Assembly: GCA_018052565.1 (NCBI GenBank)
Contig: JAGPNC010000003.1
Coordinates: forward strand, 587-64,586
Direction of reading: 5' to 3'
Length of the DNA: 64,000 nucleotides
Origin: Candidatus Shapirobacteria bacterium
GTDB taxonomy: Bacteria > Patescibacteriota > Microgenomatia > 0-14-0-10-38-17
In this document: positions 1 through 64,000 of the stretch, piece by piece
How positions within the stretch are numbered: position 1 is the first letter of the stretch
Layout: every line of letters begins with the position of its first letter
The notes under the pieces: model-generated
Told to the model about the DNA's origin: nothing
Seen by the model: only the letters and a program-made list of their open reading frames with translations
Databases searched by the model: none
Translations under genes and position numbers: made by a program

Positions 1-1
1 A

Positions 2-289
2 AAAGCACCCTCGCTGGTGGCTCAGTTTGGCCGATTTGTGGTTTCTCCGGAAATTTTTCCTGTCCTCGCCACCCAAAAGCTTTCCCGCGACAACGAACTT
101 TGGTTTGCTGATGCCGTCAACACTTTAGCTAAAAATAAAGTGGCTTTGGCTGTCCCTTTAACTGACGCCGTCTGGATGACCACCGGCGATCCCCTGCGTT
201 GGCTGGAAACTAATCTTGCCGTGGGCCTGCGCCATCCTCAAATTGGCCCGGAACTAAAAAAATTTCTCCAAGAAATTCTTCGCGCCTAA
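2..289 (+). CDS. galU: UTP--glucose-1-phosphate uridylyltransferase, C-terminal fragment (5' end lies outside the window)
   Basis: The open frame runs from the window edge. The C-terminus aligns residue by residue with the GalU C-terminal region (…LTDA…TGD..D.G….GY……GLRHP.IG..FK.FL…). Confidence 0.6.
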   Translation, partial: KAPSLVAQFGRFVVSPEIFPVLATQKLSRDNELWFADAVNTLAKNKVALAVPLTDAVWMTTGDPLRWLETNLAVGLRHPQIGPELKKFLQEILRA

Positions 290-843
290 AGCCCAAATTG
301 CCTCTTGGCTGCCAGAGAATAACGCGCCCCCTCTGGTGAAAGCTTGCTTTCAAAAAGACCGGCTGAAGAAACCCTGAATTCCCTATCGGGAATTTTTGGC
401 AAAGATTTTTTAAAAACTCTTTCTTTTTTAGCAAAGCGCGTCAGGGTAACATGGGGTAAAAATGGCTTGGGGTCAAAGTAAATATCTTTAGCCAAAAGTT
501 CTTCTCCTAACTTTTGCCGAAAAGAGACAAGCCTTGTCTCGTCCTGACCGGCTATTTTCGCCCAAACTCCCCGTGGCCGGCCGGAGCTGGGGAAAAAAGA
601 AAGACCGGCCAAAGAAAGAGTCAAAGGCTTTTCCTTCGCAACCACCCAGAAAAGCACCTCTTCAATTTTTCTTTCTTCTTCTTTGCCTTTTGGGCCAAAG
701 AAAAAAAGCGTCAGGTGAAAATTCTCCAGTACTAAAGGATGGCCGGGGAGCCTTTCGGTTAAGGAAGAAAAAAGCGAGGTTATCTCCTCCGGTAAAAGAA
801 GCGCCAAGAAAAGCCGTTTATTTTTACTGCTTACCACCGTCAT
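286..843 (-). CDS. thpR: RNA 2',3'-cyclic phosphodiesterase / 2'-5' RNA ligase (2H phosphoesterase family)
   Basis: Two H-x-T-x motifs (HLTLFFFG, HVTLTRF) and a typical N-terminus (KRLFLALLLPEEI). I moved the start to the internal Met at 843; the ORF track extends to 915. It overlaps the upstream gene's stop by 20 nt. Confidence 0.65.
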   Translation of the reverse strand: MTVVSSKNKRLFLALLLPEEITSLFSSLTERLPGHPLVLENFHLTLFFFGPKGKEEERKIEEVLFWVVAKEKPLTLSLAGLSFFPSSGRPRGVWAKIAGQDETRLVSFRQKLGEELLAKDIYFDPKPFLPHVTLTRFAKKERVFKKSLPKIPDREFRVSSAGLFESKLSPEGARYSLAAKRQFGL

Positions 844-1768
844 TTGAAAAATTATCTCCCTTAGCAAGAAAACTAACCTTTTCCCCTTTTGCCTTGGGGG
901 CATAGTCCAAAACAAGTTGCCTTGCTTTTTCCTTCACTCCTTTGCTAATCTTTTGGCCAAAAGACCGCGCTAAAACCGTTGGCCCGGGAATTTCGGCCAA
1001 TTCCACTAAATAATCGCCTTTTTCTCCTAATTTTTTAAGTCTTTCGTTTTCTTCTTCATTCCTGCCTACCACAAACAAAACGTTGTTATCCCAAAAATGG
1101 CGGCCTAATTTAAGAAGAGCCAAATCAGAGGCCGTTGGCCGAGGCACAACTCGGAGGAGATCTTTCAACCGCTGGGAAAAAGCCGGATCAGTTAAAAGAC
1201 AACCGCCCGCGGGCGTTTGGTAATTTTTAAGCCCCCACGCCTTTGCCAAAGCTAATTGTTCTTTCCTTTGCTTTCCCTTAATTGAATAAAGCTTTTCCCG
1301 CAAAATGAGTCCTCTCTCTTCCGCTAAAGTGGGGGGTAAAAGTTTTGCCGAAAGGGGACGCAAAACTAGTCTCTCTGCTCCTGCCTCCCCTTCGATTAAC
1401 TTCAACGCGCCAAGGTTTTGGGAAAAAGGGCGTTGGCCCAAAACATCCCCGGTTACCAAAAAAGAAGCCTGCTCTTCTTCCATTATTTCTTTGGCTTTTT
1501 TTAACATCAAGGCATGGCAATCCCGACAGGGATTTAAACCCTTCCCAAAACCATAACGGGGAGACAAAACCAGCGCTAGTTGCTCTTGGGAAATATCAAC
1601 GATTTTTAAAGGAATTCCCAGCTCCTCAGCCTGCTTTCGGACAATGTTTGGAGGATCAAAAAAGTAGCTTTTAAAAGAAACGCCAATTAAACCAATTTTT
1701 TCCTCTTTAACAATTTTTGCCGCCAAAAGGCTATCCAGGCCACCGGAGAGCAAAACCACCGCCTTCAT
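824..1768 (-). CDS. PP-loop superfamily ATPase (ThiI/LarE-like tRNA sulfurtransferase homolog)
   Basis: N-terminal SGGLDS PP-loop, plus a TGDVLGQRPFSQ segment resembling the ThiI ITGESLGQVASQT motif. Confidence 0.5.
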   Translation of the reverse strand: MKAVVLLSGGLDSLLAAKIVKEEKIGLIGVSFKSYFFDPPNIVRKQAEELGIPLKIVDISQEQLALVLSPRYGFGKGLNPCRDCHALMLKKAKEIMEEEQASFLVTGDVLGQRPFSQNLGALKLIEGEAGAERLVLRPLSAKLLPPTLAEERGLILREKLYSIKGKQRKEQLALAKAWGLKNYQTPAGGCLLTDPAFSQRLKDLLRVVPRPTASDLALLKLGRHFWDNNVLFVVGRNEEENERLKKLGEKGDYLVELAEIPGPTVLARSFGQKISKGVKEKARQLVLDYAPKAKGEKVSFLAKGDNFSNDGGKQ

Positions 1769-1854
1769 GTTTATATTATAAAGCCTACATTATAAAGCTT
1801 GCCTTACACAAACTATCATCCGCTTAAAAACTTTAAAACCGCCAAGTTAATTTC

Positions 1855-1878
1855 TCTGAAATACTATGTAGTATTCCA
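1855..1878. promoter_or_regulatory. palindromic operator-like motif, copy 1 (cTGAAATACTA-TG-TAGTATTcc)
   Basis: Inverted repeat read directly from the sequence. It lies about 90 bp upstream of the PP-loop ATPase gene start (minus strand). Confidence 0.4.
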
Positions 1879-1920
1879 AAAAATTCTAAGACATAATTTC
1901 CGCCAACAGAAAACACAACG

Positions 1921-1944
1921 AAATATTACATAGTATTTTAAAAT
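1921..1944. promoter_or_regulatory. palindromic operator-like motif, copy 2 (degenerate, reverse orientation)
   Basis: aaatattacatagtatttta. The reverse complement is aaaatactatgtaatatt, so the same half-sites are present with one mismatch. Confidence 0.3.
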
Positions 1945-1959
1945 AAAAATCTCTTGCGG

Positions 1960-2331
1960 TTATTTCTTCTCTTCGGCGGAGAGAATGCCTAGTTGCTCTA
2001 AAATACGATCAACTTGAGGATGAGAAACGGGCCGGAAACAGTCGGCGGCCATCTTTTTATCAATTTTTTTCTGCCTCTCATCCTCTTCTTGGGGATAAAT
2101 AAAAATTAAATAAATTGCTCTTGCTAATTCCGGCTGGGAAACAAGCAATTGGTGAATTTTACTAATGGTAGTCGGCCCAACGTTGATTTCTTTTTCAATT
2201 TTTTTATATTCATATCCTTTTAAAATTAAAATCGCCACGGCCAATCTTTTGGCAAAAACCTCCCTCTCGCGCGGCGTTAAAAAAATTTCTAAGAAGAGTT
2301 TCTTTTCGAAGGGAGAATCCAGCGACTCCAC
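1960..2331 (-). CDS. TrpR-related YerC/YecD family DNA-binding protein
   Basis: LTPREREVFAKRLAVAILILKGYEYKKIEKEINVGPTTISKI is a conserved YerC/YecD HTH core. The gene is small (123 aa). Confidence 0.65.
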   Translation of the reverse strand: MESLDSPFEKKLFLEIFLTPREREVFAKRLAVAILILKGYEYKKIEKEINVGPTTISKIHQLLVSQPELARAIYLIFIYPQEEDERQKKIDKKMAADCFRPVSHPQVDRILEQLGILSAEEKK

Positions 2332-2732
2332 AAATAAATCAAGATCCGCTAAAATTTTTTCTCGCGTTTTAAAGGAAGCAAAATTTTAGGCAGGCGACTC
2401 ATTTTTCTTTTTAAAACAACTTTCTTTATTCTACAACTTTTTAAAAATTTTAAGAAGAATAAACTTATGAAATATTATGGTGGGAACATAATTCGTCATC
2501 CCGACCCCATTATAAATGACGCTTAGGAGAGGGCTAAAGGGAAGGTGTCATCCTGATGAAAATCAGGATCTGTCTTTAATCTTCAACCAATAATCAATGA
2601 GACAATTTTTAAAAAGACTAATAAATGAAAATTAAAAATTATCTCTTGGTCATGAACCAAGTTCAGGATGGCATTAAACCCCGCCCCGCCGGCAGACAAG
2701 TAAATTTACGACAGCATTAGGAGTTACGCCCT

Positions 2733-2764
2733 AGCTCTAAAATACTATGTAGTATTTCAGAGCT
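2733..2764. promoter_or_regulatory. palindromic operator-like motif, copy 3 (extended: AGCTCTAAAATACTA-TG-TAGTATTTCAGAGCT)
   Basis: Perfect 15-bp arms. It sits in the 0.5 kb noncoding region upstream of the YerC-like gene. Confidence 0.4.
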
Positions 2765-2877
2765 AAAAATGTCAATCATGCCCCTTCTACTACCGCTTTT
2801 TGCTAATGAGCCGCTTGCTCTTTTTAACATTTTTCTCGACAGAAAGCGGACATAAAAAGCCCCTTCCAAATTTAAAT

Positions 2878-3897
2878 TTAAAACCAAAAAAGCGGGCTTT
2901 GGAGACGACGCAAGAATTTCTGGCCGGCAAAATTTAGAGCCGGGTTGGGAGAAGACAAATAATAATTAGCTAAACCTAAATTAGCCCTGTAAGAAGAAGG
3001 GTTTGCCTCGTAAGCTTTTTTAAAAAACCACAAGGCTTTTTCTCCTTCTCCCGCCGTTTGGAAGAAATTGGCCAAAGAGACAAGGCCGCAAGAAGAAGAG
3101 TTTTCTGCCGCTAACTTATTCTCATCTAAAACAATGGCGCTCGCCGCCGGCGAGGAGGTAAAAATCACCACCGCATCATCTAAATAAACTAACTTCCAGG
3201 CGGGATCGTGATAGAGGCGGCTTAAAAAAGTCTGAAACCATGGCGTCTGGTCATGGTGAAAAAGAAAAACTTCCTCAATTTGCCATTTGGCTACTAATTT
3301 TTCCCAAGTCTCGCTGTCTTCTTGAGCCTGACGATATTCTTCCCAAAACTCCGTCGGATAAGCCTCGGGACGGAAGTCGGTAAAAACTGGCCACTGGGGC
3401 CAAAGACAGCCCGCTAAAAAACTGCCGATGTCAAAATTATTGAAAAAATGAGTTCCCGGCACAGAATAAGTTTTAAAAAACTCCACTCCCCTCTCGGCTT
3501 CTTTTTCTCCTCCCCAGCCGAAAGAAGCTTCTCTATCATTAATCAGGTAATAATGGTTACTCGCATAAAAAACGGTAAAAAAGACAAAAGCCAAAAGGTT
3601 GAAAATAACCAAAGCGGGCTTTAACTTTTTGGATAAAGGGGAGTTAATTTTGTCCCAGAGGCGAGGCAAATTTCGGCCTAAAACAAAAAACGAAAAAAGA
3701 GCAAAAAACGGAAAGTGGCGGATTTGCCAAAAGGCGGCTCCTGATAGCGCTAACCAAACGGAAAAAAGCAAGCCATCGCGGCGAAGAAACATAAAGGTAA
3801 GTAAAACCAGAACAAAACAAAGCTTAAAAAAGAAGATGTTGCGAAAACCGCCAAAGCCTCCCAAAAAAAAAGATTGACTGATTTTCCGCAATCTCAT
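2878..3897 (-). CDS. hypothetical membrane-anchored protein with TPR-like C-terminus; possibly the C-terminal part of a frameshifted larger membrane protein
   Basis: TM helices at the N-terminus and a soluble W/F-rich domain. It overlaps the next ORF by 74 nt in another frame, across an A9 homopolymer (3857-3865). Confidence 0.4.
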   Translation of the reverse strand: MRLRKISQSFFLGGFGGFRNIFFFKLCFVLVLLTFMFLRRDGLLFSVWLALSGAAFWQIRHFPFFALFSFFVLGRNLPRLWDKINSPLSKKLKPALVIFNLLAFVFFTVFYASNHYYLINDREASFGWGGEKEAERGVEFFKTYSVPGTHFFNNFDIGSFLAGCLWPQWPVFTDFRPEAYPTEFWEEYRQAQEDSETWEKLVAKWQIEEVFLFHHDQTPWFQTFLSRLYHDPAWKLVYLDDAVVIFTSSPAASAIVLDENKLAAENSSSCGLVSLANFFQTAGEGEKALWFFKKAYEANPSSYRANLGLANYYLSSPNPALNFAGQKFLRRLQSPLFWF

Positions 3898-4609
3898 AAC
3901 CGTAGTTTTCCCAAATCAGAAAAGGCGCCAGCGCCCCCCTTAAGCCATAAGGATTAACTAAATTCGCCAAAATGGCCAAAACCACCGGTATGCTTTGGCG
4001 CGAAAACAGTTTCTTTTCCCTCCAAAGAGAAAAAAAATAGGCTACCAGAAGAAGGTCGCCAAAAACAAAAGAAAGATGGGCATTAACCCAAAACGCCTGG
4101 CAAATCGGTAAAAGATAAAGCCAGCGCTTTTCTCCCCTGTGGCTCTTGGCAAAAACTAAAAGATAAAGGGCGAAAAAGAAAAAGCCGAAAATTTCCGGCC
4201 GGACATCGGTTCTTTCCCGAAAAACCAAAAGAGGCAAAAGAAGAGCCGTAAAAGAAAGAAAGGCATTTTCTTCATCAACCACCAGAAAAAAAATTATCCC
4301 AAAGGCCAGAAGAAAAAGAAGAACCTTAAAGGCAACAAGCGCCCGATCCCCTCCTAAGCTAAAAACCTGATAAAAGACAACCTCCGCCAGCCAATGATGA
4401 TTGGTAAAGGGAAAATCGGGGGAAGTATAGGAAAAAAGATTTGTCCGCGGCAGATAATGCTCTTTTGAAATTACCTCCCCCAACCTTAGGTGGCGGCCTA
4501 AATCCTGACTCCACTCCCGGGTGGTAGTGTGAAAATAAAAAATAAAAACTAAAATAAGACTTAAAATTAGCCAAAAGAATTTTTTCCGGCTCACTTCCTT
4601 GGAGACCAA
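3824..4609 (-). CDS. polytopic integral membrane protein (possible N-terminal part of a split or frameshifted gene)
   Basis: About 8 predicted hydrophobic helices. It ends inside the start of the downstream ORF. Confidence 0.4.
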   Translation of the reverse strand: MVSKEVSRKKFFWLILSLILVFIFYFHTTTREWSQDLGRHLRLGEVISKEHYLPRTNLFSYTSPDFPFTNHHWLAEVVFYQVFSLGGDRALVAFKVLLFLLAFGIIFFLVVDEENAFLSFTALLLPLLVFRERTDVRPEIFGFFFFALYLLVFAKSHRGEKRWLYLLPICQAFWVNAHLSFVFGDLLLVAYFFSLWREKKLFSRQSIPVVLAILANLVNPYGLRGALAPFLIWENYGYEIAENQSIFFFGRLWRFSQHLLF

Positions 4610-5340
4610 AATATTCCCAAGGGGATCTTATCGTTGTTCTCTCCTAAAAATTCGAGTAAAGAGGAGTAGTTTTTCGGAGTGTTTTGGGGGTAATAAATTC
4701 TTTTTCTAAAATATTCTTGGTTATAATCATCGGACCAAACTAAACAGGGCATTATTATTTCTACCAAGGAAAAACCTTGGTGCTTGATGGCGGCTTCAAT
4801 GATAGCAGTGGCTTGGGGAAGATCAAAGGCGAAGGCACGAGAGAGGAAGGCCTTGGGCGAGGCGGCGGCGGTCAAGAGGAGAGGTTGAAGGGGAGGATAA
4901 GGATTGCCTTGAGGGGTGGATTTTGTTGCCAAACCGGCGGGGGTGGCGGAGGAAGCCTGACCGGCAGTAAGGGCAAAAACCAAATTATTGTGAAGCAAAA
5001 CGGTAATATTGTCATTTCTTTGAGCAGCGTGAATCAGATGATTAGCGCCTTCGTTTAAAAGACCGCCATCCCCTGCTTGGGCAATCACCGTTAATCCGGG
5101 ATTGGCCAACTTAGCCCCCACGGCCACCGGCACCGAGCGGCCATGGAGGGTGGCAAACCCGCAAACCCGCAAAAGATTAACCATATTTCCCCCGCAACCA
5201 ATATCATAAGTGACTACCGCGTCTTTTGGGGCAATTTTAAGCTCTACCAGAGCCTGTTTCAAGCTTTGCAAAACCCCAAAATTGCCGCACCCCGGACACC
5301 AGGTAGGAAGCTGGTTGGTAGAATAATTATTTATATTCAT
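4591..5340 (-). CDS. porB: 2-oxoacid:ferredoxin oxidoreductase, beta (TPP-binding) subunit
   Basis: CPGCGNFG cysteine motif, GDG TPP-binding motif, and a length typical of PorB/KorB. Confidence 0.8.
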   Translation of the reverse strand: MNINNYSTNQLPTWCPGCGNFGVLQSLKQALVELKIAPKDAVVTYDIGCGGNMVNLLRVCGFATLHGRSVPVAVGAKLANPGLTVIAQAGDGGLLNEGANHLIHAAQRNDNITVLLHNNLVFALTAGQASSATPAGLATKSTPQGNPYPPLQPLLLTAAASPKAFLSRAFAFDLPQATAIIEAAIKHQGFSLVEIIMPCLVWSDDYNQEYFRKRIYYPQNTPKNYSSLLEFLGENNDKIPLGIFWSPRK

Positions 5341-5370
5341 AATGGTAAGATAAATTTTTTAATGGCCGAG

Positions 5371-6333
5371 CTACCCCCTCTTCACTCTCTCTAAAGTCTC
5401 CAGATATTCCCTTGCGTCGCTAACGCTTTCCATCACAAACATCTCATTTTTATCCCCCCTTAACATTAAACACAATCCTCCCATCTGCCCTCCACCACCC
5501 ATGCCTCTCTTTGGCCCAAACTCATCATCAATTTTATAACACCCCCCAACGATTGCCAAGCGGCTCTTTCCGCCCCGCTGGAAAGAAAGATGCTCTCTGA
5601 CATGGTAATGCCCTAAATAGGAGACATCGGCATCGGGATAGACATGCTCTATAAATCTCTTACAGGCATTTGTCGGATTTAATTTACTCGCTCCCCAAAA
5701 TCTGTGGGTCATCGCTATCTTGTATTCCTGACTGCCATACTTAATCGTCAGCAAGCCCCCGCAGTTAAAGACAGGACAGGGCATATCTCTCAACCAAGTC
5801 CCCTCAAAACTTAACCCCCCTTTTTGGGAAAAGTCTTCGTGGTTGCCAAAGCTCATCGCTATCAGCTTTTCCTGTTTGGCTAATTTTCTCATTAACCCCT
5901 GAACAAGCAACGCCTGCTGTTCGGGAGTAATGCTATCTTCATAGACGCCAGCGGCTTGGGCGGTGTCAACCAAAAAGTTGTCGGCTAAGTCGCCGTTAGT
6001 GATAACATAAAGGTTCGGGGTTTTGCTGACAACCTCATAATCCCTCCAAAAGCCTCCATAATCGGTAAAAACGCTCCCAGCGTGTAAGTCGTTTAAAAGC
6101 CAAATGCCGATGGGAAGTTCGGGATGCTGGGGGTGGATTTCTACCGTTGCCTCTCTCTGGCCAACGGAATTCTCTTGGGCCAATCTTCTTGCCTCAGCTA
6201 AATGAGCCAAAAATCTTTCTTCGTTAAATGTCTGGGTTTTCTTATCTTCAAAAATAATTTCTTCTTGGGGTGGGACGACTATTCGTTTTACTTCCCTTCC
6301 TGATTTGTTGGCAATAATTATCTCTTTTCCCAT
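5371..6333 (-). CDS. calcineurin-like metallophosphoesterase
   Basis: GDLADNF, GNHE and GHYH metallophosphoesterase motifs. Confidence 0.7.
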   Translation of the reverse strand: MGKEIIIANKSGREVKRIVVPPQEEIIFEDKKTQTFNEERFLAHLAEARRLAQENSVGQREATVEIHPQHPELPIGIWLLNDLHAGSVFTDYGGFWRDYEVVSKTPNLYVITNGDLADNFLVDTAQAAGVYEDSITPEQQALLVQGLMRKLAKQEKLIAMSFGNHEDFSQKGGLSFEGTWLRDMPCPVFNCGGLLTIKYGSQEYKIAMTHRFWGASKLNPTNACKRFIEHVYPDADVSYLGHYHVREHLSFQRGGKSRLAIVGGCYKIDDEFGPKRGMGGGGQMGGLCLMLRGDKNEMFVMESVSDAREYLETLERVKRG

Positions 6334-6645
6334 AAAAACCCTTAAAATTTAGCCTCAACGGCTTCACCAAATAGGCCTAAAAGCCGAAAACTATTTTTTC
6401 CTTCCCTATTTTTTCGTACACCGCCTCAAATAAAATCCTCTCTTGCCCAGCGAGGTATTATCAAGATTCTTCCCCTCGCCTCAAATCTCCCCAGATTGGC
6501 GATAAACTTAATACGGGCCGTACGCCGTGGGCTTTCTATAGCTGTCATTCTTCTGGCCAAAGCCAAAATCTGTCTTAATTTAAGATTTACAACCTGCACA
6601 CGCTGGCGAAATCCCACACCGCATGGCACGGGGCAAGGTAAGTTT

Positions 6646-8394
6646 TCATTGGATTTTTCCTCCGGCCCCGCCCCCGGCGGGGTCAGCCTCGGGCAAGAGC
6701 CCCCCTTGGGCGGGAACTTTCTCTTCTATCTCTCCTTCAAAAAACGGCCGGCCATCATCTTTAAGAATCTGCTGGCCAACATTAAGCCCCGTTTCCATTT
6801 TGACTAATCTGGCCAACTGACCGCTACTGTTATTCTCAATGCTAATAATTTTTTTTGCTTTCCCCAAAATTTCTTTTGCTTCCTGAGGAAACGGCCAAGG
6901 CCGCCAAAAATGCAAAAAATTAACCGCCGATCCTTGTTCCAAAAGCTTTTCCTGCGCCCGCAAAACCGCCGCTTTAGTTGAGCCAAAAGAAACAAGGGTG
7001 ATTTTGGCATCTTTCGGGCCATAAAGAGTGCTACCGGGAGAAGAAAACCCCGCCAGCTTTTTTAACAATTTCTCTTTCATTTTAACTCTTGTCTGAGCGT
7101 CCTCTTGAGAAAATCCTTCCTCATCATGAACATAAGAATTAGTTAAAAATGGGGTTTGGCCGGGAAATGCCCGCGGCGAAATGCCGTCCTCGGTTAATTG
7201 ATAGCGCCGGTAAACTTTTAAGTCCGTCGCGTTGGCTAATTTCCCCCGATTAACCTTTAAGCCCCATTTTTCGGCAGAAAAAAAATCGCTTGAGAAAACG
7301 CTTTCGCTTAAATATTTATCGGTTAAAACCACCACCGGCAGCTGGTAAATTTCCGCTAAATTAAAGGCCTCAAAAGTAAGCCGATAAGCCTCAGCCGGAT
7401 CACCCGGGGAAAAAATAATTCGGGGAAATTCCCCCTGCCCGGCGGAGATTAAAAACAGCAAGTCCTCTTGCGAGGTCCAGGTGGCCATACCAGTTGAGGG
7501 ACCGGTGCGCATCCCCTCCACTACCACCAAAGGAATTTCGGCGGCTCCGGCCATGCCAAAAGCCTCAACCATTAAAGAAAACCCGCCGCCGGAGGTGGCC
7601 ACCATCGCCCGCCGGCCGGCAAAAGAAGCACCAATAGCGCTGTTAATTCCCGCAATTTCATCTTCGGGGGTAAAAACAATCATTTTATTCTCCTCTTTTT
7701 TTTGCGCTAAAATCGCCAAAATGGAGTTAATGGGCGTCATCGGATAAATAGCGGCAAAGCCAACTCCGGCTTCCAAGGCCCCCCGGGAGATAGCTTCATT
7801 ACCACTCAAAAACAACTGACTTTTCCCGACCTTCGGCAGCGGGGGAACATCTTTTCCTGCCCAGCTGATTTTAGCGGCCATTTTGTATCCTTCCTCCGCC
7901 GCCTTTTGGTTGCCGCTCACCACTTTTTCTCCCTTAGCACTAAAAGCATTTTTAAGACTCTCTCTTAAGGCCGAAAAAGGTAAGCCCATAAGGCCAAAAA
8001 CAGCGCCGGCGGCTACCGAGTTGCGCGCCAAAAAAAATCCGGCTGTTTTTTGAGCAATTTCGTCCAACGGCAAACCAACTGCTTCGCTATATTGAAGTGG
8101 TTTGTTTTCCCCTGTGTTATATAATAATAATCCTCCCTTTTTTCTCTCCGATAAATACAAGGGAATATTTTCCGGAGAAAAAATCACCAAAAGATCGCTT
8201 TTTTTCTCGGGAAGAGGCGAGGAATGGTCGGCAGAAAAAGAAATCTGGCTCACATTATCACCCCCCCGAATACGCGAAGGATATTCGGGATAAGAAAGAA
8301 CCGAAAAACCTAAACTGCTTAATGCCTCTCCCACCGCCCGTCCGCCTTCCATAATCCCAAAACCAGCGGGAGCGGAAAATTTAATCGAAAACAT
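6646..8394 (-). CDS. porA: 2-oxoacid:ferredoxin oxidoreductase, fused gamma/alpha subunit (3' end altered by a repeat insertion)
   Basis: N-terminal gamma-like domain followed by alpha-subunit motifs (GNEAISRGALEAGVGFAAIYPMTP). The last ~25 codons are the translation of a GC-rich repeat core (6661-6715). Confidence 0.7.
   Translation of the reverse strand: MFSIKFSAPAGFGIMEGGRAVGEALSSLGFSVLSYPEYPSRIRGGDNVSQISFSADHSSPLPEKKSDLLVIFSPENIPLYLSERKKGGLLLYNTGENKPLQYSEAVGLPLDEIAQKTAGFFLARNSVAAGAVFGLMGLPFSALRESLKNAFSAKGEKVVSGNQKAAEEGYKMAAKISWAGKDVPPLPKVGKSQLFLSGNEAISRGALEAGVGFAAIYPMTPINSILAILAQKKEENKMIVFTPEDEIAGINSAIGASFAGRRAMVATSGGGFSLMVEAFGMAGAAEIPLVVVEGMRTGPSTGMATWTSQEDLLFLISAGQGEFPRIIFSPGDPAEAYRLTFEAFNLAEIYQLPVVVLTDKYLSESVFSSDFFSAEKWGLKVNRGKLANATDLKVYRRYQLTEDGISPRAFPGQTPFLTNSYVHDEEGFSQEDAQTRVKMKEKLLKKLAGFSSPGSTLYGPKDAKITLVSFGSTKAAVLRAQEKLLEQGSAVNFLHFWRPWPFPQEAKEILGKAKKIISIENNSSGQLARLVKMETGLNVGQQILKDDGRPFFEGEIEEKVPAQGGLLPEADPAGGGAGGKIQ
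6661..6715. repeat. GC-rich hairpin-core repeat inside the 3' end of porA
   Basis: ccggccccgcccccggcggggtcagcctcgggcaagagccccccttgggcgggaac resembles the cores at 20141, 24223 and 39291. Confidence 0.6.
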
Positions 8395-8411
8395 CTTGTT
8401 TTTCTAAAAAA

Positions 8412-8693
8412 TTAACGCCAAAATTCAGGGATTGAAATTGGCGCTCGCGGTAAAAGTTTCTGCAATAAGGCAATAACATCCAGGCCAATTTCCTGTAATA
8501 AAGGCAAAGAAGCGGGCACAAAAATTATCAAGAGAATAAGCCAAACAAAGCTTTTCTTCACCAATTCAATAAGAGATTTGAGAAGGAAAATGAAGACAAC
8601 CAAGGAAATAATTCCCCCCATCCAATCCGGGAAAACCGTTAAGAACTGCTGCCAAAGAGAATAAAGCTGGTCGAGAAAAAAGTTAAGGGACAT
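8412..8693 (-). CDS. small hydrophobic membrane protein
   Basis: A 93-aa ORF with two TM helices. Confidence 0.35.
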   Translation of the reverse strand: MSLNFFLDQLYSLWQQFLTVFPDWMGGIISLVVFIFLLKSLIELVKKSFVWLILLIIFVPASLPLLQEIGLDVIALLQKLLPRAPISIPEFWR

Positions 8694-8696
8694 GCC

Positions 8697-8830
8697 TTGA
8701 AAAGTTAAAAGTTAAAAATAAAATTCAAAATGCAAAAATCAAAGTTCAAAATTGCAAGTTAAAAATTGAAAGTTTTTACTCTACTTTTGAATTTTTTCAT
8801 TGTAAGTAATTTTGACTTTTGACTTTTTTA
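8697..8830. repeat. AT-rich palindromic k-mer spacer element (aaaagtYaaaagt family)
   Basis: Left arm aaaagttaaaagttaaaaat…caaaattgcaagttaaaaattgaaagt, mirrored by ttttgaatttt…ttttgacttttgactttt. Confidence 0.8.
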
Positions 8831-9026
8831 TTATACCCTCTTGCAAAAGATAATAAGATCTCTAATAATATATCATAAATATCCCTTAAGGTGCGGGCCA
8901 TTGTCATTTTGACGAGAAGGCCAAATTTTAAAAAACAGGGAAGACCCTAATTTTTGGGGAACGGTGCCGCCGCGGTGAAAGTCCGAAGACCTACCTTAAG
9001 GAAGCTGTCCCGGCCAGGACAAGATT

Positions 9027-10007
9027 ATGAATAAAGAAACTCTTGCTTGCGACCCTAACCGTTGGCAAAGCCAAACTGCCCCTTCCCAAATCGAAGCTGA
9101 GCTTGCCTTTTATGGCCTTGAGCACGGTCGCTCCCCCGAATATTTAGGCGCCAACGGTATTTTTGTTATCGGCTATTACTATCGCCTTTATCCCGAAAGA
9201 AATACCATTCACTCCTTTAACCCCCAAACGGGGAAAGAACTCAAAAAAGATGTTCGCGAGATGTTTGACGTGAGCACTCCGCGCGGCCGGCGGGAAAAGA
9301 AAGGCTTTGAAAAACTAACACGGCTTTTTTTTGAGGGAGATCCGGGAGATATTTTTGTTTGGCTAAGCCCGGCCGAAGAAAATCTTTATCCTTATCCTCG
9401 TCTTTATTTTGCCCAAAAGAAAGAGGCCAACCTTATCGAGGCATACGACTTAAACACCGATCTTAGTTTTGCCCAACTTAGAGAGCTTCTTTATCTTCTA
9501 AGCAAACAAGAAATTACGGCCCAAAATAGTGAGGAAATTCTTGGTTTCCCCCTACTGCTTCGGCAAGAAGGCCCCCAAATCATTTTTGAAAGTCTTAAGA
9601 AAGTCGGTGTCAAAGAACTCCATGGTGTCCCTCTTGATGTCGTGGAAAACCAATTCCGGGAAAAAGTTTGGGAAAAGCTTCTTTTGGAGAACCGTTCCCT
9701 TGCTTCTAAGGTTGCCACCGAAGTTTGGGAGAGCGTTGACCAGGAAAATTTTTATCAAGCAAGGCTGTGGGTGGCTTGGTACGAAGAAGCCATCAGAAAA
9801 CAGGGGGGATTCTTTGCTCCCCGATCAAGTTGCGGCGGCGCGTTAACCGCAAACTTTTCCCCAAAAGCGCCCTTTTATTACGGCCTGCCCATTTTCGGTT
9901 TGGAAATTACTCGTTCTCGAACTTGCCCTGTCTGCGGCTGGCCGCTTTTAAGCCCCGTTCCCGTTGGCGGTCATTGCCCCCATTGCGGCACCGAAAGGAA
10001 ATGTTAA
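9027..10007 (+). CDS. hypothetical protein with C-terminal CxxC…CxxC zinc-ribbon
   Basis: A clean 326-aa ORF with CPVCG…CPHCG at the C-terminus. Confidence 0.5.
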   Translation: MNKETLACDPNRWQSQTAPSQIEAELAFYGLEHGRSPEYLGANGIFVIGYYYRLYPERNTIHSFNPQTGKELKKDVREMFDVSTPRGRREKKGFEKLTRLFFEGDPGDIFVWLSPAEENLYPYPRLYFAQKKEANLIEAYDLNTDLSFAQLRELLYLLSKQEITAQNSEEILGFPLLLRQEGPQIIFESLKKVGVKELHGVPLDVVENQFREKVWEKLLLENRSLASKVATEVWESVDQENFYQARLWVAWYEEAIRKQGGFFAPRSSCGGALTANFSPKAPFYYGLPIFGLEITRSRTCPVCGWPLLSPVPVGGHCPHCGTERKC

Positions 10008-10016
10008 AATACCAAT

Positions 10017-10727
10017 ATGGGAAAGAAACCCTTCTTTTCGGTGATCATCCCCGCTTTTAATGAGGAAAAAACTATTGCCCAAACGCTGGAGTCTGTTTTA
10101 AAACAAGATTTTCCCCAAAACCAATACGAGATAATTGTGGTTAATAATAACTCCACCGACAAGACCGCTGCCATTGTTAAAAAATTCCCAAGTATTAAAT
10201 TAGTTAACGAACCAAAACGGGGGTATGTTTATGCCCTCACAAGAGGGGCGAAAGAAGCAAGGGGAGAGGTTCTCGCCTTTACGGACGCAGACACTGTCGT
10301 TCCTCCAGATTGGCTTAGCCGGTATCAGAAAGCCTACCAAAACCAAGGCGTGGTTTACGCCGGCGGCGGGGCTAATTTCCAGCCTAAATTTGGTTTTATC
10401 TTTCTGGTTCAGGAATTTCTTAATTTTTTTGGTTTTGTCACCAAAATTGCTTCGGGCTTTAACTTCTCTCTTCGCCGCTCTACCTACCAAAAAGTAGGCG
10501 GCTTTAACCCGCAAATTAATTTTCATGCCGACACCGATTTAGTCCTCCGCGCCAAAAAAGAAGGCAAGGCCGTTTTCCTTTCAAAAAATCGCGTCACTAC
10601 CTCCAGTCGTCATTACCGCGGCTTTAAAGGAATTGTCTATACGGTTAAGGGAATCGTCAACGCCATTTGGCTGTTCTTATTTAAAAAAACTCTTTTTTGG
10701 CATTTTGGCGAAGTCCGTTGTCTATAA
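10017..10727 (+). CDS. family 2 glycosyltransferase
   Basis: SVIIPAFNEE and DADT GT-A motifs. Confidence 0.75.
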   Translation: MGKKPFFSVIIPAFNEEKTIAQTLESVLKQDFPQNQYEIIVVNNNSTDKTAAIVKKFPSIKLVNEPKRGYVYALTRGAKEARGEVLAFTDADTVVPPDWLSRYQKAYQNQGVVYAGGGANFQPKFGFIFLVQEFLNFFGFVTKIASGFNFSLRRSTYQKVGGFNPQINFHADTDLVLRAKKEGKAVFLSKNRVTTSSRHYRGFKGIVYTVKGIVNAIWLFLFKKTLFWHFGEVRCL

Positions 10728-10742
10728 AGAATAATATTAAAA

Positions 10743-11123
10743 TTGCCAAAAAAAGGAAGAAATGCTAAACTAACAATAATGATGACCAAACTTCTAGCGC
10801 AAGTTGACATTGGCCAAGAAACTCATATTAATCCTACCCAGGGAATCGGCGAGGCTCCTCAATTTAAAAGCATCCTGGGGTTAATTTCTACCATTCTTCC
10901 AAATTTGTATATGGCCGCTGGGTTAATCCTGCTTTTTTTCTTGATTTTTGGCGGCGTTATGGTTATATTAGGAGCAGGCAAGGGCGAAAGCCAACAAGCC
11001 GAGCAAGGCAAGAAAATTATTACCAACACCTTAATTGGCTTTCTGGTTATTTTTCTAAGCTATTGGATTATCCGCCTCGTGGAAATTATCACCGGGGCAA
11101 GAATTTTTAAATCGGGTTTATAA
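10743..11123 (+). CDS. TrbC/VirB2-family pilin-like protein (paralog 1; the true start may be the internal Met near 10779)
   Basis: Two TM segments flank a G-A-G-K-G-E motif. The hydrophobic C-terminal helix is LIGFLVIFLSYWIIRLVE, as in the paralogs. Confidence 0.55.
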   Translation: MPKKGRNAKLTIMMTKLLAQVDIGQETHINPTQGIGEAPQFKSILGLISTILPNLYMAAGLILLFFLIFGGVMVILGAGKGESQQAEQGKKIITNTLIGFLVIFLSYWIIRLVEIITGARIFKSGL

Positions 11124-11129
11124 ATAACC

Positions 11130-11489
11130 ATGGACAAAAAAATAAAGCCGCTTTTAGCGGGAATTGTGGGAGAAATCACCCCCCCCATCACCAGTTACCC
11201 GGATATTGAGCAAGGAGGCCTGGGAAGCTTCTTAAATAACATTTTAAAGCTGGTTACCACGGTGGCAGGTCTTTTTGCCCTTTTTAACTTTATCATGGCC
11301 GGCTATGGGTATATGTCGGCCAACGGCGATGAGAAAAAAATCCAACAGGCTTGGGCAAAAATTTGGCAAAGTCTTTTGGGATTAGTCATTGTGGCCGCTT
11401 CTTTTTTAATTGCCGCTCTGGCCGGCTGGATTCTCTTTAAAGACCCAACCTTTATCATTAACCCAAAAATCTATGGGCCGGGGCAATAG
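11130..11489 (+). CDS. TrbC/VirB2-family pilin-like protein (paralog 2)
   Basis: MAGYGYMSANGDEKK…LLGLVIVAASF motif. Confidence 0.6.
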   Translation: MDKKIKPLLAGIVGEITPPITSYPDIEQGGLGSFLNNILKLVTTVAGLFALFNFIMAGYGYMSANGDEKKIQQAWAKIWQSLLGLVIVAASFLIAALAGWILFKDPTFIINPKIYGPGQ

Positions 11490-11499
11490 TAGGGCGTAA

Positions 11500-11760
11500 C
11501 TTTTAATAAGCAAGCGCAAGGCGCAGCTTGAAATGTCAAATCTCAGGTAGAAATGTCAAAACGGAAATCTCAAAACTCAAAACTACATGTCAAAACTCAA
11601 ATCTAGAAAACAATTTTCTTTAGAAAAGTTTTGCCATTTGACATGTAGATTTACCATTTAAGATTTGCGATTTGAGATTTTTTGCCATTTGCCATTTGAG
11701 ATTTCTACTCGAGTTTTGAGATTTTCCAAAAACTGAGTAATTTAGCAATTGAGCAATTTA
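11500..11760. repeat. AT-rich palindromic spacer element, variant k-mer (aaatgtcaaatctcaaaactc)
   Basis: Arms gaaatgtcaaatctcag…ctcaaaactcaaaac versus gttttgagattt…tttgccatttgagatttc. Confidence 0.8.
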
Positions 11761-12147
11761 GCCATCTATTCTGTGTTTAATAAAATTATCCTCGCCAAAA
11801 CGATAGAAATTGCCCCCAGCGGCGGTCTCGAGGGGCTAGGCCCAACCGCGCCCGCCACTCCGACGGAAGTAGGCGAAAGCACCGCCCATCTTGTCTCTGT
11901 TGTTATTGGCTTTTTCACCCTCGTCGCTGGTCTTTGGTTTCTTTACCAGCTTATTTCAGGAGGTTATGCTTATATGAGCGCCGGCGGCAATAAAGAAAAA
12001 GCGCAGACAGCTAGTCAAAAAATGAGTCAGGCCCTAATCGGGCTGGTAATTGTTGTTTTGGCCATTTTTATGATTAATCTTTTAGGCTACATTTTAGGCA
12101 TTGACTTTTTGAATATTGGTAAAGTGATCCAAAACCTAACTTTTTAA
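11749..12147 (+). CDS. TrbC/VirB2-family pilin-like protein (paralog 3)
   Basis: ISGGYAYMSAGGNKEKAQ…ALIGLVIVVLA. Confidence 0.65.
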   Translation: MSNLAIYSVFNKIILAKTIEIAPSGGLEGLGPTAPATPTEVGESTAHLVSVVIGFFTLVAGLWFLYQLISGGYAYMSAGGNKEKAQTASQKMSQALIGLVIVVLAIFMINLLGYILGIDFLNIGKVIQNLTF

Positions 12148-12160
12148 GTTATTAACTAAA

Positions 12161-12499
12161 ATGGATGCGACACAAAGCGGTAGAATTGGAAATCCAATTG
12201 TCCCTACCGGTCTCCAGCAGCCACCCGCAGGGGCCCCGGGCACTCTTGGCCACATCCTCTCCACCGCTATCGCGTTGGCCTTAATTGGCGCCAGCATTGT
12301 TTTCCTCTTTATTATCATCAGTAGTGGTATTTCCTATATGACCGCCGGGAGTGACAAAGAAAAAAAAGTGGCTGCTTCCGCCCGACTCACCAATGGTGTT
12401 ATCGGCCTAGCGGTCGTTTTTTTCATTTTTGCTATCGCTAAACTTTTCTCTTCCCTTTTTGGTGTTAACCTGCTAAAATTTACTATTCCTAAGCTTTAA
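12161..12499 (+). CDS. TrbC/VirB2-family pilin-like protein (paralog 4)
   Basis: SGISYMTAGSDKEKK…GVIGLAVVFFI. Confidence 0.65.
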   Translation: MDATQSGRIGNPIVPTGLQQPPAGAPGTLGHILSTAIALALIGASIVFLFIIISSGISYMTAGSDKEKKVAASARLTNGVIGLAVVFFIFAIAKLFSSLFGVNLLKFTIPKL

Positions 12500-12517
12500 T
12501 TTAAAAATAAAAAGGAG

Positions 12518-12880
12518 GTGAAAAAAATGTTTAACGTTCTTGCTGTGGCTGGGGAACCAACTATCGTAGTCAGCGCCCCAACGGGATGGGAAGGTCCCGG
12601 AGCCTTAACCGCCGGATCAATTATCAGCGGCGCGATCCAGTTAATATTAATCATCGCCGCTCTTATTTTTTTCTTTCTCTTAATTATCGGCGGTATTCGT
12701 TGGATGACGGCGGGGGGAGACAAGGAAAAAGCGGGCGGAGCGCGGGGTCAGTTGACCTCGGCCTTAATTGGCTTGGCCATTGTTTTTGCCGCCTGGGCTA
12801 TTATTCGTTTAATCGAAACCCTTTTTGGCGTCTCTATCATCAGTGGCTTTACTATTCCCTCTTTCGTGCCAAAACAATAA
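12518..12880 (+). CDS. TrbC/VirB2-family pilin-like protein (paralog 5)
   Basis: IGGIRWMTAGGDKEKAG…ALIGLAIVFAAW. An RBS-like aaaggaggtg precedes the ATG. Confidence 0.7.
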   Translation: MKKMFNVLAVAGEPTIVVSAPTGWEGPGALTAGSIISGAIQLILIIAALIFFFLLIIGGIRWMTAGGDKEKAGGARGQLTSALIGLAIVFAAWAIIRLIETLFGVSIISGFTIPSFVPKQ

Positions 12881-12894
12881 TTTTTAAGCCTAAG

Positions 12895-13269
12895 ATGTCT
12901 CTTAAAAAAGGAGAAGAGGAAGAAAAAAGAATGAGCCTGCTGGCGGCATCTATTACGGGATGGCAAACAAACCCCACCTATGTGGCGGAGGGGGATGTGC
13001 CAACTATTTATGGCCTCGAGGGGGTTGTGACTAATATCTTGAATATCATAATCTCTGTCGTAGGGGCGATCCTTTTGTTCACCCTAATTATGGGCGGGTT
13101 TCGGTATATTACCTCCGGCGGAGACAAAGAACAAACTGCCAAGGCCAAAAAAACTCTCACCTATGGCATTATTGGTCTCCTAGTAGTTATGGGCGCATGG
13201 TTGATTATCCGTCTTATCGAAGAATTTACAGGCTTAAATCTGCATATTTTTCAAATTCCAAAAATATAG
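12895..13269 (+). CDS. TrbC/VirB2-family pilin-like protein (paralog 6)
   Basis: MGGFRYITSGGDKEQTAKAKK…GIIGLLVVMGAW. I trimmed the ORF-track start (12586) to the first in-frame ATG after the upstream gene. Confidence 0.6.
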   Translation: MSLKKGEEEEKRMSLLAASITGWQTNPTYVAEGDVPTIYGLEGVVTNILNIIISVVGAILLFTLIMGGFRYITSGGDKEQTAKAKKTLTYGIIGLLVVMGAWLIIRLIEEFTGLNLHIFQIPKI

Positions 13270-13300
13270 ACACAAACAAAACTGAATTGATAAAAAGAAC

Positions 13301-15436
13301 ATGAAACTCAAGCAAGGGAAAAAGAGTCTTCTGAAAAGAAGAGCCTCTTTTTTCTTACTTCTTTTAATAACGCTTTTCTTGGCGGGGGCTTTTTTGCCAG
13401 AGAAAAAAATTGTCTTTTCTTACGATTACCGCAACGATAGTTCCCATCCCGATCTTAATCTAAATATCAGAAGATACGAACCAATTGATGGCACCAAAGG
13501 GCTCATCGATTTTTCTCATCCCGTTGACGACAAAGCCCCTCAGTTCACTAGCATCTTAGAAAACACCCCTTCCCCGGCAATTATTTCCTTATATCAGGTT
13601 TATAACTGGAGCTGGGAAACAAACTCTCGGGGTAACCTTTGGAAAAAACCCAGCGACGCCCCCGATGACTTTGCCACCCTAATCGGGTTGGAGACCAGCA
13701 ACGGGCAAAACGTTTTGCTCCCGGTATCCGGATATGATATTGGCGGTGGCAACGGGGCAATGGTTATTTATGCAAGCGCCGATAGCGTTACCCTTAAGTA
13801 TACCTGCGAAGACACGATCAGCACCGGTTATACTGTTTATCTTTCCGGTTTTAATGTTAGGCCGGAAGTGCAAAGCCTCTATAATCAGTTGAATCAACAG
13901 GGAAGAGTTTCCCTCCCCGCAGCGCCCGGAGGATATGTCTTGGGAACTGCCACCGGCAATCCTCTTTTAGTCGCGGTAGTTGACACCGGCTCTTTTCTTG
14001 ATCCTCGCTGGAAACGAGATTGGTGGCACGGCGGCGCTTCTTCGGCAAATCAAAGCGCCCAGCTATCTTTTATTAATGTCTGCGAAGTTGGCCTTATCTT
14101 GAAAGGAGCTAGCGACATCTGCTCTCAATTCGAAGTAAGAAGAGAAAGAACAGACAATATTAATAGTCCGTCTCCCATTTCTGAGGGAGAGGAAATAAGC
14201 CAAAGCGTTCTTAACGACGAAATCACCACCATTAACGATTTAATGCCAGATTTTTATTACACTCAAAAGATTATGGCGCAAGTCCTAAAAGGCCTTCTCC
14301 CCCAAGAGCTGGCCGAAAACATCCTTCTTCCCTTTCGCGGCGATGTTTATTTTACCCATTACGCCTGGGGAGAAGAAGCGGGAAACGGCGTGAGTAGCAG
14401 TAACAGTCAAAACAAATATCCCAAAGAAAAAATCTCTCTCACTGCGGAATGGCCACGTCTCGCCGGCGCCGCTCGCGGTCTTCTTTCTTTCTTTCCTCCC
14501 GACAAAAATCCCAACGCCCCCTTAAGCGAATTTAAATTTCGCCTGGAGGATACCGGCTATATAGAAACCGACCCTTATTACTATTGCCGAAAGGGCCAGG
14601 AGACAAAAAAGAAAGTAATGTCTGCGCCGATCGAACAGGATCCGGAATTAAGGCTAAATAATATCTTGGTTAAGGTTATTACCGGTTTCCTTGATTCCCT
14701 AAATAATATTTATTCATATTTTAGAAAAGAGGAAATTAAATATGAAGTCTTTACTATGGGCAGATTGCCCGCCGGAGAAGAAACAACTAAAAACGTTGTT
14801 GATAACGCCAATAAATTCTTGCCCTCTCAAGTAATTGATTCGATAGAAAACTCTTTTAAAAGCGCCCATGATAATGCCAGAGCTATTAAAACCACCTTTA
14901 ATTATAATATCCGCGATGGCGGCGGTGGCGTTAAACCGTCTTCGTTTTTCCTCCTGAATAACTTAAGAGCCCACCACTGCCTTCAGCTTTGTAGCCTCGT
15001 TCCCCCCGATAAAGATGTTTCCTCTCTCGATCCTCTCTGCGTATCCTGCGACCCTAATTACTACCAAACCTATGAGCCGGTGCCTGCTCCTAGAAACATC
15101 CAGAAACTTTGTGTTTGGGATGAACAGGCAGGAGGATGTGATTATTACGACCCCAATGGCGCTCCCAGTTGCAACGGCGATCCTATTTGCGAGGGAGGAA
15201 AATGTAACCCCAATGAATATTTGCTCTCTCCAGATTATGCCAATAATGGCTGTTCTCCGCCATATGGCGAGGGCAACGAGTGCACTAGCGTCTGTCATGT
15301 AGAAACTTTCTCTCCTAATCTTGACGGCACCGGTTACGGTCCTTGTCACTACCTTAACTCTAATGTTTGTGTTCGCAACGATGCCGGAGGCGATTGTAGC
15401 AAGCTTTGCAACTGGGCCTGCTGCGCTTACCAATAA
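13301..15436 (+). CDS. large secreted protein with cysteine-rich C-terminal region (T4SS-associated; possible surface/adhesin component)
   Basis: N-terminal signal/TM segment. The C-terminal 180 aa hold more than 25 Cys, with a GGGG-V motif. Confidence 0.5.
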   Translation: MKLKQGKKSLLKRRASFFLLLLITLFLAGAFLPEKKIVFSYDYRNDSSHPDLNLNIRRYEPIDGTKGLIDFSHPVDDKAPQFTSILENTPSPAIISLYQVYNWSWETNSRGNLWKKPSDAPDDFATLIGLETSNGQNVLLPVSGYDIGGGNGAMVIYASADSVTLKYTCEDTISTGYTVYLSGFNVRPEVQSLYNQLNQQGRVSLPAAPGGYVLGTATGNPLLVAVVDTGSFLDPRWKRDWWHGGASSANQSAQLSFINVCEVGLILKGASDICSQFEVRRERTDNINSPSPISEGEEISQSVLNDEITTINDLMPDFYYTQKIMAQVLKGLLPQELAENILLPFRGDVYFTHYAWGEEAGNGVSSSNSQNKYPKEKISLTAEWPRLAGAARGLLSFFPPDKNPNAPLSEFKFRLEDTGYIETDPYYYCRKGQETKKKVMSAPIEQDPELRLNNILVKVITGFLDSLNNIYSYFRKEEIKYEVFTMGRLPAGEETTKNVVDNANKFLPSQVIDSIENSFKSAHDNARAIKTTFNYNIRDGGGGVKPSSFFLLNNLRAHHCLQLCSLVPPDKDVSSLDPLCVSCDPNYYQTYEPVPAPRNIQKLCVWDEQAGGCDYYDPNGAPSCNGDPICEGGKCNPNEYLLSPDYANNGCSPPYGEGNECTSVCHVETFSPNLDGTGYGPCHYLNSNVCVRNDAGGDCSKLCNWACCAYQ

Positions 15437-15475
15437 AACTTGCTAAAATTAAATTAATGTGTCAGAATAAAGAGG

Positions 15476-16849
15476 ATGAAGAAAAAAATCTTTGAACTAA
15501 TTACTGCCAGTCTTTTCTTCCTTCTGATAAGCGCATCGCCGGCAGAGGCTTTTGTTTCCAGCACGCCCCTAGGCGAAGAGCTTAAGAAGCAAGAATATCA
15601 GGCGGGGAGTTCTGTTTTCAATACCACCAAGGATACTATTGAATCTCTTAATATCCTTATTCTCGGTTCTGGCGACGAAGAGTTGGACCAAAAATTAGGC
15701 GCCAGCGCCATACAGACGACTAATAATCTTATCGCTTCTTTGTATGCCAATCCCCCCGCTTCTTCCGCTTACTACTTAGCTGATATTGGCCAAAGACTTA
15801 ACCTCACCCAGCCGGCTTACGCGCAAGGCGTCGGCTTCCCGGGCCTCACTCCTCTTTTGCCTCTCTGGAGAGCCGCCCGCAATGCCGCCTATATTTTTTT
15901 CATTTTTGTTTTTCTGGTCATCGGCTTTGCCATTATGTTCCGGGCCAAGATTAACCCCCAAACCGTGGTCACCATCCAAAGCGCCATCCCCAAAGCGGTG
16001 GTGGCCTTAGTGTTGGTTACCTTTTCCTACGCTATTGCCGGGCTAATGATTGACCTGATGTATCTGATAATTGGGTTAATGGGTAGCCTCCTTGCCAACA
16101 GCGGCTTATTGACGGGAAATAATTTTCTAAATGAATATGTGGGGATGAATTTTTTTGAGATGATGGGCAAGCTCTTGAAAGAAGGAGAGAGTTCTTGGTG
16201 GTCTATTGCTTTTGGCGTGTGGGAAGGAATGGGAACAGGGAAAGTCGGAAGTAAAATTATTGGAGCGATCACCGGCGCCATTCCCGCTCTTATTTTGGGA
16301 TTAGTTTTGCTTCTTCTAACTTTCAAAATTTTCTTCGCTCTGCTTATGGCTTATATCCAAATAATCATTGCCATTGTCATTGCCCCTTTCCAACTTATGC
16401 TTTCGGCTATCCCCGGCCAAAACACGCTTTCCTCCTGGATGCGTAATTTAACCCAAAATCTTCTCGCTTTTCCCGGAGTAATCTCCGCCCTTGCCCTAGG
16501 AGGAATTCTTGCTAATCTTTCCGGGGACAACCTTTGGATGCCTCCAATTTTAGGGAGCTCAATTAATGCCGATGTCGTTGCCGGTATTCTGTCCTTAGGC
16601 GTTCTCTTGCTAACCGCCAAGATTCCTGACATGATCAAGAGTATGTTTGAGAAAAAGCCCTTTGCCGCCGGCGCGGCAATAGGAGAAGCATTAAAGCCAG
16701 CTAAGACAATGGGGAAAACCGTAGGACTCTATGGAGTAGAAACAGGAGCACAATATATAGAAGGGGCCGCTGAGGCCGCACATAGAACAACTGGTTTAGA
16801 CCTTGGAGCAACGCGAGTAATTAGACGAGTAACCGGACTGAAAAAATAA
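15476..16849 (+). CDS. polytopic membrane protein, VirB6/TrbL-like candidate
   Basis: Signal peptide plus at least 6 TM helices. The position in the T4SS-like cluster is the main argument; the family assignment is by architecture only. Confidence 0.4.
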   Translation: MKKKIFELITASLFFLLISASPAEAFVSSTPLGEELKKQEYQAGSSVFNTTKDTIESLNILILGSGDEELDQKLGASAIQTTNNLIASLYANPPASSAYYLADIGQRLNLTQPAYAQGVGFPGLTPLLPLWRAARNAAYIFFIFVFLVIGFAIMFRAKINPQTVVTIQSAIPKAVVALVLVTFSYAIAGLMIDLMYLIIGLMGSLLANSGLLTGNNFLNEYVGMNFFEMMGKLLKEGESSWWSIAFGVWEGMGTGKVGSKIIGAITGAIPALILGLVLLLLTFKIFFALLMAYIQIIIAIVIAPFQLMLSAIPGQNTLSSWMRNLTQNLLAFPGVISALALGGILANLSGDNLWMPPILGSSINADVVAGILSLGVLLLTAKIPDMIKSMFEKKPFAAGAAIGEALKPAKTMGKTVGLYGVETGAQYIEGAAEAAHRTTGLDLGATRVIRRVTGLKK

Positions 16850-16914
16850 TCTTTTTCTTTCTATCTAAGACTTCAAAATCCCTACGTCTGATAATTTGAT
16901 ACCCTATATTCAAT

Positions 16915-18714
16915 TTATACTTGAAATCTTTCTTTTGAAGAAAAATACCTTACATTCTTGTCTCTTAGGGCCCTTATCAGCGTGCTCCTCTCTAAGAGTG
17001 GTAAATTGATGCTCGGTTTCCGTCTGTTTACATCAGCCACTCCCCCTGTGGCCGCATAAACCGCCCAAGACTTTAGCTTTTCATTTCTCTCAAGGTGTAA
17101 GCGTTTCAAAATATCTAGTAAAGGATCCGCCCATGCCTTGGCCGCACCAAACTTACCCAGTTCTATTGGCTTGCCAGGGTTAAAATATTCAAGTAGGCCA
17201 TTTGCTTTTCTAAGAAGAACAGTTAAATAATTAGTCTTCCACGGATCCGTGCTAACCTGTCTCCAGTCAATCTTTTGCCCCTGTTGTAATCTTAATAATA
17301 AAGTTGGGCCTTCTTCTCCTTCTCTATATTCTTCCCAAAAACTTCTCATCGAGGTGGTCGGATAACATTCGGGGACATAAATTAAAACTTGCCCGTTTTT
17401 AGGCTTATGTTTCCAAAATCTTGAAGGAGAGTCCGCCCCCTCAAACAAAAAGTCTCTTGAGTTCTTTTTCCCTGTTTTATTCTTTATCCTCTCGATCTGT
17501 GATAGCCCCCATTTACCAAAGGCTCCCCACTCTTGCTCTTTACTTGTCTTGTCCTCAAACCTTTCTTGGGGATGAAAAACACTTCGTAAATCATCAGAGC
17601 AAATCGCCGGCGCTAACTCTCCGTGCCTTTTCCTTAATCTCCTGTTGCCAAGACTGCTATACCTCGAATCGACTGATTCCACTAAATTTGAAACCCATAT
17701 CCAATTCCAAGCAATCGCGTCAGCGCTCTTTATTTTAATTCTCAAGGCTCTTAACTCCTCCTCTGCTTTTTTATCGCCTTCTTTAGCTTTTTCAAGTAAA
17801 AGTTTCTCTTGCTCTGCCGTAACGTGAAAAAATCCTCTTTTAAGGGTATACTGGAGGCTCCTTCTAAACATCTGAAATTCTCGACCGCTTGTACACTCAA
17901 CTAAAGATTTTTTTATTCCTCCTCCAATAGGTTCACCTGTTTCTTCATCCCATTCTTCAAATACCATCGTTTCGTCCAATATCGCATTGGCATACCATTC
18001 TAATCCCTCTCTTACTCCCTCAATATTATAAAGAATTTCCATCTGTTCTGTCGTAAGATCAATTAATTCCTGATTTTCAGCCAGCTTTCCAGGGTCTGCG
18101 GAAAAAGCATTTTTATAAAAAGCTGCCCTTGCTAGTCGCCAGCGGGTATCCCACTCTCGACGCCTCTCGGAAGAAAGTCTCGAATAAAAACCAGGCTCCA
18201 TGTTAGGCATAAAGCGGGTATAAAAATCCTGTTGCCATTCTACATCAACCCAGCGTTCTTCTTCTTCTCCCGGGGGTAACCTTCTCAAAATTTCAGCCAG
18301 CGCTTCTTGCGTCTCGCCCCTCTCCACTCCTCCCGCAACGCCTCTCGCTATCTCCCTGTCTGCTGCTTCTCTCAACAGTCTCTCAATTTCCCCGGCAAGC
18401 TCGCCGGCCAAAACCGACCATTCGCCCTCGGGAACTTTCTTATCAAGGTACCAACCATCGCCCTCCTTCAGAAGATTTCCTAAACCTTCTGGGGTTTGCA
18501 TGCGAGGTTGCAAAGCCAGCTGGACCAAACGTAGAAGCTTGTCATTCCCAATCGGCGCCTTTTGGAGAATTTTCCCTTTCTTGTCCTTTTTAGGCTCCAC
18601 CAAACTTCGCAACCTTTCCTCAAAAGGAGGCTCTGCTGGCCGCTCTGGCGATACTACTCTCTGCTGTTGCCCTGTCTCTGATGGTGGTGGCATACCTGGC
18701 TCCCCTTCAGTCAT
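16915..18714 (-). CDS. hypothetical protein (opposite-strand insertion in T4SS-like locus)
   Basis: A 599-aa ORF with long, clean, Trp/Glu/Arg-rich sequence. I recognise no motif. Confidence 0.5.
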   Translation of the reverse strand: MTEGEPGMPPPSETGQQQRVVSPERPAEPPFEERLRSLVEPKKDKKGKILQKAPIGNDKLLRLVQLALQPRMQTPEGLGNLLKEGDGWYLDKKVPEGEWSVLAGELAGEIERLLREAADREIARGVAGGVERGETQEALAEILRRLPPGEEEERWVDVEWQQDFYTRFMPNMEPGFYSRLSSERRREWDTRWRLARAAFYKNAFSADPGKLAENQELIDLTTEQMEILYNIEGVREGLEWYANAILDETMVFEEWDEETGEPIGGGIKKSLVECTSGREFQMFRRSLQYTLKRGFFHVTAEQEKLLLEKAKEGDKKAEEELRALRIKIKSADAIAWNWIWVSNLVESVDSRYSSLGNRRLRKRHGELAPAICSDDLRSVFHPQERFEDKTSKEQEWGAFGKWGLSQIERIKNKTGKKNSRDFLFEGADSPSRFWKHKPKNGQVLIYVPECYPTTSMRSFWEEYREGEEGPTLLLRLQQGQKIDWRQVSTDPWKTNYLTVLLRKANGLLEYFNPGKPIELGKFGAAKAWADPLLDILKRLHLERNEKLKSWAVYAATGGVADVNRRKPSINLPLLERSTLIRALRDKNVRYFSSKERFQV

Positions 18715-18721
18715 ATTTGGC

Positions 18722-19576
18722 TTAATTATAACAAACTTGGCCCGATTTTAGCAAAAAATCTATCACTCGTCTCCCCTCGTCTTCTTTAAGAGCATAATAC
18801 GCTTGCGCCACTTTTTTTTCTAATAATGCCTTCTCTCCCCATTTCTCTTCAGAAAAACAAAACAAGTCTACACCGTCTCTTGGGTTATGACGAGGATAAA
18901 AATTATCGTATGAATGCCTAGGTTCAAAGTCATCTGTCACTTTTACTAGTTTAACTGCCTTCTCTGGCCATAAAGAGCAAAACAAAAGAGTTTTGTTTTC
19001 GTACCAAATAGAAGCCTCATAATAACCGCCTTTTCTCCCTGAATTATGGTAGCAACCTAACTCTACAGAACAACTATTCACCTTAAAATCTTTTGGACTA
19101 ATAAGCGAAAGGGTTTCTATCGTTCCATGCAAACTACCAATAGAATATTCCAGAAAACCATTATAATTTGGCTCTGTTTTTTTATAATCATTATCTTCGC
19201 CAAAATTAAAAAATTCGTTGCCTTCAACAAACTCTTCACCTCTAAAATAAACGTTTCTCCTCTCCCTCTCCCTTATCTCACTAATGCCATACTTGCCTAC
19301 CTTTCCGCGCCTAATAGGGCAAAGATAAGAAACGGCCGCATTAATCTCAACTTCATCTTCTATTCCCGCCGCTTCTTTTAATTCCATTAAAACCTCTATT
19401 GCCCCTGATTGCTGAAGAACTTGAAGATGAGGGCGAACTAATGCCCGTGCTTCTTCGTTTAAGAAGCCAAGCCTTTCTTTAATCTTGCCAATAATTACTA
19501 ATTTCTCTTGGTTTATTTTTTCTTGCTTTGCCTGTTCCTCGGCTCCTAATCGTTCGAGCTCTTTTCTTATACCCAT
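18722..19576 (-). CDS. hypothetical protein (co-oriented with 16915-18714)
   Basis: A 284-aa ORF, 7 nt upstream of the previous one. No recognisable motif. Confidence 0.5.
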   Translation of the reverse strand: MGIRKELERLGAEEQAKQEKINQEKLVIIGKIKERLGFLNEEARALVRPHLQVLQQSGAIEVLMELKEAAGIEDEVEINAAVSYLCPIRRGKVGKYGISEIRERERRNVYFRGEEFVEGNEFFNFGEDNDYKKTEPNYNGFLEYSIGSLHGTIETLSLISPKDFKVNSCSVELGCYHNSGRKGGYYEASIWYENKTLLFCSLWPEKAVKLVKVTDDFEPRHSYDNFYPRHNPRDGVDLFCFSEEKWGEKALLEKKVAQAYYALKEDEGRRVIDFLLKSGQVCYN

Positions 19577-19869
19577 TTTTTATTCAAATAATTAGTTAAA
19601 AATAAAAAATGTTTAATTAAAGTTTGGCCGATAAGGGTTTTCTCTCATAATTATAAGACATTATAATTGTTTATTCCGTCTTTGTCAACGGCTCTTCCGC
19701 AACTCCCGACGTCGATTAGCTTCGAACCTCAGGGTTTTTCAGCACCTAAAATACTATAAGCACTCCATTATCCCGCCTTATGCGTGATCTCTCGGAAAGA
19801 GACTATGTAGTAATGGAGTAAGTTTAGATAGATTCTAAACCTCATGCCAGAGGGGCGCAGAATAGGCTG

Positions 19870-20235
19870 GTTAAAATTTTCTTATTCACTTTTGACTTTT
19901 TATTTGTACTTTTGACTTTTAAATTTTAACTTTTAACTTTTCTTCTCAATATTGCCCCTTAATGCTACACCTTAAGGGTGGGTTCCTGCTTGCCCCCTTG
20001 GCATTCCAGACTATCAAGCTCCGCTCTTGCGCGGCAAGACGATTTATTGTAAGCTAGAATTGTTTAAATTCAAAAGTTAAAATTCAAAATGCAAAATTAC
20101 AATTCAAAATCCAAAATTTTTAATTTTAACTTGCAATTTTTCCGCCAGAGGCGCAGGCCAGAGGTCTGTCGGCCTTGGGCAGAGACCCGCCTTGGGCGGG
20201 AACTTTTGACTTTTAACTTTTGACTTTTAACTATT
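19870..20235. repeat. composite spacer: AT-rich arms + GC-rich nested-hairpin core (core at 20141-20200)
   Basis: The core is tccgccagaggcgcaggccagaggtctgtcggccttgggcagagacccgccttgggcggg, flanked by acttttgacttttaacttttgactttt arms. Confidence 0.8.
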
Positions 20236-20238
20236 TCC

Positions 20239-21108
20239 GTGGAACAGCATCCCATTCCCCAACACATTTCGTCTTACGAGTTTCGCCTTATTGGTGAAAT
20301 GACCCTGGGCCAGTTTGCCCGCGTCGCCGGCGGAGTAATTGTAGCGCTTATTTTTTATGCCCTCCCCCTGCCCGGCTTTATTGGGTGGTTTTTAGTTCTC
20401 CTTTCGGCCGGCTTAGGAATCGCCTTCGCTTTCCTCCCCGTTGAGGGTCGACCACTGGAAGTTTGGCTTCTTGCTTTTCTTCGCTCAATTTATTCCCCCA
20501 CGCAATATGTTTGGCGAAAAGTGGTTGCCTCTTTTGATTTCCAAACCCAAACCCCCTCTCCCGAAGAAACCGTACCAGCAATTTCTGCCTCAAAAACCCT
20601 GACACCCCAAGAGCTGGCCCTTCTGCGCACTTTCGGACAGAAGGATACTGAGTTTTATAGCGAGGAAGAAATTAAGAAAGCCCAGGCGTTTCTCGCTCTT
20701 TATCAGCAGCCTGCCAACGCGACGCCTTCTCCTTCTTCGTTGACTGACATTAAAAAAGAAGAAAAAGCCAAAGAAGCCCGCTTCGAGGAAGGCCTTCCCT
20801 TCCCTGCTCCCCCAGATGAACCAAACATCATTGTCGGCATGGTTATCGATAAAAACGGCAAAATCGTGGAAGGAGCCATTATTGAGATAAAGAGCAGGGA
20901 GGGGGAAACCGTCCGGGCAATGAGGAGCAACAAATTAGGACAGTTTCGGACAATTTCTCCCCTGGTAAACGGCGAATACCGAATTTCCTGCGAGAAAGAG
21001 GGGCTTAATTTTGATATAATGAAAATTAAACTTGAGGGAAAAATTCTCCCGCCGGTAGAGATAAGAGAAAAGGGCCCTAAAACAACAAATAATACCCAAG
21101 AGGAATAG
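20239..21108 (+). CDS. PrgI/VirB3-like T4SS membrane protein with C-terminal carboxypeptidase-regulatory-like beta domain
   Basis: The N-terminus (SSYEFRLIGEMTLGQFARVAGG) matches the PrgI-family pattern, followed by two TM segments. GTG start. It sits two genes upstream of the VirB4-like gene. Confidence 0.5.
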   Translation: MEQHPIPQHISSYEFRLIGEMTLGQFARVAGGVIVALIFYALPLPGFIGWFLVLLSAGLGIAFAFLPVEGRPLEVWLLAFLRSIYSPTQYVWRKVVASFDFQTQTPSPEETVPAISASKTLTPQELALLRTFGQKDTEFYSEEEIKKAQAFLALYQQPANATPSPSSLTDIKKEEKAKEARFEEGLPFPAPPDEPNIIVGMVIDKNGKIVEGAIIEIKSREGETVRAMRSNKLGQFRTISPLVNGEYRISCEKEGLNFDIMKIKLEGKILPPVEIREKGPKTTNNTQEE

Positions 21109-21119
21109 TATATTTAATA

Positions 21120-21275
21120 AAAAAAGGGGCTAAAATAACTAAAATTCAAAGTTCAAAATGCAAAATGAAAAATGAAAAATTAAAATGCAAAAATTATTAA
21201 AAAAAGAAAATTCTTTTTACACTTTACATTTTATTTTATTTTGGACTTTTAAATTTTAATTTTTAACTTTTTTCC
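21120..21275. repeat. AT-rich palindromic spacer element
   Basis: aaaattcaaagttcaaaatgcaaaatgaaaaatg… mirrored by ttttggacttttaaattttaatttttaactttt. Confidence 0.75.
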
Positions 21276-22052
21276 GTGCCTGACCAAAAAAACCCGCCCG
21301 TCCGCGCCTCTACCCAAGAAGCCATACCTGTCGAGGACATTCGCGACAATTTGGTTATTTTAAAAGACGGCTCGGCGGCGATGATTCTCCAGATTAGCGC
21401 CCTAAATTTTGACCTCCTTTCCCAAAGAGAGCAAGAGGCGCTGATTTTTGCCTATGGCAGCCTTCTTAATTCCCTTAATTTTTCGGTGCAGATTTTTATT
21501 CGCTCCCAAAAAAAAGATATCACCGGTTATCTCTCGCTTTTGGACAAAGCCAAGGACAACCAAACCAATCCTCTTCTTAAAAAATTAATCACCGATTATC
21601 AAAAATTTATCAAAGAAGTGGTTACCAAAACAGAGATTTTGGATAAAAAATTTTATCTGGTTATTCCTTTTTCCTCTCTTGAGTTAGGGTTTGGAGCAGC
21701 GGCAAAAAGCATCACCAAAAGCCTGCCGCTTTTCAAAAAAACCACTCCTTCTCAAAAATTGGACCTAATTGAAGTTTCCCAAAAAGCCCAAACTTCTCTT
21801 CTCCCTAAGCGAGACCATTTGATCCGACTTTTCTCCCGCCTCGGCCTTTCTGCCCGCCAATTAACCACCAACGAACTTATTTATCTTTTCTTCCGGATTT
21901 ATAACCCCAATGCCAAAGGAATCGAGCCGGCTCTGACCAAAGAGTATCTCTCTCCTCTAACTACCAGCCTCTTGATCCCACCGAAAATTGAAGAAGGACA
22001 AGCATCGCCAGATCAGGGGAAACAAAAAGAACAAGCAGTTCGTAATACGTAG
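21276..22052 (+). CDS. hypothetical T4SS-associated protein
   Basis: 258-aa ORF with a GTG start inside the conserved TTTTTCCGTGCCTGACC leader. Confidence 0.45.
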   Translation: MPDQKNPPVRASTQEAIPVEDIRDNLVILKDGSAAMILQISALNFDLLSQREQEALIFAYGSLLNSLNFSVQIFIRSQKKDITGYLSLLDKAKDNQTNPLLKKLITDYQKFIKEVVTKTEILDKKFYLVIPFSSLELGFGAAAKSITKSLPLFKKTTPSQKLDLIEVSQKAQTSLLPKRDHLIRLFSRLGLSARQLTTNELIYLFFRIYNPNAKGIEPALTKEYLSPLTTSLLIPPKIEEGQASPDQGKQKEQAVRNT

Positions 22053-22054
22053 GC

Positions 22055-22270
22055 TGTAATCTCAAATCTTAAAACGCAAATGTCAAATCTAAAACGCAAA
22101 ACGCAAACCTGCCTTGCCGGCAGGCAGGATTCAGGATTAAAAAATGCAAAAATCAAAGATCAAAAATCAAAATGAAAATGTAAAATGCAAAAAGAATTTT
22201 CTTTGGATCTTAACAATTTTTGAATTTTAATCTTTCATTTTGACTTTTAACTTTTGACTTTTAATTTTTT
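22055..22270. repeat. composite spacer with GC hairpin core (cctgccttgccggcagg at 22108-22135)
   Basis: k-mer arms (aatctcaaatct…, …ttttgacttttaacttttgactttt) around the GC hairpin. Confidence 0.75.
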
Positions 22271-22274
22271 TTCC

Positions 22275-24128
22275 ATGCCTAATCCTATCAACCAACTATT
22301 AGAAAAAATTAAACCTCCTAAAAAAGAAAGCCCGGCAAAAGAGGCCGCCGCCGCAAAAGAAAGCGGCGAAACTTTCGGCGCCGGCGTGCCCACCATTAAA
22401 GATATCATCGCCCCCTCGGCCATCGAGGTTGACTTTTCCTATCTTAAAATTGACAATAAATATTTGCGAACTTTTTTTGTAGCTGGCTATCCCCGTTTCG
22501 TTTCCGCTAACTGGCTCTCTCCTTTAATTAATTTTGACCACACCTTGGATATTTCTATGTTTATTTATCCGGTAGAAATAAAAGGAACTATGGACGATCT
22601 ACGCCGGAAAATTGCCGAAATGGAAGCGGAAATTTCCACCGATATCCAGCGAGGGCGAGTTGTTGACCCCTCCACCCAGGCTAAATTGGAAGACGCCTTG
22701 GCGCTTCAGGAAGAATTAGCCAAAGGAACCGAGCATTTCTTCCAGTTCGGCCTTTATATCACTATTCCCGCCGATTCCCTCCAGGAGTTGGAAGAGGTAA
22801 GCCGTGAAGTTGAGGCCACCCTGGGGTCGCTTTTAATCATTGCCAAAACAGCGAGCCTGCAAATGGAAGAAGGTTTTAAAACCACTCTCCCTATTGGCAT
22901 TGATTTTTTGAACATCAGCCGTAATATGGATACCACCTCGCTGGCGACCACTTTCCCCTTTACTTCTTCGGAGCTCACGGCCAACGAAGGAATTTTATAT
23001 GGCGTTAATCAACATAATGGTTCTTTGGTTATTTTTGATCGCTTCAATCTGGAAAATTCTAATGCCGTTATTTTTGGCAAGTCCGGCTCAGGAAAAAGCT
23101 ATCTGGTAAAACTTGAAGCCCTCCGTTCTTTAATGATGGGAACAGAATTAATTATTATTGACCCGGAAGAGGAATACCGCCAGCTGAGCGAGGCCGTTGG
23201 AGGAGAATATATTAAGTTTGGCTTTGGCTCACGGGCAAAAATTAACCCCTTTGACCTTCCCAGCCAGCAATTATCATTCCCGGGTGAAAAAACAGAAAAT
23301 GAACTTGGCTTCAAGCTTCTTTCCCTCCACTCTCTCTTAAAAATAATGTTAGGGGAAATGAGCGCTAATGAAGAGGCCATCCTTGACCGGGCGCTGGTGG
23401 CCACTTATAAAAGCAAGGGAATTACCCCCGATCCTGTTACTTACGAACAGGAGCCGCCGCTTTTAGAAGATCTTTACAAAACTCTTCTGGGAATGGAGAG
23501 CAAAGAAGGTCAACTTTTAGCCACCCGTTTGGAAAAATTTGTTAAGGGTTCGCTGACGGGGATTTTTGACCAGCATTCTAATGTTAATCTAAAAAATCCG
23601 TTTACGGTTTTTTCCCTAAAAGACGTTGAGGGTGACTTAAGGCCGGTGGTGATGTTTATTATCCTTGATTACATTTGGACCAAAGTAAAGGCCGAGATTA
23701 AAAAAAGAATCGTCATTGTTGACGAAGCGTGGTATTTAATGCGTTATCCTGATTCGGCCCAATTTTTGGAATCGATCGCCAAAAGAGCGCGTAAATATTA
23801 TTTAGGCCTTTCCACCATCACCCAAGATGTTCCCGACTTTCTCTCCTCGCCCTATGGAGAATCAATTATCACCAACTCTTCTGTGCAAATTTTAATGAAA
23901 CAGCATCCGGCCGCCATCGACCGCTTAGGGGAGGTCTTTTATCTCTCCGAAGGAGAGAAAAATTTTCTTTTATCCGCCAATATCGGCGAGGGGCTCTTCT
24001 TTGCCGGGGACAATCATGTGGCGATTAAGGTAATTTCCTCCCCCCAAGAGCATAAGTTAGTCGGTTCCAGTCCGAAAGAAAAAACAGTCGCGGTGGCCAA
24101 AGAAGCCAAAGAAACGGAAGAAAAATAA
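22275..24128 (+). CDS. VirB4/TraE/PrgJ-family type IV secretion ATPase
   Basis: Walker A GKSGSGKS and Walker B VIVDEAWY. The N-terminal region is typical of PrgJ/TrsE. I set the start at the ATG at 22275; the ORF-track start (22254) lies inside the repeat. Confidence 0.8.
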   Translation: MPNPINQLLEKIKPPKKESPAKEAAAAKESGETFGAGVPTIKDIIAPSAIEVDFSYLKIDNKYLRTFFVAGYPRFVSANWLSPLINFDHTLDISMFIYPVEIKGTMDDLRRKIAEMEAEISTDIQRGRVVDPSTQAKLEDALALQEELAKGTEHFFQFGLYITIPADSLQELEEVSREVEATLGSLLIIAKTASLQMEEGFKTTLPIGIDFLNISRNMDTTSLATTFPFTSSELTANEGILYGVNQHNGSLVIFDRFNLENSNAVIFGKSGSGKSYLVKLEALRSLMMGTELIIIDPEEEYRQLSEAVGGEYIKFGFGSRAKINPFDLPSQQLSFPGEKTENELGFKLLSLHSLLKIMLGEMSANEEAILDRALVATYKSKGITPDPVTYEQEPPLLEDLYKTLLGMESKEGQLLATRLEKFVKGSLTGIFDQHSNVNLKNPFTVFSLKDVEGDLRPVVMFIILDYIWTKVKAEIKKRIVIVDEAWYLMRYPDSAQFLESIAKRARKYYLGLSTITQDVPDFLSSPYGESIITNSSVQILMKQHPAAIDRLGEVFYLSEGEKNFLLSANIGEGLFFAGDNHVAIKVISSPQEHKLVGSSPKEKTVAVAKEAKETEEK

Positions 24129-24129
24129 T

Positions 24130-24355
24130 ACCTAATTCAAAAGTCAAAAGTCAAAATTCAAAATTACAATTAAAAAGTTAAAAGTTTTTCGCTTTACTTT
24201 TAACTTTTAGCTTTTGACTTTTTCCGCCAGAGGCGCACCCGCCTTGGGCGGGATCAGCCTTGGGCAGAGACCCGCCTCGGGTGGGAACTTTTGACTTTTA
24301 ATTTTTAATTATTACATTGCGTTCTAACTTTTGACTTTTAACTTTTGACTTTTTC
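24130..24355. repeat. composite spacer with GC core (24223-24285)
   Basis: Core tccgccagaggcgcacccgccttgggcgggatcagccttgggcagagacccgcctcgggtggg. Confidence 0.8.
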
Positions 24356-24358
24356 CCC

Positions 24359-27300
24359 ATGCCCGACCAAGACAAATTAATTCTTTCCCGCCAAACGGCA
24401 GAACTCTTGCTTCAGGGAATCGCCTTTTTTAAAGAAAACCCGACCGCCAAAAAATGGAAAAACCTAGATAAAGACCTTTTTATTTTTCTTTGCCGCGAAC
24501 TTTGCCAACTCCCCCTTGAGGAAGAAGAAAATTTTGATGAATATCTTGCTCGTGCCGAAGAACTTTTAAAAAGAATCATCGGCGAAGAACTTACTGCCCC
24601 CTCCCTGCCCCAAAACTTGGAAGAACTAGTTGAGGCCTGGGAAAGCTTTGCTACCCAAAAAGATGCCCAAGCCCCTCCTTCTCCAAGAATTAACCTGCCA
24701 ACAGTCGAGGATTGGATTAAAGCTTTAAAAGAAAAAAGAGTTGAAGAAGAAATTGCTCCCCGGGTGAGAAAGGCTCTTCAAACCACCCTCCCCCACCTTT
24801 CCCAGAAAGACCAGGCCAGCCTTGGGAAACAAATTAGCCAGGAAATTGCCAAATCCCCCTTCTTTGTCCTTCCCCAAGAAGAAAAAGAGGCAGTGGTCCA
24901 AAGAGCAGTAGAAAAAAGCCTTGGGGAAAAGCAAATTGTCCTTGGCGAAGAGCAAAAGCAAGCCTTAGCAAAAGCAATGGTAACCCCTTCTCTTCCTCGA
25001 AAAGAGCCGAAGCCAAAAGAAACGATCACCCCTCCTGTTTTTAAAAAATTCCAAGAACAGATTGAACAAGTTTTAAGAACATCCTTAGAGACAACAGGAA
25101 AAATTGACGAAGAAACCCTTGCTGAGTTGAGTCCTTTAATAAGCGGGGCAGTGGCTTCGAATCTCCCTCTTCTATCCCAAGGCGAATTAGAAGCCCTCAG
25201 CCTAGCCGATAAGAGCAAAATTGCCGAGGGAACAACCACCGCCGCCTTAGGAACGATTGGTAAAGCTTTAGTGGCCAAAGGCATTAGTCTCTCCCCCAGC
25301 CAAACCGCCACCCTTTTAGATCAACTCACCATCACCGCCATCTCTAACTTAGAAAGTTTAGCGCCAGTTCTTCCGGAAAACCGCCTTCCCCAGGAAAAAA
25401 CCCCGGAGACGGAAGGAACCGCCACGCCAATTTTAACCTTTTTGCTCCATCCCAAGGAAACCGCCACCCTTATTCTTAACCCCCAAACAAGAAGAAGCCT
25501 TGAAGCTCTCGACAGAGACCCCTCTCTTCCTTTTAGTCTTGTTTTGGAAGGAGAGGAAACCTCTCGGGGAGAACAAATTAAAAATATTTTTCTCCTAAGG
25601 GGGATTAATTTTCAAAGCATTAATTTAGCCGCCCCCCTTGAAGAAGAAACCCAGGCTTTAGTATTGGCGGCCAAGGGAATCACCAGCGCCGATATTAGTT
25701 CCGCCATCAAAGCCGCCCGGGAGGAAAATTGGCCGGCCGAAGAAATAAGGAGGCTTGAGGAAATTTTTAGCCGTCAACTAAAATTTGAAAGAGATTTTCC
25801 TGGATTAACCCAACGGTTCTTTCGTTTCCGAAAAGCAAAAGAAATCATCTCGGGCCAAAAAAATGATCAAAGGCTACCTTCCCGCCCCTATCTTAAAATT
25901 AAAAGCCAAACCAGCTTTGACACTGCCAGATGGAAAGCCCTGAAAATCATTAATAGTTTTTTGGAGAAAATTGGCCTTGTGGAAAAAGAAACCACTGTTT
26001 CGGGAAAAATTATCCAATCCTCCAAAATCTGGTATTATCTCCAAAAAGCCTTCCAGCCGGTAGCTTCTTTTTGGCAAAAAACAAACATCGGGAAAACCAT
26101 TGCGGATTGGCTTTCAAGACAAACTTATCATTTTTGGCAAGACGCCTTGGGGCAAATAAGAGGATTTAGCCAGGCGGGAGTTAAGAAAGCGGTTCAGGAA
26201 GGAACCAAAAAAGGAGTCACTAAAGCAATCACCTGGCTTTCTACCAAATTGGCGGCCACCAAACTGGGAGCTGCTTTAGGCTCAATTGCCCCGGGAATAG
26301 GCAATGCGATAGGGGCAGTGGCCGGCTTTTTGGTTGATTTAGGAATATCTTTCTTTAAAAAGGGCGGCGAATTTTTAGAAAAACTTACCGGCGGCCAAAC
26401 CGAGGCGGAACAAAAGCTTAAAGTCGCCCTAGGACCATTTTCCTTCTTGGTTTCTCCTTTGGCAATTATTGTTATTGGTGCCGCCATTATCCCTCTTTTG
26501 CTTGTTTTTCACGATTCTGCCAACACCCAAAGTCTTTTTTTTGTTTCAGAGGACGGAGGGGGAGGAGTTCTTCCTCCTTCCTCACGCCTTATTTTGCCTT
26601 CTCTAGAATTGGCTGAGATAATCAAAAGGGCAGCTAAAGATATTTGTGTTCCGGAAGCCCTTCTTCTGGCAATCTCCAGAACTGAGGCCGCAAGGGCGTG
26701 GGGGTATTCCTCTGAAGAAGTCAAACTATTTTCTACCCCTAATTGGTGGGAAACACCCGGAGCTCCTATCTGTCGCGGCCTTTGTTATAACACTTGCAAC
26801 CCGGGAGAATGCAGCCAGTGGGACCCGGATTGCGCTTGGACTAATTATGGCGGCATCAGTCAAGAAGCGGATGTGCGGGGAGTTATGCAGTTTGAATTGA
26901 ACACTTTTAACGGTTATCGCAACGAGCTTTTGGGCATTTTAGGAAGAGAACCTCATCGCTGTCTTATTCCCGATTCCATCTATGCAGCAGCATTAAAAAT
27001 AAAAGCCGATAGCGGCACCGACAACACCCAATGCGATGATTGGTCAGACGAAATCGTCCGCAAAGTAGCCAAGGCCTACTGCGGCTCTTGTGATTCTCCT
27101 AATTGTCCCAATTATTGCGACATTGTCCTTTACTACTATCATGATTATCAAAATTCCCTAGATATTATCACTAATCCCTCCAGCAACCCCAACGGCCTAA
27201 TAGCTGAAAAAATCGCTGTTATTATGGCCAGATGCAACCATGATCCCGATGGCTATGGTTTCATTAACGCTTCGACCCAAAACGCCGCCATTGGTTGTTT

Positions 27301-27742
27301 GGAAAATTCTGACCTTGATTCTTCGGTTAAACAAAGACTAATCGCGATTATTAAAGATCAGGTCAGTAGATACGGAACCCTACAGTGCGTTGGTTTTATT
27401 CAGGCAATAGAAGGCAGTCTCTTTCCTTCTTGCGGTTCAAGCGCCAGTGATTGGGCCCAAGAAAAATGCTGGCAAAATAATAATTACTATTTCCTAAACA
27501 ACAATATTAGTCTTGTTCAGGAGGGAGACATCGCCGTAACTGCCGGAAGCAGTCCCGGCAGCAGTGGCCATATTGGCTTTATTACTAAAATCTATAGAGA
27601 TGGTAGCGGCAATATCCAAAAACTTCTTTTTGTTTCTGCTTGGGGTGGCGGCCAGGACGGGAATGGTGGTAATATTAATGCGAAGATCGTGCCCTGGGAC
27701 TATTTCACGAGCAGGGGCTATCTTTTTATCCATCGAAAATGA
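24359..27742 (+). CDS. T4SS cell-wall hydrolase, PrgK/VirB1-like (lytic transglycosylase + CHAP domains) with long N-terminal linker and TM segment
   Basis: SLT-like E…GVMQF segment around 26650-26900. A C-terminal CHAP-like Cys/His pair (C…GHIGFI). TM helix near aa 690. Confidence 0.65.
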   Translation: MPDQDKLILSRQTAELLLQGIAFFKENPTAKKWKNLDKDLFIFLCRELCQLPLEEEENFDEYLARAEELLKRIIGEELTAPSLPQNLEELVEAWESFATQKDAQAPPSPRINLPTVEDWIKALKEKRVEEEIAPRVRKALQTTLPHLSQKDQASLGKQISQEIAKSPFFVLPQEEKEAVVQRAVEKSLGEKQIVLGEEQKQALAKAMVTPSLPRKEPKPKETITPPVFKKFQEQIEQVLRTSLETTGKIDEETLAELSPLISGAVASNLPLLSQGELEALSLADKSKIAEGTTTAALGTIGKALVAKGISLSPSQTATLLDQLTITAISNLESLAPVLPENRLPQEKTPETEGTATPILTFLLHPKETATLILNPQTRRSLEALDRDPSLPFSLVLEGEETSRGEQIKNIFLLRGINFQSINLAAPLEEETQALVLAAKGITSADISSAIKAAREENWPAEEIRRLEEIFSRQLKFERDFPGLTQRFFRFRKAKEIISGQKNDQRLPSRPYLKIKSQTSFDTARWKALKIINSFLEKIGLVEKETTVSGKIIQSSKIWYYLQKAFQPVASFWQKTNIGKTIADWLSRQTYHFWQDALGQIRGFSQAGVKKAVQEGTKKGVTKAITWLSTKLAATKLGAALGSIAPGIGNAIGAVAGFLVDLGISFFKKGGEFLEKLTGGQTEAEQKLKVALGPFSFLVSPLAIIVIGAAIIPLLLVFHDSANTQSLFFVSEDGGGGVLPPSSRLILPSLELAEIIKRAAKDICVPEALLLAISRTEAARAWGYSSEEVKLFSTPNWWETPGAPICRGLCYNTCNPGECSQWDPDCAWTNYGGISQEADVRGVMQFELNTFNGYRNELLGILGREPHRCLIPDSIYAAALKIKADSGTDNTQCDDWSDEIVRKVAKAYCGSCDSPNCPNYCDIVLYYYHDYQNSLDIITNPSSNPNGLIAEKIAVIMARCNHDPDGYGFINASTQNAAIGCLENSDLDSSVKQRLIAIIKDQVSRYGTLQCVGFIQAIEGSLFPSCGSSASDWAQEKCWQNNNYYFLNNNISLVQEGDIAVTAGSSPGSSGHIGFITKIYRDGSGNIQKLLFVSAWGGGQDGNGGNINAKIVPWDYFTSRGYLFIHRK

Positions 27743-28380
27743 CCAAATTATTTTCTTTCCTCCGCTCGATAAACAAAACTGCCATCATCGTGGCCATAAT
27801 AATAATTATTATTATGGCCACTTATTTGGCAAATCATTTAGAAGAACCGCTTTCATTAATAGAGACTACCCCCAAGAATAGCCAAGAGAATGTTTCTCTT
27901 GATACTGAGATTATTCTAACCTTTAATCAGCCAATCAATGATCAGCAGCTGCTTATCAGAACAGAACCTTTTTTTGAATATCAAGTCAAGAAGCAAGGAA
28001 ATAAGGCAATAATTATCCCCAGCCATCCCCTTGTTTCTGGCCAGAGATATTATCTCTATATCAGCTATGGCCAAAACAAGGAAGAGCTGGTTTTTTTTAG
28101 CACGATAGAAAAAAGCAGGCAACAGGTTAATCCCAAAACGATCGATGATTCAAAAATTGCCGAAGATATGGACCAATACATAAAAGAGAATTACCCCCTC
28201 CTTGGAGTCACCCCTAAAAAAACAGCTAACTGGACTGCCGATTATCTTAGCAAAAAGAAATTAATTATTACCTATAAAAAAGGCCTTTATCCAGAAACCA
28301 TTAGGCAAGAAGTCTTTGCTTGGATAAAAAGCTTCGGGCTTGATCCAAACAGCCACGAATATATCTGGGAGGAAAAATAG
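27739..28380 (+). CDS. hypothetical membrane-anchored protein (paralog family with the next two genes)
   Basis: N-terminal TM. The C-terminal W-x-x-S-x-G-L motif is shared with 28791 and 29308. Confidence 0.45.
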   Translation: MTKLFSFLRSINKTAIIVAIIIIIIMATYLANHLEEPLSLIETTPKNSQENVSLDTEIILTFNQPINDQQLLIRTEPFFEYQVKKQGNKAIIIPSHPLVSGQRYYLYISYGQNKEELVFFSTIEKSRQQVNPKTIDDSKIAEDMDQYIKENYPLLGVTPKKTANWTADYLSKKKLIITYKKGLYPETIRQEVFAWIKSFGLDPNSHEYIWEEK

Positions 28381-28790
28381 ATAAACAAGGTAATGTTTAA
28401 AAATAGCTACTAGTAATGTTAAAGTAGCGGCGATAGCCGGAATAAAATCCAAAAGATGTTCCGGGAAAAAAGTCTTGAAGGGCCAAAAAAAGAAAACTAA
28501 GTTATAAAAATTTTGGGTTATGAGTTCAGGCTAAGGCTTACACCTGAGGCCATATTCGCCGACCCATGGGGCACCAAAAAAGGAGTATGCCCGAAGCAAA
28601 ACTATCTTAATAGCATAGAATGTTTCTTTGGCTGCTTACTCCGGGGAGAAACCGGAAGAGAAAAACTGCCCCTCTATCTAGCCAAACAACATTTATATCT
28701 ATTAAGATATAATGATAAAGACTTAACAGCCAAAGAATAGAGTGGAAAATTATTAAATTCAGCGGCCAATATTTGGCCTTACCCTAAAAT

Positions 28791-29258
28791 ATGAAAAGAA
28801 ATAATCTTTTTCTTGTTATCATCTTAGTCTTTGGAGTTGCTTTCTTATTCCTCAGGCAATTTATTGTCCAAACCGAAGAGGAAAATTCTTTATTCGAAAA
28901 AGATTACCACTCCATCTCGCCCACGAAAGAAGTTATTTCGCCCACGAAAGAAGTTATTTCGCCCACGAAAGAAGTTATTTCGCCCACGAAAGAAGTTATT
29001 TCGCCCACGAAAGAAGTTATTTCGCCCACAGAAGAAGAAATAGACTATCTCCAAAAAGAAAAACTCATAAGCCTTCTTCCTGTTAGAAAGTCAGATTTTG
29101 ATATGGAATATCTAGCTCAAGATAACGTCTTTATTGTTTTGATCTCCGCCAATGACTTCAATGCCGGAAAAAGAAAAGCAATCAGTTGGCTGGAAAGCCA
29201 AGGCATTAGTAACTGGGAAAAATTACCTCTTATCTGGGGAAAAAAGGGAGGATTTTAA
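28791..29258 (+). CDS. hypothetical membrane-anchored protein containing 6x SPTKEVI heptad repeats
   Basis: N-terminal TM, a tandem 21-bp coding repeat, and a C-terminal domain paralogous to 29308. Confidence 0.5.
   Translation: MKRNNLFLVIILVFGVAFLFLRQFIVQTEEENSLFEKDYHSISPTKEVISPTKEVISPTKEVISPTKEVISPTKEVISPTEEEIDYLQKEKLISLLPVRKSDFDMEYLAQDNVFIVLISANDFNAGKRKAISWLESQGISNWEKLPLIWGKKGGF
28917..29042. repeat. 6 x 21-bp perfect tandem repeat (tcgcccacgaaagaagttatt), last unit degenerate
   Basis: Read directly. It lies in frame within CDS 28791-29258, encoding (SPTKEVI)x5 plus SPTEEEI. Confidence 0.9.
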
Positions 29259-29307
29259 AAAGCAAAACCATAAAATATCTTTTCGTTAAAAGCAAAAAAC
29301 TTTTAAT

Positions 29308-29724
29308 ATGGGAAAAAGAAAAAATACTCTTCTTTTAATTTGTTTTTTATCTTTTTTAAGTTGTTTGCTGATATTTGGCCGGATTTATTCTATCCGTGAG
29401 AAAGGCGAGATTCCCTCGCCTGCACAAACCAAAACGTCTGGGCAAACATTATTTCTTGACGCTATCCCCTCACCGTCGCCTTCTGCCCCTCCGGTCACCA
29501 ATACTACTAAAAGCTATTTAAAACAAAAAGTTATCAATCTTCTGCCGATAACAACCGAAGATTTCATTATTGAATACTCGCCTGACACCGACATATTCTT
29601 TATTATCGCCACTCATCAGCCAAAAGAATTATGTTACCAAAGAGCTGAAGATTGGCTTAGACAACAAGGATTAACAAATCTGGCAGAAATTAATATCATT
29701 AAGAAGGAAGTAGGAGAAAAATAA
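29308..29724 (+). CDS. hypothetical membrane-anchored protein (paralog of 28791)
   Basis: Same architecture as 28791. The C-terminal segments LLPITTEDFIIEYSPDTDIFFIIATHQ…WLRQQGLTNL parallel LLPVRKSDFDMEYLAQDNVFIVLISAND…WLESQGISNW. Confidence 0.5.
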   Translation: MGKRKNTLLLICFLSFLSCLLIFGRIYSIREKGEIPSPAQTKTSGQTLFLDAIPSPSPSAPPVTNTTKSYLKQKVINLLPITTEDFIIEYSPDTDIFFIIATHQPKELCYQRAEDWLRQQGLTNLAEINIIKKEVGEK

Positions 29725-29735
29725 AAAAGGAGCAG

Positions 29736-30842
29736 TCATTCTTCCTGAAGTCTTACCGGCATAATCACATGAGAAAAAGAGTCACTTTTGGGAAAATAAA
29801 AAAGAGCGGGTGATAAAGAATCGTTTAACGTTATCGCCAGCGACTCTTCTTCGCTTGCCTCAACTAAATCCAACAAAAAACGAAAGTTAAAAGCGATTTT
29901 TTGCTTCGGCCCGGCAACTTGCGCCTCAAGCCTGCTCTTGTTTTCCCCTACCTGAGGAGAATTAGCGGTAATAACCAACTCATTCTCTTTTGCCTCAAGC
30001 TTCACGATGTTGGCCGATTCGCGGGCAAAAATGGCCGCCATTTTTATGGCCCGCCGAAAATCCTCTTTTTCTAAAACTACTTTTGTCTTCCCTTCCTTAG
30101 GAATTACCTCCTCAATATTGGGAAAACTGCCTTCTAAAAGTCTTGAAGAAAGCTCAATATTGGGGAGAAAAAAAACCGCCTGCTTTTCCTCATTTGAAAG
30201 GCCCATTTCCACCTCTTCTTGGTCAGTTTTAACCCGACTAACTTCTGCCAAGGCATTCGCCGGCACAATAAAGCTTTGTTCCCCAAAGGAAGAAGCAAAA
30301 ACAACCCTTTTTAAAGAAAGCCGATAGCCATCGGTGGCGGCCAACTGGCATTCTTTACCTCTAATTTTGAACTGAACTCCTCCCAAAACCGGCCGGCTCT
30401 CATCATTAGTGGCGGCAAAAATAGTCTCCCGGATAGCCTGATTTAAGGCGGTAGTTTTAAAACTTATCTTCGAGGAAGAAATGGTTGAGATTTGGGGAAA
30501 TTCTTCCGCAGGCATTATCGGAAAAAGCGCCTGAAAACCGCCACAGGCAACCTCTAAGCCTTCTTTTTTTAAAAAAAGATCCACCTTCCCGGCCGGCGGC
30601 AAAGAGTTAACAAATTCCAAAAAAGGACGAGCCAAAACGGTTGTTTTTCCCTCATTTTCAATTTTGGCACCTACAAAATAGTTAATTCCCATTTCCAAGT
30701 TAGTAGCCGAGATTTTCAGTCGATTTTTTTCCGTGGCTAAAAGAATATTTCCCAATACCGGTAGTGTTGGCCTTGCGGGAAGAAAACGAAAAACAGTATT
30801 TAAGGCAGAGCTTAGGTTTTCTTGAAGAAGGGTAAGTTTCAT
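29736..30842 (-). CDS. dnaN: DNA polymerase III beta sliding clamp
   Basis: The N-terminus (MKLTLLQENLSSALNTV…TLPVLGNILL) and the length are typical. The gene lies immediately downstream of dnaA. Confidence 0.85.
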   Translation of the reverse strand: MKLTLLQENLSSALNTVFRFLPARPTLPVLGNILLATEKNRLKISATNLEMGINYFVGAKIENEGKTTVLARPFLEFVNSLPPAGKVDLFLKKEGLEVACGGFQALFPIMPAEEFPQISTISSSKISFKTTALNQAIRETIFAATNDESRPVLGGVQFKIRGKECQLAATDGYRLSLKRVVFASSFGEQSFIVPANALAEVSRVKTDQEEVEMGLSNEEKQAVFFLPNIELSSRLLEGSFPNIEEVIPKEGKTKVVLEKEDFRRAIKMAAIFARESANIVKLEAKENELVITANSPQVGENKSRLEAQVAGPKQKIAFNFRFLLDLVEASEEESLAITLNDSLSPALFYFPKSDSFSHVIMPVRLQEE

Positions 30843-31269
30843 TGTTTAAGTTTTTAGATTATATCTTTATGGTATTAGTTTTAGTAGGGAATGTCAATAA
30901 GTGGATTGGGCTTTAGGTTGACTTGACAATTAATGTTGTTTATTTATTTTTACCTGTTTTTTCCGCTTATTTTTTTTCTAATGCCTTGTATTTCCTTTTT
31001 ATTTTTGGGTTTTTTTAGTGAGAAAAAACAGGGGCAAGAAAAGGTTTTTTGTGGAAAAAAATAAGTCCGCTGTTGAAAACTAAAAATAAACTTTTCCACA
31101 ACTAATTTTTGTTTTCGACTAATAATGACTATTCTAACGGAACCATTTTAGCTAAATCAATTAAAACTGGTGTCAACTTATAAGTTGAAATTCAAAATTC
31201 AAAAGTCAAAATTTAAAATTGCAAGTTAAAAGTTAAAAGTTTTTTTGCTTTACTTTTGGATTTTGACTT
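30843..31269. other. oriC: putative chromosomal replication origin (dnaA-dnaN intergenic) with DnaA-box-like 9-mers
   Basis: TGTGGAAAA at 31050-31058 and TTTTCCACA at 31092-31100 are each 8/9 matches to TGTGGATAA/TTATCCACA. A third box lies at 32671-32679, upstream of dnaA. AT-rich tracts are present. Confidence 0.5.
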
Positions 31270-31270
31270 T
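31190..31270. repeat. AT-rich palindromic spacer element (upstream of dnaA start)
   Basis: gaaattcaaaattcaaaagtcaaaatttaaaattgcaagttaaaagttaaaagttttt, mirrored by ttttggattttgacttttaa. Confidence 0.75.
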
Positions 31271-32613
31271 TAATTATTAGCCCCTATCTCTTTTCTAATT
31301 TCTACCACGTGGTGGCGGATGGTTTCATTGGTGGTAAATTCCTGGTTAATTTTTTCAATCGCATGGATAACGGTGCTGTGGTCGCGATTGCCCAAAAGTT
31401 CGCCAATTTTCATTAGCGGTAAGTTTAGATCTTTTCTTAAAAGATACATGGCAATGTGGCGGGCGTTAACTAACTCCGCCTTTCGGCTTTTCCCGCAAAG
31501 ATCGCGGATTTTAAAAGAAAACTCTTTGGCGGTTTGGGAAAGAACTTTGCGGGGGGTAATTTTAATAAGGTTTTTTTGGGGACGGCCGTAAAACTTGCTG
31601 GCAAAATCTAAGGTCAGGGGAGTATTTTCCGCTAAAGCCCGGGTTTTAAGTTGGAGAAGAGCCCCCTCAAGCTCACGGGCATTGCTTTCAATGGTTTGGG
31701 CCAAAAAAGAAAGCACTTCCTCGTGAACGGCAAAACCTTTTTCCCTGGCCTTTTGCTTTAAGATCGCCAGGCGCATTTCGTAGTCCGGCGGCTGGATGTC
31801 AACGGTTAGGCCGCCCATAAAACGAGAGGTAAGACGATTCTCTAGGGGTTGGATTTCCTCGGGCCGCCGGTCTGAGGTTAAAACCACTTGCCGGCCGGCT
31901 AAATAAAGATAGTTGAAGGTATGGAAGAACTCCTCTTGGGAATATTCTTTGCCGGCAATAAATTGGATATCGTCAATTAATAAAACATCAACTTGGCGAT
32001 ATTTTCTTTTAAAGCTGGTTATTGTTTTGCTTTGCAAGGCGGCCACTAACTCATTAGTGAAAGTTTCCGCGGTCGCGTAAAGAATGTTAAGGTTAGGATG
32101 TTTTTCGGCGATGGCGTTGCCAATGGCTTGAATTAAATGGGTTTTGCCTACCCCTACTCCACCCCAAACAAAAAAGGGGTTATAGGCTTGGCCGGGGTTT
32201 TCAACGATGGCTTGGGCGGCAGCATGGGCAAAATTATTGGAAGAACCAACCACAAAGGAGGAAAAATTATAATAGGGGAGCAGGCCGGTTTTAGGATTAA
32301 AACTCTCTTTTCTTTCTTTTTTTTCAAAAAGCGGCCCTATTTTAACGGGCGTTTTTTTAGGACGCTGGCTAATAGTAAAGACGAGACTATTTTTTTCTCC
32401 CGTTTGGCGGTCCAAAATTTCTTTAATTAAAGAGTAATAGCGGCTTTCAACTAGCTCTTGAAGGTAGGCGCTGGGGCAGCCAATGGTGGCGACATTATTT
32501 TCAAGCGATAAAAGTTGGGTTTGGGAGAGCAAGGCCTGATAATTAGTTTTGGAAACAGCAATTTTCAACTCTTCCTGGATATTTTCCCAAAGGGCGTTTT
32601 GATTCATTTTCAA
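31270..32613 (-). CDS. dnaA: chromosomal replication initiator protein DnaA
   Basis: AAA+ Walker A GGVGVGKTHL, LLIDDIQF, and a C-terminal DnaA-box-binding HTH (VNARHIAMYLLR). Confidence 0.9.
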   Translation of the reverse strand: MKMNQNALWENIQEELKIAVSKTNYQALLSQTQLLSLENNVATIGCPSAYLQELVESRYYSLIKEILDRQTGEKNSLVFTISQRPKKTPVKIGPLFEKKERKESFNPKTGLLPYYNFSSFVVGSSNNFAHAAAQAIVENPGQAYNPFFVWGGVGVGKTHLIQAIGNAIAEKHPNLNILYATAETFTNELVAALQSKTITSFKRKYRQVDVLLIDDIQFIAGKEYSQEEFFHTFNYLYLAGRQVVLTSDRRPEEIQPLENRLTSRFMGGLTVDIQPPDYEMRLAILKQKAREKGFAVHEEVLSFLAQTIESNARELEGALLQLKTRALAENTPLTLDFASKFYGRPQKNLIKITPRKVLSQTAKEFSFKIRDLCGKSRKAELVNARHIAMYLLRKDLNLPLMKIGELLGNRDHSTVIHAIEKINQEFTTNETIRHHVVEIRKEIGANN

Positions 32614-32695
32614 AAGAAAAAAGAAAAAGGAGCTTTAACGAAGGCAGGCAACTATACTAATAATAGCAAGTTTTCCACAATTTTCAAGGGGATTT

Positions 32696-33022
32696 TTAAA
32701 GGAGCTCTACCCCTAAGATTATTTCCAAAAGGCGGACAATCCAGTAGCTTAAAAAGATGATTAAAAAACCAATTAGGGCGTTGGTGATTTGGCCCTGGGC
32801 CTTTTTGGCGGCCTCTTCGTTGCCGGCCGCGGTAAGATAATTGAATCCGCCGATTAAAAGATAGACAAAAGTGGCAATACCGGCAAGGGGGAAAACATAA
32901 ACAAGAAGGCGGGAAATGATATCGCCGATAGTGCCCCAGTCTTTAATGGGGGGGTTGTCAACGACAGTCGGCAGATCGATATCTTTGTACTTGGGAATGG
33001 TGATATTATCAACAAGTTTCAT
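32696..33022 (-). CDS. TrbC/VirB2-family pilin-like protein (paralog 7)
   Basis: GGFNYLTAAGNEEAAKKAQGQITNALIGFLIIFLSYWIVRLLE. Confidence 0.6.
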   Translation of the reverse strand: MKLVDNITIPKYKDIDLPTVVDNPPIKDWGTIGDIISRLLVYVFPLAGIATFVYLLIGGFNYLTAAGNEEAAKKAQGQITNALIGFLIIFLSYWIVRLLEIILGVELL

Positions 33023-33170
33023 GGCGGAAAGTCACCGAATTAATAGTTAAATTGTCCTCTTGTTAAATTATTCAATTGCTACGGGTGTTTATGCCAGGGT
33101 GATGGCGTGTTGGCCATTTATTTTATTTCTATTTTGCAATTTTTATACTTAATACATAATAATTAATACT

Positions 33171-34253
33171 CTATTCTAGCCCCGGCAGGCCCAGAATATC
33201 AACTCCGATTAGGCGCAGGAGGAACAAAGAGAGAATAACAAAAATTAAGCCGGTAATGGCGGAAGTAATTGTTTCTTTGGCCCCCTGGATTTTTTGGGGA
33301 TCGCCAGAGGAGATTATTATTTGGATACCGGAGAAAACAATTAAGCCAAAAACGGCCAGCCCGCCGAAACCTAAAAGATAGGGAAAAAGCCACTTTACTA
33401 AATTCATGGGATCGGTGGGGATACAGCCGAAAGCGGTCCAGGCATTGCCATTACTGAAGCAATTACTGCAGGCCTCGTCGCCTTGGCAAATATCGTACAC
33501 TTCCGTGTCGGGCCCTCCTATTTGGGGCTGGCCAATATACCCCGGATTTTCTGCGTTAGGGCCGACAAAGACATGAATGGAGCAAGCAAGATAATTCGTT
33601 GCGCCGCCGCCAGCAAGACTGTAAAGACGAAAGTAATAACTACCACTGAGTTTTGGCTCAAGAGAAACGGCGCTTTTATTTTTCTCGAAACGATCTTCAT
33701 TATTATCAGGCTTGGCGACTTTTATTTGAAAATCTCCCTGGGGAATAACGTCGCTAATATTAGTGACTTTAACATCGATCCTTGTGTTTTTAAAAGGTTT
33801 GTCGGGGGTAATTTCCCACTTACAATTTGTGCTGGGCTTAATGCTAATATCCCCTTCGCAAATGTTTGTTCCGTCTGAATATTCGAGTTTTATTTTATAA
33901 TCTCCAATATAAGTAAAATTGTGGATAACCTCTAAAATTTTGCCTTCTTTTGCTTTTTCCGAAATATCAACGTTAGGAATTGCCCCGCCCCCATCAATAC
34001 TAATTTGATATTCTTCTTCCTTAACGATTTGCTCGCTTCTTATGGTTAAAGTATTATTGCCTAACCGGCCGGGGCTAACTGTTACTGAAGAACAAGAATT
34101 TGCCGCTATTGCCGTCCCGGGATAGCTTAAATAAAAACGAAAGAAAATGGCGAAAATTAAAAGGAGAGGAAGGATTTTTTCTTTTTTCATTTTATTAATA
34201 CTAAATTTAGTTTTTACCCTATCGGGGGATATCCTAATAGTTGTACATATCAT
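33171..34253 (-). CDS. secreted beta-rich protein fused to C-terminal TrbC/VirB2-like pilin module
   Basis: Signal peptide. The C-terminal 80 aa (IISSGDPQKIQGAKETITSAITGLIFVILSLFLL) match the pilin paralogs. Confidence 0.5.
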   Translation of the reverse strand: MICTTIRISPDRVKTKFSINKMKKEKILPLLLIFAIFFRFYLSYPGTAIAANSCSSVTVSPGRLGNNTLTIRSEQIVKEEEYQISIDGGGAIPNVDISEKAKEGKILEVIHNFTYIGDYKIKLEYSDGTNICEGDISIKPSTNCKWEITPDKPFKNTRIDVKVTNISDVIPQGDFQIKVAKPDNNEDRFEKNKSAVSLEPKLSGSYYFRLYSLAGGGATNYLACSIHVFVGPNAENPGYIGQPQIGGPDTEVYDICQGDEACSNCFSNGNAWTAFGCIPTDPMNLVKWLFPYLLGFGGLAVFGLIVFSGIQIIISSGDPQKIQGAKETITSAITGLIFVILSLFLLRLIGVDILGLPGLE

Positions 34254-34446
34254 AGCAAAAAAGAGGAAATTTTGGTAGGATGGAAAAGAAAGTCAAAAGC
34301 CAAAAGTCAGAAGTTAAAAATAATAAACAGAATAAATTACTATTAGCAGTTGGGGATTGGTAATTGGTAGTTAGGGAAAAACATTCTCCCCAATTTCTAA
34401 CTACCATCTACTAACTACTATCTTATCTTAATAGTATCGTTTTACC

Positions 34447-36150
34447 ATGAAAAAATCTTTAAAATTGGTCATGGCGGCCGTTGTTTTCTCTCTCCCTTTT
34501 TATTTTACCTCTTTTTTTCCTCTTTTGGCGCAAAGCAACGAGGAGATTGAAAAAGAACTGGCGGCAATTGCCGAATCCTTACGGCTTTTGGAAATTGCCG
34601 AAAAGCCTTTGAAAGAAGAGCTTTCCCAGTTACGGGCAAAACTTGCCGATATTGAGAAAAGAATTAGTAATGTTTCTGTCAGCATTGACCGCCTTGAGGA
34701 AAGCATTAAAGAAAGAAGCCAAGAACTTGCTTATCAAAAAATGCTTTTTAATCAAAGGGTGCGAAACCAGTATATAAAACAGCGTTCTTCTTCTCCCCTG
34801 CTTCTTTTTTTGGCAACCGATGAGGCCATTGATTTAACTCAGGAAGTTTGGGCTAACCGGATGGTGGCCCGCCGCGATCAGGAAGAATTAATTGAAATTG
34901 CCCAAAATTTACTGGCCTTACAAAAAGACAAGGAATTTTTGGAAAAAGAGAAAGTTAATTTAGCGGGGGTAAAAAAAACTTTTGCCTCGCGGGCCCAATT
35001 TTTGGAAGGAGAGATTAAAGGCGCCGAAAGCTACCGGGCCCAACTTACTGCCCGGCAAAAAGAGTTAATTGCCAAGAAGTTAGCCAGCCTTAATTTACCC
35101 ACCAGCCTTGGCGCCGGGCCGCTTTATTGTGTAGACGATCGGATAGTTGACCCGGGCTTCCGGCCCGCCTTTGCTTTTTTTACTTTTGGTATTCCCCATC
35201 GGGTAGGAATGAATCAATATGGAGCTTTGGGACGGGCTAAAGCCGGCCAGAATTATCACCAGATTTTAGAAAGCTATTTTGCCGGAGTTGGCTTTGAGAA
35301 AAGAGACCCAAACACGAGGATTAAGGTTCAGGGTTATGGAGAGATGGCTTTGGATGATTATCTTTTGGGAATTTATGAAATGCCCGGCAATTGGCCGCTT
35401 GAGGCATTAAAAGCGCAGGTAGTGGCGGCTCGTTCTTACGCGCTCGCCTATACCGATAATGGCGCTAAGGAAATTTGTACCACCCAGGCTTGTCAGGTTT
35501 ATAAGGGCGGCAATAAAGGAGGCGATTGGGAGAAGGCGGTGCGGGAAACCGCGGGCGAGGTGATGGTTTTGGGCGGGCGGGTAATTACTGCCTGGTATGC
35601 CTCGACGGCCGGCGGTTATACTTATCGTTCTTCTGATGTGGGCTGGCAGGATCGGTCTTGGACAAAAAGAATGCAAGATACTACTTCTTCGGCAGGCAGC
35701 TTTGGGGAGCTAATGGAGAAAGCGTATGACCGGGAGTCGCCTTGTTTCTACTCCGCCCAGGGTTGGCGGGCGCAGTACAACAAATCGGCTTGGCTTAAGG
35801 CAGATGAGGTGGCGGACATTGTTAACGCGATTCTTTTGGCCAAGGCCGATAGTGACACCCAGGACCGTCTTTACCAGCCCGATAAGCCTCATCCTTACGG
35901 GGGCGAGGTTTGGAATCAGGAAAGAGTGAAACAGGAATTGCGGCAGAGAGGGATTGCCCCCTTTAATCGGATAGATAACGTCTCTGTTAGTGGTGTTGAT
36001 TGGGGATTGGGGAAAACCACCTCGATTAGTTTTTCCGGCGACGGCGGAAATATTTCTTTCTCCGGTGATGAATTTAAGGATTTTTTTAATCTCCGCGCGC
36101 CGGCCAATATCCAAATTGTCGGCCCTCTTTTTAATATTGAGAAAAAATGA
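34447..36150 (+). CDS. SpoIID/LytB-domain protein with N-terminal coiled coil
   Basis: VGMNQYGALGRAKAGQNYHQILESYF is a SpoIID signature. Signal/TM at the N-terminus. Confidence 0.7.
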   Translation: MKKSLKLVMAAVVFSLPFYFTSFFPLLAQSNEEIEKELAAIAESLRLLEIAEKPLKEELSQLRAKLADIEKRISNVSVSIDRLEESIKERSQELAYQKMLFNQRVRNQYIKQRSSSPLLLFLATDEAIDLTQEVWANRMVARRDQEELIEIAQNLLALQKDKEFLEKEKVNLAGVKKTFASRAQFLEGEIKGAESYRAQLTARQKELIAKKLASLNLPTSLGAGPLYCVDDRIVDPGFRPAFAFFTFGIPHRVGMNQYGALGRAKAGQNYHQILESYFAGVGFEKRDPNTRIKVQGYGEMALDDYLLGIYEMPGNWPLEALKAQVVAARSYALAYTDNGAKEICTTQACQVYKGGNKGGDWEKAVRETAGEVMVLGGRVITAWYASTAGGYTYRSSDVGWQDRSWTKRMQDTTSSAGSFGELMEKAYDRESPCFYSAQGWRAQYNKSAWLKADEVADIVNAILLAKADSDTQDRLYQPDKPHPYGGEVWNQERVKQELRQRGIAPFNRIDNVSVSGVDWGLGKTTSISFSGDGGNISFSGDEFKDFFNLRAPANIQIVGPLFNIEKK

Positions 36151-36189
36151 GATATAATAAAAGAAAATAGTTAAGTTGTTAAATAGCGG

Positions 36190-36310
36190 AAATGATCAAA
36201 AATTTAAAAGTTAAAAGTCAAAAGTTCCCGCCCAAGGCGGATCCGCCTCTGGCGGAAAAATTGCAAGTTAAAATTAAAAATTTTGGATTTTGAATTGTCA
36301 TTTTGCATTT
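36190..36310. repeat. composite spacer with short GC core (36226-36255, inverted orientation)
   Basis: gttcccgcccaaggcggatccgcctctggcgga between aaaagtcaaaagt arms. Confidence 0.75.
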
Positions 36311-36413
36311 TGACTTTTGATTTTTGAATTTAATTAAAAAACACATTTTGATTGGTAGTAATTGATGAGTAATCACGATTTTTGTCAAGGGGGATAATTT
36401 ACCGTTAATTTTT

Positions 36414-37094
36414 ATGCCTGATCTTTATACCTCCTCACCAGCCAAAGAAGCGGAGACGCCCAAAAGAGAGAAAGAAGGAAAGCCGGCCCTTAAGGCTCAC
36501 GTCTCTCCTTTTAAGAAAATTGTCAAGGAAAATCTTCCCCCCAAGTGGGGTTTGGTAATTAATCCCCAGAAAATCAAGTTTGCCAGCCAGGAAAAAGATG
36601 AGGAAGTGCTGCTTTTGATCCGCCGCCACCCGATTACCAATTTTATCTGGATGGCCGCCTTTGTTTTAATGATTTTTGCTCTGCCGGCCGCCCGTCATTT
36701 TCAGTGGCTAGCGCCTCTCCCCTCTAATTTCCAAATGGTGATTGCTTTTGCCTGGTTAACGTTGGCGCTGGCAGTTTTTTGGGGCGGGTTTTTAAGCTGG
36801 TTTTTTAATGTTAATATCGTTTCCAACGAAAGAGTGGTGGACATTGATTTTTATAATCTTATCTACCGGGAGGTAACCGATGCGGAGGTGGGGAAAATTC
36901 AAGATGTCACTCATAAAATGGGCGGCCTCTTTGGGCTAATTTTTAATTATGGCGACGTTTTTATCCAAACGGCCGGGGCTAAACCGGAAATTGAATTCTT
37001 AAGAGTCCCCCGGCCGGCGCAAATAGCGGCAGTTTTGCGCCAGATTAGAGAAGAGGCGGAAAAAATGGAGAAATTAAATAGCATCAATGATTGA
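36414..37094 (+). CDS. membrane protein with bacterial PH (YdbS/YdbT-like) domain
   Basis: Two TM helices followed by a bPH-like segment. Confidence 0.4.
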   Translation: MPDLYTSSPAKEAETPKREKEGKPALKAHVSPFKKIVKENLPPKWGLVINPQKIKFASQEKDEEVLLLIRRHPITNFIWMAAFVLMIFALPAARHFQWLAPLPSNFQMVIAFAWLTLALAVFWGGFLSWFFNVNIVSNERVVDIDFYNLIYREVTDAEVGKIQDVTHKMGGLFGLIFNYGDVFIQTAGAKPEIEFLRVPRPAQIAAVLRQIREEAEKMEKLNSIND

Positions 37095-37326
37095 TCTTCA
37101 AAATTGGCTTAACATATTTCAGGGCTTTTCTTTTTGGTCGGCGGGGCGAATTTTTCTCCTGATTTATTTTTTGGGCTATTTAATTTTTAATCTTATTTTG
37201 GGTCGGCAAATTACTTTAATGAGTCAGCTTTTCGGGACAAGCCTTGAGCCCCTTTTAAAAATTTTTAACTGGCTGCTTTTTGGCTTGGGAGTTTTGGGAT
37301 TTTTGATGACCCTGACACTGGGATAA
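37087..37326 (+). CDS. small membrane protein
   Basis: A 79-aa hydrophobic ORF overlapping the stop of the upstream gene. Confidence 0.3.
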   Translation: MIDLQNWLNIFQGFSFWSAGRIFLLIYFLGYLIFNLILGRQITLMSQLFGTSLEPLLKIFNWLLFGLGVLGFLMTLTLG

Positions 37327-37369
37327 GCATAAATTGGGAAAAAAGAGAGGATTTGTGATATTCTTTTAA

Positions 37370-39151
37370 GTGATGGTTGAAGACAAGAAAAACTGGGCGA
37401 TTAAAGTTGGAAAAATTGTTGGGCCGCAAGACGAGACCCATTGGTCACAAACCCATGTTTTTGTGCCGCCGGAAAAAGAAAAGCGGGAGAAAAAGGGCTC
37501 TCTTTTGGCAGTTTTTTCCCTTGCTTCAGAAAGTTCTTTTCCTCCCGATTTGGGAAAGGAATTGATTTTTCGTCTTCAGGAAGAATATTATGGTCAAGCC
37601 CAGGGTTGGCCAATGCAAAACTTAATTGCCGCGGTGGAAAAGGTGGCAGCCGAGGTAGAAGAAAGCCGGTTGGGAGTGGAACTGGAAATTACGGCCGCAG
37701 TTTTTTGGCGGGGAATTTGGTATTTTATCACCAATGGCGAAGGGCGGGCTTATGTTAAGCGCGGCCCGACTCTTTCGGCGGTTTTATCAGGGGAAGGGAA
37801 AATTTCCTCTTCGTCGGGAAAGGCAGAAGCAGGCGACTTAATTCTTCTGGGCAACAATTTATTTTTCCAAAATTTACCGGCGGAAAGAGTGCGGCAGGCC
37901 CTTGAGACTTTTAGTCCCGCCTTGGCGGCAGAAACGCTAAGCCCATTTTTAGCTAAAGAAGGAAGGTTGGGGGCGGCGGCCTTGGCGGTGAAGCTAGAAG
38001 AAAGAGAAAAAGAAAGTGGCGAGAAAGAAAAAAGCGGGGGAGAAGAAAGACTAAATTTTTCGGGGGTAAAAGCAGGCCTTTCAAAATATGGCAAACCGGT
38101 CGTGCTGGTATTCTTTGTTTTACTCCTCATTTGGGCGGCTTTCTGGGGTGTAGGCAAGAAGAAAGAAAGTGATTTGTCAAAACAGCAAAAAATTTTAGTT
38201 CAGGCGGAGGAGAAAATTTCTCAGGCTCAAGCCTTGGCAGAACTTAACCCTCTTCAGGCGAAAACGATCCTCGAGGAGCAAAAAGCAGTTTTGGAAAAAA
38301 TTAAGGGTGAGGGAGAGTTGGGGGCCAAGAAGGAAGAGCTGGCGATTCGGCTCGAACAGCTTTTGACAAAAGTGAATCAGCCAGAAGAAGAAACCCCTTT
38401 GCCAAAAGAAGAATGGCCGGTTTTTTTAGAGACGCAAGAAATAAGCGATGTGGCTAATTTAGGCAAAACCATCTACATTCTTTCCCCGGAGTCGGGAAAG
38501 ATTTTCCAAATTGATTGGGAGGAAAAAACCAGCGCTGTTTTCTTAGGCGATGAAAAAATTAGCAAAATGCGCCTTATCGTTCCCCAGCTTAATAAAATGT
38601 TGCTTTTGGCTGACGACGGTATTCATCAGGCTGATAAAAGTAAATTGAGCCCCATTATCGAAAAAGAGGAAAGCTGGGGAAAAATAGTGAGCATGAGCTC
38701 CTGGCTCGGTAATCTCTACCTCTTAGATAGCACTAAAGATCAGATTTGGCAATATCCGGCTACTGCTAGCGGCTTTGGGGCAGCAAGGGAATGGATTAAG
38801 GAAAAGAAGCGGGATTTTTCCGAGCAGGCGAGAATGACCATTGATGGCGCGGTTTGGATTGTGGATCAGGGTACGGTTTTTCGCTATTGGAAGGGCTATG
38901 AGGAAAAAGTCTTTTCGCCCGAAGGCTTGGGGAAGGAAGTTCTGCCCTATACCACAGCCGATTTTGACCTTCTTTATCTTTGGGACAAAGAAAAAGGGAA
39001 AATAATTTCTCTAAACAAAGAAGACGGGAAAATTACGGGCGAAAAAAATATTGGCAAAATTGAAGGCGGCAGCAACTTTATTGTTTCTCCTGACCAAACA
39101 ATGGCTTTAATCGGGGCGGGAAAGAAGCTGGTAGAAATAGAGCTAAAATAA
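37370..39151 (+). CDS. hypothetical membrane-spanning protein (N-terminal cytoplasmic domain, one TM, C-terminal beta-rich domain)
   Basis: 593-aa ORF. I recognise no motif. Confidence 0.45.
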   Translation: MMVEDKKNWAIKVGKIVGPQDETHWSQTHVFVPPEKEKREKKGSLLAVFSLASESSFPPDLGKELIFRLQEEYYGQAQGWPMQNLIAAVEKVAAEVEESRLGVELEITAAVFWRGIWYFITNGEGRAYVKRGPTLSAVLSGEGKISSSSGKAEAGDLILLGNNLFFQNLPAERVRQALETFSPALAAETLSPFLAKEGRLGAAALAVKLEEREKESGEKEKSGGEERLNFSGVKAGLSKYGKPVVLVFFVLLLIWAAFWGVGKKKESDLSKQQKILVQAEEKISQAQALAELNPLQAKTILEEQKAVLEKIKGEGELGAKKEELAIRLEQLLTKVNQPEEETPLPKEEWPVFLETQEISDVANLGKTIYILSPESGKIFQIDWEEKTSAVFLGDEKISKMRLIVPQLNKMLLLADDGIHQADKSKLSPIIEKEESWGKIVSMSSWLGNLYLLDSTKDQIWQYPATASGFGAAREWIKEKKRDFSEQARMTIDGAVWIVDQGTVFRYWKGYEEKVFSPEGLGKEVLPYTTADFDLLYLWDKEKGKIISLNKEDGKITGEKNIGKIEGGSNFIVSPDQTMALIGAGKKLVEIELK

Positions 39152-39204
39152 AAAACAGGTGGGTATTATTATTCTTGCGTGTGCCGAGACAAATGGAGCT
39201 TTAA

Positions 39205-39375
39205 AAAATATTTAACGCAAAAATCAAAGATTAGAGATTAGAACCTAAATCAAAGCTCAAAAATATTTTTACATTTTGTTTTTAGTCTTTTCCGCCAGAG
39301 GCGCAGGCCAGAGGTCTGTCGGCCTTGGGCAGAGACCCGCCTTGGGCGGGAACTTTTAACTTTTGACTTTTAACT
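39205..39375. repeat. composite spacer with GC core (39291-39350), adjacent to the tmRNA 3' end
   Basis: The core is identical to the 20141-20200 copy. Confidence 0.8.
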
Positions 39376-39385
39376 TTTCTGCACA

Positions 39386-39749
39386 GGTGGAGATGGGGAG
39401 GAATGACCTCCCGTCCGAAAAAAACCCTTCTGAATTTCTCCAAGCTCAGTTAGCCCTTTAAATTTTCTTTTGGGATTTTCGCTGCTAACCGCTTTTCCCA
39501 AAAATAGCCTTTAATTCTCTGCTTTTTTTCTTAAGGCGAAGAAAAAAAGCGCCTCTTGCCTTCCGTTTTCACCTTCCCTGCCCCGACAAGAGAGGGAAAA
39601 GAAGATGCTTTTCCTTACGCGAAAGCGTAATTCAAAGAGTAGTCGACATTATTGTCGGCATTCTTTTTTGGTGAATTTTGACAGGGTAATCACCTTCCCT
39701 GGCTTGCCCTTCAGAACAGGCTTTCTCCGTCGATTCAAAGAGCATCCCC
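39386..39749 (-). ncRNA. ssrA: transfer-messenger RNA (tmRNA, SsrA)
   Basis: The 5' end GGGGAUGCUCUUUGAAUCGACGG matches the tmRNA consensus GGGGCUGAUUCUGGAUUCGACGG. The 3' end GGACGGGAGGUCAUUCCUCCCCAUCUCCACC closes an acceptor stem carrying the G3·U wobble. Internal tag reading frame: ADNNVDYSLNYAFA-UAA. The gene lies directly downstream of smpB. Confidence 0.7.
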
Positions 39750-39900
39750 AAAAAACTAAATTCAAAATTCACAAGTCAAAAATCAAAAGTACAAGTAAAA
39801 ATTCAAAATTGAAACAAAAACTTTTAACCTTTTACTTGTAATTTTGACTTTTGAGTTTTAACTTTTGACTTTTCTACGCAATTTGGCCATTTAGCAATAG
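39750..39900. repeat. AT-rich palindromic spacer element between smpB and ssrA
   Basis: aaattcaaaattcacaagtcaaaaatcaaaagtacaagtaaaaattcaaaattg… mirrored by ttttacttgtaattttgacttttgagttttaacttttgactttt. Confidence 0.75.
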
Positions 39901-39911
39901 AACAATTTAAT

Positions 39912-40313
39912 TTAATACTCTCTTCTCTCTCTTTTTTCTTTTCCTTTTTTCTTCTTTTTCCCTAATCCTACTTTTAGCTTAATCAAATTGCCCTTATTAT
40001 ACCATTCTAAGGCTAAAGGCGTCAACTTTTGTTGCTTAACTTTGTTATGGAGAGCCAGAATTTCTCTTTTTTTTAAAAGCAGGCGACGGCTTTGGCGGGG
40101 ATTAGGGGGGTTAAGGCCGGCCGCCGGTTGATAAGGGGCGATATAAGCGTTTTCCAAAAAAGCCTCGCCCTTTTTAATATTAATTAAACTTTGGTCAAGG
40201 GTCCCCTGCCCGGCGCGCAAGCTTTTTACCTCCGGACCGCTTAAGGCTATCCCCGCCTCAAGTTCGTCTAAAATTAAATAATCGCGATAGGCTTTATGAT
40301 TTTTGATAAGCAC
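39912..40313 (-). CDS. smpB: SsrA-binding protein
   Basis: YEILDELEAGIALSGPEVKSLR and a basic C-terminal tail. Confidence 0.85.
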   Translation of the reverse strand: MLIKNHKAYRDYLILDELEAGIALSGPEVKSLRAGQGTLDQSLINIKKGEAFLENAYIAPYQPAAGLNPPNPRQSRRLLLKKREILALHNKVKQQKLTPLALEWYNKGNLIKLKVGLGKKKKKGKEKRERREY

Positions 40314-40319
40314 GATAAA

Positions 40320-40410
40320 AGGTTAAAATTCAAAATTAAAAATTTAAAAGTTCAAGTAAAAATTCAAAAGTAAAACAAAAAAAATTTTGACTTTTGACTT
40401 TTAACTTTTG
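40320..40410. repeat. AT-rich palindromic spacer element
   Basis: ggttaaaattcaaaattaaaaatttaaaagttcaagtaaaaattcaaaagtaaaac… mirrored by ttttgacttttgacttttaacttttgaattt. Confidence 0.75.
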
Positions 40411-40451
40411 AATTTGGCTTTTATTTGAATAGCAAGTAATGCCCCCTACTT

Positions 40452-41174
40452 TTGTATTATACTTTATATACTATTATGCCTTTTTCTCTGCTTGATTTTC
40501 TTTACCCCCGTCACTGCCTCTTTTGTGGCCGAGAAGGCAGTTTTTTCTGCCCCGCTTGTTTTTCAAAAAAGCCCCTCATTTCTTTCCAAATTTGTCCGAT
40601 TTGCCAACATCCCAGTTTTTCCGGCCAAACCCATCCTTCCTGCCAGACAAAATTTAATTTAAATGGCTTGATCAGTCTTTTTTCTTACCCCGATTTTTCT
40701 TTGGCGATAAAGAAGATTAAATATCGGCCCTATTATTTTGCCGCCATAGAAGAGCTAATGAGTAAAGTTAACCCTATTTTAAAAAGCGAGGAAAGCTTTT
40801 GGCAATGGCGGCAGTTTGTGGAGGGGCAGCAGCCGGTGGTGATTCCCCTGCCGTTGGCCTCCGGCCGCGAGAAAGAGCGCGGTTTTAATCAGGCAGAATT
40901 AATGGCCCGTTTCCTGGCCTCTTTTTTTAAGCTTTCCTTTGATGACCATCTTTTGTGGCGGACAAAAGAAACGAGGCCGCAGTCTTTGTTAAAAAAAGAG
41001 GCAAGAAAAGCAAATGTTAAAGATGCTTTTGCCGTTTTGCCGGGGAAACGCTGTCCTCAGGCGGCGCTTTTGGTGGATGATGTTTGGACCAGCGGCGCGA
41101 GCCTTAAAAACGCGGCTACTGCCTTAAAACATGGGGGCGCTTCTTTAGTTTGGGGCTTTACCCTTTGCCGATAG
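40452..41174 (+). CDS. comFC: ComF-family competence protein / phosphoribosyltransferase domain (ComFC)
   Basis: N-terminal CxxC…CxxC zinc finger. C-terminal PRTase motif LLVDDVWTSGASL. Confidence 0.7.
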   Translation: MYYTLYTIMPFSLLDFLYPRHCLFCGREGSFFCPACFSKKPLISFQICPICQHPSFSGQTHPSCQTKFNLNGLISLFSYPDFSLAIKKIKYRPYYFAAIEELMSKVNPILKSEESFWQWRQFVEGQQPVVIPLPLASGREKERGFNQAELMARFLASFFKLSFDDHLLWRTKETRPQSLLKKEARKANVKDAFAVLPGKRCPQAALLVDDVWTSGASLKNAATALKHGGASLVWGFTLCR

Positions 41175-41254
41175 AAAGATAGTACGAGATGAACTTATTG
41201 AAGTATGGTTTTCTTTTATTGGCAAAAAAATTACTTTCCTGTGATTGGTTAAGT

Positions 41255-41360
41255 CAAAATTCAAAATTTAAAAGTCAAAAGTGGAAGTTAAAATTCAGAA
41301 GTAAAGCAAAAAACTTTTAGCTTTTAATTTTTAATTTTGAATTTTGACTTTTGAATTTTT
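41255..41360. repeat. AT-rich palindromic spacer element (3' of tRNA-Arg CCG)
   Basis: gtcaaaattcaaaatttaaaagtcaaaagtggaagttaaaattcagaagtaaagc… mirrored by ttttagcttttaatttttaattttgaattttgacttttgaattt. Confidence 0.75.
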
Positions 41361-41364
41361 TTAG

Positions 41365-41438
41365 TGCGCCTGGCCGGATTTGAACCGGCAATCTTTGGCT
41401 CCGGAGGCCAACGCTTTATCCAATTAAGCCACAGGCGC
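41365..41438 (-). tRNA. tRNA-Arg (anticodon CCG)
   Basis: Manual cloverleaf fold: acceptor GCGCCUG, anticodon loop CUCCGGA, T-loop UUCAAAU, 74 nt. Confidence 0.8.
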
Positions 41439-41816
41439 GGAAAAAGTATTAAGTATTATGTATTAGGTATTAAGTTATAGAATCAAAAGTCAAAAAAGAA
41501 CAAAAGGCAAGAGATCATTAAATCACGAGATTAAAAGGATAGCAACTCGTAACTAGTAATACGTCATTCTGACCCCACTCTGACGGGGGAAAAATTTCCT
41601 TCGCTTCGCTCATGGGCAGGATAACGATTGGGCGTAATTTGTTTTTGACAAAAGCGCTCTTAAGCGACGATATACTTTTTAAACCACCGTCTGCGGTGGC
41701 AGGCAGGAAAAATCCGTCGGCTCACGGTTAAAAGTTATCCTCCCACCGCAGATCGTTTTTTAATTTTTTCCTGCCCGCCGAAACCCCATCGTGTACAGGC
41801 ACGCCGGCAGGAAAAT

Positions 41817-42095
41817 TTATAAATTATTTTTCATCCAATCAGTTACTTCTTTTGAAACATTAAAAGTAGCCCAGCCTGTTCGCGTTACATCAATTACTAA
41901 TACCTTATCATTAGCATCAATTTTTGATTTTATTTCGTCTCGAACTTCAGAAACAGTCTTTGTGGTTTTAACAAGCCAAACAGATTGGAGCGGTTTGGCC
42001 CAATAAGGATATGATTTAAGATATTGAGATAGAAGTTTGTAGTCTTCGTATGTTTCGGGCAATCCCAAATCGTAAGTTATTAAAAAAGTATTCAT
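41817..42095 (-). CDS. small protein with Cas2/VapD-like sequence pattern (function unknown)
   Basis: A 92-aa ORF. It starts MNTFLITYDL, then runs …YPYWAKPLQSVW…DKVLVIDV, which parallels the Cas2 layout (ß1 YD, YG-RVQ-SVF, D-x-V-R-Y). Confidence 0.35.
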   Translation of the reverse strand: MNTFLITYDLGLPETYEDYKLLSQYLKSYPYWAKPLQSVWLVKTTKTVSEVRDEIKSKIDANDKVLVIDVTRTGWATFNVSKEVTDWMKNNL

Positions 42096-42105
42096 ATTTT
42101 TCCGT

Positions 42106-42396
42106 TTATTTCTCGCTACTTGCCTTAAAATAATAACCGATTATAAAACCAAGTGGCCCAGACAATATACCAGAGATAGCGAGTAGAAGATCTTTATTAT
42201 CTTGAATGCTATATTCTTTTAAAGTGCTAATCGATAAAGCAGCGGCTACTATCGCAAGGTATGCAATCACATAAATAAGGGCTATGTAGCTTCTTGTTGA
42301 TTCTCTTTTGGTCGCTCTCTGTTCTGCTGGGCCAGCAAGTTGGCTAGCCCCCGGCGGCGTTAAATCATCTATGTTTTGTTTTTCCTTCATCGCCAT
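42106..42396 (-). CDS. small two-TM membrane protein
   Basis: A 96-aa ORF. Confidence 0.35.
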   Translation of the reverse strand: MAMKEKQNIDDLTPPGASQLAGPAEQRATKRESTRSYIALIYVIAYLAIVAAALSISTLKEYSIQDNKDLLLAISGILSGPLGFIIGYYFKASSEK

Positions 42397-42398
42397 AA

Positions 42399-42636
42399 TT
42401 ATAAATCTCGTACATTGATTACTTCTCTTTTGCCATCTTTGGTTTCAATAATAATTTTGTATTCCCCGGCATCCTTAATAGCGTCTATTATTTTTATTCC
42501 TTTAACTAAAACATCTCCAAGCTTATCTTCCGAAATAGAAAGGTAATTGGCTAACTCTTTGAGTTTTTTCAACGCACTATTACCAAAACTAACATCGAAC
42601 CTTTCTTGTGTTTTTCTTTGTTCGGTTGTTGGCTTA

Positions 42637-42647
<11 letters not shown>
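42399..42647 (-). CDS. hypothetical small protein
   Basis: An 82-aa ORF whose start overlaps the upstream gene. Confidence 0.35.
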
Positions 42648-44284
<1,637 letters not shown>

Positions 44285-44462
44285 TTACTTGATTTTTAAT
44301 AATAGTTCAAATTTCGCCAGCGCGCCTGCGCGCGATAGGGTTTCGGTGAGCGGGTAAAATGAAGGGGGCTTTATAGTAAGAAATTTTTCGTCCGCAAGCC
44401 GACAGATTTTTCCTACTCACCGTTGCAAGCAGAATAATGCGGAGAACGCGTCGCGAATAAAC

Positions 44463-44552
44463 TGGCGGAGGGAGGGAGATTCGAACTCCCGTGGACAATA
44501 ATGCCCGCAAGGTTTTCGAGACCTGCCAGATAAGCCACTCCTGCATCCCTCC
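44463..44552 (-). tRNA. tRNA-Ser (anticodon CGA), long variable arm, CCA encoded
   Basis: Manual fold: acceptor GGAGGGA, anticodon loop CUCGAAA, long extra arm, T-loop UUCGAAU, 90 nt. Confidence 0.75.
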
Positions 44553-44599
44553 AAAAAAAACGCCTAAATTTAAACTAAAGACGCTAATTATAGCTAGGT

Positions 44600-44695
44600 C
44601 AAAATTCAAAATTTAAAATTCAAAAGTGAGGTAAAAAGCTTTTAGCTTTTAACTTGTAATTTTGAATTTTGCCTTTTGCATTTTGAATTTTTTTA
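44600..44695. repeat. AT-rich palindromic spacer element (between tRNA-Ser and tRNA-Arg GCG)
   Basis: ggtcaaaattcaaaatttaaaattcaaaagtgaggtaaaaagc… mirrored by ttttagcttttaacttgtaattttgaattttgccttttgcattttgaattt. Confidence 0.75.
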
Positions 44696-44696
44696 G

Positions 44697-44770
44697 TGCG
44701 CCTGGGGCGATTTGAACGCCCAACCGCCAGCTCCGCAAGCTGATGCTCTATCCAGTTGAGCTACAGGCGC
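44697..44770 (-). tRNA. tRNA-Arg (anticodon GCG as read)
   Basis: Manual fold: acceptor GCGCCUG, D-arm GCUCAACUGGAUAGAGC, anticodon stem UCAGC/GCUGG, loop UUGCGGA, T-loop UUCAAAU. Confidence 0.7.
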
Positions 44771-44819
44771 GAGAGAAGTATCAAGTATTAAGTATTATGT
44801 ATTAGGTATTAAGTATGAA

Positions 44820-45000
44820 AAATCTCAAATGTCAAATCTCAAGTAGAAATGTCAAAACGCAAATCTCAAAACTCAAAACTAAGAAATATTTTAAATTTTA
44901 AAAAGTTTTAACGTTTACCGTGTAGTTTTGCCATTTGACATTTGCGATTTGAGATTTTTTTGCCACTTGAGTTTTGAGATTTCTAAGCCATTTAGCGATT
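44820..45000. repeat. AT-rich palindromic spacer element, aaatgtcaaatctcaa variant
   Basis: Same variant k-mers as the 11500-11760 copy. Confidence 0.75.
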
Positions 45001-45068
45001 GAACAATTTAGCTATTCTTTCTTATTATATCAAACCTCACTTGCAAAAGGAGAAAAATTTGTTATACA

Positions 45069-45638
45069 ATGGTTTTAATGGCCGAAGAAAAGAAACCTCT
45101 TCCTAATCTTGAAAAAAGCGATGTCCGTTTTAAGGAAATTTTTTCCTGGGAAGCGCCGGAGCGGCCTTTCAAAAAAAGAAACAAAGAATTTTGGACCACT
45201 CTTCTTTCCCTGGTGCTGCTAATTTCCTTAATTCTTTTTTTTGCTAAAGAATATTTCTTAATCGCCACCATTTTTGCTCTTGTTTTTCTTTTTTACGTTC
45301 TTTCTACCCGTCCGCCCCAAAATATTACCTATAAAATTACTAATCAGGGAATTTTTTTAGCAGAAGCAAGATATAATTGGCCAGTTTTGCATTCTTTTTG
45401 GATTGAAGACGATGAAGGGCAGTCGATTTTGAATGTGAGTACTTACCTTAATTTTCCAAAGCGCTTGATTTTACCCTTAGGTGAGCAAGATGAAAAAACG
45501 ATCCGGCAGGTGTTGGAGAATTTTTTGCCCTACGAGAAGCCGGAACCTACTTTTATTGAAAAAGCAACCAGTTGGCTGGCAAAAACTTTCCCCTTAGAAG
45601 AAAAGCCCCAAAAACAAGCCCCGCCGGTAGAGAAATAG
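45069..45638 (+). CDS. membrane protein with bPH-like domain
   Basis: Two TM helices. The architecture is similar to 36414-37094. Confidence 0.4.
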   Translation: MVLMAEEKKPLPNLEKSDVRFKEIFSWEAPERPFKKRNKEFWTTLLSLVLLISLILFFAKEYFLIATIFALVFLFYVLSTRPPQNITYKITNQGIFLAEARYNWPVLHSFWIEDDEGQSILNVSTYLNFPKRLILPLGEQDEKTIRQVLENFLPYEKPEPTFIEKATSWLAKTFPLEEKPQKQAPPVEK

Positions 45639-45670
45639 CTTTCTGATAGCGGCTTCCTGCTATAATTATA

Positions 45671-47452
45671 GTGATGAGCCAGGTCGATGAAGTCTTAGCA
45701 AAAACGGATATTGTGGAATTAATTGGTGGCTATTTGCCTTTAAAAAAAGCGGGTCGTAATTTTAAAGCTCTTTGCCCCTTCCATACCGAGAAAACGCCCT
45801 CTTTTATTGTTTCTCCCGAACGGCAGATTTTTAAATGCTTTGGTTGCCAAACTGGGGGAAACGCTGTTAAGTTTTTAATGGAATACGAAAAGATGGATTT
45901 TGGGGAAGCGCTGCGGTTTTTGGCCAAAAGGGCAGGGATTACTCTGAAGTCTTATCAGCCCGGTCCGGAAGAAGCCAAACGAGAGCGCCTTTTACAACTT
46001 AACCATCTGACGGCTGAGCTTTATCACTTTTTGCTCTTGGAGCATCGCGCCGGCGAGCCCGGGCGGCAATATTTGGCAGGGAGGGGAATTAAGAGAGAAA
46101 CAATTGAGGAGTTTAATCTTGGTTATGCCCCACCCCATCGTCAGCTATTGGCAGAATTTTTGGTCAAGAAGAAGGGGTTTAGCCGGGAAGAGCTGGAGCT
46201 TTCGGGTTTGGTTTTTAAAGGAAGAAATGGACAATTGGAGGACCGCTTTTTTGAAAGATTAATGTTTCCTCTGACTGATCAGCGGGGGAACGTTTTGGGT
46301 TTTTCCGGCCGGTTAATTTTTCCCCAAGAAGGGGCGGGAAAATATATTAACACTCCGGAAACGTTGCTTTACCACAAGAGCCAGATGCTTTTCGGTTTAG
46401 CGCAGGCAAAGGAAGCCATCAGGCGGGAGAAGAAGGTTTTGGTAGTGGAAGGAGAATTTGACATGATTTCTCCCTATCAGGCGGGGATAAAAAATGTGGT
46501 GGCGATTAAGGGAAGCGCGTTAACCGAAGAGCAGGTGAAACTTTTACATCGCTTTAGCGAGGAGGCTCTTTTGGCCTTGGATGAGGATAGCGCCGGCGAT
46601 GCCGCTACCCGGCGGGGAATTCAGGTGGCCCTTAACGAAGGCTTGAATGTTTTGGTGGTTTCGCTTTCAGGAAAATATAAGGACCCTGACGAGGCGGTGC
46701 GAGCCGATTTGAATTTTTTTAAACAAAGAATGGCGGCGGCGGTGCCTGTTTTTGACTTTTATCTTGCTTCCGCCCTGAAACGTTTTGACATCAACGCGGC
46801 TTGGGGCAAGAAACAGGCGGTGGAGGATTTAGTGCCTACTCTTTCCGGTATCGAAGATGAGGTTTTGCTCTCTTCTTATGTTAAACAAATTGCTTCGGCT
46901 TTGAAAATTGACGAGGAGGCGATTTTGGCTAAAATTGCTAAGGCAAGAAAGACATCTTTGGAAGATAATTTTAGGAGAAGAGATGAGCCGGTTTTAATAG
47001 AGAAAAAAGAAAGTCGGCAGGAAGTGCTGGCCCGCTATCTTTTTGCTCTTTGTTTCCAGACTCATCAGGAGGAGGCGCTTTTAACGCCCGGCCTTGAAGA
47101 GTGGCTCGATAATCCCGGCTACCGGCGTTTCGTTGCCGCCCTAGAAAAATTCCTGGCAAAAGAGAAAAAATTTTCCTCCTTTGACTTTAGCCAAAAGCTG
47201 GCACCGGAATTGAAAGAAATTTTTGACGAGTTTTACTTGGTTCCTTTGCCGGAAAAATTAGACCAGCCGGAAGAGCAGGAAAAGGAGATTAGGCGTGTAC
47301 TAAACGAGCTGAGACAGCTTTACCTAAAGAAACAATTGGGGAAGCTTACCGAGGAATTGGAGGCAAGAGAAAAGGCGGGCGAGAAAGAAGCCCTACCTAA
47401 TCTTGAGGAGAAGATCAATCAAGTCCTGAAAGAGCTGAAAAGAGCAGGGTGA
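45671..47452 (+). CDS. dnaG: DNA primase
   Basis: CHC2 zinc finger (CPFHTEKTPSF) and TOPRIM EGEFD. Located upstream of rpoD. Confidence 0.85.
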   Translation: MMSQVDEVLAKTDIVELIGGYLPLKKAGRNFKALCPFHTEKTPSFIVSPERQIFKCFGCQTGGNAVKFLMEYEKMDFGEALRFLAKRAGITLKSYQPGPEEAKRERLLQLNHLTAELYHFLLLEHRAGEPGRQYLAGRGIKRETIEEFNLGYAPPHRQLLAEFLVKKKGFSREELELSGLVFKGRNGQLEDRFFERLMFPLTDQRGNVLGFSGRLIFPQEGAGKYINTPETLLYHKSQMLFGLAQAKEAIRREKKVLVVEGEFDMISPYQAGIKNVVAIKGSALTEEQVKLLHRFSEEALLALDEDSAGDAATRRGIQVALNEGLNVLVVSLSGKYKDPDEAVRADLNFFKQRMAAAVPVFDFYLASALKRFDINAAWGKKQAVEDLVPTLSGIEDEVLLSSYVKQIASALKIDEEAILAKIAKARKTSLEDNFRRRDEPVLIEKKESRQEVLARYLFALCFQTHQEEALLTPGLEEWLDNPGYRRFVAALEKFLAKEKKFSSFDFSQKLAPELKEIFDEFYLVPLPEKLDQPEEQEKEIRRVLNELRQLYLKKQLGKLTEELEAREKAGEKEALPNLEEKINQVLKELKRAG

Positions 47453-47804
47453 AGAGGTATAATAAAAAAGTATCAATTATCATATATTAGATATTAAGTA
47501 TAAAAATTACAGAAGATAAAAAGAAACTGCCCCTAACCTGTCATCCTGATGAAAATCAGGATCTATCTACAGCAAGGAAATTCCAAATTACAAACAATTT
47601 CTAATAACCAAAATCCTAAATTCAAAATAAAAAGAGAAGGCGGACAATGCGAGTAGCGTTTCTTGTTTAGAAAATTTAGAAATTGGAATTTAGAATTTGT
47701 TTGCGATTTGCCTCCCTGCGGGAGGTCTCTTGTAGGGAGATTATTTGGGGCTTGGAATTTTCTTGCCGTAACAACTCGGTGATAGAGCAATTTACCCGCT
47801 AACG

Positions 47805-48929
47805 ATGGCTAAAAATTTAGACAAAACTAAAACCAGCATCCCCTCTCCGGTTAAAAATGTTCTTTCGCCGGCGGCGAAAGATTTATTAGCGCGGGGAAAA
47901 GAAGAAGGGTTTTTAACCCAAGATGATGTCTTGGTTGTCTTTCCTGATGCTGAAAACCGCCTGGAAGAATTGGATGAATTTTATGATCAGACTCAAAAAA
48001 GAGGCATTGATATTTTTGAGTCGATTGATCTTGAAGAGGCAAAAGAGGAGGATTTTGAAAAATTAAGCCGCCAGATTGAAGAGCTGACCATTCAACAAAA
48101 CGAGCCCTTGGATCCGGTCCGCAATTATTTGCGGGAAATTGGGCGGGTGCCGTTGCTTAAGCCGGATGAGGAGCTTAAACTGGCTGAAGAAGTCGCTGGC
48201 GGCTCTAAAAAAGCGAAAGAGAAGCTGATTGAGGCAAATCTGCGACTGGTGGTTTCCATTGCCAAGCGTTATATTGGCCGGGGCCTGCCATTTTTAGATT
48301 TAATTCAGGAAGGAAACAAAGGCTTGATTCGGGCGACAGAGAAATATGACTATCAGCGAGGCTTTAAATTTTCTACCTATGCCACCTGGTGGATTAGGCA
48401 GGCAATCACCCGGGCCATTGCCGATCAGGCGCGGACCATTCGCATTCCGGTGCATATGGTGGAGACGATCAACAAGGTTTACCGCGCCTCGCGTCAACTA
48501 ACGCAGAAGTTGGGCTATGAACCGAGCGCGGCAGAAATTGCCCAAGAGCTTGGTGCCCCCGTTTCTAAAGTAAAGACGGTTTTTAAGATTTCCCAGGGGA
48601 CGGCTTCGCTTCAGGCGCCGGTGGGCGAAGACGGCGATTCGGTTTTGGGAGATTTTATTGAGGATTCGGTCCAGCTTTCTCCCTACGAGGAGGCCTCGCG
48701 GGAGCTTTTAAAAGAAAACATTGACGAGGTGCTTTCCTCCTTAACTGATCGAGAGGCCAAGGTTTTGCGCATGAGATTTTCTCTTGACGGCGATCAGCCC
48801 CACACTTTGGAGGAGGTCGGTCGCCACTTTGGCGTTACCCGCGAACGAATTCGCCAAATTGAAGCCAAGGCCTTGCGTAAACTAAAACACCCCTCCCGCC
48901 GCCACAAACTGGAAGACTACTTGGGCTGA
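47805..48929 (+). CDS. rpoD: RNA polymerase sigma-70 factor
   Basis: Region 2 ([33 protein letters not shown]) and the region 4 HTH. Confidence 0.9.
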
Positions 48930-49113
48930 TGATTAAAGCCACCAAGCCAAGAGAGTAAAAAATTGAGGAAAGAGCCACCTTTGGCCGGTGCCTTGCCGAA
49001 AGGAGTATTAAGTATAAAAAACTCAAAAGCAAAACAGGCTTCTGACAAATAGGCTCCTATTCTTCTAAATAGTTGCCATCCTGAGCTAAAAATTGTTATA
49101 ATCAGAATATTAT

Positions 49114-49186
49114 TCCTCGGTAGCTCAGTTGGTAGAGCGTCCGCCTGTTAAGCGGCTGGTCGGAGGTTCGAGTCCTCCCCGAGGAG
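49114..49186 (+). tRNA. tRNA-Asn (anticodon GUU)
   Basis: UCCUCGGUAGCUCAGUUGGUAGAGC…CUGUUAA…GGUUCGAGUCCUCC…CCGAGGAG. The cloverleaf folds by hand. Confidence 0.85.
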
Positions 49187-49406
49187 CCCGCATAGGCGTG
49201 GAGGTTAAGAATTCCTTCCGGAACTACTGCGGATTTCCGCAACAAATCCCCCGCGAGGCTTCTGAAGCAAAATAGGTGGAAAACTATGCCACCCCAGGCA
49301 CGAAAGCCCCGACAGGTCAACACAGGCGATTACGGAGGTTAACTCTGCTACCAAGCGCGAAAAAGACGAGTATAATTTTTTTATGAATGTGTTATGCTTA
49401 TAATAT

Positions 49407-52154
49407 ATGACCGATTCAGAGCCGATACCTGGAGCTGTCTCGGGAGGGATTGAATCACCTCAGCCAGTTTCAGCGGCTCCAGAAACTACCAATCAACTAA
49501 GGCCGTTAGTCAGAGAATACGAAACCAGAGCGCGGGAACTTCCAATAAAGCCAGTTCAGAATGGTGATTGGTTGGTTATAGACGGCGTAGAGTATTTCCG
49601 GCTTGGAGGCGAAAAAGGCATTTTCCCAGCCAGCACCGACGAAGCAACTTTCCCGACACGACTAAGCCAAGTTGGAACTTACGACTCAAACAACGATACT
49701 TTGGCTTTTGTCGATGGACAAGGCGTAATGCGAATAGGTCATCTCACAGAAGAAAACCTTGCTGCCTTAGAAAAAGCTGGTTACAGACGAGGAGAAATTT
49801 GGGTGCCATTCTCAAACGGCGAAAATCCCACTGACCCTACCTTGAAACGGCGATATCTTGAATTAAGAGAAAAAGGGCGAGAAGCCAACAAGCAGAGAAA
49901 TATTAGGGAACATCTTAAGATTTACGGCGATATTGCTGAGAGAAGAGGAATAAAACCTGTCAAGGGCGGCTTGTTTATGATGGTTGATGGCGTTGAATAT
50001 CGATATTTAGGCAACGAAACTGGTCGGGTGGATCTAAACACGGATGGTGATAATATGGCAATTAGTCGTGTAGATCAGGTTGGTACTTATGATAGTAATA
50101 ACGGCATAATAGCCTTTGTTGACGGGCAAGGAAAGATGTGGGTTGGCGCCTCAACTGCCGAGAACTGGAGAGCATTAATACAAGCTGGATATAAGAGTGG
50201 TGGCATCTGGGTGCCGTTTTCTAATGGCGAAATGCCTACAAATAGAGCCACCTACGAACAACTTAGAGATGTTTTAACAGGTAAACCTGCGGAACAGCTA
50301 ATAGCAGAGAGAACGGCAAGAGTAGAAGAAATTATCTCCGAAAGGCGTAGGCTTTTTGGTGATACTGCCGTTATACCAGACAAAGATGCTTTGTATATCA
50401 AGGTAGCAGATAGAGCAGAAGGAGATTATGTCGATATAGAAGGACTTGTTCGGGAGAGACTCCGTCCCAAAGTGGAACGAGACAACGCTGGTTTTGAGAG
50501 AAAAGTCTTTACCCTTAATGGGGTTACCTTCTCTTTCAAGGGGCGTGAAGAGTTGCCTATCTATGCAACCCTGACGAGTTCGAGAAGCATTTTTTTAGGT
50601 GAAGCTCCGAACTGGGTAGAGCCAGAAGACTTTCAGAAATATCAAGAGCAGTTACGATTAACCCAAACCCAAAAGAGTGCGCCCGAACACTTTGTTGTAA
50701 ATAAAACGCTAATGGGGGTTGTCGAACTGGCTATTAAATTGGGTAGCAAGGATACTACTTTGTCGCAGCTAAGAGAAGAGCTTGCTGAGGGAGTTTATAG
50801 CCCTCGTTCTTTATTACTTATAGATGCCTTATTTGCATTGAATTATGTTGATTTCACTGGTTTCGGTAGTAAACCAAGCAGTAACGCAGAAGCTGTTGTC
50901 TTGTTATCTTTATTGGGTGATCCTCAGGCACAGAGCGCAGTATCCGAAGCAGTCGAAACGCTCAGAAGACACGAGCGATCTAAACAAGTAAGGGAAGAAA
51001 GGGCCAAAAGTAGTGGAGAATCACTTAGGCCTCAAGATCTTTGTGTTGTACACGCAACAAGGTATGAGCCAGAGAGCACAGAAGATGGTGAGTTCTTAGT
51101 CAAAACAACTTTTGATGCAACCGGAGGAAAAGTCTTGCGCAATACTGTCCACACCGCTTTAAACCATAAAGTTGCTGGGCATATGTATGGTTCTTGGGCA
51201 GATGCTGGTTATGTAGTTATCTCTCCTTTCGAAAGCATGATAAGAAAGAATGGTGTGCCGACAGTATTAAATACTGTCGATACTTATTGGGCGACAAACC
51301 CGGGAGAGCCTTTAATCTTTGCCGATGGCACGCTTGTTGCCCCAGGCGGTGGAGAAATTGAGGGTTTATTTGAAGAGGAAGGAAATATTGTAAAATTCAA
51401 ATCAGAAGGTTTGGATGTACAGGATTTGGTTTCCCTCTCAGAATATGCCCGGAGAAACGGTTACCTTTATGATTTTTCGAGAAGTATTGACTTAGCAGTG
51501 AGCGGGGCGTTGCATCCTTATGGTTCTGCGATGGAATTAGGAGAACAATGGGATTTTGCGGTAACGCAGAAAGCCATAAATCAATTTCTTTATCACGATG
51601 ATAATAACTGGGGACATCAACCAGCTTTGTTGGGTTTTATAACTGCTGAAACTGAAGGTCAAGCACCAACAGATATCGAAACAAGACTAAAAAATCTCAT
51701 TTTAGATTCTGGAGCCGTCAGCGGCTTAAGGCCTGAAGTTCAGGATAGAGAAATGGCTATAGCCACCCTGGCTAAGACATTGGCTGACAAAATTAGATTA
51801 GCCATGTTTATGGAAATAAACGAGTTAACGGTGAGAGAAGTAATAAGGAAAAGAGGCTTTGCTGTCAAACCAGGCGGTATGTGGGCGTGGGGTGATAGCT
51901 GGTCTGTAACCAGGCAAACTGAATTATTAGGTGAAGAACTTGGCGTCCCGGTCGGCGCTCATAGATACATGGTAGACCATGAACTTACCGAGAGATTTAT
52001 GGTTGCTGTCCATCGAGCTACTGAAGGTGAGCAAGGAAAAAGTAGGTTTAACTGGACAAAATTTGAGGCCGAATTCGATGACTTAGTTCCCTTGATAGAT
52101 CAGAAATCTCGCAGGGTTCTTTATGCCTCTGGTTTGTTAATCGCGAGGGGATAA
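49407..52154 (+). CDS. large hypothetical protein with two tandem ~120-aa internal repeats
   Basis: The repeats are VDGVEY..LG…GTYDSNN..AFVDGQG.M..G..TEENL.AL..AGY..GEIWVPFSNGE.PT (twice). GC content is higher than in neighbouring loci. Confidence 0.5.
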   Translation: MTDSEPIPGAVSGGIESPQPVSAAPETTNQLRPLVREYETRARELPIKPVQNGDWLVIDGVEYFRLGGEKGIFPASTDEATFPTRLSQVGTYDSNNDTLAFVDGQGVMRIGHLTEENLAALEKAGYRRGEIWVPFSNGENPTDPTLKRRYLELREKGREANKQRNIREHLKIYGDIAERRGIKPVKGGLFMMVDGVEYRYLGNETGRVDLNTDGDNMAISRVDQVGTYDSNNGIIAFVDGQGKMWVGASTAENWRALIQAGYKSGGIWVPFSNGEMPTNRATYEQLRDVLTGKPAEQLIAERTARVEEIISERRRLFGDTAVIPDKDALYIKVADRAEGDYVDIEGLVRERLRPKVERDNAGFERKVFTLNGVTFSFKGREELPIYATLTSSRSIFLGEAPNWVEPEDFQKYQEQLRLTQTQKSAPEHFVVNKTLMGVVELAIKLGSKDTTLSQLREELAEGVYSPRSLLLIDALFALNYVDFTGFGSKPSSNAEAVVLLSLLGDPQAQSAVSEAVETLRRHERSKQVREERAKSSGESLRPQDLCVVHATRYEPESTEDGEFLVKTTFDATGGKVLRNTVHTALNHKVAGHMYGSWADAGYVVISPFESMIRKNGVPTVLNTVDTYWATNPGEPLIFADGTLVAPGGGEIEGLFEEEGNIVKFKSEGLDVQDLVSLSEYARRNGYLYDFSRSIDLAVSGALHPYGSAMELGEQWDFAVTQKAINQFLYHDDNNWGHQPALLGFITAETEGQAPTDIETRLKNLILDSGAVSGLRPEVQDREMAIATLAKTLADKIRLAMFMEINELTVREVIRKRGFAVKPGGMWAWGDSWSVTRQTELLGEELGVPVGAHRYMVDHELTERFMVAVHRATEGEQGKSRFNWTKFEAEFDDLVPLIDQKSRRVLYASGLLIARG

Positions 52155-52323
52155 AAATAAGCGATTGGCTGATTGTTGAACCTTGCCGATAAAAATTTCT
52201 CTGTTCCTTGTCAACTCAGTTCCGGGTAATCGGTTTTATTTAGCCAATTGTGCCTTCGATAGGGGGCTCGTGGTGTGAGCTATAAGTGTCTTTATCTTAT
52301 TTTTTAAAGTCTTTTGAAATAAA

Positions 52324-52584
52324 ATGAAAATTGAAAAGAAGGTTTGGCCAAAGTATTTTCAGGCAATTTTAGATGGCGAGAAAACTTTTGAGCTAAGGCT
52401 TGCTGACTTTAAATGCGGCCCTGGGGATATATTAGTGCTAAGGGAATGGAACCCTGATACCAGGCAATACACCGGTCGTAAACTCAAGAAAAGAATCACT
52501 TATGTAAGTAAAACTAAAGAGTGTCGTTTCTGGCCCCAAGAAGAAATTGAAAAATATGGCTACCAGGTAATTGGGTTTAAGTAA
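52324..52584 (+). CDS. DUF3850/ASCH-like (PUA-fold) small protein
   Basis: KVWPKYFQAILDGEKTFELRLADFKCGPGDILVLREW matches the DUF3850 pattern. Confidence 0.55.
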   Translation: MKIEKKVWPKYFQAILDGEKTFELRLADFKCGPGDILVLREWNPDTRQYTGRKLKKRITYVSKTKECRFWPQEEIEKYGYQVIGFK

Positions 52585-52826
52585 AATAAATCGGCTAGTT
52601 ATCTCCTTCGGTAAATAAACGCTTTATTCTTAGAAAAATTATCGCTTGGTCTGTTTGCGGTCGCATCTTAATGCTCTCCAAGAATTTAATGACGGCAAAC
52701 TGATTATGGTTATGTTAAAATTTGATTATTATTGAGTCATAAGTTTTTCTGACGCTATAAGCCAAGCGGGGCTTTTGCCTCTTTTGACTTAGGGCCCAAA
52801 AATAAAATAATTTTTTTAAAAAGCAT

Positions 52827-53261
52827 ATGTGTCCTGTTTGTACAGTTGGCGTGGCGGCGGGATTAGGCCTGTCGCGCTGGCTTAAAGTTGACGATGCCAT
52901 CTCCGGCCTTTGGATTGGGGCTTTGATTTTGGCCTTAGCCATTTGGTTTTGGCGATGGCTTTATAACAAGAAATCCCAGAAGTCATTTAGCGCCCTATTG
53001 CTTTTGGTGGTTTCTTTTTGGCTTTTAACCTTCCTTCCCTTAAATTATGCCGGTATTCTTGAGAATTGCCGCTCTCTTTGGGGAATGAACCGCTTAATTT
53101 TAAGCTCCATTATTGGTATGTTGGCGGCGCTCTTGGGCATTTTTCTGGATAAGGATCTGAGAGCCGGCAGGAAGGGAAAGGCGGCCTTCCCGTACCAAAA
53201 GGTAATTTTGCCTCTTGCCCTTCTTATTCTTGCCAGCCTGATAATGGCGTTAGTTTCCTAA
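52827..53261 (+). CDS. integral membrane protein
   Basis: A 144-aa ORF with 4 TM helices. Confidence 0.4.
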   Translation: MCPVCTVGVAAGLGLSRWLKVDDAISGLWIGALILALAIWFWRWLYNKKSQKSFSALLLLVVSFWLLTFLPLNYAGILENCRSLWGMNRLILSSIIGMLAALLGIFLDKDLRAGRKGKAAFPYQKVILPLALLILASLIMALVS

Positions 53262-53268
53262 TTAAATC

Positions 53269-53790
53269 ATGGATCAAGAAGAAATTTTAAAAAAAGTTAA
53301 AAATTTTAAAGAAAGTGACAAGGTTGATCTTTCCTCAAAAGAGGACTTGGCCGTGGCGGTGATGAATCTTATCAGCATCGAAGAGCATCTCTTTTTTACC
53401 TACAATAAAACCGGCGGCAAGAAATATCTAAGCTTATTAAACGAGATCAGGGATTTGCGGAAAAAATACCTCGCCCAAATTGTTAAAAACCCCCAAGGAG
53501 AGCTTTGGTGTATTTCCAAGCACCTGCTGAGCGCCTCGATGAGGTTAATGGAGGTGGGCACCAAGAAATTAAACGAGGGCAAGGAAAAAGAAACCAAGGA
53601 TCTTTTTGAAAAAAGTTATGACCTTTGGAACATTTTTTGGGGCCTTAACTTAGGGCTAATTGAGGTAAAAGATGTCCAGGCCGAAGAGGACGAGAAAGAA
53701 GAGATTAGGCTTGGGAAAGGCAAGAAAGTTTCCGTTTTTGCCAAACTGGGAGACGTTATCCAGAAAGTCTTGGATTGCTGCCGAGAGTAA
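53269..53790 (+). CDS. hypothetical protein
   Basis: A 173-aa ORF, 8 nt downstream of the previous gene. Confidence 0.4.
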   Translation: MDQEEILKKVKNFKESDKVDLSSKEDLAVAVMNLISIEEHLFFTYNKTGGKKYLSLLNEIRDLRKKYLAQIVKNPQGELWCISKHLLSASMRLMEVGTKKLNEGKEKETKDLFEKSYDLWNIFWGLNLGLIEVKDVQAEEDEKEEIRLGKGKKVSVFAKLGDVIQKVLDCCRE

Positions 53791-53841
53791 AACAAAGTCT
53801 AAGCTGGTTCCTTTTTTTTTCTTCAATTTTAGTTTTGAGTA

Positions 53842-54258
53842 ATGAAAGATCCGGTTTGCCAGAAAGATAATTTTGGTTGCGGTGTTGCTTGCCTTGCCTT
53901 TATAACCAACAGATCTTATGAGGAGATTGTAAAAGAATTGGGCGAAGAAAAAGCCAAAAAAGAAGGTTTTTCCTGCCGTCAGCTAGTTGCCTATTTAAAA
54001 GGTTTAGGCTATCAGGCGGAATTTCATTATCTTAATCAAAAGTGGAGACAAAGAATTTATCAGGAAGGGACGATTGTTTTTTTAAAACGAAGCAAAAAAT
54101 TCCCCTTTGGCCACTATCTTGCTCGCTATCATGATTTTTGGATGGACCCTTGGCTTAATTTCTTAAAAGAAAAAAATTTAACTAAAGCCAAAGCAGGTTT
54201 TAGGAAAAGACTGCTCGGCAAGCCAATTTATGGCATTTTTTGTGGGCAAACCGCATAA
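53842..54258 (+). CDS. stand-alone papain-like (C39-like) cysteine peptidase domain protein
   Basis: CGVACLAF Cys motif and a downstream GHY His. Confidence 0.45.
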   Translation: MKDPVCQKDNFGCGVACLAFITNRSYEEIVKELGEEKAKKEGFSCRQLVAYLKGLGYQAEFHYLNQKWRQRIYQEGTIVFLKRSKKFPFGHYLARYHDFWMDPWLNFLKEKNLTKAKAGFRKRLLGKPIYGIFCGQTA

Positions 54259-54300
54259 AGTAAAAAATAATATTATCGAAAAGGTTTGTCATTCTGGTGA

Positions 54301-54324
54301 TTGAAATACTATGTAGTATTTCAA
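54301..54324. promoter_or_regulatory. palindromic operator-like motif, copy 4 (TTGAAATACTA-TG-TAGTATTTCAA)
   Basis: Perfect 11-bp arms, about 110 bp upstream of the nucleoside hydrolase gene. Confidence 0.4.
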
Positions 54325-54433
54325 TAAATAGAGAAAGACGGAGCAGCCGACATTAAATGCTCTAAAGCATTTCAGAATAAGGAAAAGTTGCTTGCTAAAA
54401 AGTAAAGACAGCCGCTTTTGATAAAATCATTTT

Positions 54434-55360
54434 ATGGTGAAAGTTCATCTTGATACCGACTTGGGAGGCGATATTGACGATCTTTGCGCTTTGGCAATGC
54501 TTTTAAAGTGGCCGAAAGTGAGAATTACAGGGATTACCACCGTGGCTGACGACAAGGGAATAAGGGCTGGCTTTGTAAAGTATGCCCTGAAATTGGCAGG
54601 GAAAAGTGATATTCCTGTTAAGGCTGGCGCCGATATTTCTTTAGGGCGTTATCGTGTTCGGCGCGGCTACCAAGACGAGAGATATTGGCCCAAGGAGGCA
54701 ATCAAAAGGGCAAAAAATCCCATTGGTGAAGCGTTGGCACTTTTAAAAAAAAGCATTGCTGAGGGGGCAATCATCATCGGCATCGGCCCGCTTACCAACC
54801 TTTATCTTCTTGGTAAGAAATATCCCGGCATTTTGCGCCAGGCGAAATTATTTTTGATGGGGGGCTATATTTATCCACCCCGAGACGGTTATCCCCGATG
54901 GGGGCAAAATTATGATTTTAATATCCAGGTGGATGTTAAAGCCGCCAAAGAGGTTTTAGAAAATTCCTGCCCTACCCTGGTGCCGCTAACGGTAACAATT
55001 GAGACATTTCTTAGGCAAGCCTATTTGGGAAAACTAAGGCAGTCAGACGATTTAAATAGACTTCTTGCTAAGCAGGCAGAAGTTTTTGCCGATGACGAGA
55101 AAATAGCGGAAAAGTATGGCAGAGTCTGTCCTAAACTCCCTGATGATATTATTAATTTTCAGCATGATCCCTTAACAACAGCGATTGCTTTAGGCTGGCA
55201 TGATGGCGTTGAGTTTAAAGGTTTGCCCTTGCGTTTTAGTATTCAGAATGGATGGTTAAAGGAGATGGTTGATAAATCAAGCCAAAAATTTTATCGGGTG
55301 GTGACGAAAATAGACGGAGAAAAATTTAGCCGCTTTTGGTTAGAAAGAGTAATCGCTTGA
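54434..55360 (+). CDS. inosine-uridine-preferring nucleoside hydrolase family protein
   Basis: N-terminal DTDLGGDIDDLCAL motif (DxDxxxDD). Confidence 0.75.
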   Translation: MVKVHLDTDLGGDIDDLCALAMLLKWPKVRITGITTVADDKGIRAGFVKYALKLAGKSDIPVKAGADISLGRYRVRRGYQDERYWPKEAIKRAKNPIGEALALLKKSIAEGAIIIGIGPLTNLYLLGKKYPGILRQAKLFLMGGYIYPPRDGYPRWGQNYDFNIQVDVKAAKEVLENSCPTLVPLTVTIETFLRQAYLGKLRQSDDLNRLLAKQAEVFADDEKIAEKYGRVCPKLPDDIINFQHDPLTTAIALGWHDGVEFKGLPLRFSIQNGWLKEMVDKSSQKFYRVVTKIDGEKFSRFWLERVIA

Positions 55361-55513
55361 TTTATAATGAAATTATTAAGGCCTTTTTTGACGGCGCCAA
55401 AAGAGGAAGCAGCGCTTTTTGGCCCCTATTTTTGAAGTGGAATTATCGGCTTGGGTTAGCCGGCTTGAAAAGCGTTTAATTAGTTTTTGTGATATAATAG
55501 GGCAATAATAATT

Positions 55514-55783
55514 ATGGAAAGGGAAAAAAGATCCTATATACCCCCCCATATCGGTGAAATACGTATTGTTGTGCAAGAAGGGTCAGGTAGTTTTCTGGTG
55601 ATTGATAAGACTACTGGTAATCAGTTTTTCCGGCCCGGCGGCACCCGCGATTGGTTTTGGTTGGCGGACGTAGGTAGAAGTCCTTTTGGTGAAGATGTAA
55701 AGTTGGGAGGTCAGGGAAAATACTATCTTAATGGTATCGTGGATACGGCAGGATTTAGCCTCAATCATCCCCCCAAGAAATAA
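55514..55783 (+). CDS. hypothetical small protein
   Basis: An 89-aa ORF with a TGTGATATAAT-like promoter upstream. Confidence 0.3.
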   Translation: MEREKRSYIPPHIGEIRIVVQEGSGSFLVIDKTTGNQFFRPGGTRDWFWLADVGRSPFGEDVKLGGQGKYYLNGIVDTAGFSLNHPPKK

Positions 55784-55843
55784 GAGCCTAAAATCTACAA
55801 GCGCGATTGACTTCGGTTTTAATTAATTTTAAAATAGAAAGTA

Positions 55844-56821
55844 ATGGAGGAAGGAAAAACGGCATTGGCGGAGCCGGTGGATGCCTCAAGCTTTCAAACC
55901 GAAAAGCCCAAAGCTTCAAACAGCACGAAAATTAATTGGTGGCTAATCATCGCGATTCTCCTTTTAATCGCCCTCCTGGCGGCAGGCGCTTATGCTTTTT
56001 ACCTGAAAAATCAAAATGAGAAGTTAGCGCCCTTGGAGGAGCAGGAAACGGCGACGCCCAGCGGGCAAACAGCAGCGCCTACCGGCGAGCCAACGGTGGC
56101 TTTTTCTTCTTCTGTTGAAGCCTCCCCTTCCCCATCGGCGGCCCAAAAAGAATCGGAGTTAATTTCTTTAGACGATACTTGGAATAAATATATTAATTAT
56201 CGTCTTGGCTTTTCTATTAATGTCCCCAAAATGATGATGCATGGGAGTGGCGCGTGCCGGTGGGTGCTGGAAGGCGATCATTCCTACCGGCCGGCGCCGA
56301 AATTAGTGCCGGTGAAAGTTTTTGAGGAGGACAATATGGTTTACATCGTTAATGGCTCCTATGCCGAGTTGGGAGGAGAGACAAGGGAAGAAATCGCCGA
56401 GGGGATAAGATCTTATTTTTCCGAATGCAACGAGGTTATCAATTCTTTGGCCAAAGCTAAGGATAAGGAAAATTATTACCAGCGCGGCTGGCAGATTATT
56501 GTGGAGGAGGCCAAAAATGATGAGGATCTGGACCGCTTTATTAAGAAATATTTTGGCCCTGATTGCCGTTTGGGCGACCGGATTCATGATCGCCAAGAGG
56601 GAGTTTACAAGATCTCTATTGATCAGGGAATTAAAAGCCACGAGGTAGGAGAAGCGCCCGAGGAAACCGGCTGTTTTGTGAATTATGCCTACGCAATTAA
56701 GTATTTTCCCGAAAAAAATAAGGTGGCTAGTTGGGATTTAGGGCAGGACTTTACTTTCTATCAGGACATCGACCACCCCTTCGACGCCCAAATGGCCGAA
56801 AGCTTTGAATTTCTGAAGTAA
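55844..56821 (+). CDS. hypothetical membrane-anchored protein
   Basis: One TM helix, a Pro/Ser/Thr linker and a C-terminal globular region. Confidence 0.45.
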   Translation: MEEGKTALAEPVDASSFQTEKPKASNSTKINWWLIIAILLLIALLAAGAYAFYLKNQNEKLAPLEEQETATPSGQTAAPTGEPTVAFSSSVEASPSPSAAQKESELISLDDTWNKYINYRLGFSINVPKMMMHGSGACRWVLEGDHSYRPAPKLVPVKVFEEDNMVYIVNGSYAELGGETREEIAEGIRSYFSECNEVINSLAKAKDKENYYQRGWQIIVEEAKNDEDLDRFIKKYFGPDCRLGDRIHDRQEGVYKISIDQGIKSHEVGEAPEETGCFVNYAYAIKYFPEKNKVASWDLGQDFTFYQDIDHPFDAQMAESFEFLK

Positions 56822-56849
56822 GACGCCAGGGGTTCAGTTTAAAGAAAAA

Positions 56850-57164
56850 TCAGGAGACTTTCTGGGGCCAGGGCTCGCCGCTTTCTTTTTTGGCCTGGTT
56901 GCCAATTTCCCACTGGTCATAAATTTTCTTCTCCACATTTATCTCCACTTTTTTGCCGTCGTTGGTTTCAAAGTAAAGAGTGTAAAGATCCTTTGTGTAG
57001 GGGCTGTCGTCGTCTTCCCATTCCAGGTGCTTTTTGTCCACCAGCTTTCCTTCCCAAACGGATGCTTTTCTCTTCTCGCCTCTTCTCTTGACGGATTTGG
57101 CAAAAAGAAAAACCGGCAGGCCGAAAATAACTAAAACCGCGATTAAAAAAATTAGCGCTCTCAT
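56850..57164 (-). CDS. small membrane-anchored protein
   Basis: A 104-aa ORF with an N-terminal TM. Confidence 0.35.
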   Translation of the reverse strand: MRALIFLIAVLVIFGLPVFLFAKSVKRRGEKRKASVWEGKLVDKKHLEWEDDDSPYTKDLYTLYFETNDGKKVEINVEKKIYDQWEIGNQAKKESGEPWPQKVS

Positions 57165-57224
57165 CTTTAATTATCATTAAGAACCGTTTTTCGGCAGTTG
57201 TCAAGAGAAAATAAATGGCTAAGT

Positions 57225-57300
57225 TGCATGAAAATTCAAAATTCAAAATTCAAAAGTCAAAATTACAAGTTAAAATTCAAAAGTAAGATTAAACCTTTGC
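57225..57300. repeat. AT-rich k-mer spacer (single arm) preceding a TATAAT box
   Basis: gaaaattcaaaattcaaaattcaaaagtcaaaattacaagttaaaattcaaaagtaag. Confidence 0.6.
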
Positions 57301-57329
57301 ATTTTTGCTAATGTAGTATAATAAAACCG

Positions 57330-57908
57330 ATGAAGCCCAAGCTTTTGGTTCCTCTTTTTTTTCTTCTTCTTGCCGGAATAGGGACATGGCTGGTGGTGGG
57401 GAAAGGGAAAGAATTTACCCCAACGGTTTCTGAAGAAGATGAAGACGAAACCCAGCTTTTAAAAAGAATAAATAGCACGCCAACGCCGCTTCCGGAAAAT
57501 ACTCCCACAACAGAGACGCCAACAAGCGCTGCTTCGACGGTTCCCTTGCCGACAGAAGAAGATATTGTCAGGCTCTTTTTTAACCTTATTGACGAGGAAA
57601 GAATCCCCGAGGCGGTGGCGATGATGAGTGTTGAAGCCGTTCCCGATGACAGCTACAGGCAAGCCTGGGGAGTGCAGTTCAACGCCCTTGACTCAATTAA
57701 AGTTTCCAAAATTGAGCCTTATGATCAGGGAAATTGGAGCCCCAGCAGCCATACCTACAAGGTTAATTTGGAGGTGGCGGTTTCCGAAAATGCCGCCAAC
57801 GCCCCCATCCCCTATTATGGCTGGGAGAATGGCGATAACCTGCGCTGGGTGGAAATTGTCAAAGAGGGAGATCTTTGGAAAATTAACCAAATTGCCACGG
57901 GAGCGTAA
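57330..57908 (+). CDS. hypothetical membrane-anchored protein
   Basis: N-terminal TM and a TATAAT-like box at 57318. Confidence 0.4.
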   Translation: MKPKLLVPLFFLLLAGIGTWLVVGKGKEFTPTVSEEDEDETQLLKRINSTPTPLPENTPTTETPTSAASTVPLPTEEDIVRLFFNLIDEERIPEAVAMMSVEAVPDDSYRQAWGVQFNALDSIKVSKIEPYDQGNWSPSSHTYKVNLEVAVSENAANAPIPYYGWENGDNLRWVEIVKEGDLWKINQIATGA

Positions 57909-58056
57909 AATTTCTCCTTAATTCACTAAATATAGATTTTCTTCTACCTAAATACCAGCCTGGGATTTTAATGTTAATTTAATACCCCTCTATCTTCATT
58001 TAGTATCTTCATGGTTTTTAAGTGAAAAAGCGGGGAGATTTTGATAAGATAAAAAT

Positions 58057-59967
58057 ATGGAAAACTTATTAGACAATTTAAAAAACTTACTTAAAAAAGA
58101 CGAACGGCTGGTGAGCGAAGGCGAGCTTTTGAAAAACAAAATTGTTGAGTTAGCTTTAAAATTGGATAAGGACTTGATTGAACTTCTTTTATCTGATGAA
58201 AAAATAAAAGAAGTATTTTTTAGGCAAGTTGGTAAAGCTGCAATTTTTGACAAAGATAAGTTTATTAAGTTTGTTTCCAATAAGCAATTTTTACCGGATA
58301 GTTATACTGCTTTTAAAAATAAGATTGGTTTAACAGTTGATGATGAATTTATTAGCGAGAAAAAAGAAGTTGTTCTTTCTTGGCCTTATAAGGACTGTGT
58401 TTTAGAAGGCGGAATGACCAAGGAAGACCAAAAGCGAGATGAAATTTTCTGGAACCAAACACTTGCGCCGGATGAAATCAGCCGCCTTTTAGACCCGAAA
58501 GTTTTTACTAATGCAAAAAGGATTGATAAAAACGGCGAACATAAATTTGATGGATTTAAAACAGATGAAAACGGAGATATAAAAGACAATCTCATCATCA
58601 AGGGCAACAATCTTTTAGCCCTCCACTCCCTCAAAAAACGCTTTGCCGGAAGAGTAAAACTCATTTACATTGATCCGCCGTATAATACTGGAGGTCCGCA
58701 GGATACTTTCACTTACAACAACAGCTTTAAACACTCTACATGGCTAACCTTTATAAAAAATAGGCTGGAGATAGCCAAGAGTCTTTTACAGGAGGATGGA
58801 TTTATTGCAATAACGATTGACCATGTTGAGCTTTTTTACCTGGGGGCACTAGCTGATGAGGTATTTGGGAAAGAGAACAGGATTGGAATAGTAACAATTT
58901 ATATAAACCCTAAAGGGAGACAGCATGAAAAATTTTTTGCTGCCTCGACTGAGTATATGCTGGTTTATGCAAAAAACATAAAAGCTGCGAAGTTTAATAA
59001 GGTTATCCTGGATGAGGAGAAGGCAAAGAAATTTAATTTAGAAGATGAACGTGGAAGATATAGATTAGAACCTTTTATAAGAGCAAGAACAGATACCCTT
59101 AGAAAGAATAAACCAGATTTTTGGTATCCAATTTATGTAAGTAAAGACCTAAAAGAAATAATTTTAGAGAGAAAACCCAACTATTACGAAGTTTGGCCGG
59201 TTAAAAACGGTAAAGAATTTACGTGGAAAACAATTCCGGAAACTTTTGATGAAAGAAATTCCAAAGGTTATTTTGTTGCTAAAAAAGAAAACGAGAGAAT
59301 TGTCATTTATCATAAATTCTACGAACAGCAAGTTTTAAAAAATATATGGATAGACAAAAAGTATTTTCCAGAATTCCAGGGCACTCAATTACTTAAAAAA
59401 CTTTTAGGGGAATCCAAGTTTAGTTATCCAAAGTCATTATACGCCGTACGGGATACTCTCAAGATAATGACGAAAAATGATGATTTAATACTTGATTTTT
59501 TCGCCGGGTCAGGAACAACAGGGCATGCAACTTTAGAACTTAACAAACAAGATGGTGGGAAGAGAAAATTTATTTTGGTTGAGCAACTTGATGAACATTT
59601 ATCAGTTATAAGGGAAAGAATGAAAAAAGTTTTTGAATATCTAGATGGTGGTGATTTTATTTATTTAGAACTAATGAAATGGAATGAGAATTTTATTGAG
59701 AAAATAAAGAAAGCAAAAACAAAAGAAGAATTAAAGAGATTATGGGAGACAATAAAGGAAAAAGCGTTTTTGAGTTATAAAGTTGATGTAAAAGCGATTG
59801 ATGAAAATGCAAAAGATTTTGCTGATTTATCTATTGAAAACCAGAAAAGATTTTTAGTTGAGTGTTTAGACAAAAATCATCTTTATGTAAATTATAGCGA
59901 AATTGATGATGAAGAGTATGGAGTAAGCAAGGAAGATAAAAAGTTAAATAAGGAGTTTTATGGATAA
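58057..59967 (+). CDS. mod: Type III restriction-modification methyltransferase (Mod)
   Basis: IYIDPPYNTG catalytic motif, FFAGSGTTGHA AdoMet motif, and the overall Type III Mod layout. Confidence 0.8.
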   Translation: MENLLDNLKNLLKKDERLVSEGELLKNKIVELALKLDKDLIELLLSDEKIKEVFFRQVGKAAIFDKDKFIKFVSNKQFLPDSYTAFKNKIGLTVDDEFISEKKEVVLSWPYKDCVLEGGMTKEDQKRDEIFWNQTLAPDEISRLLDPKVFTNAKRIDKNGEHKFDGFKTDENGDIKDNLIIKGNNLLALHSLKKRFAGRVKLIYIDPPYNTGGPQDTFTYNNSFKHSTWLTFIKNRLEIAKSLLQEDGFIAITIDHVELFYLGALADEVFGKENRIGIVTIYINPKGRQHEKFFAASTEYMLVYAKNIKAAKFNKVILDEEKAKKFNLEDERGRYRLEPFIRARTDTLRKNKPDFWYPIYVSKDLKEIILERKPNYYEVWPVKNGKEFTWKTIPETFDERNSKGYFVAKKENERIVIYHKFYEQQVLKNIWIDKKYFPEFQGTQLLKKLLGESKFSYPKSLYAVRDTLKIMTKNDDLILDFFAGSGTTGHATLELNKQDGGKRKFILVEQLDEHLSVIRERMKKVFEYLDGGDFIYLELMKWNENFIEKIKKAKTKEELKRLWETIKEKAFLSYKVDVKAIDENAKDFADLSIENQKRFLVECLDKNHLYVNYSEIDDEEYGVSKEDKKLNKEFYG

Positions 59968-60661
59968 GTTACCGTTCTCCTTAAATTTTTTCAAACAAAT
60001 TGAATGTTTTCAGGAAATCGAGCGTTTAGATAAACAATTTGATGAAATGCTTCTCGAATGGAAAAAGGGCGGATATAAAAAGGGGGGTATTTCAGAAAGT
60101 ATCAACATTAACTATCCTACTTGGGAAATAGAAAAGAAGATTCTTTTTTGGGCATCCAGAGAACATAAGCATCTTGGTTCTCCTATTACAACTACCCATT
60201 TATCTGATGAAAGTTTTCAAAAAGATATACATTGCACAGAAACAGAATTAGAGTTTGCTGGAAAAGAGGAAGTATTAAAAAACCTCACTAGTAGAGGATT
60301 AGCGTCTTGGCAAAATGGCGCTGTTGTATCCCAAAAAGGATTGGACTATGGTCTTGTTATTGCTGATTTATATGAGATAAAAAAGGATGAGAATATTAAA
60401 AGAGGAGAGACGGAATATAGGGAAGAGCTTCTTGTTAAGAGGAAGATTAGATGGTTTGGATATAAATTAATTTACTTTTCTGCTCTCACCTTAATATTTT
60501 CCAGTTTAATCTTTTTAGGGCTAGAGATTTTTAGAGCTGCGAATATTGCTATACCATTTTTGAATATTACTATAAAAACGGGATTAAAATATTTAGTAGT
60601 TTTAATGGGTTTTATTCCAGCTTTTTTATTTTTGTTAGGTTTATTTTTTTCAAATATATAA
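59960..60661 (+). CDS. hypothetical protein with two C-terminal TM helices, inserted between mod and res
   Basis: A 233-aa ORF that overlaps the mod stop and ends 2 nt before res. Confidence 0.45.
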   Translation: MDKLPFSLNFFKQIECFQEIERLDKQFDEMLLEWKKGGYKKGGISESININYPTWEIEKKILFWASREHKHLGSPITTTHLSDESFQKDIHCTETELEFAGKEEVLKNLTSRGLASWQNGAVVSQKGLDYGLVIADLYEIKKDENIKRGETEYREELLVKRKIRWFGYKLIYFSALTLIFSSLIFLGLEIFRAANIAIPFLNITIKTGLKYLVVLMGFIPAFLFLLGLFFSNI

Positions 60662-60663
60662 CT

Positions 60664-63255
60664 ATGCTTTACGAAACTTTTAATGCTAATAAGGAATCAT
60701 TGGGAGAGGATTTTTTTACTTCACGAATCGATGATGAAGTAGTCCGGAATTTGAATCCGAAATTTGAGTTACGTGAATATCAAAAAGAAGCATTAGGCCG
60801 CTTTGATTTTTATTTTAAAAATTATCAAAAACGAGTTTATCCGGCACATTTACTATTTCATATGGCTACCGGAAGCGGTAAAACATTGATTATGGCTGCT
60901 AATATTTTACAGCTTTATAAACAAGGTTATCGCAATTTTATTTTTTTTGTAAACAGCACGAATATTATCGAAAAGACAAAAGACAATTTTTTGAATCCAC
61001 TTTCGGAAAAATATTTATTCGCGTCAAAAATTAAGTTTGGCGGAAAAGAAGTTTTTGTAAAAGAAGTTGATAATTTTGAGGCGGCAAGCCCAGATGACAT
61101 AAATATCCTCTTTACAACAATTCAAGGATTGCATATTCGTTTAAATTTTCCCAAAGAAAACGCTTTGACTTATGAAGATTTTGCCGACAAAGAAATTGTT
61201 TTAATTTCTGATGAAGCGCACCATTTACAAACAATCACCAAACAAGACAAAAAAGAGCTTGAATTAGAAAAAAGTTGGGAATATACAGTTAAAAAAATAT
61301 TAAATAGCAATATCAGAAATATCTTGTTGGAATTTACCGCTACTATTGATTTGGGCAATCAAAACATTAGGCAGAAATATGAAGACAAGATTATTTTTCA
61401 ATACGATTTAAAACAATTTAGATTAGATAAATACTCAAAAGAAATAGAGGTTTTACAGGCAGATTTAGAAGCAGTAGATAGAGCATTGCAAGCAGTAATT
61501 TTAAGTCAATATCGTCGAAAAATTGCTGAAAAATATAAATTGCATTTGAAGCCAGTTCTTCTTTTTAAGTCAAAGAGTATCAAAGAATCAAAAGAAAATT
61601 ATGATGACTTTTTAGAGAAAATAAAAAGTTTGTCTTCAAAAGACATTCAAGAGATAAGTTCACGGGCAAAAGGAACGGATTTAGAAAAGGCATTTAATTA
61701 TTTTAAAAAAGAAAATATAACTTTTGAAAATTTAATTAAGGAGTTGCAAGAAGATTTTCCAGAAGAAAAAGTGATGCTTTTGGATTCTGAAAATGTTGAT
61801 GAAGAAAAACAATTAAAATTAAATTCATTAGAAAATAAAAATAATGAAATAAGGGCAATTTTTGCGGTAAATATGCTTAATGAAGGTTGGGATGTGTTAA
61901 ATTTATTTGACATTGTAAGGTTGTATGATACAAGAGACGGTAGATGGGATAGGAGGCTTAATAAATATAAACCTGGTCCAACTACATTAGGTGAAGCTCA
62001 ACTCATTGGGAGAGGCGCAAGGTATTTCCCATTTCAGTTAGATTCTGTTCAAGATAAATATAAAAGAAAATTTGATGAAGATATTGAAAATGAACTTCGG
62101 ATTTTAGAAACATTACATTATCATAGCGCTCATAACCCAAGATATATTGACGAGATAAAAAGTACACTTACAGAAATGGGGATTATGCCAGAAAAATATA
62201 TTCAGAAAGATTTATTTATTAAAGAAAATATTAAGAAAAGATGGAAAAATGATTATATTTTTATAAACGATAGGGGATTAAACCAACGAAAAGATATAAA
62301 AAGCTTAAATGATGCGAAAATTAAAGAACAATATAGTTATGAGATAAAAACGGGCGAAATTAAAGAGGAATTTATTTTAGGCGAGGCGGGGGAAATAAAG
62401 AAATCGAAAAATATTGTAAAAAAGAGAGTAAAATATAAAATTTCTGATTTTGGAAAAAATCTTATAAGAGGCGCATTGGATAAATTAGAGTTTTATAAGT
62501 TTGAAGCATTTAAAAAATATTTTCCTCATTTAAAATCGATACAAGAATTTATTATCTCTGATAATTACTTAAAAAATGTTGAAATAGAAATAATAGGGCC
62601 GGAGAACAAAATAAAAAGGTTGACACAAGATGATAAATTGGCAATTGTTTTATCTGTGGTTAACGAAATAGCAGATCAAGCAAAAATAAATACCTCAGAA
62701 TACAAAGGAACAACTTTATTTAAAGCGAAAGCATTATGGGAAGTTTTTAAGGATAAAAAAATAAAGATAGACAAAGATGAAGCAGAACAAAAAGAATTTA
62801 CAGATATTGATTTAGAAAAGACAGATTGGTATGGACAAAAGATATTTTATGGGACAAGCGAGGAAAAAAGTTTTATTGATTTTATTAGCGGATTGATAGA
62901 GGAGTTAAAGAAAAAATACTCAGATATTGCCTTATTACGAAATGAAAAGTTTTTTCAAATTTATGATTTTGACGAAGGTAGGGCATTTGAGCCGGATTTT
63001 GTAATGTTATTGAAAGAAAAAAACCATAAAATTACCATTTATCAAGTCTTTATTGAGCCAAAAGGAGAATTTTTAGTAAAAAATGATGAATGGAAGCAAA
63101 AATTTTTACTTGATATAGAAGAAAAATCTAAACTGCAAAAAGATTTAGTAATGGACATGGAAAATAAGGATTTTAAGTTAATCGGGTTACCATTTTATAA
63201 CGAGCAGTTAAAAAAAGATTTTGAAGAAGCATTAGAGAGTAAAATTTTAAGATAA
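60664..63255 (+). CDS. res: Type III restriction enzyme, Res subunit (SF2 helicase-nuclease)
   Basis: Walker A MATGSGKTL and DEAH box LISDEAHHL. Confidence 0.8.
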   Translation: MLYETFNANKESLGEDFFTSRIDDEVVRNLNPKFELREYQKEALGRFDFYFKNYQKRVYPAHLLFHMATGSGKTLIMAANILQLYKQGYRNFIFFVNSTNIIEKTKDNFLNPLSEKYLFASKIKFGGKEVFVKEVDNFEAASPDDINILFTTIQGLHIRLNFPKENALTYEDFADKEIVLISDEAHHLQTITKQDKKELELEKSWEYTVKKILNSNIRNILLEFTATIDLGNQNIRQKYEDKIIFQYDLKQFRLDKYSKEIEVLQADLEAVDRALQAVILSQYRRKIAEKYKLHLKPVLLFKSKSIKESKENYDDFLEKIKSLSSKDIQEISSRAKGTDLEKAFNYFKKENITFENLIKELQEDFPEEKVMLLDSENVDEEKQLKLNSLENKNNEIRAIFAVNMLNEGWDVLNLFDIVRLYDTRDGRWDRRLNKYKPGPTTLGEAQLIGRGARYFPFQLDSVQDKYKRKFDEDIENELRILETLHYHSAHNPRYIDEIKSTLTEMGIMPEKYIQKDLFIKENIKKRWKNDYIFINDRGLNQRKDIKSLNDAKIKEQYSYEIKTGEIKEEFILGEAGEIKKSKNIVKKRVKYKISDFGKNLIRGALDKLEFYKFEAFKKYFPHLKSIQEFIISDNYLKNVEIEIIGPENKIKRLTQDDKLAIVLSVVNEIADQAKINTSEYKGTTLFKAKALWEVFKDKKIKIDKDEAEQKEFTDIDLEKTDWYGQKIFYGTSEEKSFIDFISGLIEELKKKYSDIALLRNEKFFQIYDFDEGRAFEPDFVMLLKEKNHKITIYQVFIEPKGEFLVKNDEWKQKFLLDIEEKSKLQKDLVMDMENKDFKLIGLPFYNEQLKKDFEEALESKILR

Positions 63256-63397
63256 AAAGCCAAACAAAAAGTTGAAGGAGTAATTGAAAAATAAAATTAC
63301 GAAAAAGAAAGGGAAGATTATGAAAGGCAAAGAGTAACCGTCCCCTTTTGGCATTTAGGTAATAGAAAAAAATAAATAACCTGTTATTATATTTATA

Positions 63398-64000
63398 ATG
63401 ATTAAAAAGATTAGCCTTTTGGTTTTTTCTTTACTCCTAGGTTTTGCCGGCTTAACCACTTCGGTTTTGGCGGAGGAAGAACCGGCGATGATTTTTGATA
63501 CCGGCAAGGGTTATTTGGGTGGTTGCGGTTTAACTGATAAAACCACCTGGACTTTGGATGAAGATTTGGAAATTAAACTTTTCCAAATTTGGTATAACTG
63601 GGATGCCAACGAAAAAGAAGTTGGCATTACTGTTAAAAAAGACGGAGAAGAATTTTTAACAGGAACGGCAACGCGGTCGGGATGCGATATTTACCAAAAA
63701 AATTGGTGCAATGGCGATTTAAAAATGGATAAAATTTTTCCAAAGGGAAATTATGAGCTTACAGTTGATAAGAAAAAACAGTGCGCGATTCCCGACGGCA
63801 ACGGAACGATTAGACTTTACGGGGAAAAGTTAGGAGCGGTTGAAAATGAACCGACAATAACAGCGGCACCAACAACAACTCCAACCATAGTTTCTTCCCT
63901 ACCGGCTCAGTCGGCAACTGCTCCTCAAAAATGCTCGGCCGGTTGGTGTTATCCTGTTTTGGGAATTTTAGTTTTTTCTAATCTTATTACCCTATTTTTG
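63398..64000 (+). CDS. secreted hypothetical protein, 3'-truncated by the window end
   Basis: ATG followed by a signal peptide (MIKKISLLVFSLLLGFAGLTTSVLA). The frame stays open to the window edge. Confidence 0.45.
   Translation, partial: MIKKISLLVFSLLLGFAGLTTSVLAEEEPAMIFDTGKGYLGGCGLTDKTTWTLDEDLEIKLFQIWYNWDANEKEVGITVKKDGEEFLTGTATRSGCDIYQKNWCNGDLKMDKIFPKGNYELTVDKKKQCAIPDGNGTIRLYGEKLGAVENEPTITAAPTTTPTIVSSLPAQSATAPQKCSAGWCYPVLGILVFSNLITLFL

Follow-up and report, generated by a model that had tools for sequence, protein, structure and literature searches.

Pilin genes and secretion genes in the window

The window analysed here is a 64-kb stretch of the genome of one Candidatus Shapirobacteria bacterium (taxon name from NCBI), in agreement with the CPR-type bacteria with which the original prediction had associated the pilin expansion. 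Six consecutive open reading frames occupy positions 10743-13269 on its plus strand (Table 1) and encode proteins of 112-132 aa, close to the ~110-130 aa announced for them. The seventh and eighth copies that had been placed further downstream, the latter as the C-terminal module of a larger gene, are real as well and adjoin dnaA (31270-32613, minus strand). A six-frame search of the window with an HMM made from 32 ortholog and paralog sequences recovered exactly eight segments (E 5e-38 to 1e-23) and no ninth copy at E ≤ 10, and this confirms the eight-copy observation far beyond chance. Identity among the eight paralogs averages 27.8% (range 20.7-41.7%), and the intergenic gaps within the six-gene array measure 6-18 bp, except for the gap between p2 and p3, which holds an inserted element.

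Table 1. Coordinates of the pilin genes, the inserted element and the linked secretion genes in the window.
Feature	Coordinates	Strand	Remarks
Pilin p1 (ancestral array gene 3)	10743..11123	+	PF18895 30.3 bits, E 4.5e-7
Pilin p2 (gene 4)	11130..11489	+	PF18895 30.5 bits; orthologs 53-56% identity
Imperfect palindromic repeat element, ~200 bp	within 11490..11748		Inserted between p2 and p3
Pilin p3 (gene 5)	11749..12147	+	PF18895 26.8 bits; orthologs 41-44% identity
Pilin p4 (gene 6)	12161..12499	+	PF18895 24.7 bits; 32-pilin HMM E 2.3e-32
Pilin p5 (gene 7)	12518..12880	+	PF18895 37.9 bits
Pilin p6 (gene 8, last of the array)	12895..13269	+	PF18895 48.9 bits, E 6.9e-13
Signal-anchored protein, 711 aa, Cys-rich C-terminus	13301..15436	+	Directly 3' of the array
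Polytopic membrane protein, 457 aa	15476..16849	+	Signal peptide, several hydrophobic segments
PrgI (VirB3-like) with C-terminal CarboxypepD_reg	20239..21108	+	PF12666 E 9.5e-7; PF13620 E 9.7e-7
TraC-like protein	21276..22052	+	Weak PF11130 match; orthologs carry PF26593 TraC-like
VirB4-like ATPase	22254..24128	+	PF19044 E 2.4e-29, plus AAA_10 and DUF87
Membrane protein, 1127 aa, C-terminal CHAP	24359..27742	+	PF05257 CHAP E 1.2e-5; syntenic in relatives
Pilin p7 (ancestral array gene 2)	32696..33022	-	PF18895 40.3 bits
Fusion pilin p8 (gene 1)	33171..34253	-	PF18895 over residues 294-349, 33.6 bits

The closest sequences to p1 in relatives are L002_g3, L004_g3 and L006_g3 (61-66% identity), and comparison with these orthologs places its likely true start at ATG 10779, giving a protein of 114 aa. 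The most divergent family among the pilins is that of p4. The p6 gene is the distal portion of an open reading frame at 12586-13269, and its product is 100% identical to NCBI KBI33_00985; several of its 66 homologs are called 'pilin' by NCBI, which uses this name for homologs in Shapirobacteria and Patescibacteria. Orthologs of p7 are 51-59% identical, reaching 75% in the L096 contig described below. With the NCBI start, p8 comprises 339 aa (33171-34190), and its pilin module corresponds to the C-terminal ~90 aa.

The element inserted between p2 and p3 has inverted arms at 11531-11604 and 11627-11724 and folds as RNA with an MFE of -68.4 kcal/mol (z = -4.4). Further members of its unit family are present at 44820-44982 and at other sites (21 matches vs 2.5 expected), and the element is missing from the same spot in relatives, where the gap between genes 4 and 5 is 6-19 bp.

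The genes for the VirB3/PrgI, TraC-like, VirB4 and CHAP proteins lie at 20.2-27.7 kb, 7-11 kb downstream of the array. The TraC-like and VirB4-like proteins resemble a 274-aa protein (30% identity, E 3e-26) and a CD1110-family VirB4 (39% identity, E 8e-142) of Pontibacillus, respectively, and the CHAP protein is predicted to take the role of a VirB1-like cell-wall hydrolase. The two genes next to the array are less readily classified. The 711-aa protein has an N-terminal hydrophobic segment and no Pfam or NCBIfam match; its syntenic gene encodes 525-826 aa in relatives at 26-30% identity, so that the position is kept and the sequence varies, and a role as secreted partner or as substrate is possible. 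The 457-aa protein has no Pfam recognition, is syntenic in all relatives (37-56% identity) and, with a TrbL/VirB6-like protein at the equivalent position of the Pontibacillus cluster, is a candidate for a divergent VirB6. Linkage between pilin and T4SS genes was invariant in more than seven genomes and was also found in Bacillaceae. Neither a coupling protein (T4CP) nor a relaxase was detected among all large ORFs of the window.

Family assignment, loop motif and topology

The T4SS_pilin family PF18895 was the top match for all eight proteins (E 7e-13 to 2.5e-5). Its gathering cut-off, a whole-protein score of 26.6 bits, was passed by seven of them (26.8-48.9 bits), with p4 just below at 24.7 bits; the p4 orthologs L002_g6 and L004_g6 carry PF18895 in precomputed annotation. 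Profile searches place the proteins, as had been proposed, in a T4SS pilin family and not in an unrelated family of small membrane proteins. All eight also match NCBIfam NF045849 (Mbov_0395 pilin-like conjugal transfer protein; E 1.9e-8 to 3.5e-3), with scores of 17.0-33.9 bits that all fall under the curated 40-bit cut-off. The search with PF04956 (TrbC/VirB2), which the original prediction had named as its check, gave a best score of 21.4 bits against a cut-off of 27.9: p2 scored these 21.4 bits (E 3e-4), p3 16.2 bits, and the other six had no match at E ≤ 1. Both PF18895 and PF04956 are precomputed in five of the 66 p6 homologs.

Direct homology to VirB2/TrbC is not demonstrable by PF04956, hhalign or Foldseek. 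A 32-sequence CPR alignment compared by hhalign with the narrow set of eight genuine alphaproteobacterial VirB2/TrbC sequences, taken from plasmids, gave a probability of 0.65% and E 0.087, with a co-linear alignment running from helix 1 through the loop to helix 2. When a profile of 45 p6 orthologs was run against the sequences of solved structures, no T4SS pilin appeared, only hydrophobic-helix matches such as an archaeal 'flagellin' and FliQ. By fold, no solved T4SS pilin matched convincingly; the best Foldseek match was an A. pernix conjugation pilin (probability 0.66, E = 4). Since PF04956 stays below its threshold and the profile-profile comparison is not significant, the label VirB2-like rests on family name and architecture and not on a demonstrated membership; of the TrbC/VirB2 assignment originally made, the placement in a T4SS pilin family stands, supported by the linkage to T4SS genes.

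The loop motif (Y/W)(M/I)(S/T)AGG(D/N)KEK, described as common to the tandem genes, holds in five copies (p2 YMSANGDEKK, p3 YMSAGGNKEK, p4 YMTAGSDKEK, p5 WMTAGGDKEK and p6 YITSGGDKEQ), is looser in p7 (YLTAAGNEEA) and p8 (IIISSGDPQK), and is poor in p1 (VILGAGKGES). A conserved C-terminal segment is present in the pilins in addition to this polar motif. In AF2 models, p6 is predicted to form a hairpin of two helices (H38-73 and H78-111; pLDDT 73-89 in this region) and p8 a C-terminal one (H261-293 and H298-333; model pLDDT 86.3), so that the two hydrophobic helices and short polar loop that serve as the PF18895 criterion appear in both predicted structures.

A true signal peptide was found among the eight pilins in p8 only, where it is followed by a Cys-rich ectodomain ahead of TM1. 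The seven small pilins have no canonical signal peptide and their ORFs are not extendable upstream; just 6-20 residues, with no canonical hydrophobic region, precede a conserved (V/L)(L/F)A-Q motif. This short N-terminus, ending in Ala-Gln in many copies, resembles the AxA/Q signal-peptidase site that each of the eight genuine VirB2 sequences contains. Canonical signal peptides occur in the Bacillaceae homologs, and the TM7x array is called 'Sec secreted' in the literature. Each pilin would cross the membrane in such a way that both termini face outward and the Lys-rich loop ('...GGDKEK...') stays in the cytoplasm; given the absence of a canonical signal peptide and of upstream extension, we infer this N-out insertion of the small pilins only by analogy, with p8 and the homologs from Bacillaceae as models. 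The positive-inside rule is not decisive for the small pilins: counted by hand, the net charge of their loops ranges from 0 to +2.

Orthology, gene order and individual roles

Every paralog of the window had its positional ortholog as best match, at 34-76% identity vs 28-49% to its own paralogs, and all five array loci compared showed one-to-one orthology with a fixed gene order. Within the conserved core, identity is 60-84% between orthologs and averages 32% between paralogs, whereas the N-terminal (extracellular) regions are the least conserved, with 33-57% identity between orthologs. The order p8-p7 / p1-p2-p3 is still kept in L098, whose gene-1 pilin module shares only 51% identity.

Four relatives (L002, L004, L006 and L097) carry a single contiguous eight-gene array, followed directly by the same T4SS block. 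The array is split between genes 2 and 3 in the window and in L096, an independent 598-kb contig of another species. Considering the synteny mapping and the recurrence of this split in L096, the arrangement appears best explained by an inversion next to dnaA: an inversion of ~22 kb that spans p1 to dnaA, and one of whose breakpoints fell between genes 2 and 3, would have brought p7 and p8 beside dnaA. An assembly artefact was rejected as the origin of the split array because L096 has the same arrangement. At neither junction of the inversion (10.7 kb, 32.6 kb) did the inverted repeats go beyond chance 8-11-mers, so there is no sign of repeat-mediated flipping or of an assembly flip. Promoter and terminator consensus counts over the array equalled the shuffled expectation, and operon substructure is therefore not inferable from them.

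In the gene-1 product p8, a signal peptide is followed by two FN3-like domains of beta-sandwich type (tandem FN3 domains by Foldseek of the AF2 model, E ~1e-7), a Cys-rich linker and the C-terminal pilin hairpin. Among 98 homologs of p8, the C-terminal ~90 aa were up to 89% identical and the N-terminal domain was present in only seven, its ectodomain being replaced wholesale between lineages. As judged from these sequences, gene 1 joins the best-conserved pilin module to an extracellular domain that varies. This architecture suggests that p8, which would show its lineage-variable domain on the pilin module, probably serves in adhesion or display, with p7 as its partner.

Among the pilin genes, a strong Shine-Dalgarno sequence precedes p5 only: AAGGAGG lies 9-10 nt 5' of ATG 12527, the probable true start of a 117-aa protein. 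A purine-rich equivalent is kept 5' of gene 7 in the four relatives with a contiguous array (L002, L004, L006 and L097), and an SD-like motif of four or more nucleotides was found in just four of the 42 other genes of the window. As the only pilin gene with a strong, conserved ribosome-binding site, p5 is the best candidate for the major subunit, which would leave minor or structural roles to the remaining small pilins.

Relation to known systems and interpretation

Tandem pilin genes of this kind have been described previously: 441 arrays of 2-11 pilins were reported in Patescibacteria, located near dnaA and with paralog identities of 25% on average and 54% at most (PMC12102498, Quinonero-Coronel et al. 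2025). They are enriched in Microgenomatia, the class of the window and one of the two in which arrays are most abundant. An array was defined there as at least two pilin genes in tandem or one non-pilin gene apart, in a Patescibacteria genome with virB4. The window has six tandem and two tandem pilin genes together with virB4; its 6 + 2 genes fall inside the published size range, and its mean paralog identity is close to the reported one. It shares with the published arrays the tandem PF18895 genes, the CPR chromosome, the vicinity of virB4 and dnaA and the lack of a detected relaxase or T4CP, and differs from those of PMC12102498 and PMC10633639 in no respect of kind. The locus is thus a further example of the T4SS pilin array already described in Patescibacteria. 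What is added here are the one-to-one ordered orthologs, the split between genes 2 and 3, the gene-1 fusion, the p5 ribosome-binding site and the Bacillaceae clusters. In a term search, PMC12102498 and PMC10633639 had no mention of fixed one-to-one orthology and gene order, of a gene-1 fusion with a variable ectodomain, of a recurrent boundary between genes 2 and 3, or of small pilins without a canonical signal peptide.

With the Gram-negative VirB2/TrbC/TraA pilins of the T-pilus and F-pilus, the window proteins share small size, a hairpin of two hydrophobic helices, a short basic loop and location in a T4SS cluster. They differ from VirB2 in having no long signal peptide and a loop ~7 residues longer, and the window has no VirB5, VirB7, VirB9 or VirB10 partner and a monoderm host. 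The NF045849 family (Mbov_0395 / MMCAP2_0565) of Mycoplasma ICEs occurs in 1-2 copies, in contrast to the eight found here, and the proteins of those systems carry canonical signal peptides, unlike the small pilins of the window. NF045849 is also annotated in the Pontibacillus plasmid NZ_CP062975.1, whose member scores 47.4 bits on PF18895 and whose cluster is collinear (two pilins, VirB6, VirB3, TraC-like, VirB4, PG hydrolase). Homologous pilin-VirB3-TraC-like-VirB4 clusters were found in two Bacillaceae megaplasmids, and a tblastn search of 72,556 plasmids with p6, p7 and two Bacillaceae homologs gave a credible match in two records only.

We consider it likely that the eight genes encode PF18895 pilins of a chromosomal, origin-proximal Shapirobacteria T4SS that act as non-redundant subunits of a filament or conduit. 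The system resembles a Gram-positive conjugation T4SS with no relaxase or coupling protein detected; a platform of VirB4, VirB3 and VirB6-like proteins would extract the subunits and build from them either a filament outside the cell or a conduit across the wall. To our knowledge, Gram-positive T4SSs normally lack pili, and we know of no direct proof of a pilus from any Patescibacterial T4SS. Non-redundancy is favoured over antigenic variation because the orthologs are one-to-one and their order is fixed in relatives.

That antigenic or host-range variation, in which the paralogs would be interchangeable major subunits offering different surfaces to different hosts, is the reading offered in PMC12102498 by analogy with the VirB2 paralogs of Bartonella and Anaplasma. 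The effector T4SSs of Bartonella and Anaplasma phagocytophilum likewise have tandem, sequence-divergent pilin paralogs, read as antigenic variants in work as cited in PMC12102498, and such variation would agree with the low conservation of the extracellular N-terminal regions and the swapped ectodomain of p8. However, the one-to-one positional orthology, extending over five array loci and to more distant relatives, points to fixed, distinct roles; no recent duplicates exist (top paralog identity 41.7%), the narrow gaps contain no promoter or terminator signal above chance, and the repeat and recombination signals typical of variation cassettes were not seen. Variation of this type, one of the functions suggested originally, is accordingly disfavoured and seems unlikely to us, and the heteropolymer suggested alongside it, or a division of labour, fits the orthology better.

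Small membrane subunits of the T4SS channel, or of a short stalk through the wall and S-layer with no extended filament, would correspond to what is presumed for the 'pilin-like' proteins of Mycoplasma ICEs and Bacillaceae clusters. The sub-threshold NF045849 matches of all eight proteins and the homologous pilin-VirB6-VirB3-TraC-like-VirB4 clusters of monoderm Bacillaceae argue for such a role. VirB2 of Gram-negative bacteria is also needed for the channel itself, and monoderm T4SSs are not known to make pili. Nevertheless, eight distinct conserved subunits, one with a large displayed ectodomain, are more than a lining would be expected to need, and reviews consider a pilus plausible (PMC12857230); we regard this channel or short-stalk reading as improbable. 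Unrelated two-TM proteins (holin-like, or oxidase or transporter subunits) that match PF18895 through hydrophobic composition, as weak secondary matches to VIT1, Cyt_bd_oxida_II, DctQ and TctB, the JGI naming of two homologs as 'cytochrome bd-type quinol oxidase subunit 2' and the composition-type matches of the PDB profile search might suggest, are effectively refuted by the conserved T4SS linkage, and the PF18895 ranking, the polar loop motif and the conserved C-terminal segment also make them most improbable.

More tentatively, the non-redundant pilins may be an ancient, fixed, ordered set that forms a heteromeric surface structure and no antigenic-variation cassette, with a separable module of the adhesin-bearing p8 and its partner p7, p5 as major subunit and five minor ones, built from a pilin native to a monoderm T4SS lineage; this combination is possible, with the odds somewhat against it. 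The pilin lineage would then be common to Bacillaceae megaplasmids and Mycoplasma ICEs and not co-opted from Gram-negative systems, a co-option that the literature leaves open.

The function of the T4SS and pilin array has been called completely unknown (PMC11665869), and the six-pilin array of Southlakia epibionticum (SEML1_0006-0019 region) is essential (PMC10633639, Wang et al. 2023; also PMC12857230). The T4SS and its array belong to the short list of systems without which a cultivated Patescibacterium has been shown to be unable to live as an epibiont. An ordered set of eight distinct subunits, one of which bears an exchangeable extracellular domain, leads us to predict a heteromeric organelle for host contact and argues against a variable coat. 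It points to p5-like genes, as major subunit, and p8-like genes, as adhesin, as the first to consider. Furthermore, the Bacillaceae clusters suggest possible tractable monoderm models and bear on the origin of the CPR pilin.

Eight pilin genes and their orthologs in relatives

All eight proteins of the pilin set (p1 to p8) matched the Pfam family PF18895 'Type IV secretion system pilin' (E 6.9e-13 to 2.5e-5), and its curated cut-off of 26.6 bits was exceeded by all except p4 (24.7 bits). The six + strand ORFs that the original prediction had placed at 10743-13269 were present, and so were its seventh and eighth copies, found on the - strand adjoining dnaA and dnaN, the last one as the C-terminus of a longer gene. 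The TrbC/VirB2-like pilin interpretation is thus supported through PF18895, the family proposed at the time, PF04956, not being the matching one. An HMM derived from 32 ortholog and paralog sequences recovered exactly eight six-frame segments of the window, corresponding to the eight pilins, with no further copy at E<=10. Mean identity among paralogs was 27.8% (range 20.7-41.7%), and the loop motif initially quoted for them fits p2-p6 accurately, p7 and p8 more loosely, and p1 poorly. Ortholog comparison suggests that p1 starts at ATG 10779, and p5 probably starts at ATG 12527; the p6 start is at 12895, and p8 has 339 aa in the NCBI annotation. An assembly labelled 'Candidatus Shapirobacteria bacterium' encodes proteins 100% identical to p6 (KBI33_00985) and p8 (KBI33_01060), and NCBI gives related proteins the name 'pilin'.

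Arrays of this type have been described. When PF04956 and PF18895 were used to search 3,035 genomes of Patescibacteria, 441 'VirB2 arrays' of 2-11 pilin genes each were recovered from 383 assemblies, with a mean pilin identity of 25% and a maximum of 54%; T4SS genes were often close to dnaA and dnaN, and relaxases were mostly missing (Quinonero-Coronel et al. 2025, PMC12102498). In Southlakia epibionticum, the series of pilins lying within the T4SS cluster was shown to be essential (Wang et al. 2023, PMC10633639), and a 2024 perspective considered the function of the T4SS 'completely unknown' (PMC11665869). The locus is therefore one further member of an already described class, and the additions made here, of modest value, concern the orthology, the fusion, the module boundary and the Bacillaceae clusters.

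A contiguous eight-gene array was found in four relatives (L002, L004, L006 and L097), L005 having the same arrangement as L004 in another sample. Each of these loci begins with an opposite-strand SpoIID gene, a long fusion pilin (265-374 aa) and seven small pilins, followed by genes for a large secreted protein, VirB6-like, PrgI, TraC-like, VirB4 and CHAP proteins. All-against-all BLAST gave unambiguous positional orthology (array positions g1 to g8), with identities of 34-76% between orthologs vs 28-49% to the best paralog of the same genome; orthologs were 60-84% identical in the conserved core and 33-57% in the region before TM1. The family order (p8-like, p7-like, then p1-, p2- and p3-like) is kept down to the more distant L098, where the pilin module of gene 1 is only 51% identical, and therefore the duplications are old and the pilin set is stable. 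This stability argues against a fast-turnover antigenic-variation cassette, one of the roles originally envisaged alongside a heteropolymer, and in favor of distinct, non-redundant roles for the pilins.

Features of the pilin locus and of other regions of the window; g1 to g8 denote array positions in relatives
Feature	Coordinates	Strand	Remarks
p1	10743-11123	+	g3
p2	11130-11489	+	g4
Imperfect palindrome	11490-11748		between p2 and p3
p3	11749-12147	+	g5
p4	12161-12499	+	g6
AAGGAGG motif region	12505-12527		at p5
p5	12518-12880	+	g7
p6	12895-13269	+	g8
711-aa protein	13301-15436		signal-anchored, Cys-rich; directly after six-gene block; no family match
457-aa protein	15476-16849		polytopic membrane protein; candidate divergent VirB6
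Two cytoplasmic proteins		opposite	no known function; between 457-aa protein and PrgI
PrgI (VirB3-like)			fused to CarboxypepD_reg domain; downstream of the two opposite-strand genes
TraC-like protein			after PrgI
VirB4-like ATPase			after TraC-like protein
1127-aa CHAP-domain protein			after VirB4-like ATPase
Big_5 protein			after CHAP-domain protein; end of listed downstream order
Related palindrome copies	22064-22086; 39844-39859; 44820-44982		
Heptad-repeat protein	28791-29258		between T4SS block and dnaN
dnaA	31270-32613		
p7	32696-33022	-	g2
p8	33171-34253	-	g1; fusion pilin
tmRNA	39385-39749	-	Rfam RF00023, 121 bits; adjoins smpB
smpB	39912-40313		
TdeIII-type endonuclease, N4/N6 methylase	42637-44260		GC 0.30-0.34
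Type III restriction-modification system	58057-63255		GC 0.30-0.34; Mod 58057-59967, Res 60664-63255

Division of the array beside dnaA

The window carries the ancestral array in two parts, separated between g2 (p7) and g3 (p1). The cumulative GC skew reaches its minimum at ~28-32 kb, at dnaN and dnaA, and the locus is therefore chromosomal and near the replication origin. Synteny mapping agrees with one inversion spanning p1 to dnaA (~10.7-32.6 kb, about 22 kb); the proposed ancestral order would be SpoIID, g1-g8 and then the T4SS genes, dnaN and dnaA (both - strand), and the PFOR operon. By comparison with relatives, the two breakpoints fall within the pilin array and next to dnaA, respectively; no inverted repeats were found flanking the junctions. 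An assembly artefact was ruled out as the cause of the split, the same order being present in the 598-kb contig L096 from another species (SpoIID, g1, g2, dnaA, dnaN, and Big_5, CHAP and VirB4 on the - strand). A different single inversion was observed in L004/L016, where it splits the PFOR operon (alpha and beta genes in L016). Furthermore, in L098 and L099, which are more distant, an ~8.5-kb block with mevalonate-pathway genes follows g1-g2, and in L098 g3 onward comes after this block. Splits or insertions at the same site in the window, L096, L098 and L099 thus mark the g2/g3 boundary as a recurrent breakpoint, which suggests two modules, one formed by g1 and g2 and the other by g3-g8 plus the machinery.

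Two low-GC stretches carrying restriction-modification genes are probably horizontally acquired islands, and the tmRNA-smpB neighbourhood is kept in all relatives.

Secretion genes and operon features

Inspection of the window's large ORFs revealed neither a coupling protein nor a relaxase. The 457-aa protein occupies the VirB6 position and is conserved and syntenic, and it is undetected by Pfam. VirB6 homologs have been described as 'scarce' in Microgenomatia, presumably due to divergence, and this protein may be the missing VirB6. The 711-aa protein, whose C-terminal ~130 residues are very Cys-rich, keeps its position in relatives with variable sequence (26-30% identity) and length (525-826 aa), one ortholog giving a weak Cellulase match; it may be a T4SS-associated secreted factor. 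The small signal-anchored protein encoded near dnaN contains six tandem SPTKEVI heptads, the final one being a variant (SPTEEEI).

Among the pilin genes, a strong Shine-Dalgarno-like motif (AAGGAGG) was found only at p5/g7. It is conserved in five genomes, including upstream of g7 in L002, L004, L006 and L097, and in these relatives a longer spacer precedes it. Such motifs of at least four nucleotides precede only 4 of 42 other genes of the window, p5 being almost the sole gene with a strong one. This is weak evidence that p5 is the most highly translated pilin and hence the major one.

The ~200-bp imperfect palindrome inside the pilin operon is made of ~7-nt units (AAATCTC/AAATGTC ... TTTGCCA/TTTGAGA) and folds strongly as RNA (MFE -68.4 kcal/mol, z = -4.4). 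At the corresponding site, relatives have only 6-19 bp. The element thus resembles a REP- or MITE-like insertion, and it could alter transcript processing or the relative expression of the upstream and downstream pilins.

Fusion pilin, topology and relation to other secretion systems

The AF2 model of p8 (pLDDT 86.3) comprises a signal peptide, two beta-sandwich domains matching tandem FN3 domains (E ~1e-7), a Cys-rich linker containing the conserved motif AWTA(L/F)GCIPTDP, and a helical hairpin. Identity over the C-terminal ~90 residues reaches 89% among 98 homologs, only seven of which share the N-terminal domain; ectodomains of relatives are unrelated, as with the Cys-rich repeats of L098 and L099. 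A subunit carrying a variable host-binding domain on a conserved polymerising module would be expected to look like this. The architecture also settles the topology of the family, placing the segment before TM1 outside the cytoplasm, in agreement with the canonical signal peptides of the pilin-like proteins of two Bacillaceae megaplasmids. The seven small pilins lack a canonical signal peptide, and upstream extension of their ORFs is impossible. In most small pilins of L002, L004, L006, L097 and L098 a short segment at the N-terminus ends in (V/L)(L/F/W)A-Q, whose Ala is invariant in 45 p6 orthologs (A1 alignment). This segment resembles the signal-peptidase site AxA|Q present in all eight genuine VirB2 sequences compared, but in the CPR proteins it is preceded by only 6-20 residues.

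In the proposed mechanism, subunits would insert with their termini outside and the Lys-rich loop inside, and a platform of VirB4, VirB3 and VirB6-like proteins would extract and polymerise them while the CHAP protein opens the wall. Host contact would be made by p8 and p7, with p5 forming the bulk of the structure. The product could be either a long pilus or a short conduit.

The pilins scored below threshold with PF04956, and a profile search found no T4SS pilin among PDB sequences. Foldseek gave no significant match for the p6 model, the highest probability (0.66) corresponding to an archaeal conjugation pilin (8dfu), and hhalign against genuine VirB2 proteins gave a probability of 0.65%, though the alignment was co-linear. 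PF04956 membership is therefore not demonstrated, and the VirB2/TrbC resemblance is one of architecture and genomic context. Scores with NCBIfam NF045849, the 'Mbov_0395 family pilin-like conjugal transfer protein' of Mycoplasma ICEs, were more consistent, still under its cut-off.

A tblastn search of p6 against 72,556 plasmids retrieved the two Bacillaceae megaplasmids, both typed 'non-mobilizable' and with clusters collinear with the CPR locus. In the Pontibacillus cluster (NZ_CP062975.1, 351801-361354) the pilin-like protein carries the NF045849 name and scored 47.4 bits with PF18895; after it come a second pilin-like gene, TrbL/VirB6-like and then VirB3-like proteins, a protein 30% identical to the TraC-like protein of the window, a VirB4 39% identical to that of the window (E 8e-142), and a large peptidoglycan hydrolase. 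In the similar Priestia cluster (NZ_CP045273.1, around 689167-689562) PF18895 pilin-like, VirB3-like, TraC-like and VirB4 proteins were detected. Collinear T4SS clusters containing the pilin-like gene therefore exist in monoderm Bacillota. With two examples only, and with transfer possible in either direction, these clusters bear on the published proposal of a possible co-option of the CPR pilin from diderm systems.

Follow-up and report, generated by a model that had tools for sequence, protein, structure and literature searches.

Does a cluster of type IV secretion system (T4SS) genes with neither a relaxase nor a coupling protein (T4CP) in view represent a conjugative element or a resident apparatus of the cell? 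This question is raised by a 64-kb chromosome region around oriC of Candidatus Shapirobacteria (Microgenomatia, Patescibacteria), the whole of which is called the window here and supplies all coordinates. The T4SS cluster spans 10743–28380, with two further pilin genes beyond dnaA, and its 711-aa secreted protein is identical to a Ca. Shapirobacteria database entry. The preliminary description recognized a Gram-positive-type T4SS cluster; the cluster exists and most of its component calls held, while those on an SLT domain, an insert, the cysteine count and the pilin count did not. As it had stated, VirD4 (T4CP), VirB11 and relaxase were not found, and neither was an integrase, by Pfam or NCBIfam scanning of the ORFs of at least 100 aa in the window. 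No oriT-associated gene or att-like boundary was present in the 64 kb, and no VirB8-like component was identified among its genes. A T4CP or relaxase could be encoded elsewhere in the genome. Judging from the sequence comparisons described below, we consider it very probable that the region carries a resident, vertically inherited Patescibacteria-type T4SS beside oriC of the Ca. Shapirobacteria chromosome.

The dnaN and dnaA genes lie at 29.7–32.6 kb, coinciding with the cumulative GC-skew minimum, and the GC content over the T4SS cluster (0.42–0.46) is at the level of the flanks; this setting therefore argues for a resident apparatus rather than an integrative conjugative element (ICE), in agreement with the earlier view of the locus. 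The 80 genome loci best matching by VirB4 similarity all belong to Patescibacteria (VirB4 identity 59–95%), and from this ranking VirB4 appears to be a member of the Patescibacteria clade. dnaN was found in 59 of these 80 loci and was convergent on VirB4 in 49 of the 59, the two being separated by a median of 82 bp. In a close relative (L001), VirB4 is about 95–96% and DnaA 93% identical, indicating vertical descent.

Six forward-strand ORFs at 10743–13269 matched the T4SS pilin family PF18895 (E-values from 2.5e-5 to 2.6e-12), five of them over the gathering score, and hydropathy revealed two hydrophobic helices in each. The array begins with pilin 1 (10743–11123; 126 aa by the ORF finder, with an uncertain TTG start; E = 4.5e-7, 30.3 bits vs. 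a cutoff of 26.6) and pilin 2 (11130–11489; 119 aa; E = 3.9e-7), the latter also matching the Mbov_0395 pilin-like family NF045849 (E = 5e-7) and, weakly, TrbC/VirB2 PF04956 (E = 3e-4). A repeat-rich spacer of 260 bp lies just upstream of pilin 3 (11749–12147; 132 aa; PF18895 E = 5.7e-6; NF045849 E = 4.8e-5). Pilin 4 (12161–12499; 112 aa; E = 2.5e-5), which at 24.7 bits falls slightly under the cutoff, shares 50% identity with pilin 5 (12518–12880; 120 aa; E = 1.9e-9), the start of which is preceded by the Shine-Dalgarno sequence AGGAG. Pilin 6 (12895–13269; 124 aa; PF18895 E = 2.6e-12; NF045849 E = 1.9e-8) most likely starts at 12895 and not at 12586, because the latter start would overlap pilin 5 in another frame. 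The six pilins noted previously are thus all present, but two more are encoded on the reverse strand across dnaA/oriC, bringing the total to eight. Pilin 7 (32696–33022; 108 aa; E = 3.4e-10) is 75% identical to its orthologue in L001, and pilin 8 (33171–34253; 360 aa) is an extended form with a cysteine-containing N-terminal extension of ~250 aa and a C-terminal pilin domain (residues 294–349, E = 4.1e-8); long pilins resembling it close the arrays in two related loci (L081 and L082). The pilins of the locus share a mean identity of 28% and a maximum of 50%. Patescibacteria pilin arrays near dnaA/dnaN are reported to comprise 2–11 genes with a mean identity of 25% (PMC12102498).

The gene directly after the array (13301–15436, forward strand) encodes a secreted modular protein of 711 aa with a signal/anchor segment, a beta-rich N module (residues ~45–260), a middle part and a Cys-rich C module. 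The secretion signal and the Cys-rich C-terminus agree with the preliminary description, but the protein has 22 cysteines in total and not >25, of which 18 fall within the C-terminal domain (residues 560–708). AF2 modelled residues 45–260 and 560–705 with pLDDT of 92–98 and 83–92, respectively, and the middle poorly. An exhaustive phmmer search yielded 718 cluster representatives, to which the two modules match separately, and homologues occupy this position after pilin arrays in five related loci (L001, L081, L083, L088, and L089). The protein appears to come from a family of modular proteins associated with pilin arrays, a point that looks new. Its constant position there is compatible with the proposed role of a tip adhesin; the only structural hint, from weak Foldseek matches of the model to M23/LytM peptidases (3slu and 6jmy), is of a peptidoglycan-peptidase-like beta domain and not of a classical adhesin.

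The polytopic protein encoded at 15476–16849 (forward strand; 457 aa) has, by hydropathy, a signal-like N-terminus and at least five hydrophobic segments, in agreement with the preliminary description of it as polytopic. Residues 140–392 gave weak NCBIfam matches to the Mycoplasma ICE transmembrane proteins MMCAP2_0566 (E = 7e-4) and Mbov_0396 (E = 1e-2), whereas no Pfam TrbL/VirB6 match and no PDB sequence match were obtained. We call it VirB6-like from its topology, its position and these sub-threshold profile matches (E = 7e-4 at best); homologues occur in 20 related loci.

Between this gene and PrgI lies what had been taken for an opposite-strand insert. It is a slot, conserved in related genomes, that consists of two reverse-strand ORFs with their own consensus promoter. 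The cytoplasmic 599-aa protein (16915–18714) has 32 homologues of 31–57% identity, none of the 32 with a Pfam domain and the family with many invariant W/D/E/H/C residues; the family always lies between the VirB6-like gene and PrgI, also in L001, L081, and L082. A Foldseek search of PDB and BFVD with the AF2 model of the 599-aa protein (pLDDT 88.2, pTM 0.75) gave no match, so that the protein is predicted with confidence to adopt a fold without a PDB analogue, which again looks new. Its upstream partner, a cytoplasmic 284-aa ORF (18722–19576), had no match in Pfam, NCBIfam, or PADLOC and no homologue among the fetched loci. A perfect sigma-70 consensus promoter, TTGACA-17-TATAAT (19660–19688, reverse strand; 12/12 matches), lies 84 nt upstream of this ORF and is the only such site in 10–29.8 kb.

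The assignments of PrgI/VirB3 and of the VirB4 ATPase were both borne out. The PrgI/VirB3-like protein (20239–21108, forward strand; 289 aa) has an N-terminal two-helix PrgI domain (PF12666, E = 9.5e-7, 29.7 bits vs. a cutoff of 27) and a C-terminal CarboxypepD_reg-like beta-sandwich (PF13620, E = 9.7e-7), with homologues in 67 of the 80 related loci. VirB4 (22254–24128, forward strand; 624 aa by the ORF finder, although the true start is likely ATG 22275) matched the CD1110-family profile NF045971 with 395 bits against a cutoff of 325 and the Pfam TraG P-loop domain PF19044 (E = 2.4e-29), and its Walker A (GKSGSGKS) and Walker B (IVIVDE) motifs are intact. The CD1110 profile, of which VirB4 covers positions 186–734 of 752, is split over two proteins. 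The ORF between PrgI and VirB4 (21276–22052, forward strand; 258 aa), formerly left as unknown, is TrsD-like (NF041427, E = 7.6e-9) and aligns to positions 2–119 of the CD1110 profile and 102–233 of the Mbov_0397 profile; it corresponds to the N-terminal domain of VirB4, encoded here as a protein of its own. Homologues were found in 75 of the 80 loci; the annotation that homologues carry is PF26593 TraC-like.

Downstream of VirB4, a membrane-anchored cell-wall hydrolase of 1127 aa (24359–27742, forward strand) consists of an N domain (residues ~1–686), a membrane segment (687–722), a Cys-rich middle module (731–960) and a CHAP domain (1005–1083; PF05257, E = 1.2e-5, marginal at 26.2 bits vs. 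a cutoff of 26). Of the PrgK-like SLT+CHAP architecture suggested before, CHAP is retained while neither Pfam, even at E ≤ 10, nor phmmer against PDB detected SLT, and the "long N-terminal linker" (640–680 aa) is a cytoplasmic domain because it has no signal peptide. Its modules are common to other loci in mosaic fashion, the Cys-rich one to only one other locus. The next gene (27739–28380, forward strand), the start of which overlaps the hydrolase stop codon, encodes a bitopic Ig-like Big_5 protein of 213 aa (PF13205, E = 3.7e-8) with an N-terminal membrane segment; a hydrolase paired with a small membrane protein recurs across related loci.

Because this type of system was described in 2023–2025, the locus is a new example of the already known pilus-encoding, origin-proximal Patescibacteria T4SS. 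It shares with that system, which Wang et al. (2023) described in Southlakia epibionticum (SEML1_0006-0019) and Quinonero-Coronel et al. (2025) surveyed, VirB4 with neighbouring TrsD-like, PrgI/VirB3 and VirB6-like genes, a divergent VirB2-like pilin array, a wall hydrolase that is not of the VirB1 type and lies downstream of virB4, a place adjoining dnaA/dnaN without relaxase or T4CP, and a derivation from monoderm MPF-FATA. The present Microgenomatia (Shapirobacteria) version differs in its pilin array, split 6 + 2 by dnaN-dnaA, and in its CHAP-type hydrolase with a ~680-aa cytoplasmic N domain; the Cys-rich modular protein and the opposite-strand gene pair are integral here, and no description of them was found in the parts of the two papers that were consulted.

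The Gram-positive (monoderm) type noted earlier is supported, and the cluster is MPF-FATA-derived: the best VirB4 matches on plasmids come without exception from Bacillota or Actinomycetota (31–39% identity). A VirB4 over the CD1110 cutoff, PrgI and a large wall hydrolase are common to the locus and to conjugative MPF-FATA T4SSs (CD1110-type Clostridioides CTn, pCF10 Prg/Pcf, and the Mycoplasma ICE). Matches below threshold connect the pilins with Mbov_0395 (pilin-like), the polytopic protein with Mbov_0396 (transmembrane) and TrsD+VirB4 with Mbov_0397 (VirB4), adjacent families of the last. Unlike those systems, the present one is chromosomal and vertically inherited, has no relaxase, T4CP, integrase or PrgB-type adhesin, and combines a split VirB4 with a greatly expanded pilin family; a conjugative relative in Embleya carries T4CP and relaxase directly downstream of VirB4, the spot where both are missing here. 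Compared with the PrgK, TraG(pIP501), and CwlT-type VirB1 hydrolases, which are likewise large, membrane-anchored, next to virB4 and C-terminally CHAP, no SLT or lysozyme domain is detectable, the membrane segment follows the cytoplasmic domain instead of being N-terminal, and the middle module is the Cys-rich one. The same gene order was found in an unnamed cluster on the 898-kb replicon of Pontibacillus sp. ALD_SL1 (NZ_CP062975, 356 kb region): two pilin-like genes (30–36% identity to the window pilins), a polytopic 779-aa protein, a 116-aa two-helix protein, a 274-aa TrsD-like protein (30%, E = 4e-26), a 621-aa VirB4 (39%) and a 1050-aa wall hydrolase, likewise with no adjacent T4CP or relaxase annotated. 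This cluster differs in its free-living Bacillota host, its M23-type hydrolase, its two pilins only, its lack of a Cys-rich secreted protein and of the opposite-strand slot, and its location, which adjoins flagellar genes and is not near the origin. The occurrence of this architecture on a Bacillota replicon also looks new.

An ICE or its decaying remnant, exporting DNA with the genes for its relaxase and coupling protein beyond the window, would explain why VirB4 belongs to a conjugal ATPase family (CD1110) by NCBIfam and why its nearest relatives outside the CPR are on plasmids, some with T4CP and relaxase adjoining VirB4. VirD4-like genes are moreover present in most Patescibacteria genomes, usually far from virB4, according to the same survey (PMC12102498). 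We nevertheless regard an ICE as very unlikely, given that no mobility gene or boundary was found in the 64 kb, and given the unchanged GC content, intact core genes, synteny with dnaN/dnaA throughout a whole class, and the vertical descent indicated by L001; class-level agreement of the VirB4 tree with the species tree is also reported there (PMC12102498).

Import of host or environmental DNA by a competence T4SS, like Helicobacter ComB or archaeal Ced, needs neither relaxase nor T4CP, and it could draw on the weak similarity of VirB4 to CedB (E = 4.6e-13, far under the cutoff), on a ComFC-like double-zinc-ribbon gene at 40452–41174, and on ABY1 T4SS loci that adjoin comF, recG, and radA (PMC12102498). 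This proposal, raised in the preliminary description, is disfavoured by Southlakia genetics, where competence depends on type IV pili and ComEC, and comEC deletion ends transformation with viability kept, while the T4SS is essential (PMC12857230). Nor does the cluster contain ComEC, DprA or any further gene for DNA processing, and we find DNA uptake very improbable. We hold it very improbable, too, that the VirB2-type pilus and Cys-rich protein do no more than fasten the epibiont to its host, with nothing translocated. The large divergent pilin array, the long extracellular extension on one pilin and the fast evolution of the extracellular parts (identity to L001 of 27% for the 711-aa protein, 33% for the Big_5 protein and 51% for the VirB6-like protein vs. 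96% for VirB4) would suit mere attachment, but VirB4, TrsD, PrgI, and VirB6 are retained and strongly constrained, as they are in systems that translocate, tethering alone leaves the conserved cytoplasmic partners unexplained, and type IV pili already serve Patescibacteria adhesion (PMC12857230).

The resident Patescibacteria-type T4SS thus remains our preferred reading. In Southlakia, no coupling or relaxase proteins of the T4SS are recognisable (PMC10633639; PMC12102498) and epibiotic growth requires the T4SS, pilins included (PMC10633639; PMC12857230); tubular structures, possibly T4SS pili, have been reported at a parasite-host interface (bioRxiv 10.64898/2026.06.21.733656). In the proposed mechanism, the hydrolase of Ca. 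Shapirobacteria would open the cell's own wall, and VirB4, TrsD, PrgI, and VirB6 would pull pilins from the membrane to polymerise a VirB2-type pilus, the formation of which is suggested by pilin homology. This pilus, together with the secreted protein associated with it, may then touch the envelope of a host bacterium. The machine would in this way serve an epibiotic lifestyle, in which it may move proteins or host-derived macromolecules, not relaxase-processed DNA, or be a physical bridge.

The gene cluster at 10743-27742 is a Patescibacteria-clade T4SS, and its feature set coincides with that of the system published between 2023 and 2025. The preliminary description of this DNA had proposed a Gram-positive-type T4SS-like cluster here, which is real and was largely correctly parsed, since profile searches confirm most of its parts. 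A one-genome-per-species search with the VirB4 protein yielded 80 best loci, all Patescibacteria by sequence (59-95% identity), from Chisholm-, Beckwith- and Woesebacteria, WWE3, and other lineages; VirB4 of the close relative L001 (JBMNNJ010000001.1) is 95-96% identical to that of the window. The best plasmid matches are monoderm (31-39% identity), and the nearest non-CPR VirB4s are all monoderm. Judging from this similarity ranking, the VirB4 appears to belong to the Patescibacteria clade within MPF-FATA; Patescibacteria VirB4s are described as monophyletic and as branching within the monoderm class MPF-FATA (Quinonero-Coronel et al., 2025, PMC12102498). Patescibacteria-type VirB4 (59-65% identity) also occurs in MAG records titled "uncultured Gammaproteobacteria", "Pseudomonadales", "Acidimicrobiaceae", and "Nanoarchaeia" (L004, L007, L009-L011, L015, L020, L021, and others). 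Those inspected closely (e.g., L004, L007, L009, L010, L015, and L039) have the same synteny, and the titles look taxonomically mislabelled.

TrsD-like, PrgI/VirB3, and VirB6 proteins are reported as the virB4 neighbors in the Patescibacteria T4SS (PMC12102498). The VirB4 ORF (22254-24128) reaches 395 bits against the CD1110-family model of NCBIfam (cutoff 325), and its translation carries Walker A and Walker B motifs. The ORF immediately upstream (21276-22052), previously listed as an unknown, matches the TrsD family NF041427 (E 7.6e-9, with a score below the curated cutoff), which places a TrsD-like protein beside virB4. It aligns to positions 2-119 of the VirB4 profile, of which the 624-aa ATPase covers position 186 onward, and the N-domain of VirB4 is therefore made as a separate protein; the VirB4/PrgJ-like label thus holds for VirB4, with its N-domain encoded in the former unknown. 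The VirB3/PrgI homologue near virB4 (20239-21108) exceeds the gathering score of PrgI PF12666 (29.7 bits vs 27), as the earlier label had it, and has a C-terminal beta-sandwich besides. The 457-aa VirB6-like protein (15476-16849) is polytopic, as described, and in the expected position; its only matches, to transmembrane families of Mycoplasma ICEs (E 7e-4 and 1e-2), stay below threshold. It did not match Pfam TrbL, and a 17-sequence profile found nothing among PDB sequences. VirB6 is reportedly hard to detect in Microgenomatia (PMC12102498). The start of VirB4 chosen by the ORF finder (TTG 22254) falls within a heptamer array, and the L001 orthologue starts at the residue matching ATG 22275 (MPNP...); judging from that orthologue, the true VirB4 is probably 617 aa long and starts at ATG 22275.

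Arrays of 2-11 VirB2-like pilins have been described in the Patescibacteria T4SS, especially in Microgenomatia and Saccharimonadia, with a mean identity of 25% and a maximum of 54% (PMC12102498). The six pilins first noticed, consecutive ORFs at 10743-13269 (+), all match PF18895 (T4SS_pilin) and each have two hydrophobic helices; the start of pilin 6 is most likely 12895, not 12586. Two more lie beyond dnaA at 32696-33022 (-) and 33171-34253 (-), the latter with an N-terminal extension of ~250 aa. Seven of the eight PF18895 matches in the window are above the gathering score, and the eight pilins share a mean pairwise identity of 28% (maximum 50%), an array of divergent VirB2-like genes. Sub-threshold matches to the Mycoplasma ICE family "Mbov_0395 pilin-like" were obtained for 7/8. 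The array is split 6 + 2 around dnaN-dnaA, and pilins 7 and 8 are beyond dnaA in L001 too, whereas in the related loci L081 (15271-19192) and L082 (17113-21707) all 8-9 genes stand together in a single array beside SpoIID; the difference implies that DNA around oriC was rearranged, with a breakpoint that fell within the array. Immediately before pilin 1 come genes (9027-10727, +) for a 326-aa protein with a zinc-ribbon-like C-terminal end and a GT2 glycosyltransferase (E 3.6e-34), closely packed with gaps of 9 and 15 bp. They do not adjoin the pilin arrays in L081 or L082, and are candidates for part of the pilin operon, e.g., in pilin glycosylation.

A location beside dnaA/dnaN has been noted for the T4SS of Microgenomatia and Paceibacteria (PMC12102498). 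Here, dnaN (29736-30842, -) and dnaA (31270-32613, -) follow virB4 at distances of 5.6 kb and 7.1 kb, in the region where cumulative GC skew is lowest, and the window therefore spans the chromosomal origin. The GC content of the cluster (0.42-0.46) is the same as that of its flanks. Among the 80 related loci, PrgI is present in 67, TrsD in 75, and dnaN in 59, and in 49 of these last dnaN is convergent with VirB4 (median gap 82 bp). As far as sequence can tell, the locus comparisons agree with vertical inheritance. The T4SS core operon (10743-28380, +) runs toward dnaN/dnaA, with oriC at ~30.8-31.3 kb; by GC skew it is on the lagging strand, head-on to replication. Published discussion of this setting deals with gene dosage near the origin, and head-on orientation of the operon does not figure in those passages.

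Scans of ORFs of at least 100 aa in the 64-kb window against Pfam/NCBIfam found no relaxase, coupling protein, VirB11, or integrase, in line with the earlier reading that VirD4, VirB11, and relaxase are missing from it. We do not favor a conjugative element (an ICE or conjugative MPF-FATA system), for which the linked relaxase, T4CP, and integrase/excision functions were not found within the window. In a conjugative Embleya plasmid, the genes next after VirB4 encode a T4CP and a replication-relaxation protein, whereas exactly there the window has neither. A virB4 close to dnaA/dnaN with no relaxase or T4CP nearby is the pattern reported for the Patescibacteria T4SS, in which relaxases are nearly absent and T4CP genes seldom lie near virB4 (PMC12102498). 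A DNA-uptake machine of the ComB or Ced kind is not favored either: its sole signal is a sub-threshold similarity of VirB4 to CedB (48.7 bits vs a cutoff of 700), but CedA and ComEC are absent from the cluster, and neither dedicated import set (ComB with ComEC, or CedA/A1/A2/B) was found. Moreover, a 2025 review stressed that comEC is dispensable for viability (PMC12857230), a point against DNA uptake being what makes the system essential. Of the preliminary choice of DNA uptake or host attachment over conjugation, the dismissal of conjugation thus stands within the window, while uptake is disfavored by comEC genetics.

The T4SS of Southlakia, pilins included, was shown to be essential for epibiotic growth (Wang et al., 2023, PMC10633639). 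We do not favor the reading of the cluster as a pure adhesin. Gene content, intact ATPase motifs, topology predictions, and the conservation pattern are observed. Judging from established T4SS biology and the Southlakia genetics, the hydrolase would open the wall, and VirB4/TrsD/PrgI/VirB6 would draw pilins from the membrane and build from them a pilus that reaches the host; the machine might then move a non-relaxase substrate, or might itself be the physical bridge.

The hydrolase (24359-27742, +; 1127 aa) had been described as PrgK-like, with SLT and CHAP domains and a very long linker. CHAP is retained, marginally (26.2 bits vs a cutoff of 26), and SLT was found neither in Pfam at E <= 10 (residues 735-960) nor by phmmer against PDB (701-1127). 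The membrane anchor is at residues 687-722, and the first ~680 residues, lying ahead of this segment with no signal peptide, are thus a cytoplasmic domain rather than a linker. The protein accordingly differs from a PrgK-like bifunctional VirB1, in which SLT and CHAP follow an N-terminal anchor. Between the downstream gene for an Ig-like Big_5 protein (27739-28380, +) and dnaN are two small ORFs (28791-29724, +; 155 and 138 aa) that both have a hydrophobic segment at the N-terminus; L001 lacks them, and its Big_5 gene directly adjoins dnaN.

Divergence from L001 is strongly uneven. Identity is 96% for VirB4, 93% for dnaA, 92% for the TrsD-like protein, and 83% for PrgI, then 64-74% for the hydrolase, 51% for the VirB6-like protein, 46% for a 599-aa protein, 33% for the Big_5 protein, and only 27% for a secreted 711-aa protein. 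Such a pattern fits rapid evolution of exposed or host-facing parts.

The 711-aa protein (13301-15436, +) was rightly described as Cys-rich at its C-terminus, though with 22 Cys (18 within residues 560-708) and not >25. An NCBI entry from Ca. Shapirobacteria has the identical protein. A word-indexed search had found one relative; orphan status was ruled out by an exhaustive HMMER search, which found 718 cluster representatives. Proteins of 217-1672 aa share the N module (residues ~45-245); the C module (residues ~262-711), in which the Cys pattern is conserved, is found again in proteins of 470-1000 aa that bear signal peptides. N modules are swapped among relatives, and in some relatives the N module is joined to SLT_3 or GH5 domains. 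Family members lie directly behind the pilin array in five other contigs, and in four of them (L001, L081, L083, and L088) directly precede the VirB6-like gene. Structural modelling, as had been proposed, was run with AlphaFold2 (129 sequences) and gave a beta-rich N module with pLDDT 92-98 and a Cys-rich end with 83-92. Foldseek matches to the model were weak and to M23/LytM peptidoglycan peptidases only (3slu, E 3.3e-3; 6jmy, E 9.6e-3). A canonical M23 peptidase was ruled out for the N module, in which the conserved His motifs are absent; its near-invariant residues are P80, P141, G201, P206, D228, P235, W241, and W242. Its profile (A4) found nothing among PDB sequences, and no Pfam or NCBIfam domain was found in the whole protein. 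A tip adhesin, as suggested earlier, would suit the position behind pilin arrays; neither a recognised adhesin domain nor the small helical VirB5 fold was found, the N module being beta-rich and weakly LytM/M23-like. The modularity, the position at the pilin array, the LytM-like matches, and the SLT_3/GH5 partners make a role at the pilus or host wall plausible. On a more speculative and rather improbable reading, these proteins would act with the pilus in binding or opening the wall of the host and thereby determine host range. Relatives (L001 60-2129; P0002 residues 1-170) carry another N-terminal module, blank in Pfam, whose motif NPAFVIALWIEES resembles an active-site motif of lytic transglycosylases.

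The 599-aa protein (16915-18714, -), taken before for an opposite-strand insert, instead occupies a slot conserved in position across related loci; the opposite-strand unit has its own promoter (a perfect TTGACA-17-TATAAT). The protein has 32 homologues. In L001, L081, and L082, the three contexts examined, the family is flanked by the VirB6-like gene and PrgI and runs counter to them; in 14/20 related loci this place is taken by a large protein devoid of membrane segments. Homology between the 599-aa protein and the other slot proteins of Microgenomatia was unsupported: BLAST, iterative HMM, and hhalign were silent (probability below 0.1), and the likeness is therefore one of positional analogy only. 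The AlphaFold2 model is confident (pLDDT 88), with no analogue in PDB or BFVD. A defence system was rejected for the opposite-strand genes, as PADLOC gave no matches. These cytoplasmic proteins could be translocated substrates (effectors), or a substrate receptor replacing the coupling protein. That they and the 711-aa family make up the parts still missing from a functional picture of the Patescibacteria T4SS is an idea we hold to be rather improbable.

The intergenic DNA is full of tandem heptamer arrays (ACTTTTG, ACTTTTA, or AATTTTG; 2-5 copies), e.g., at 8699-8828, 19888-19942, 20202-20236, 21245-21272, 22243-22270, 24138-24354, 31193-31240, 34287-34321, 36198-36326, 39352-39874, 40317-40410, 41255-41360, 44600-44678, and 57230-57284. 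The 13-mer ACTTTTGACTTTT occurs 47 times with at most one mismatch (0.5 expected), and 28/29 arrays of at least three units are intergenic. Arrays stop 3-6 nt short of the start codons for PrgI, the TrsD-like protein, VirB4, the hydrolase, and SmpB, where a Shine-Dalgarno was not seen; the tmRNA gene has another in front of it, at a distance of 14 nt. Pairs in inverted orientation form extended A/U hairpins (z -4.3 to -5.5). None of 87 fetched loci contains the exact 13-mer, though in L001 variant arrays precede the genes for PrgI and VirB4. A promoter/leaderless-mRNA module, a U-rich translation enhancer, and a REP/MITE-like element are candidates. The genes for tmRNA (39385-39749, -), SmpB (39912-40313, -), and a ComFC-like double-zinc-ribbon protein (40452-41174, +) are ~12 kb from the T4SS. 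Two restriction-modification islands, one with a TdeIII-like endonuclease and an N4/N6 methylase and the other of type III (Mod, a 233-aa ORF, and Res), lie at 42637-44260 (-) and 58057-63255 (+); their GC is low (0.34 and 0.30-0.32 vs ~0.43 elsewhere), and both were probably horizontally acquired.

Outside Patescibacteria, the same order and content were found in Pontibacillus sp. ALD_SL1, a free-living member of the Bacillota (replicon NZ_CP062975, 351.8-361.4 kb): two pilin-like proteins, a polytopic and a two-helix protein, a TrsD-like protein (30%), a short VirB4 (39%), and a giant M23 hydrolase, beside flagellar genes and with no adjacent relaxase/T4CP annotated. Judging from this architecture and the Mbov_0395 matches, one branch of monoderm T4SSs may have VirB2-like pilins of its own, and the Bacillota cluster bears on whether they are ancestral there or borrowed from diderm systems.

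No T4SS had been shown to be essential for its bearer before that of Patescibacteria. The present locus is categorically nothing new and offers a clean, contiguous Microgenomatia example; its residual interest is in the unexplained accessory parts, with candidates missed by standard T4SS profiles in the secreted family linked to the pilin array, the divergent cytoplasmic slot, and the cytoplasmic domain of the hydrolase.

Follow-up and report, generated by a model that had tools for sequence, protein, structure and literature searches.

The window, as we call the whole stretch of 64,000 nucleotides that was analysed, carries a chromosomal, dnaN-proximal, MPF-FATA-like Patescibacterial type IV secretion system (T4SS) locus of Ca. 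Shapirobacteria (Microgenomatia). Loci of this type have been described from the Patescibacteria, or CPR (Quinonero-Coronel et al. 2025, PMC12102498; Wang et al. 2023, PMC10633639), and the whole described set, namely a VirB2-like pilin array, a VirB6-like gene, PrgI/VirB3 and VirB4, is present in the window. TrsD as an ORF of its own, a large cell-wall-hydrolase-like protein and an adjoining dnaN are likewise common to the window and the described systems. The prgI/virB3 gene (20239-21108, plus strand) matches PF12666 at 29.7 bits (cut-off 27). It is followed by trsD (21276-22052, plus strand), which matches NF041427 with E = 7.6e-9, under the model cut-off, and by virB4 (22254-24128, plus strand), encoding an ATPase of the CD1110/FATA type with an NF045971 match of 395 bits (cut-off 325). 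Genes of this prgI-trsD-virB4 operon (20239..24128, plus strand) exhibit 83-95% identity in close relatives. A pilin was identified by PF18895 at 47 bits, and four more pilin-sized ORFs with two transmembrane (TM) segments lie near virB4. The ORF at 29736-30842 (minus strand) is 86% identical to a gene with DNA_pol3_beta domains (DnaN) in the related locus L001.

Two separate ORFs for TrsD and VirB4 is the architecture given for Patescibacteria in PMC12102498, and the split is kept in all relatives compared. An alternative genetic code behind a "split VirB4" was ruled out, the gap being a repeat-filled intergenic spacer and the two-ORF arrangement the described norm. The virB6-like gene (15476..16849, plus strand) encodes a polytopic membrane protein with about seven hydrophobic segments that is 29-73% identical in relatives and gives weak NCBIfam matches to the MMCAP2_0566 and Mbov_0396 conjugal transfer models. 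Among the T4SS cluster ORFs scanned with Pfam and NCBIfam models, none matched a relaxase or coupling protein (T4CP) model. Patescibacterial T4SS are usually without a nearby relaxase or coupling protein, and the transported substrate is an open question (PMC10633639, PMC12102498). A T4CP is usually not encoded near virB4 in Patescibacteria, and very different relaxases might still await discovery according to the authors of PMC12102498.

On the opposite strand, convergent with the virB6-like gene and divergent from the prgI-trsD-virB4 operon, lies a pair of genes encoding a soluble protein of 599 aa (16915-18714, minus strand; MBP8591032.1) and a soluble, acidic protein of 284 aa (18722-19576, minus strand; MBP8591033.1), both annotated as hypothetical. 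The spacing of 7 nt given in the original prediction was confirmed, although Met8 of the 599-aa ORF is where its homologs and a public gene call (P0001, 592 aa) begin; if Met8 is the true start, the intergenic gap is 28 nt instead. The two genes are indeed the sole sizeable minus-strand ORFs in a plus-strand cluster, which however extends from 9027 to 29724 and thus measures about 20.7 kb rather than the 17 kb stated. Their composition had been described as slightly GC-richer. This is not so: the 599-aa gene has a GC content of 0.448, with neighbours at 0.43-0.48, and deviates in neither GC nor codon usage, and the 284-aa gene, at 0.379, is GC-poorer. The earlier observation that the pair offers no homology clues was borne out, as neither protein matches Pfam, NCBIfam, PADLOC or PHROG. 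Remote homology searches of both proteins against Pfam, NCBIfam, PADLOC, PHROGs and PDB profiles were negative, and tblastn against plasmids and phages detected no relatives of the pair. Homology to core T4SS components (VirB1-B11, VirD4, Prg/Trs/Tcp), another possibility raised at the outset, was found for neither protein by sequence or by fold.

Clustering divides the 599-aa protein family into 32 clusters at 90% identity and 213 at 50%. Wherever a locus has sufficient flank, the homolog is on the opposite strand, with prgI on one side and the virB6-like gene on the other, over a range from 57% identity down to profile-only similarity. Slot and orientation are kept in at least 10 distinct loci whose VirB4 proteins are 58-95% identical, as well as in P0032 (31% identity) and the profile-only members P0092 and P0111, where the deep-lineage synteny carries an ascertainment bias since type A, the form found in the window, was the query. 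The slot is a fixed one in Microgenomatia-type T4SS loci, usually occupied by the 599-aa gene, which is transcribed against both its neighbours. A divergent gene of about 600 aa is named in neither PMC12102498 nor PMC10633639 and would fall among the unannotated genes. It is missing from the T4SS loci of Saccharimonadia, and therefore no genetic data bear on it. Tn-seq data from Southlakia, whose locus is the only Patescibacterial T4SS studied genetically, are not applicable to the slot, which holds no homolog there.

With no TM segment, no signal peptide and a maximum Kyte-Doolittle score of 0.62, the 599-aa protein is predicted to be soluble. Its AF2 model (pLDDT 88, pTM 0.75) gave no fold match with Foldseek against PDB and BFVD. 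The protein consists of three parts: an N-terminal module of about 115 aa, a disordered linker and a core of about 455 aa. The N-module (residues ~1-117, ending ...VPEGEWSVLAGELAGEIERLLRE; 18364..18714, minus strand) is a small helical domain, modeled with pLDDT ~90 for residues ~25-120. The linker (residues ~118-142; 18289..18363, minus strand) varies in length across the family, with pLDDT <50 for residues 120-142 and large indels in alignment A1. The type A core (residues ~143-599; 16915..18288, minus strand) is alpha-rich, has pLDDT >90 and contains 58 residues that are invariant in alignment A1, with the motifs RWVDVE, WDxRWxLARAA, ADAxAWN..SNLVESxDSRY, HPQExFE, WGxFGxWG, PECYP and NLKxW. 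No Pfam match was obtained in 41 distant members, and no relative of known function or fold was detected for the core.

In sister strains of the same clade the N-module is joined to other bodies. At least three mutually unrelated bodies were found, A (the core described above), B (~680 aa) and C (~669 aa), which occur singly or as C+A tandems and share residues ~1-115 only. When the family profile was aligned with B and C by hhalign, only columns 8-114 matched (probability 98.6-98.8%), and identity in the A/B/C alignment collapses past approximately residue 115. A look-alike motif seen by eye had suggested that B and C are very diverged homologs of the A core, but hhalign gave no support for this with either profile. 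An independent sample (L021) contains an intact body B with 86% identity, and in L027 and L028 body C is encoded by one ORF of 669 aa. Slots with B only or C only exist, and the A core is therefore not required. Every N-module gene with usable context is located inside the T4SS slot. Apparent stand-alone N-module genes were artefacts: P0160 and the next ORF are frameshifted type B pieces on a contig at 0.64x coverage, and P0080 is a contig-end fragment. L009_193 and L009_421, similarly, are parts of one split type C gene. No toxin or enzyme fold was recognised in the three bodies by Pfam, PHROGs and PDB sequence searches, or by PADLOC, which was run for A only. No immunity gene was found 3' of the variants; the genes for A, B and C run right up to the convergent virB6-like gene, and only L001 has a gene (538 aa) downstream of the large gene.

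The 599-aa gene belongs to the fast-evolving half of the T4SS locus. Compared with the window, L001 is 95% identical in VirB4, 91% in TrsD, 83% in PrgI and 86% in DnaN, and the corresponding values for the fast genes are 46% (p599), 51% (VirB6-like) and 26% (p711). Identity of the 599-aa protein per 50 aa is mosaic, with for example 98% beside 36%. The sequences of L006 and L007 agree completely (100%) for 1,035 bp, as far as codon ~6 of the large gene, and are unrelated from there on, the large gene having been replaced along with the adjacent VirB6-like gene, which is itself a member of the hypervariable block; this junction evidence comes from short metagenome contigs that are possibly chimeric. 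The L007 protein has a core close to that of the window but an N-module of another type. Breakpoints fall at the 5' end of the large gene and in the linker, where A, B and C diverge, making the linker the likely site of module exchange. Taken jointly, the identity of the locus, the fixed slot, the soluble three-part protein and the occurrence of its N-module on three bodies form a description in which we have high confidence.

The 284-aa gene has a different history. Its product (pI 5.6, no TM segment) is modeled with a long, highly conserved N-terminal helix followed by an alpha/beta domain (AF2 pLDDT 72.6), and neither fold nor sequence matched any PDB entry. The family includes just four other clusters (five in total). 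The gene is found in one clade only and is missing from most N-module loci, and accessory genes of other loci proved to be unrelated to it. Where present (L006, L007 and L008) it occupies the same position, upstream of either body A or body B. Any action on the large protein would therefore concern the shared N-module, and a body-specific immunity function is not indicated. With GC 0.379 and GC3 0.31 it has the lowest values of the T4SS locus. It represents an acquisition of its own, restricted to one clade, in the divergent intergenic gap, which is an insertion hotspot: on the prgI side of the slot, relatives have a gap of about 100-340 bp or one that is occupied by unrelated genes, among them MNT/HEPN-type and AbiEii modules.

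The region between the 284-aa gene and prgI (19577..20238) comprises 662 bp of AT-rich arms and GC hairpins without credible small ORFs. The original prediction had described such a noncoding stretch and taken the pair to be flanked by repeats; the stretch is real, but it is one-sided. A perfect sigma-70 consensus, TTGACA-17-TATAAT (12/12 positions; 19660..19688, minus strand), approximately 85 nt upstream of the 284-aa start, is a candidate promoter of the two-gene operon, and judging from this arrangement the 284-aa and 599-aa genes are probably co-transcribed from it. Upstream of prgI the motif TTGCGC-17-TAAGCT (20027..20055, plus strand) recurs in the L006/L008 spacer. Despite its weak consensus match it may be a promoter or operator of the prgI-trsD-virB4 operon. 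Window positions 20015-20096 are 82% identical to L001 9864-9945. The remaining spacer is not conserved, and the 662 bp cannot be aligned to the L006 spacer. Between this motif and the prgI start lies an inverted-repeat element with AT-heptamer arms around GC hairpins (20060..20238, plus strand; repeat families D1-D4 and I4/I9), with a fold energy of -59.8 kcal/mol (z = -7.0). The element is a copy of an intergenic repeat that occurs throughout the genome: the heptamer TTTTGAC/TTTTAAC has 62 matches in the window against 2.75 expected, 56 of the 62 being non-coding and distributed over 15 intergenic gaps. The repeats had been read as marks of insertion, which we reject because they represent this genome-wide element, here present on one side only. 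No ncRNA matched Rfam above noise, and the unique part of the spacer has weak fold z-scores of -0.8 and -2.4 on the two strands.

These data speak to the proposal that the pair is an inserted two-gene cassette, either toxin/immunity or anti-phage. Opposite strand, tight spacing and lack of annotation are what such a cassette would show, and the neighbouring gap does attract TA modules in relatives. However, the large gene is compositionally native and keeps its position and orientation in every related locus with enough flank, and therefore the two genes are not a cassette that was inserted as a pair. Most loci that have the large gene lack the small one; of the two only the 599-aa gene is conserved at this position. 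There is furthermore no PADLOC match, no consistent partner gene and no relative of the pair on plasmids or phages. The cassette is thus largely refuted by synteny, and we consider it very improbable. The notion of inserted cargo survives for the small gene, which is clade-restricted, compositionally deviant and situated in a hotspot, and fails for the large one. It is conceivable, if rather unlikely, that the 284-aa gene alone is foreign and has no tie to the T4SS, being for example a stand-alone defence, addiction or selfish gene that landed between divergent promoters and borrows the transcription unit of the large gene. Its restriction to five clusters, its lowest GC and GC3, the unconserved adjoining spacer, the indifferent pairing with body A or B, and the MNT/HEPN-type, AbiEii/DUF6922, 23S-IVS and other unrelated genes that occupy the same gap in relatives would all fit. 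On the other hand, the gene is seen only in this slot, in every case co-oriented with an N-module gene that follows it directly, the first 80 residues of its product are strongly conserved, and it has no PADLOC, Pfam or PHROG match. Such an origin of the small gene is compatible with a cargo role of the large protein and does not compete with it. If the 284-aa protein serves the large protein at all, it might be a chaperone or adaptor acting on the shared N-module.

For the large protein, the suggestion of a novel T4SS effector has gained support from the shared N-module, the three bodies and the quick mosaic divergence. We tentatively favour a polymorphic T4SS cargo or effector, with a probability of roughly 35-40%. 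In this proposal the N-module would be a handle that is recognised on the conserved, cytoplasmic face of the machine (by VirB4, TrsD or PrgI, or by a VirB6 loop), the body would be what reaches the host cell or acts on it, and host-driven diversifying selection would produce the deep, shuffled alleles. That the substrate is an open question in the field counts for a cargo. The fuller version, in which A, B and C would be the first Patescibacterial T4SS substrates, host-directed polymorphic effectors with a new N-terminal delivery domain and bodies of new fold, and in which allele shuffling would track host range, is doubtful. Several observations weigh against a cargo. T4SS signals known so far are C-terminal, not N-terminal. 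No translocation signal was recognisable in the 599-aa protein, and the charge of the last 25 residues (+1.16 in the family, +0.65 in ORFs of the window) did not differ significantly (Mann-Whitney p = 0.18). The bodies are without recognisable toxin or enzyme fold, and no consistent immunity-like gene follows them. The A core stays in one slot over a very wide range with its 58 invariant residues, which would fit a machine-associated or enzymatic role too, and hypervariability is common to true machine parts (VirB6-like, pilins) and is alone no sign of a cargo.

The main rival, which we regard as unlikely, is a cytoplasmic accessory subunit of the T4SS. Its N-module would dock on the ATPase/VirB3 platform or on VirB6 loops, and it could act as a substrate receptor or gate in place of the missing coupling protein, co-evolving with the hypervariable VirB6-like and surface proteins. 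The fixed position over the whole family range, the solubility, the invariant core residues, the usual lack of a T4CP near virB4 in Patescibacteria (PMC12102498) and the joint swap with the VirB6-like gene between L006 and L007 are consistent with a subunit. But the protein lacks NTPase motifs and resembles no T4SS subunit, its core is exchanged for unrelated bodies in sister strains, it is not found in the Saccharimonadia loci, which are functional and essential, and C+A tandems would be odd for a stoichiometric subunit. Quite improbable is a divergently transcribed regulator or a novel relaxase-like DNA-processing enzyme of the T4SS. The orientation away from the prgI-virB4 operon would suit such a protein, invariant Asp, Glu, His, Tyr, Ser and Cys residues suggest catalysis, and relaxases of a very different kind may still await discovery (PMC12102498). 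However, the searches returned neither an HTH, HUH, Rep_trans or nuclease signature nor a fold match, 600 aa is large for a regulator, and the exchange of unrelated bodies together with rapid mosaic divergence would be unexpected for either role.

The only Patescibacterium studied genetically cannot live as an epibiont without its T4SS (PMC10633639, PMC12102498, PMC12857230). A soluble, locus-embedded family with a common handle on interchangeable bodies provides concrete candidates for the cargo, or for a specificity adaptor, of such a system. Half of the locus, including the surface protein, the VirB6-like gene and the 599-aa gene, forms a recombining hypervariable block with highly conserved flanks on both sides, as would be expected of a host-range determinant. 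Even as an adaptor of the machine, the protein would be a lineage-specific T4SS component that had not been described before and for which Foldseek finds no fold relative in PDB.

Polymorphic toxin and effector systems include the LXG proteins of the T7SS, Rhs, CDI and the MIX/FIX effectors of the T6SS. The proposed cargo resembles the LXG type in its conserved N-terminal module followed by a linker and alternative, unrelated C-terminal bodies, in genes that lie within the secretion-system cluster, with tandem or displaced copies and recombination at the module boundary, and, in some strains, in the presence of a gene for a small helical protein immediately upstream. It differs in that it does not resemble LXG or another known trafficking domain by sequence or fold, that neither a recognisable toxin domain nor a downstream cognate immunity gene is present, that the machine is a T4SS, and that only three bodies are seen so far. 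In the bacteria-killing T4SS of Xanthomonas and Stenotrophomonas, X-Tfe effectors carry a C-terminal recognition domain (XVIPCD) that is read by VirD4, and a gene for an immunity protein adjoins each effector. Common to both cases would be an interbacterial T4SS and modular effectors in which one recognition domain serves different activity domains; unlike X-Tfe, the common module here is N-terminal, and the locus has no T4CP and no immunity partner. VirE1-VirE2 and CagF-CagA are chaperone-effector pairs of T4SS. Although the 284-aa protein is far larger than VirE1 and, unlike these chaperones, is missing from most loci with the large gene, the arrangement in the window is similar, in that the gene for a small acidic protein directly precedes, and is probably co-transcribed with, that for a large soluble protein associated with the T4SS.

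The two open reading frames (ORFs) of the cassette, both on the minus strand and annotated as 'hypothetical' in public records, are located at 16915-18714 (599 aa, MBP8591032.1; the large gene) and 18722-19576 (284 aa, MBP8591033.1; the small gene), 7 nt apart. Their positions and sizes agree with the original prediction, as does their isolation, since no other sizeable minus-strand ORF occurs in the plus-strand cluster at 9027-29724. In contrast to the same prediction, the pair is not GC-richer: the large gene has a GC content of 0.448, compared with 0.43-0.48 for its neighbours, and the small gene is poorer (0.379, GC3 0.31).

The source assembly is Candidatus Shapirobacteria (Microgenomatia) according to public records. 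The genes that precede the cassette are, in order, a GT2 glycosyltransferase, a VirB2-like pilin array (PF18895), a 711-aa protein whose N-terminus has a hydrophobic segment, and a VirB6-like polytopic protein; those that come after it are PrgI/VirB3, TrsD, a CD1110-type VirB4 and a 1127-aa protein, beyond which dnaN is found on the strand opposite to the cluster. The locus is the chromosomal, origin-proximal, MPF-FATA-like T4SS already described for Patescibacteria, and the seemingly 'split VirB4' is only apparent, as the pair of TrsD and VirB4 is known (PMC12102498). In the one genetically tractable species the T4SS is essential for epibiotic growth, and it has neither relaxase nor coupling protein, nor a known substrate (PMC10633639, PMC12857230). 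Directly upstream of the pilin array, at 9027-10727, are the GT2 gene and a gene for a 326-aa protein of unknown function, both kept in three relatives (L001, L002, L010; L001-L031 are public contigs carrying related T4SS loci) at 69-82% identity, a placement that hints at pilin or surface glycosylation tied to the T4SS. The VirB4 gene of L005 (4438-8094; GCA_964530385.1) encodes 1218 aa with an intein and a LAGLIDADG endonuclease (PF14890, PF14528). Contigs L012-L016 are titled 'uncultured Gammaproteobacteria bacterium' (several TPA assemblies) or 'Candidatus Woesearchaeota archaeon', carry a clearly Patescibacterial T4SS locus, and are probably mislabelled or misbinned deposits.

Wherever enough flanking DNA is available, the homolog of the 599-aa protein is encoded in the slot that separates prgI from the virB6-like gene, and in the orientation opposite to these two genes; the deep loci were retrieved with the family itself as query, and therefore the family lives in this slot, which does not imply that the slot always holds the family. 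The position is shared by close relatives (L001, L007, L009, L010, L026), mid-distance relatives (L003, L005, L012, L014, L015), a member with 31% identity (L018) and members detected by profile only (L019, L031). The T4SS locus of Southlakia (Saccharimonadia) lacks the gene. The family comprises 32 clusters at 90% identity and 213 at 50% identity, and no Pfam domain was found in the 599-aa protein or in the 41 distant members scanned. The large gene thus has a fixed native slot in the T4SS locus, and this conserved position refutes, on its own terms, the earlier proposal that the gene is inserted cargo.

No hydrophobic segment or signal peptide was found in the 599-aa protein. A confident AlphaFold2 model from 31 sequences (pLDDT 88, pTM 0.75) has three parts: a small domain of helices near the N-terminus (~25-120), a linker without order (120-142), and a core that is large and mostly helical. 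In the alignment of this core, here called type A, 58 residues are invariant and form sharp motifs (RWVDVE, WDxRWxLARAA, ADAxAWN..SNLVESxDSRY, HPQExFE, WGxFGxWG, PECYP, NLKxW). Remote homology searches gave no match by profile in the PDB, nor in NCBIfam, PADLOC or PHROGs; nothing similar was present in annotated plasmids and phages, and the comparison of folds by Foldseek against PDB and BFVD returned nothing similar (best E = 1.9 and 0.07, respectively).

The first ~115 residues of the protein (the N-module) recur, among strains of the clade to which the window belongs, on proteins with unrelated remainders. The N-module ends with ...VPEDEWSVLAGE-x-EERERLLRE, where the disordered linker of the model starts. 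Besides type A, which occupies the slot alone in the window and in L001, L007, L010 and L026, there is a type B of ~680 aa, alone in the slot of L006, L008, L017, L020 and L021, the last being an intact ortholog (86% identity) from a separate sample. Type C is a single 669-aa ORF in L027, where it is alone, and in L028, and it precedes type A in L009, L023 and L024. The type C copy of L009 (571-2529; GCA_029549325.1), which lies upstream of the type A gene, is broken into two ORFs (193 and 421 aa), because a displaced copy has decayed or because the assembly is wrong. When close and distant family alignments were compared as profiles with B and C, the N-module alone matched (probability 98.6-98.8%), with no match beyond it, and bodies B and C had no Pfam or PDB match. 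All N-module genes with usable context are in the T4SS slot. There are at least two allelic types of the N-module, assorting independently of the core: L007 and the window are 33% identical in the N-module and 70% in the core. L006 and L007 share a stretch of 1,035 bp at 100% identity (spacer, whole small gene and the opening ~17 nt of the large gene) and are unrelated beyond it; this sharp breakpoint near the 5' end of the large gene is seen in short metagenome contigs that can be chimeric.

The 284-aa protein has four related clusters only. Relatives in L006, L007 and L008 have the same position, upstream of an A or a B body, and the gene is missing from most other loci, which rules the protein out as an immunity factor or chaperone dedicated to one body. 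The protein, which is soluble and acidic, was modelled (pLDDT 72.6) as a long, highly conserved N-terminal helix with an alpha/beta domain, and has no relative by structure or sequence search. A perfect TTGACA-17-TATAAT match is situated ~85 nt upstream of the gene (19688-19660, minus strand). The 7-nt gap arises because the ORF carries a C-terminal extension of ~17 residues (18722-18775; …FLLKSGQVCYN), which corresponds to part of a 98-nt intergenic spacer in L006-L008 (L006 5050-5147; the read-through in L017 was also compared), and which was modelled at pLDDT <50; the tight coupling of the two genes may for this reason be incidental, or of recent date. It is also possible that the large gene starts at Met8, giving a gap of 28 nt.

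The region between prgI and the large gene, which holds the small gene, is an insertion hotspot. It contains a Polbeta-NTase and NTase_sub_bind pair in L014 (4661-5361), MNT and HepT in L030 (200-1037), AbiEii and DUF6922 (4494-5406) plus a zinc-ribbon protein in L015, a 23S-rRNA-IVS protein in L012 and a J-domain-like membrane protein in L019, and is empty in L003, L005 and L010. Toxin-antitoxin modules of other lineages, two independent MNT/HEPN-type pairs and AbiEii/DUF6922, thus mark this divergent gap as a recurrent integration site.

The predicted noncoding, hairpin-rich stretch beside the small gene was confirmed: the 662 bp before the next plus-strand gene comprise AT-rich arms and GC hairpins and no credible ORF. 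The sole part conserved in relatives is TTGCGC-17-TAAGCT (20027-20055) upstream of prgI, and between this motif and prgI is an inverted-repeat element (fold z = -7.0). The 'complex repeats' thought to flank the cassette are instead a genome-wide intergenic heptamer, TTTTGAC/TTTTAAC (7-nt units and their complement), with 62 dimer matches in the window against 2.75 expected. Fifty-six of the 62 are in non-coding DNA, which makes up ~14% of the window, across 15 intergenic gaps (e.g. 8693-9027, 21108-21276, 22052-22254, 24128-24359, 30842-31270, 36150-36414, 39841-39912, 41174-41817 and 44609-45069). The repeat often forms long AT-rich inverted arms enclosing GC hairpins and includes a -35-like TTGAC core; terminator, promoter array and MITE-like element are candidate roles. 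A tmRNA and four tRNA genes (Arg-CCG, Ser-CGA, Arg-GCG, Asn-GTT) are found at 39385-39749(-), 41364-41438(-), 44463-44552(-), 44696-44770(-) and 49113-49189(+), several with heptamer repeats alongside. From 58 to 64 kb, the final 6 kb of the window, GC drops to 0.28-0.35.

Identity to L001 is 95% for VirB4, 91% for TrsD, 83% for PrgI, 86% for DnaN and 81% for GT2, and 46% for the 599-aa homolog, 51% for the VirB6-like protein and 26% for the 711-aa protein. Identity of the large protein is ~43-46% both where VirB4 is 95% and where VirB4 is 67-77% identical, and deep alleles are therefore shuffled among close genomes. Between L001 and L009, successive 50-residue blocks of the large protein form a mosaic (74, 98, 86, 94, 56, 44, 50, 64, 84, 74, 36, 50 and 37% identity). 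At the DNA level the block at ~13.3-19.6 kb (13301-19576; gene of the 711-aa surface protein, virB6-like gene and cassette) is patchy or unalignable against L001, L006, L007, L009 and L010, even where VirB4 is 95% identical, whereas its flanks are conserved (prgI-trsD-virB4, 80-86%; pilin/GT2 side, 74-76%). This hypervariable block looks like a host-specificity island.

These data, sequences and models from uncultivated hosts and short metagenome contigs, show that the large protein is soluble, lineage-specific and resident in the locus, that its N-terminal module is portable, its linker flexible and its body interchangeable, and that it is encoded in the recombining, fast-evolving half of the T4SS locus. 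Our tentative reading, with a probability of roughly 0.35-0.4, is that it may be a polymorphic secretion-system cargo, in which the conserved cytoplasmic side of the T4SS would recognise the N-module as a handle, the host being the target of the body. On the other hand, a recognisable export signal was not found, the C-terminal charge of the family does not differ from background (p = 0.18), and the bodies have no toxin fold and no immunity partner gene. The very wide conservation of the A core also fits a machine-associated role, as in the main rival, a cytoplasmic adaptor or gate co-evolving with VirB6; slots with only B or only C, and C+A tandems, argue against this explanation, which we regard as rather unlikely.

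It is improbable that the large protein is a regulator or a new kind of enzyme for DNA processing. With homologs of the large gene keeping their slot, an inserted toxin/immunity or defence pair, as first envisaged, is very improbable indeed. That the small gene alone is unrelated hotspot cargo is possible if doubtful, and is compatible with a large protein that is itself secreted cargo.

The divergent ~600-aa family, its N-module and the three-body polymorphism were not found in the literature searched. The T4SS locus is already described, and polymorphic, modular proteins linked to secretion systems are a described kind: LXG, Rhs and CDI toxins, as well as X-Tfe effectors, are known analogues of the cargo design proposed here.
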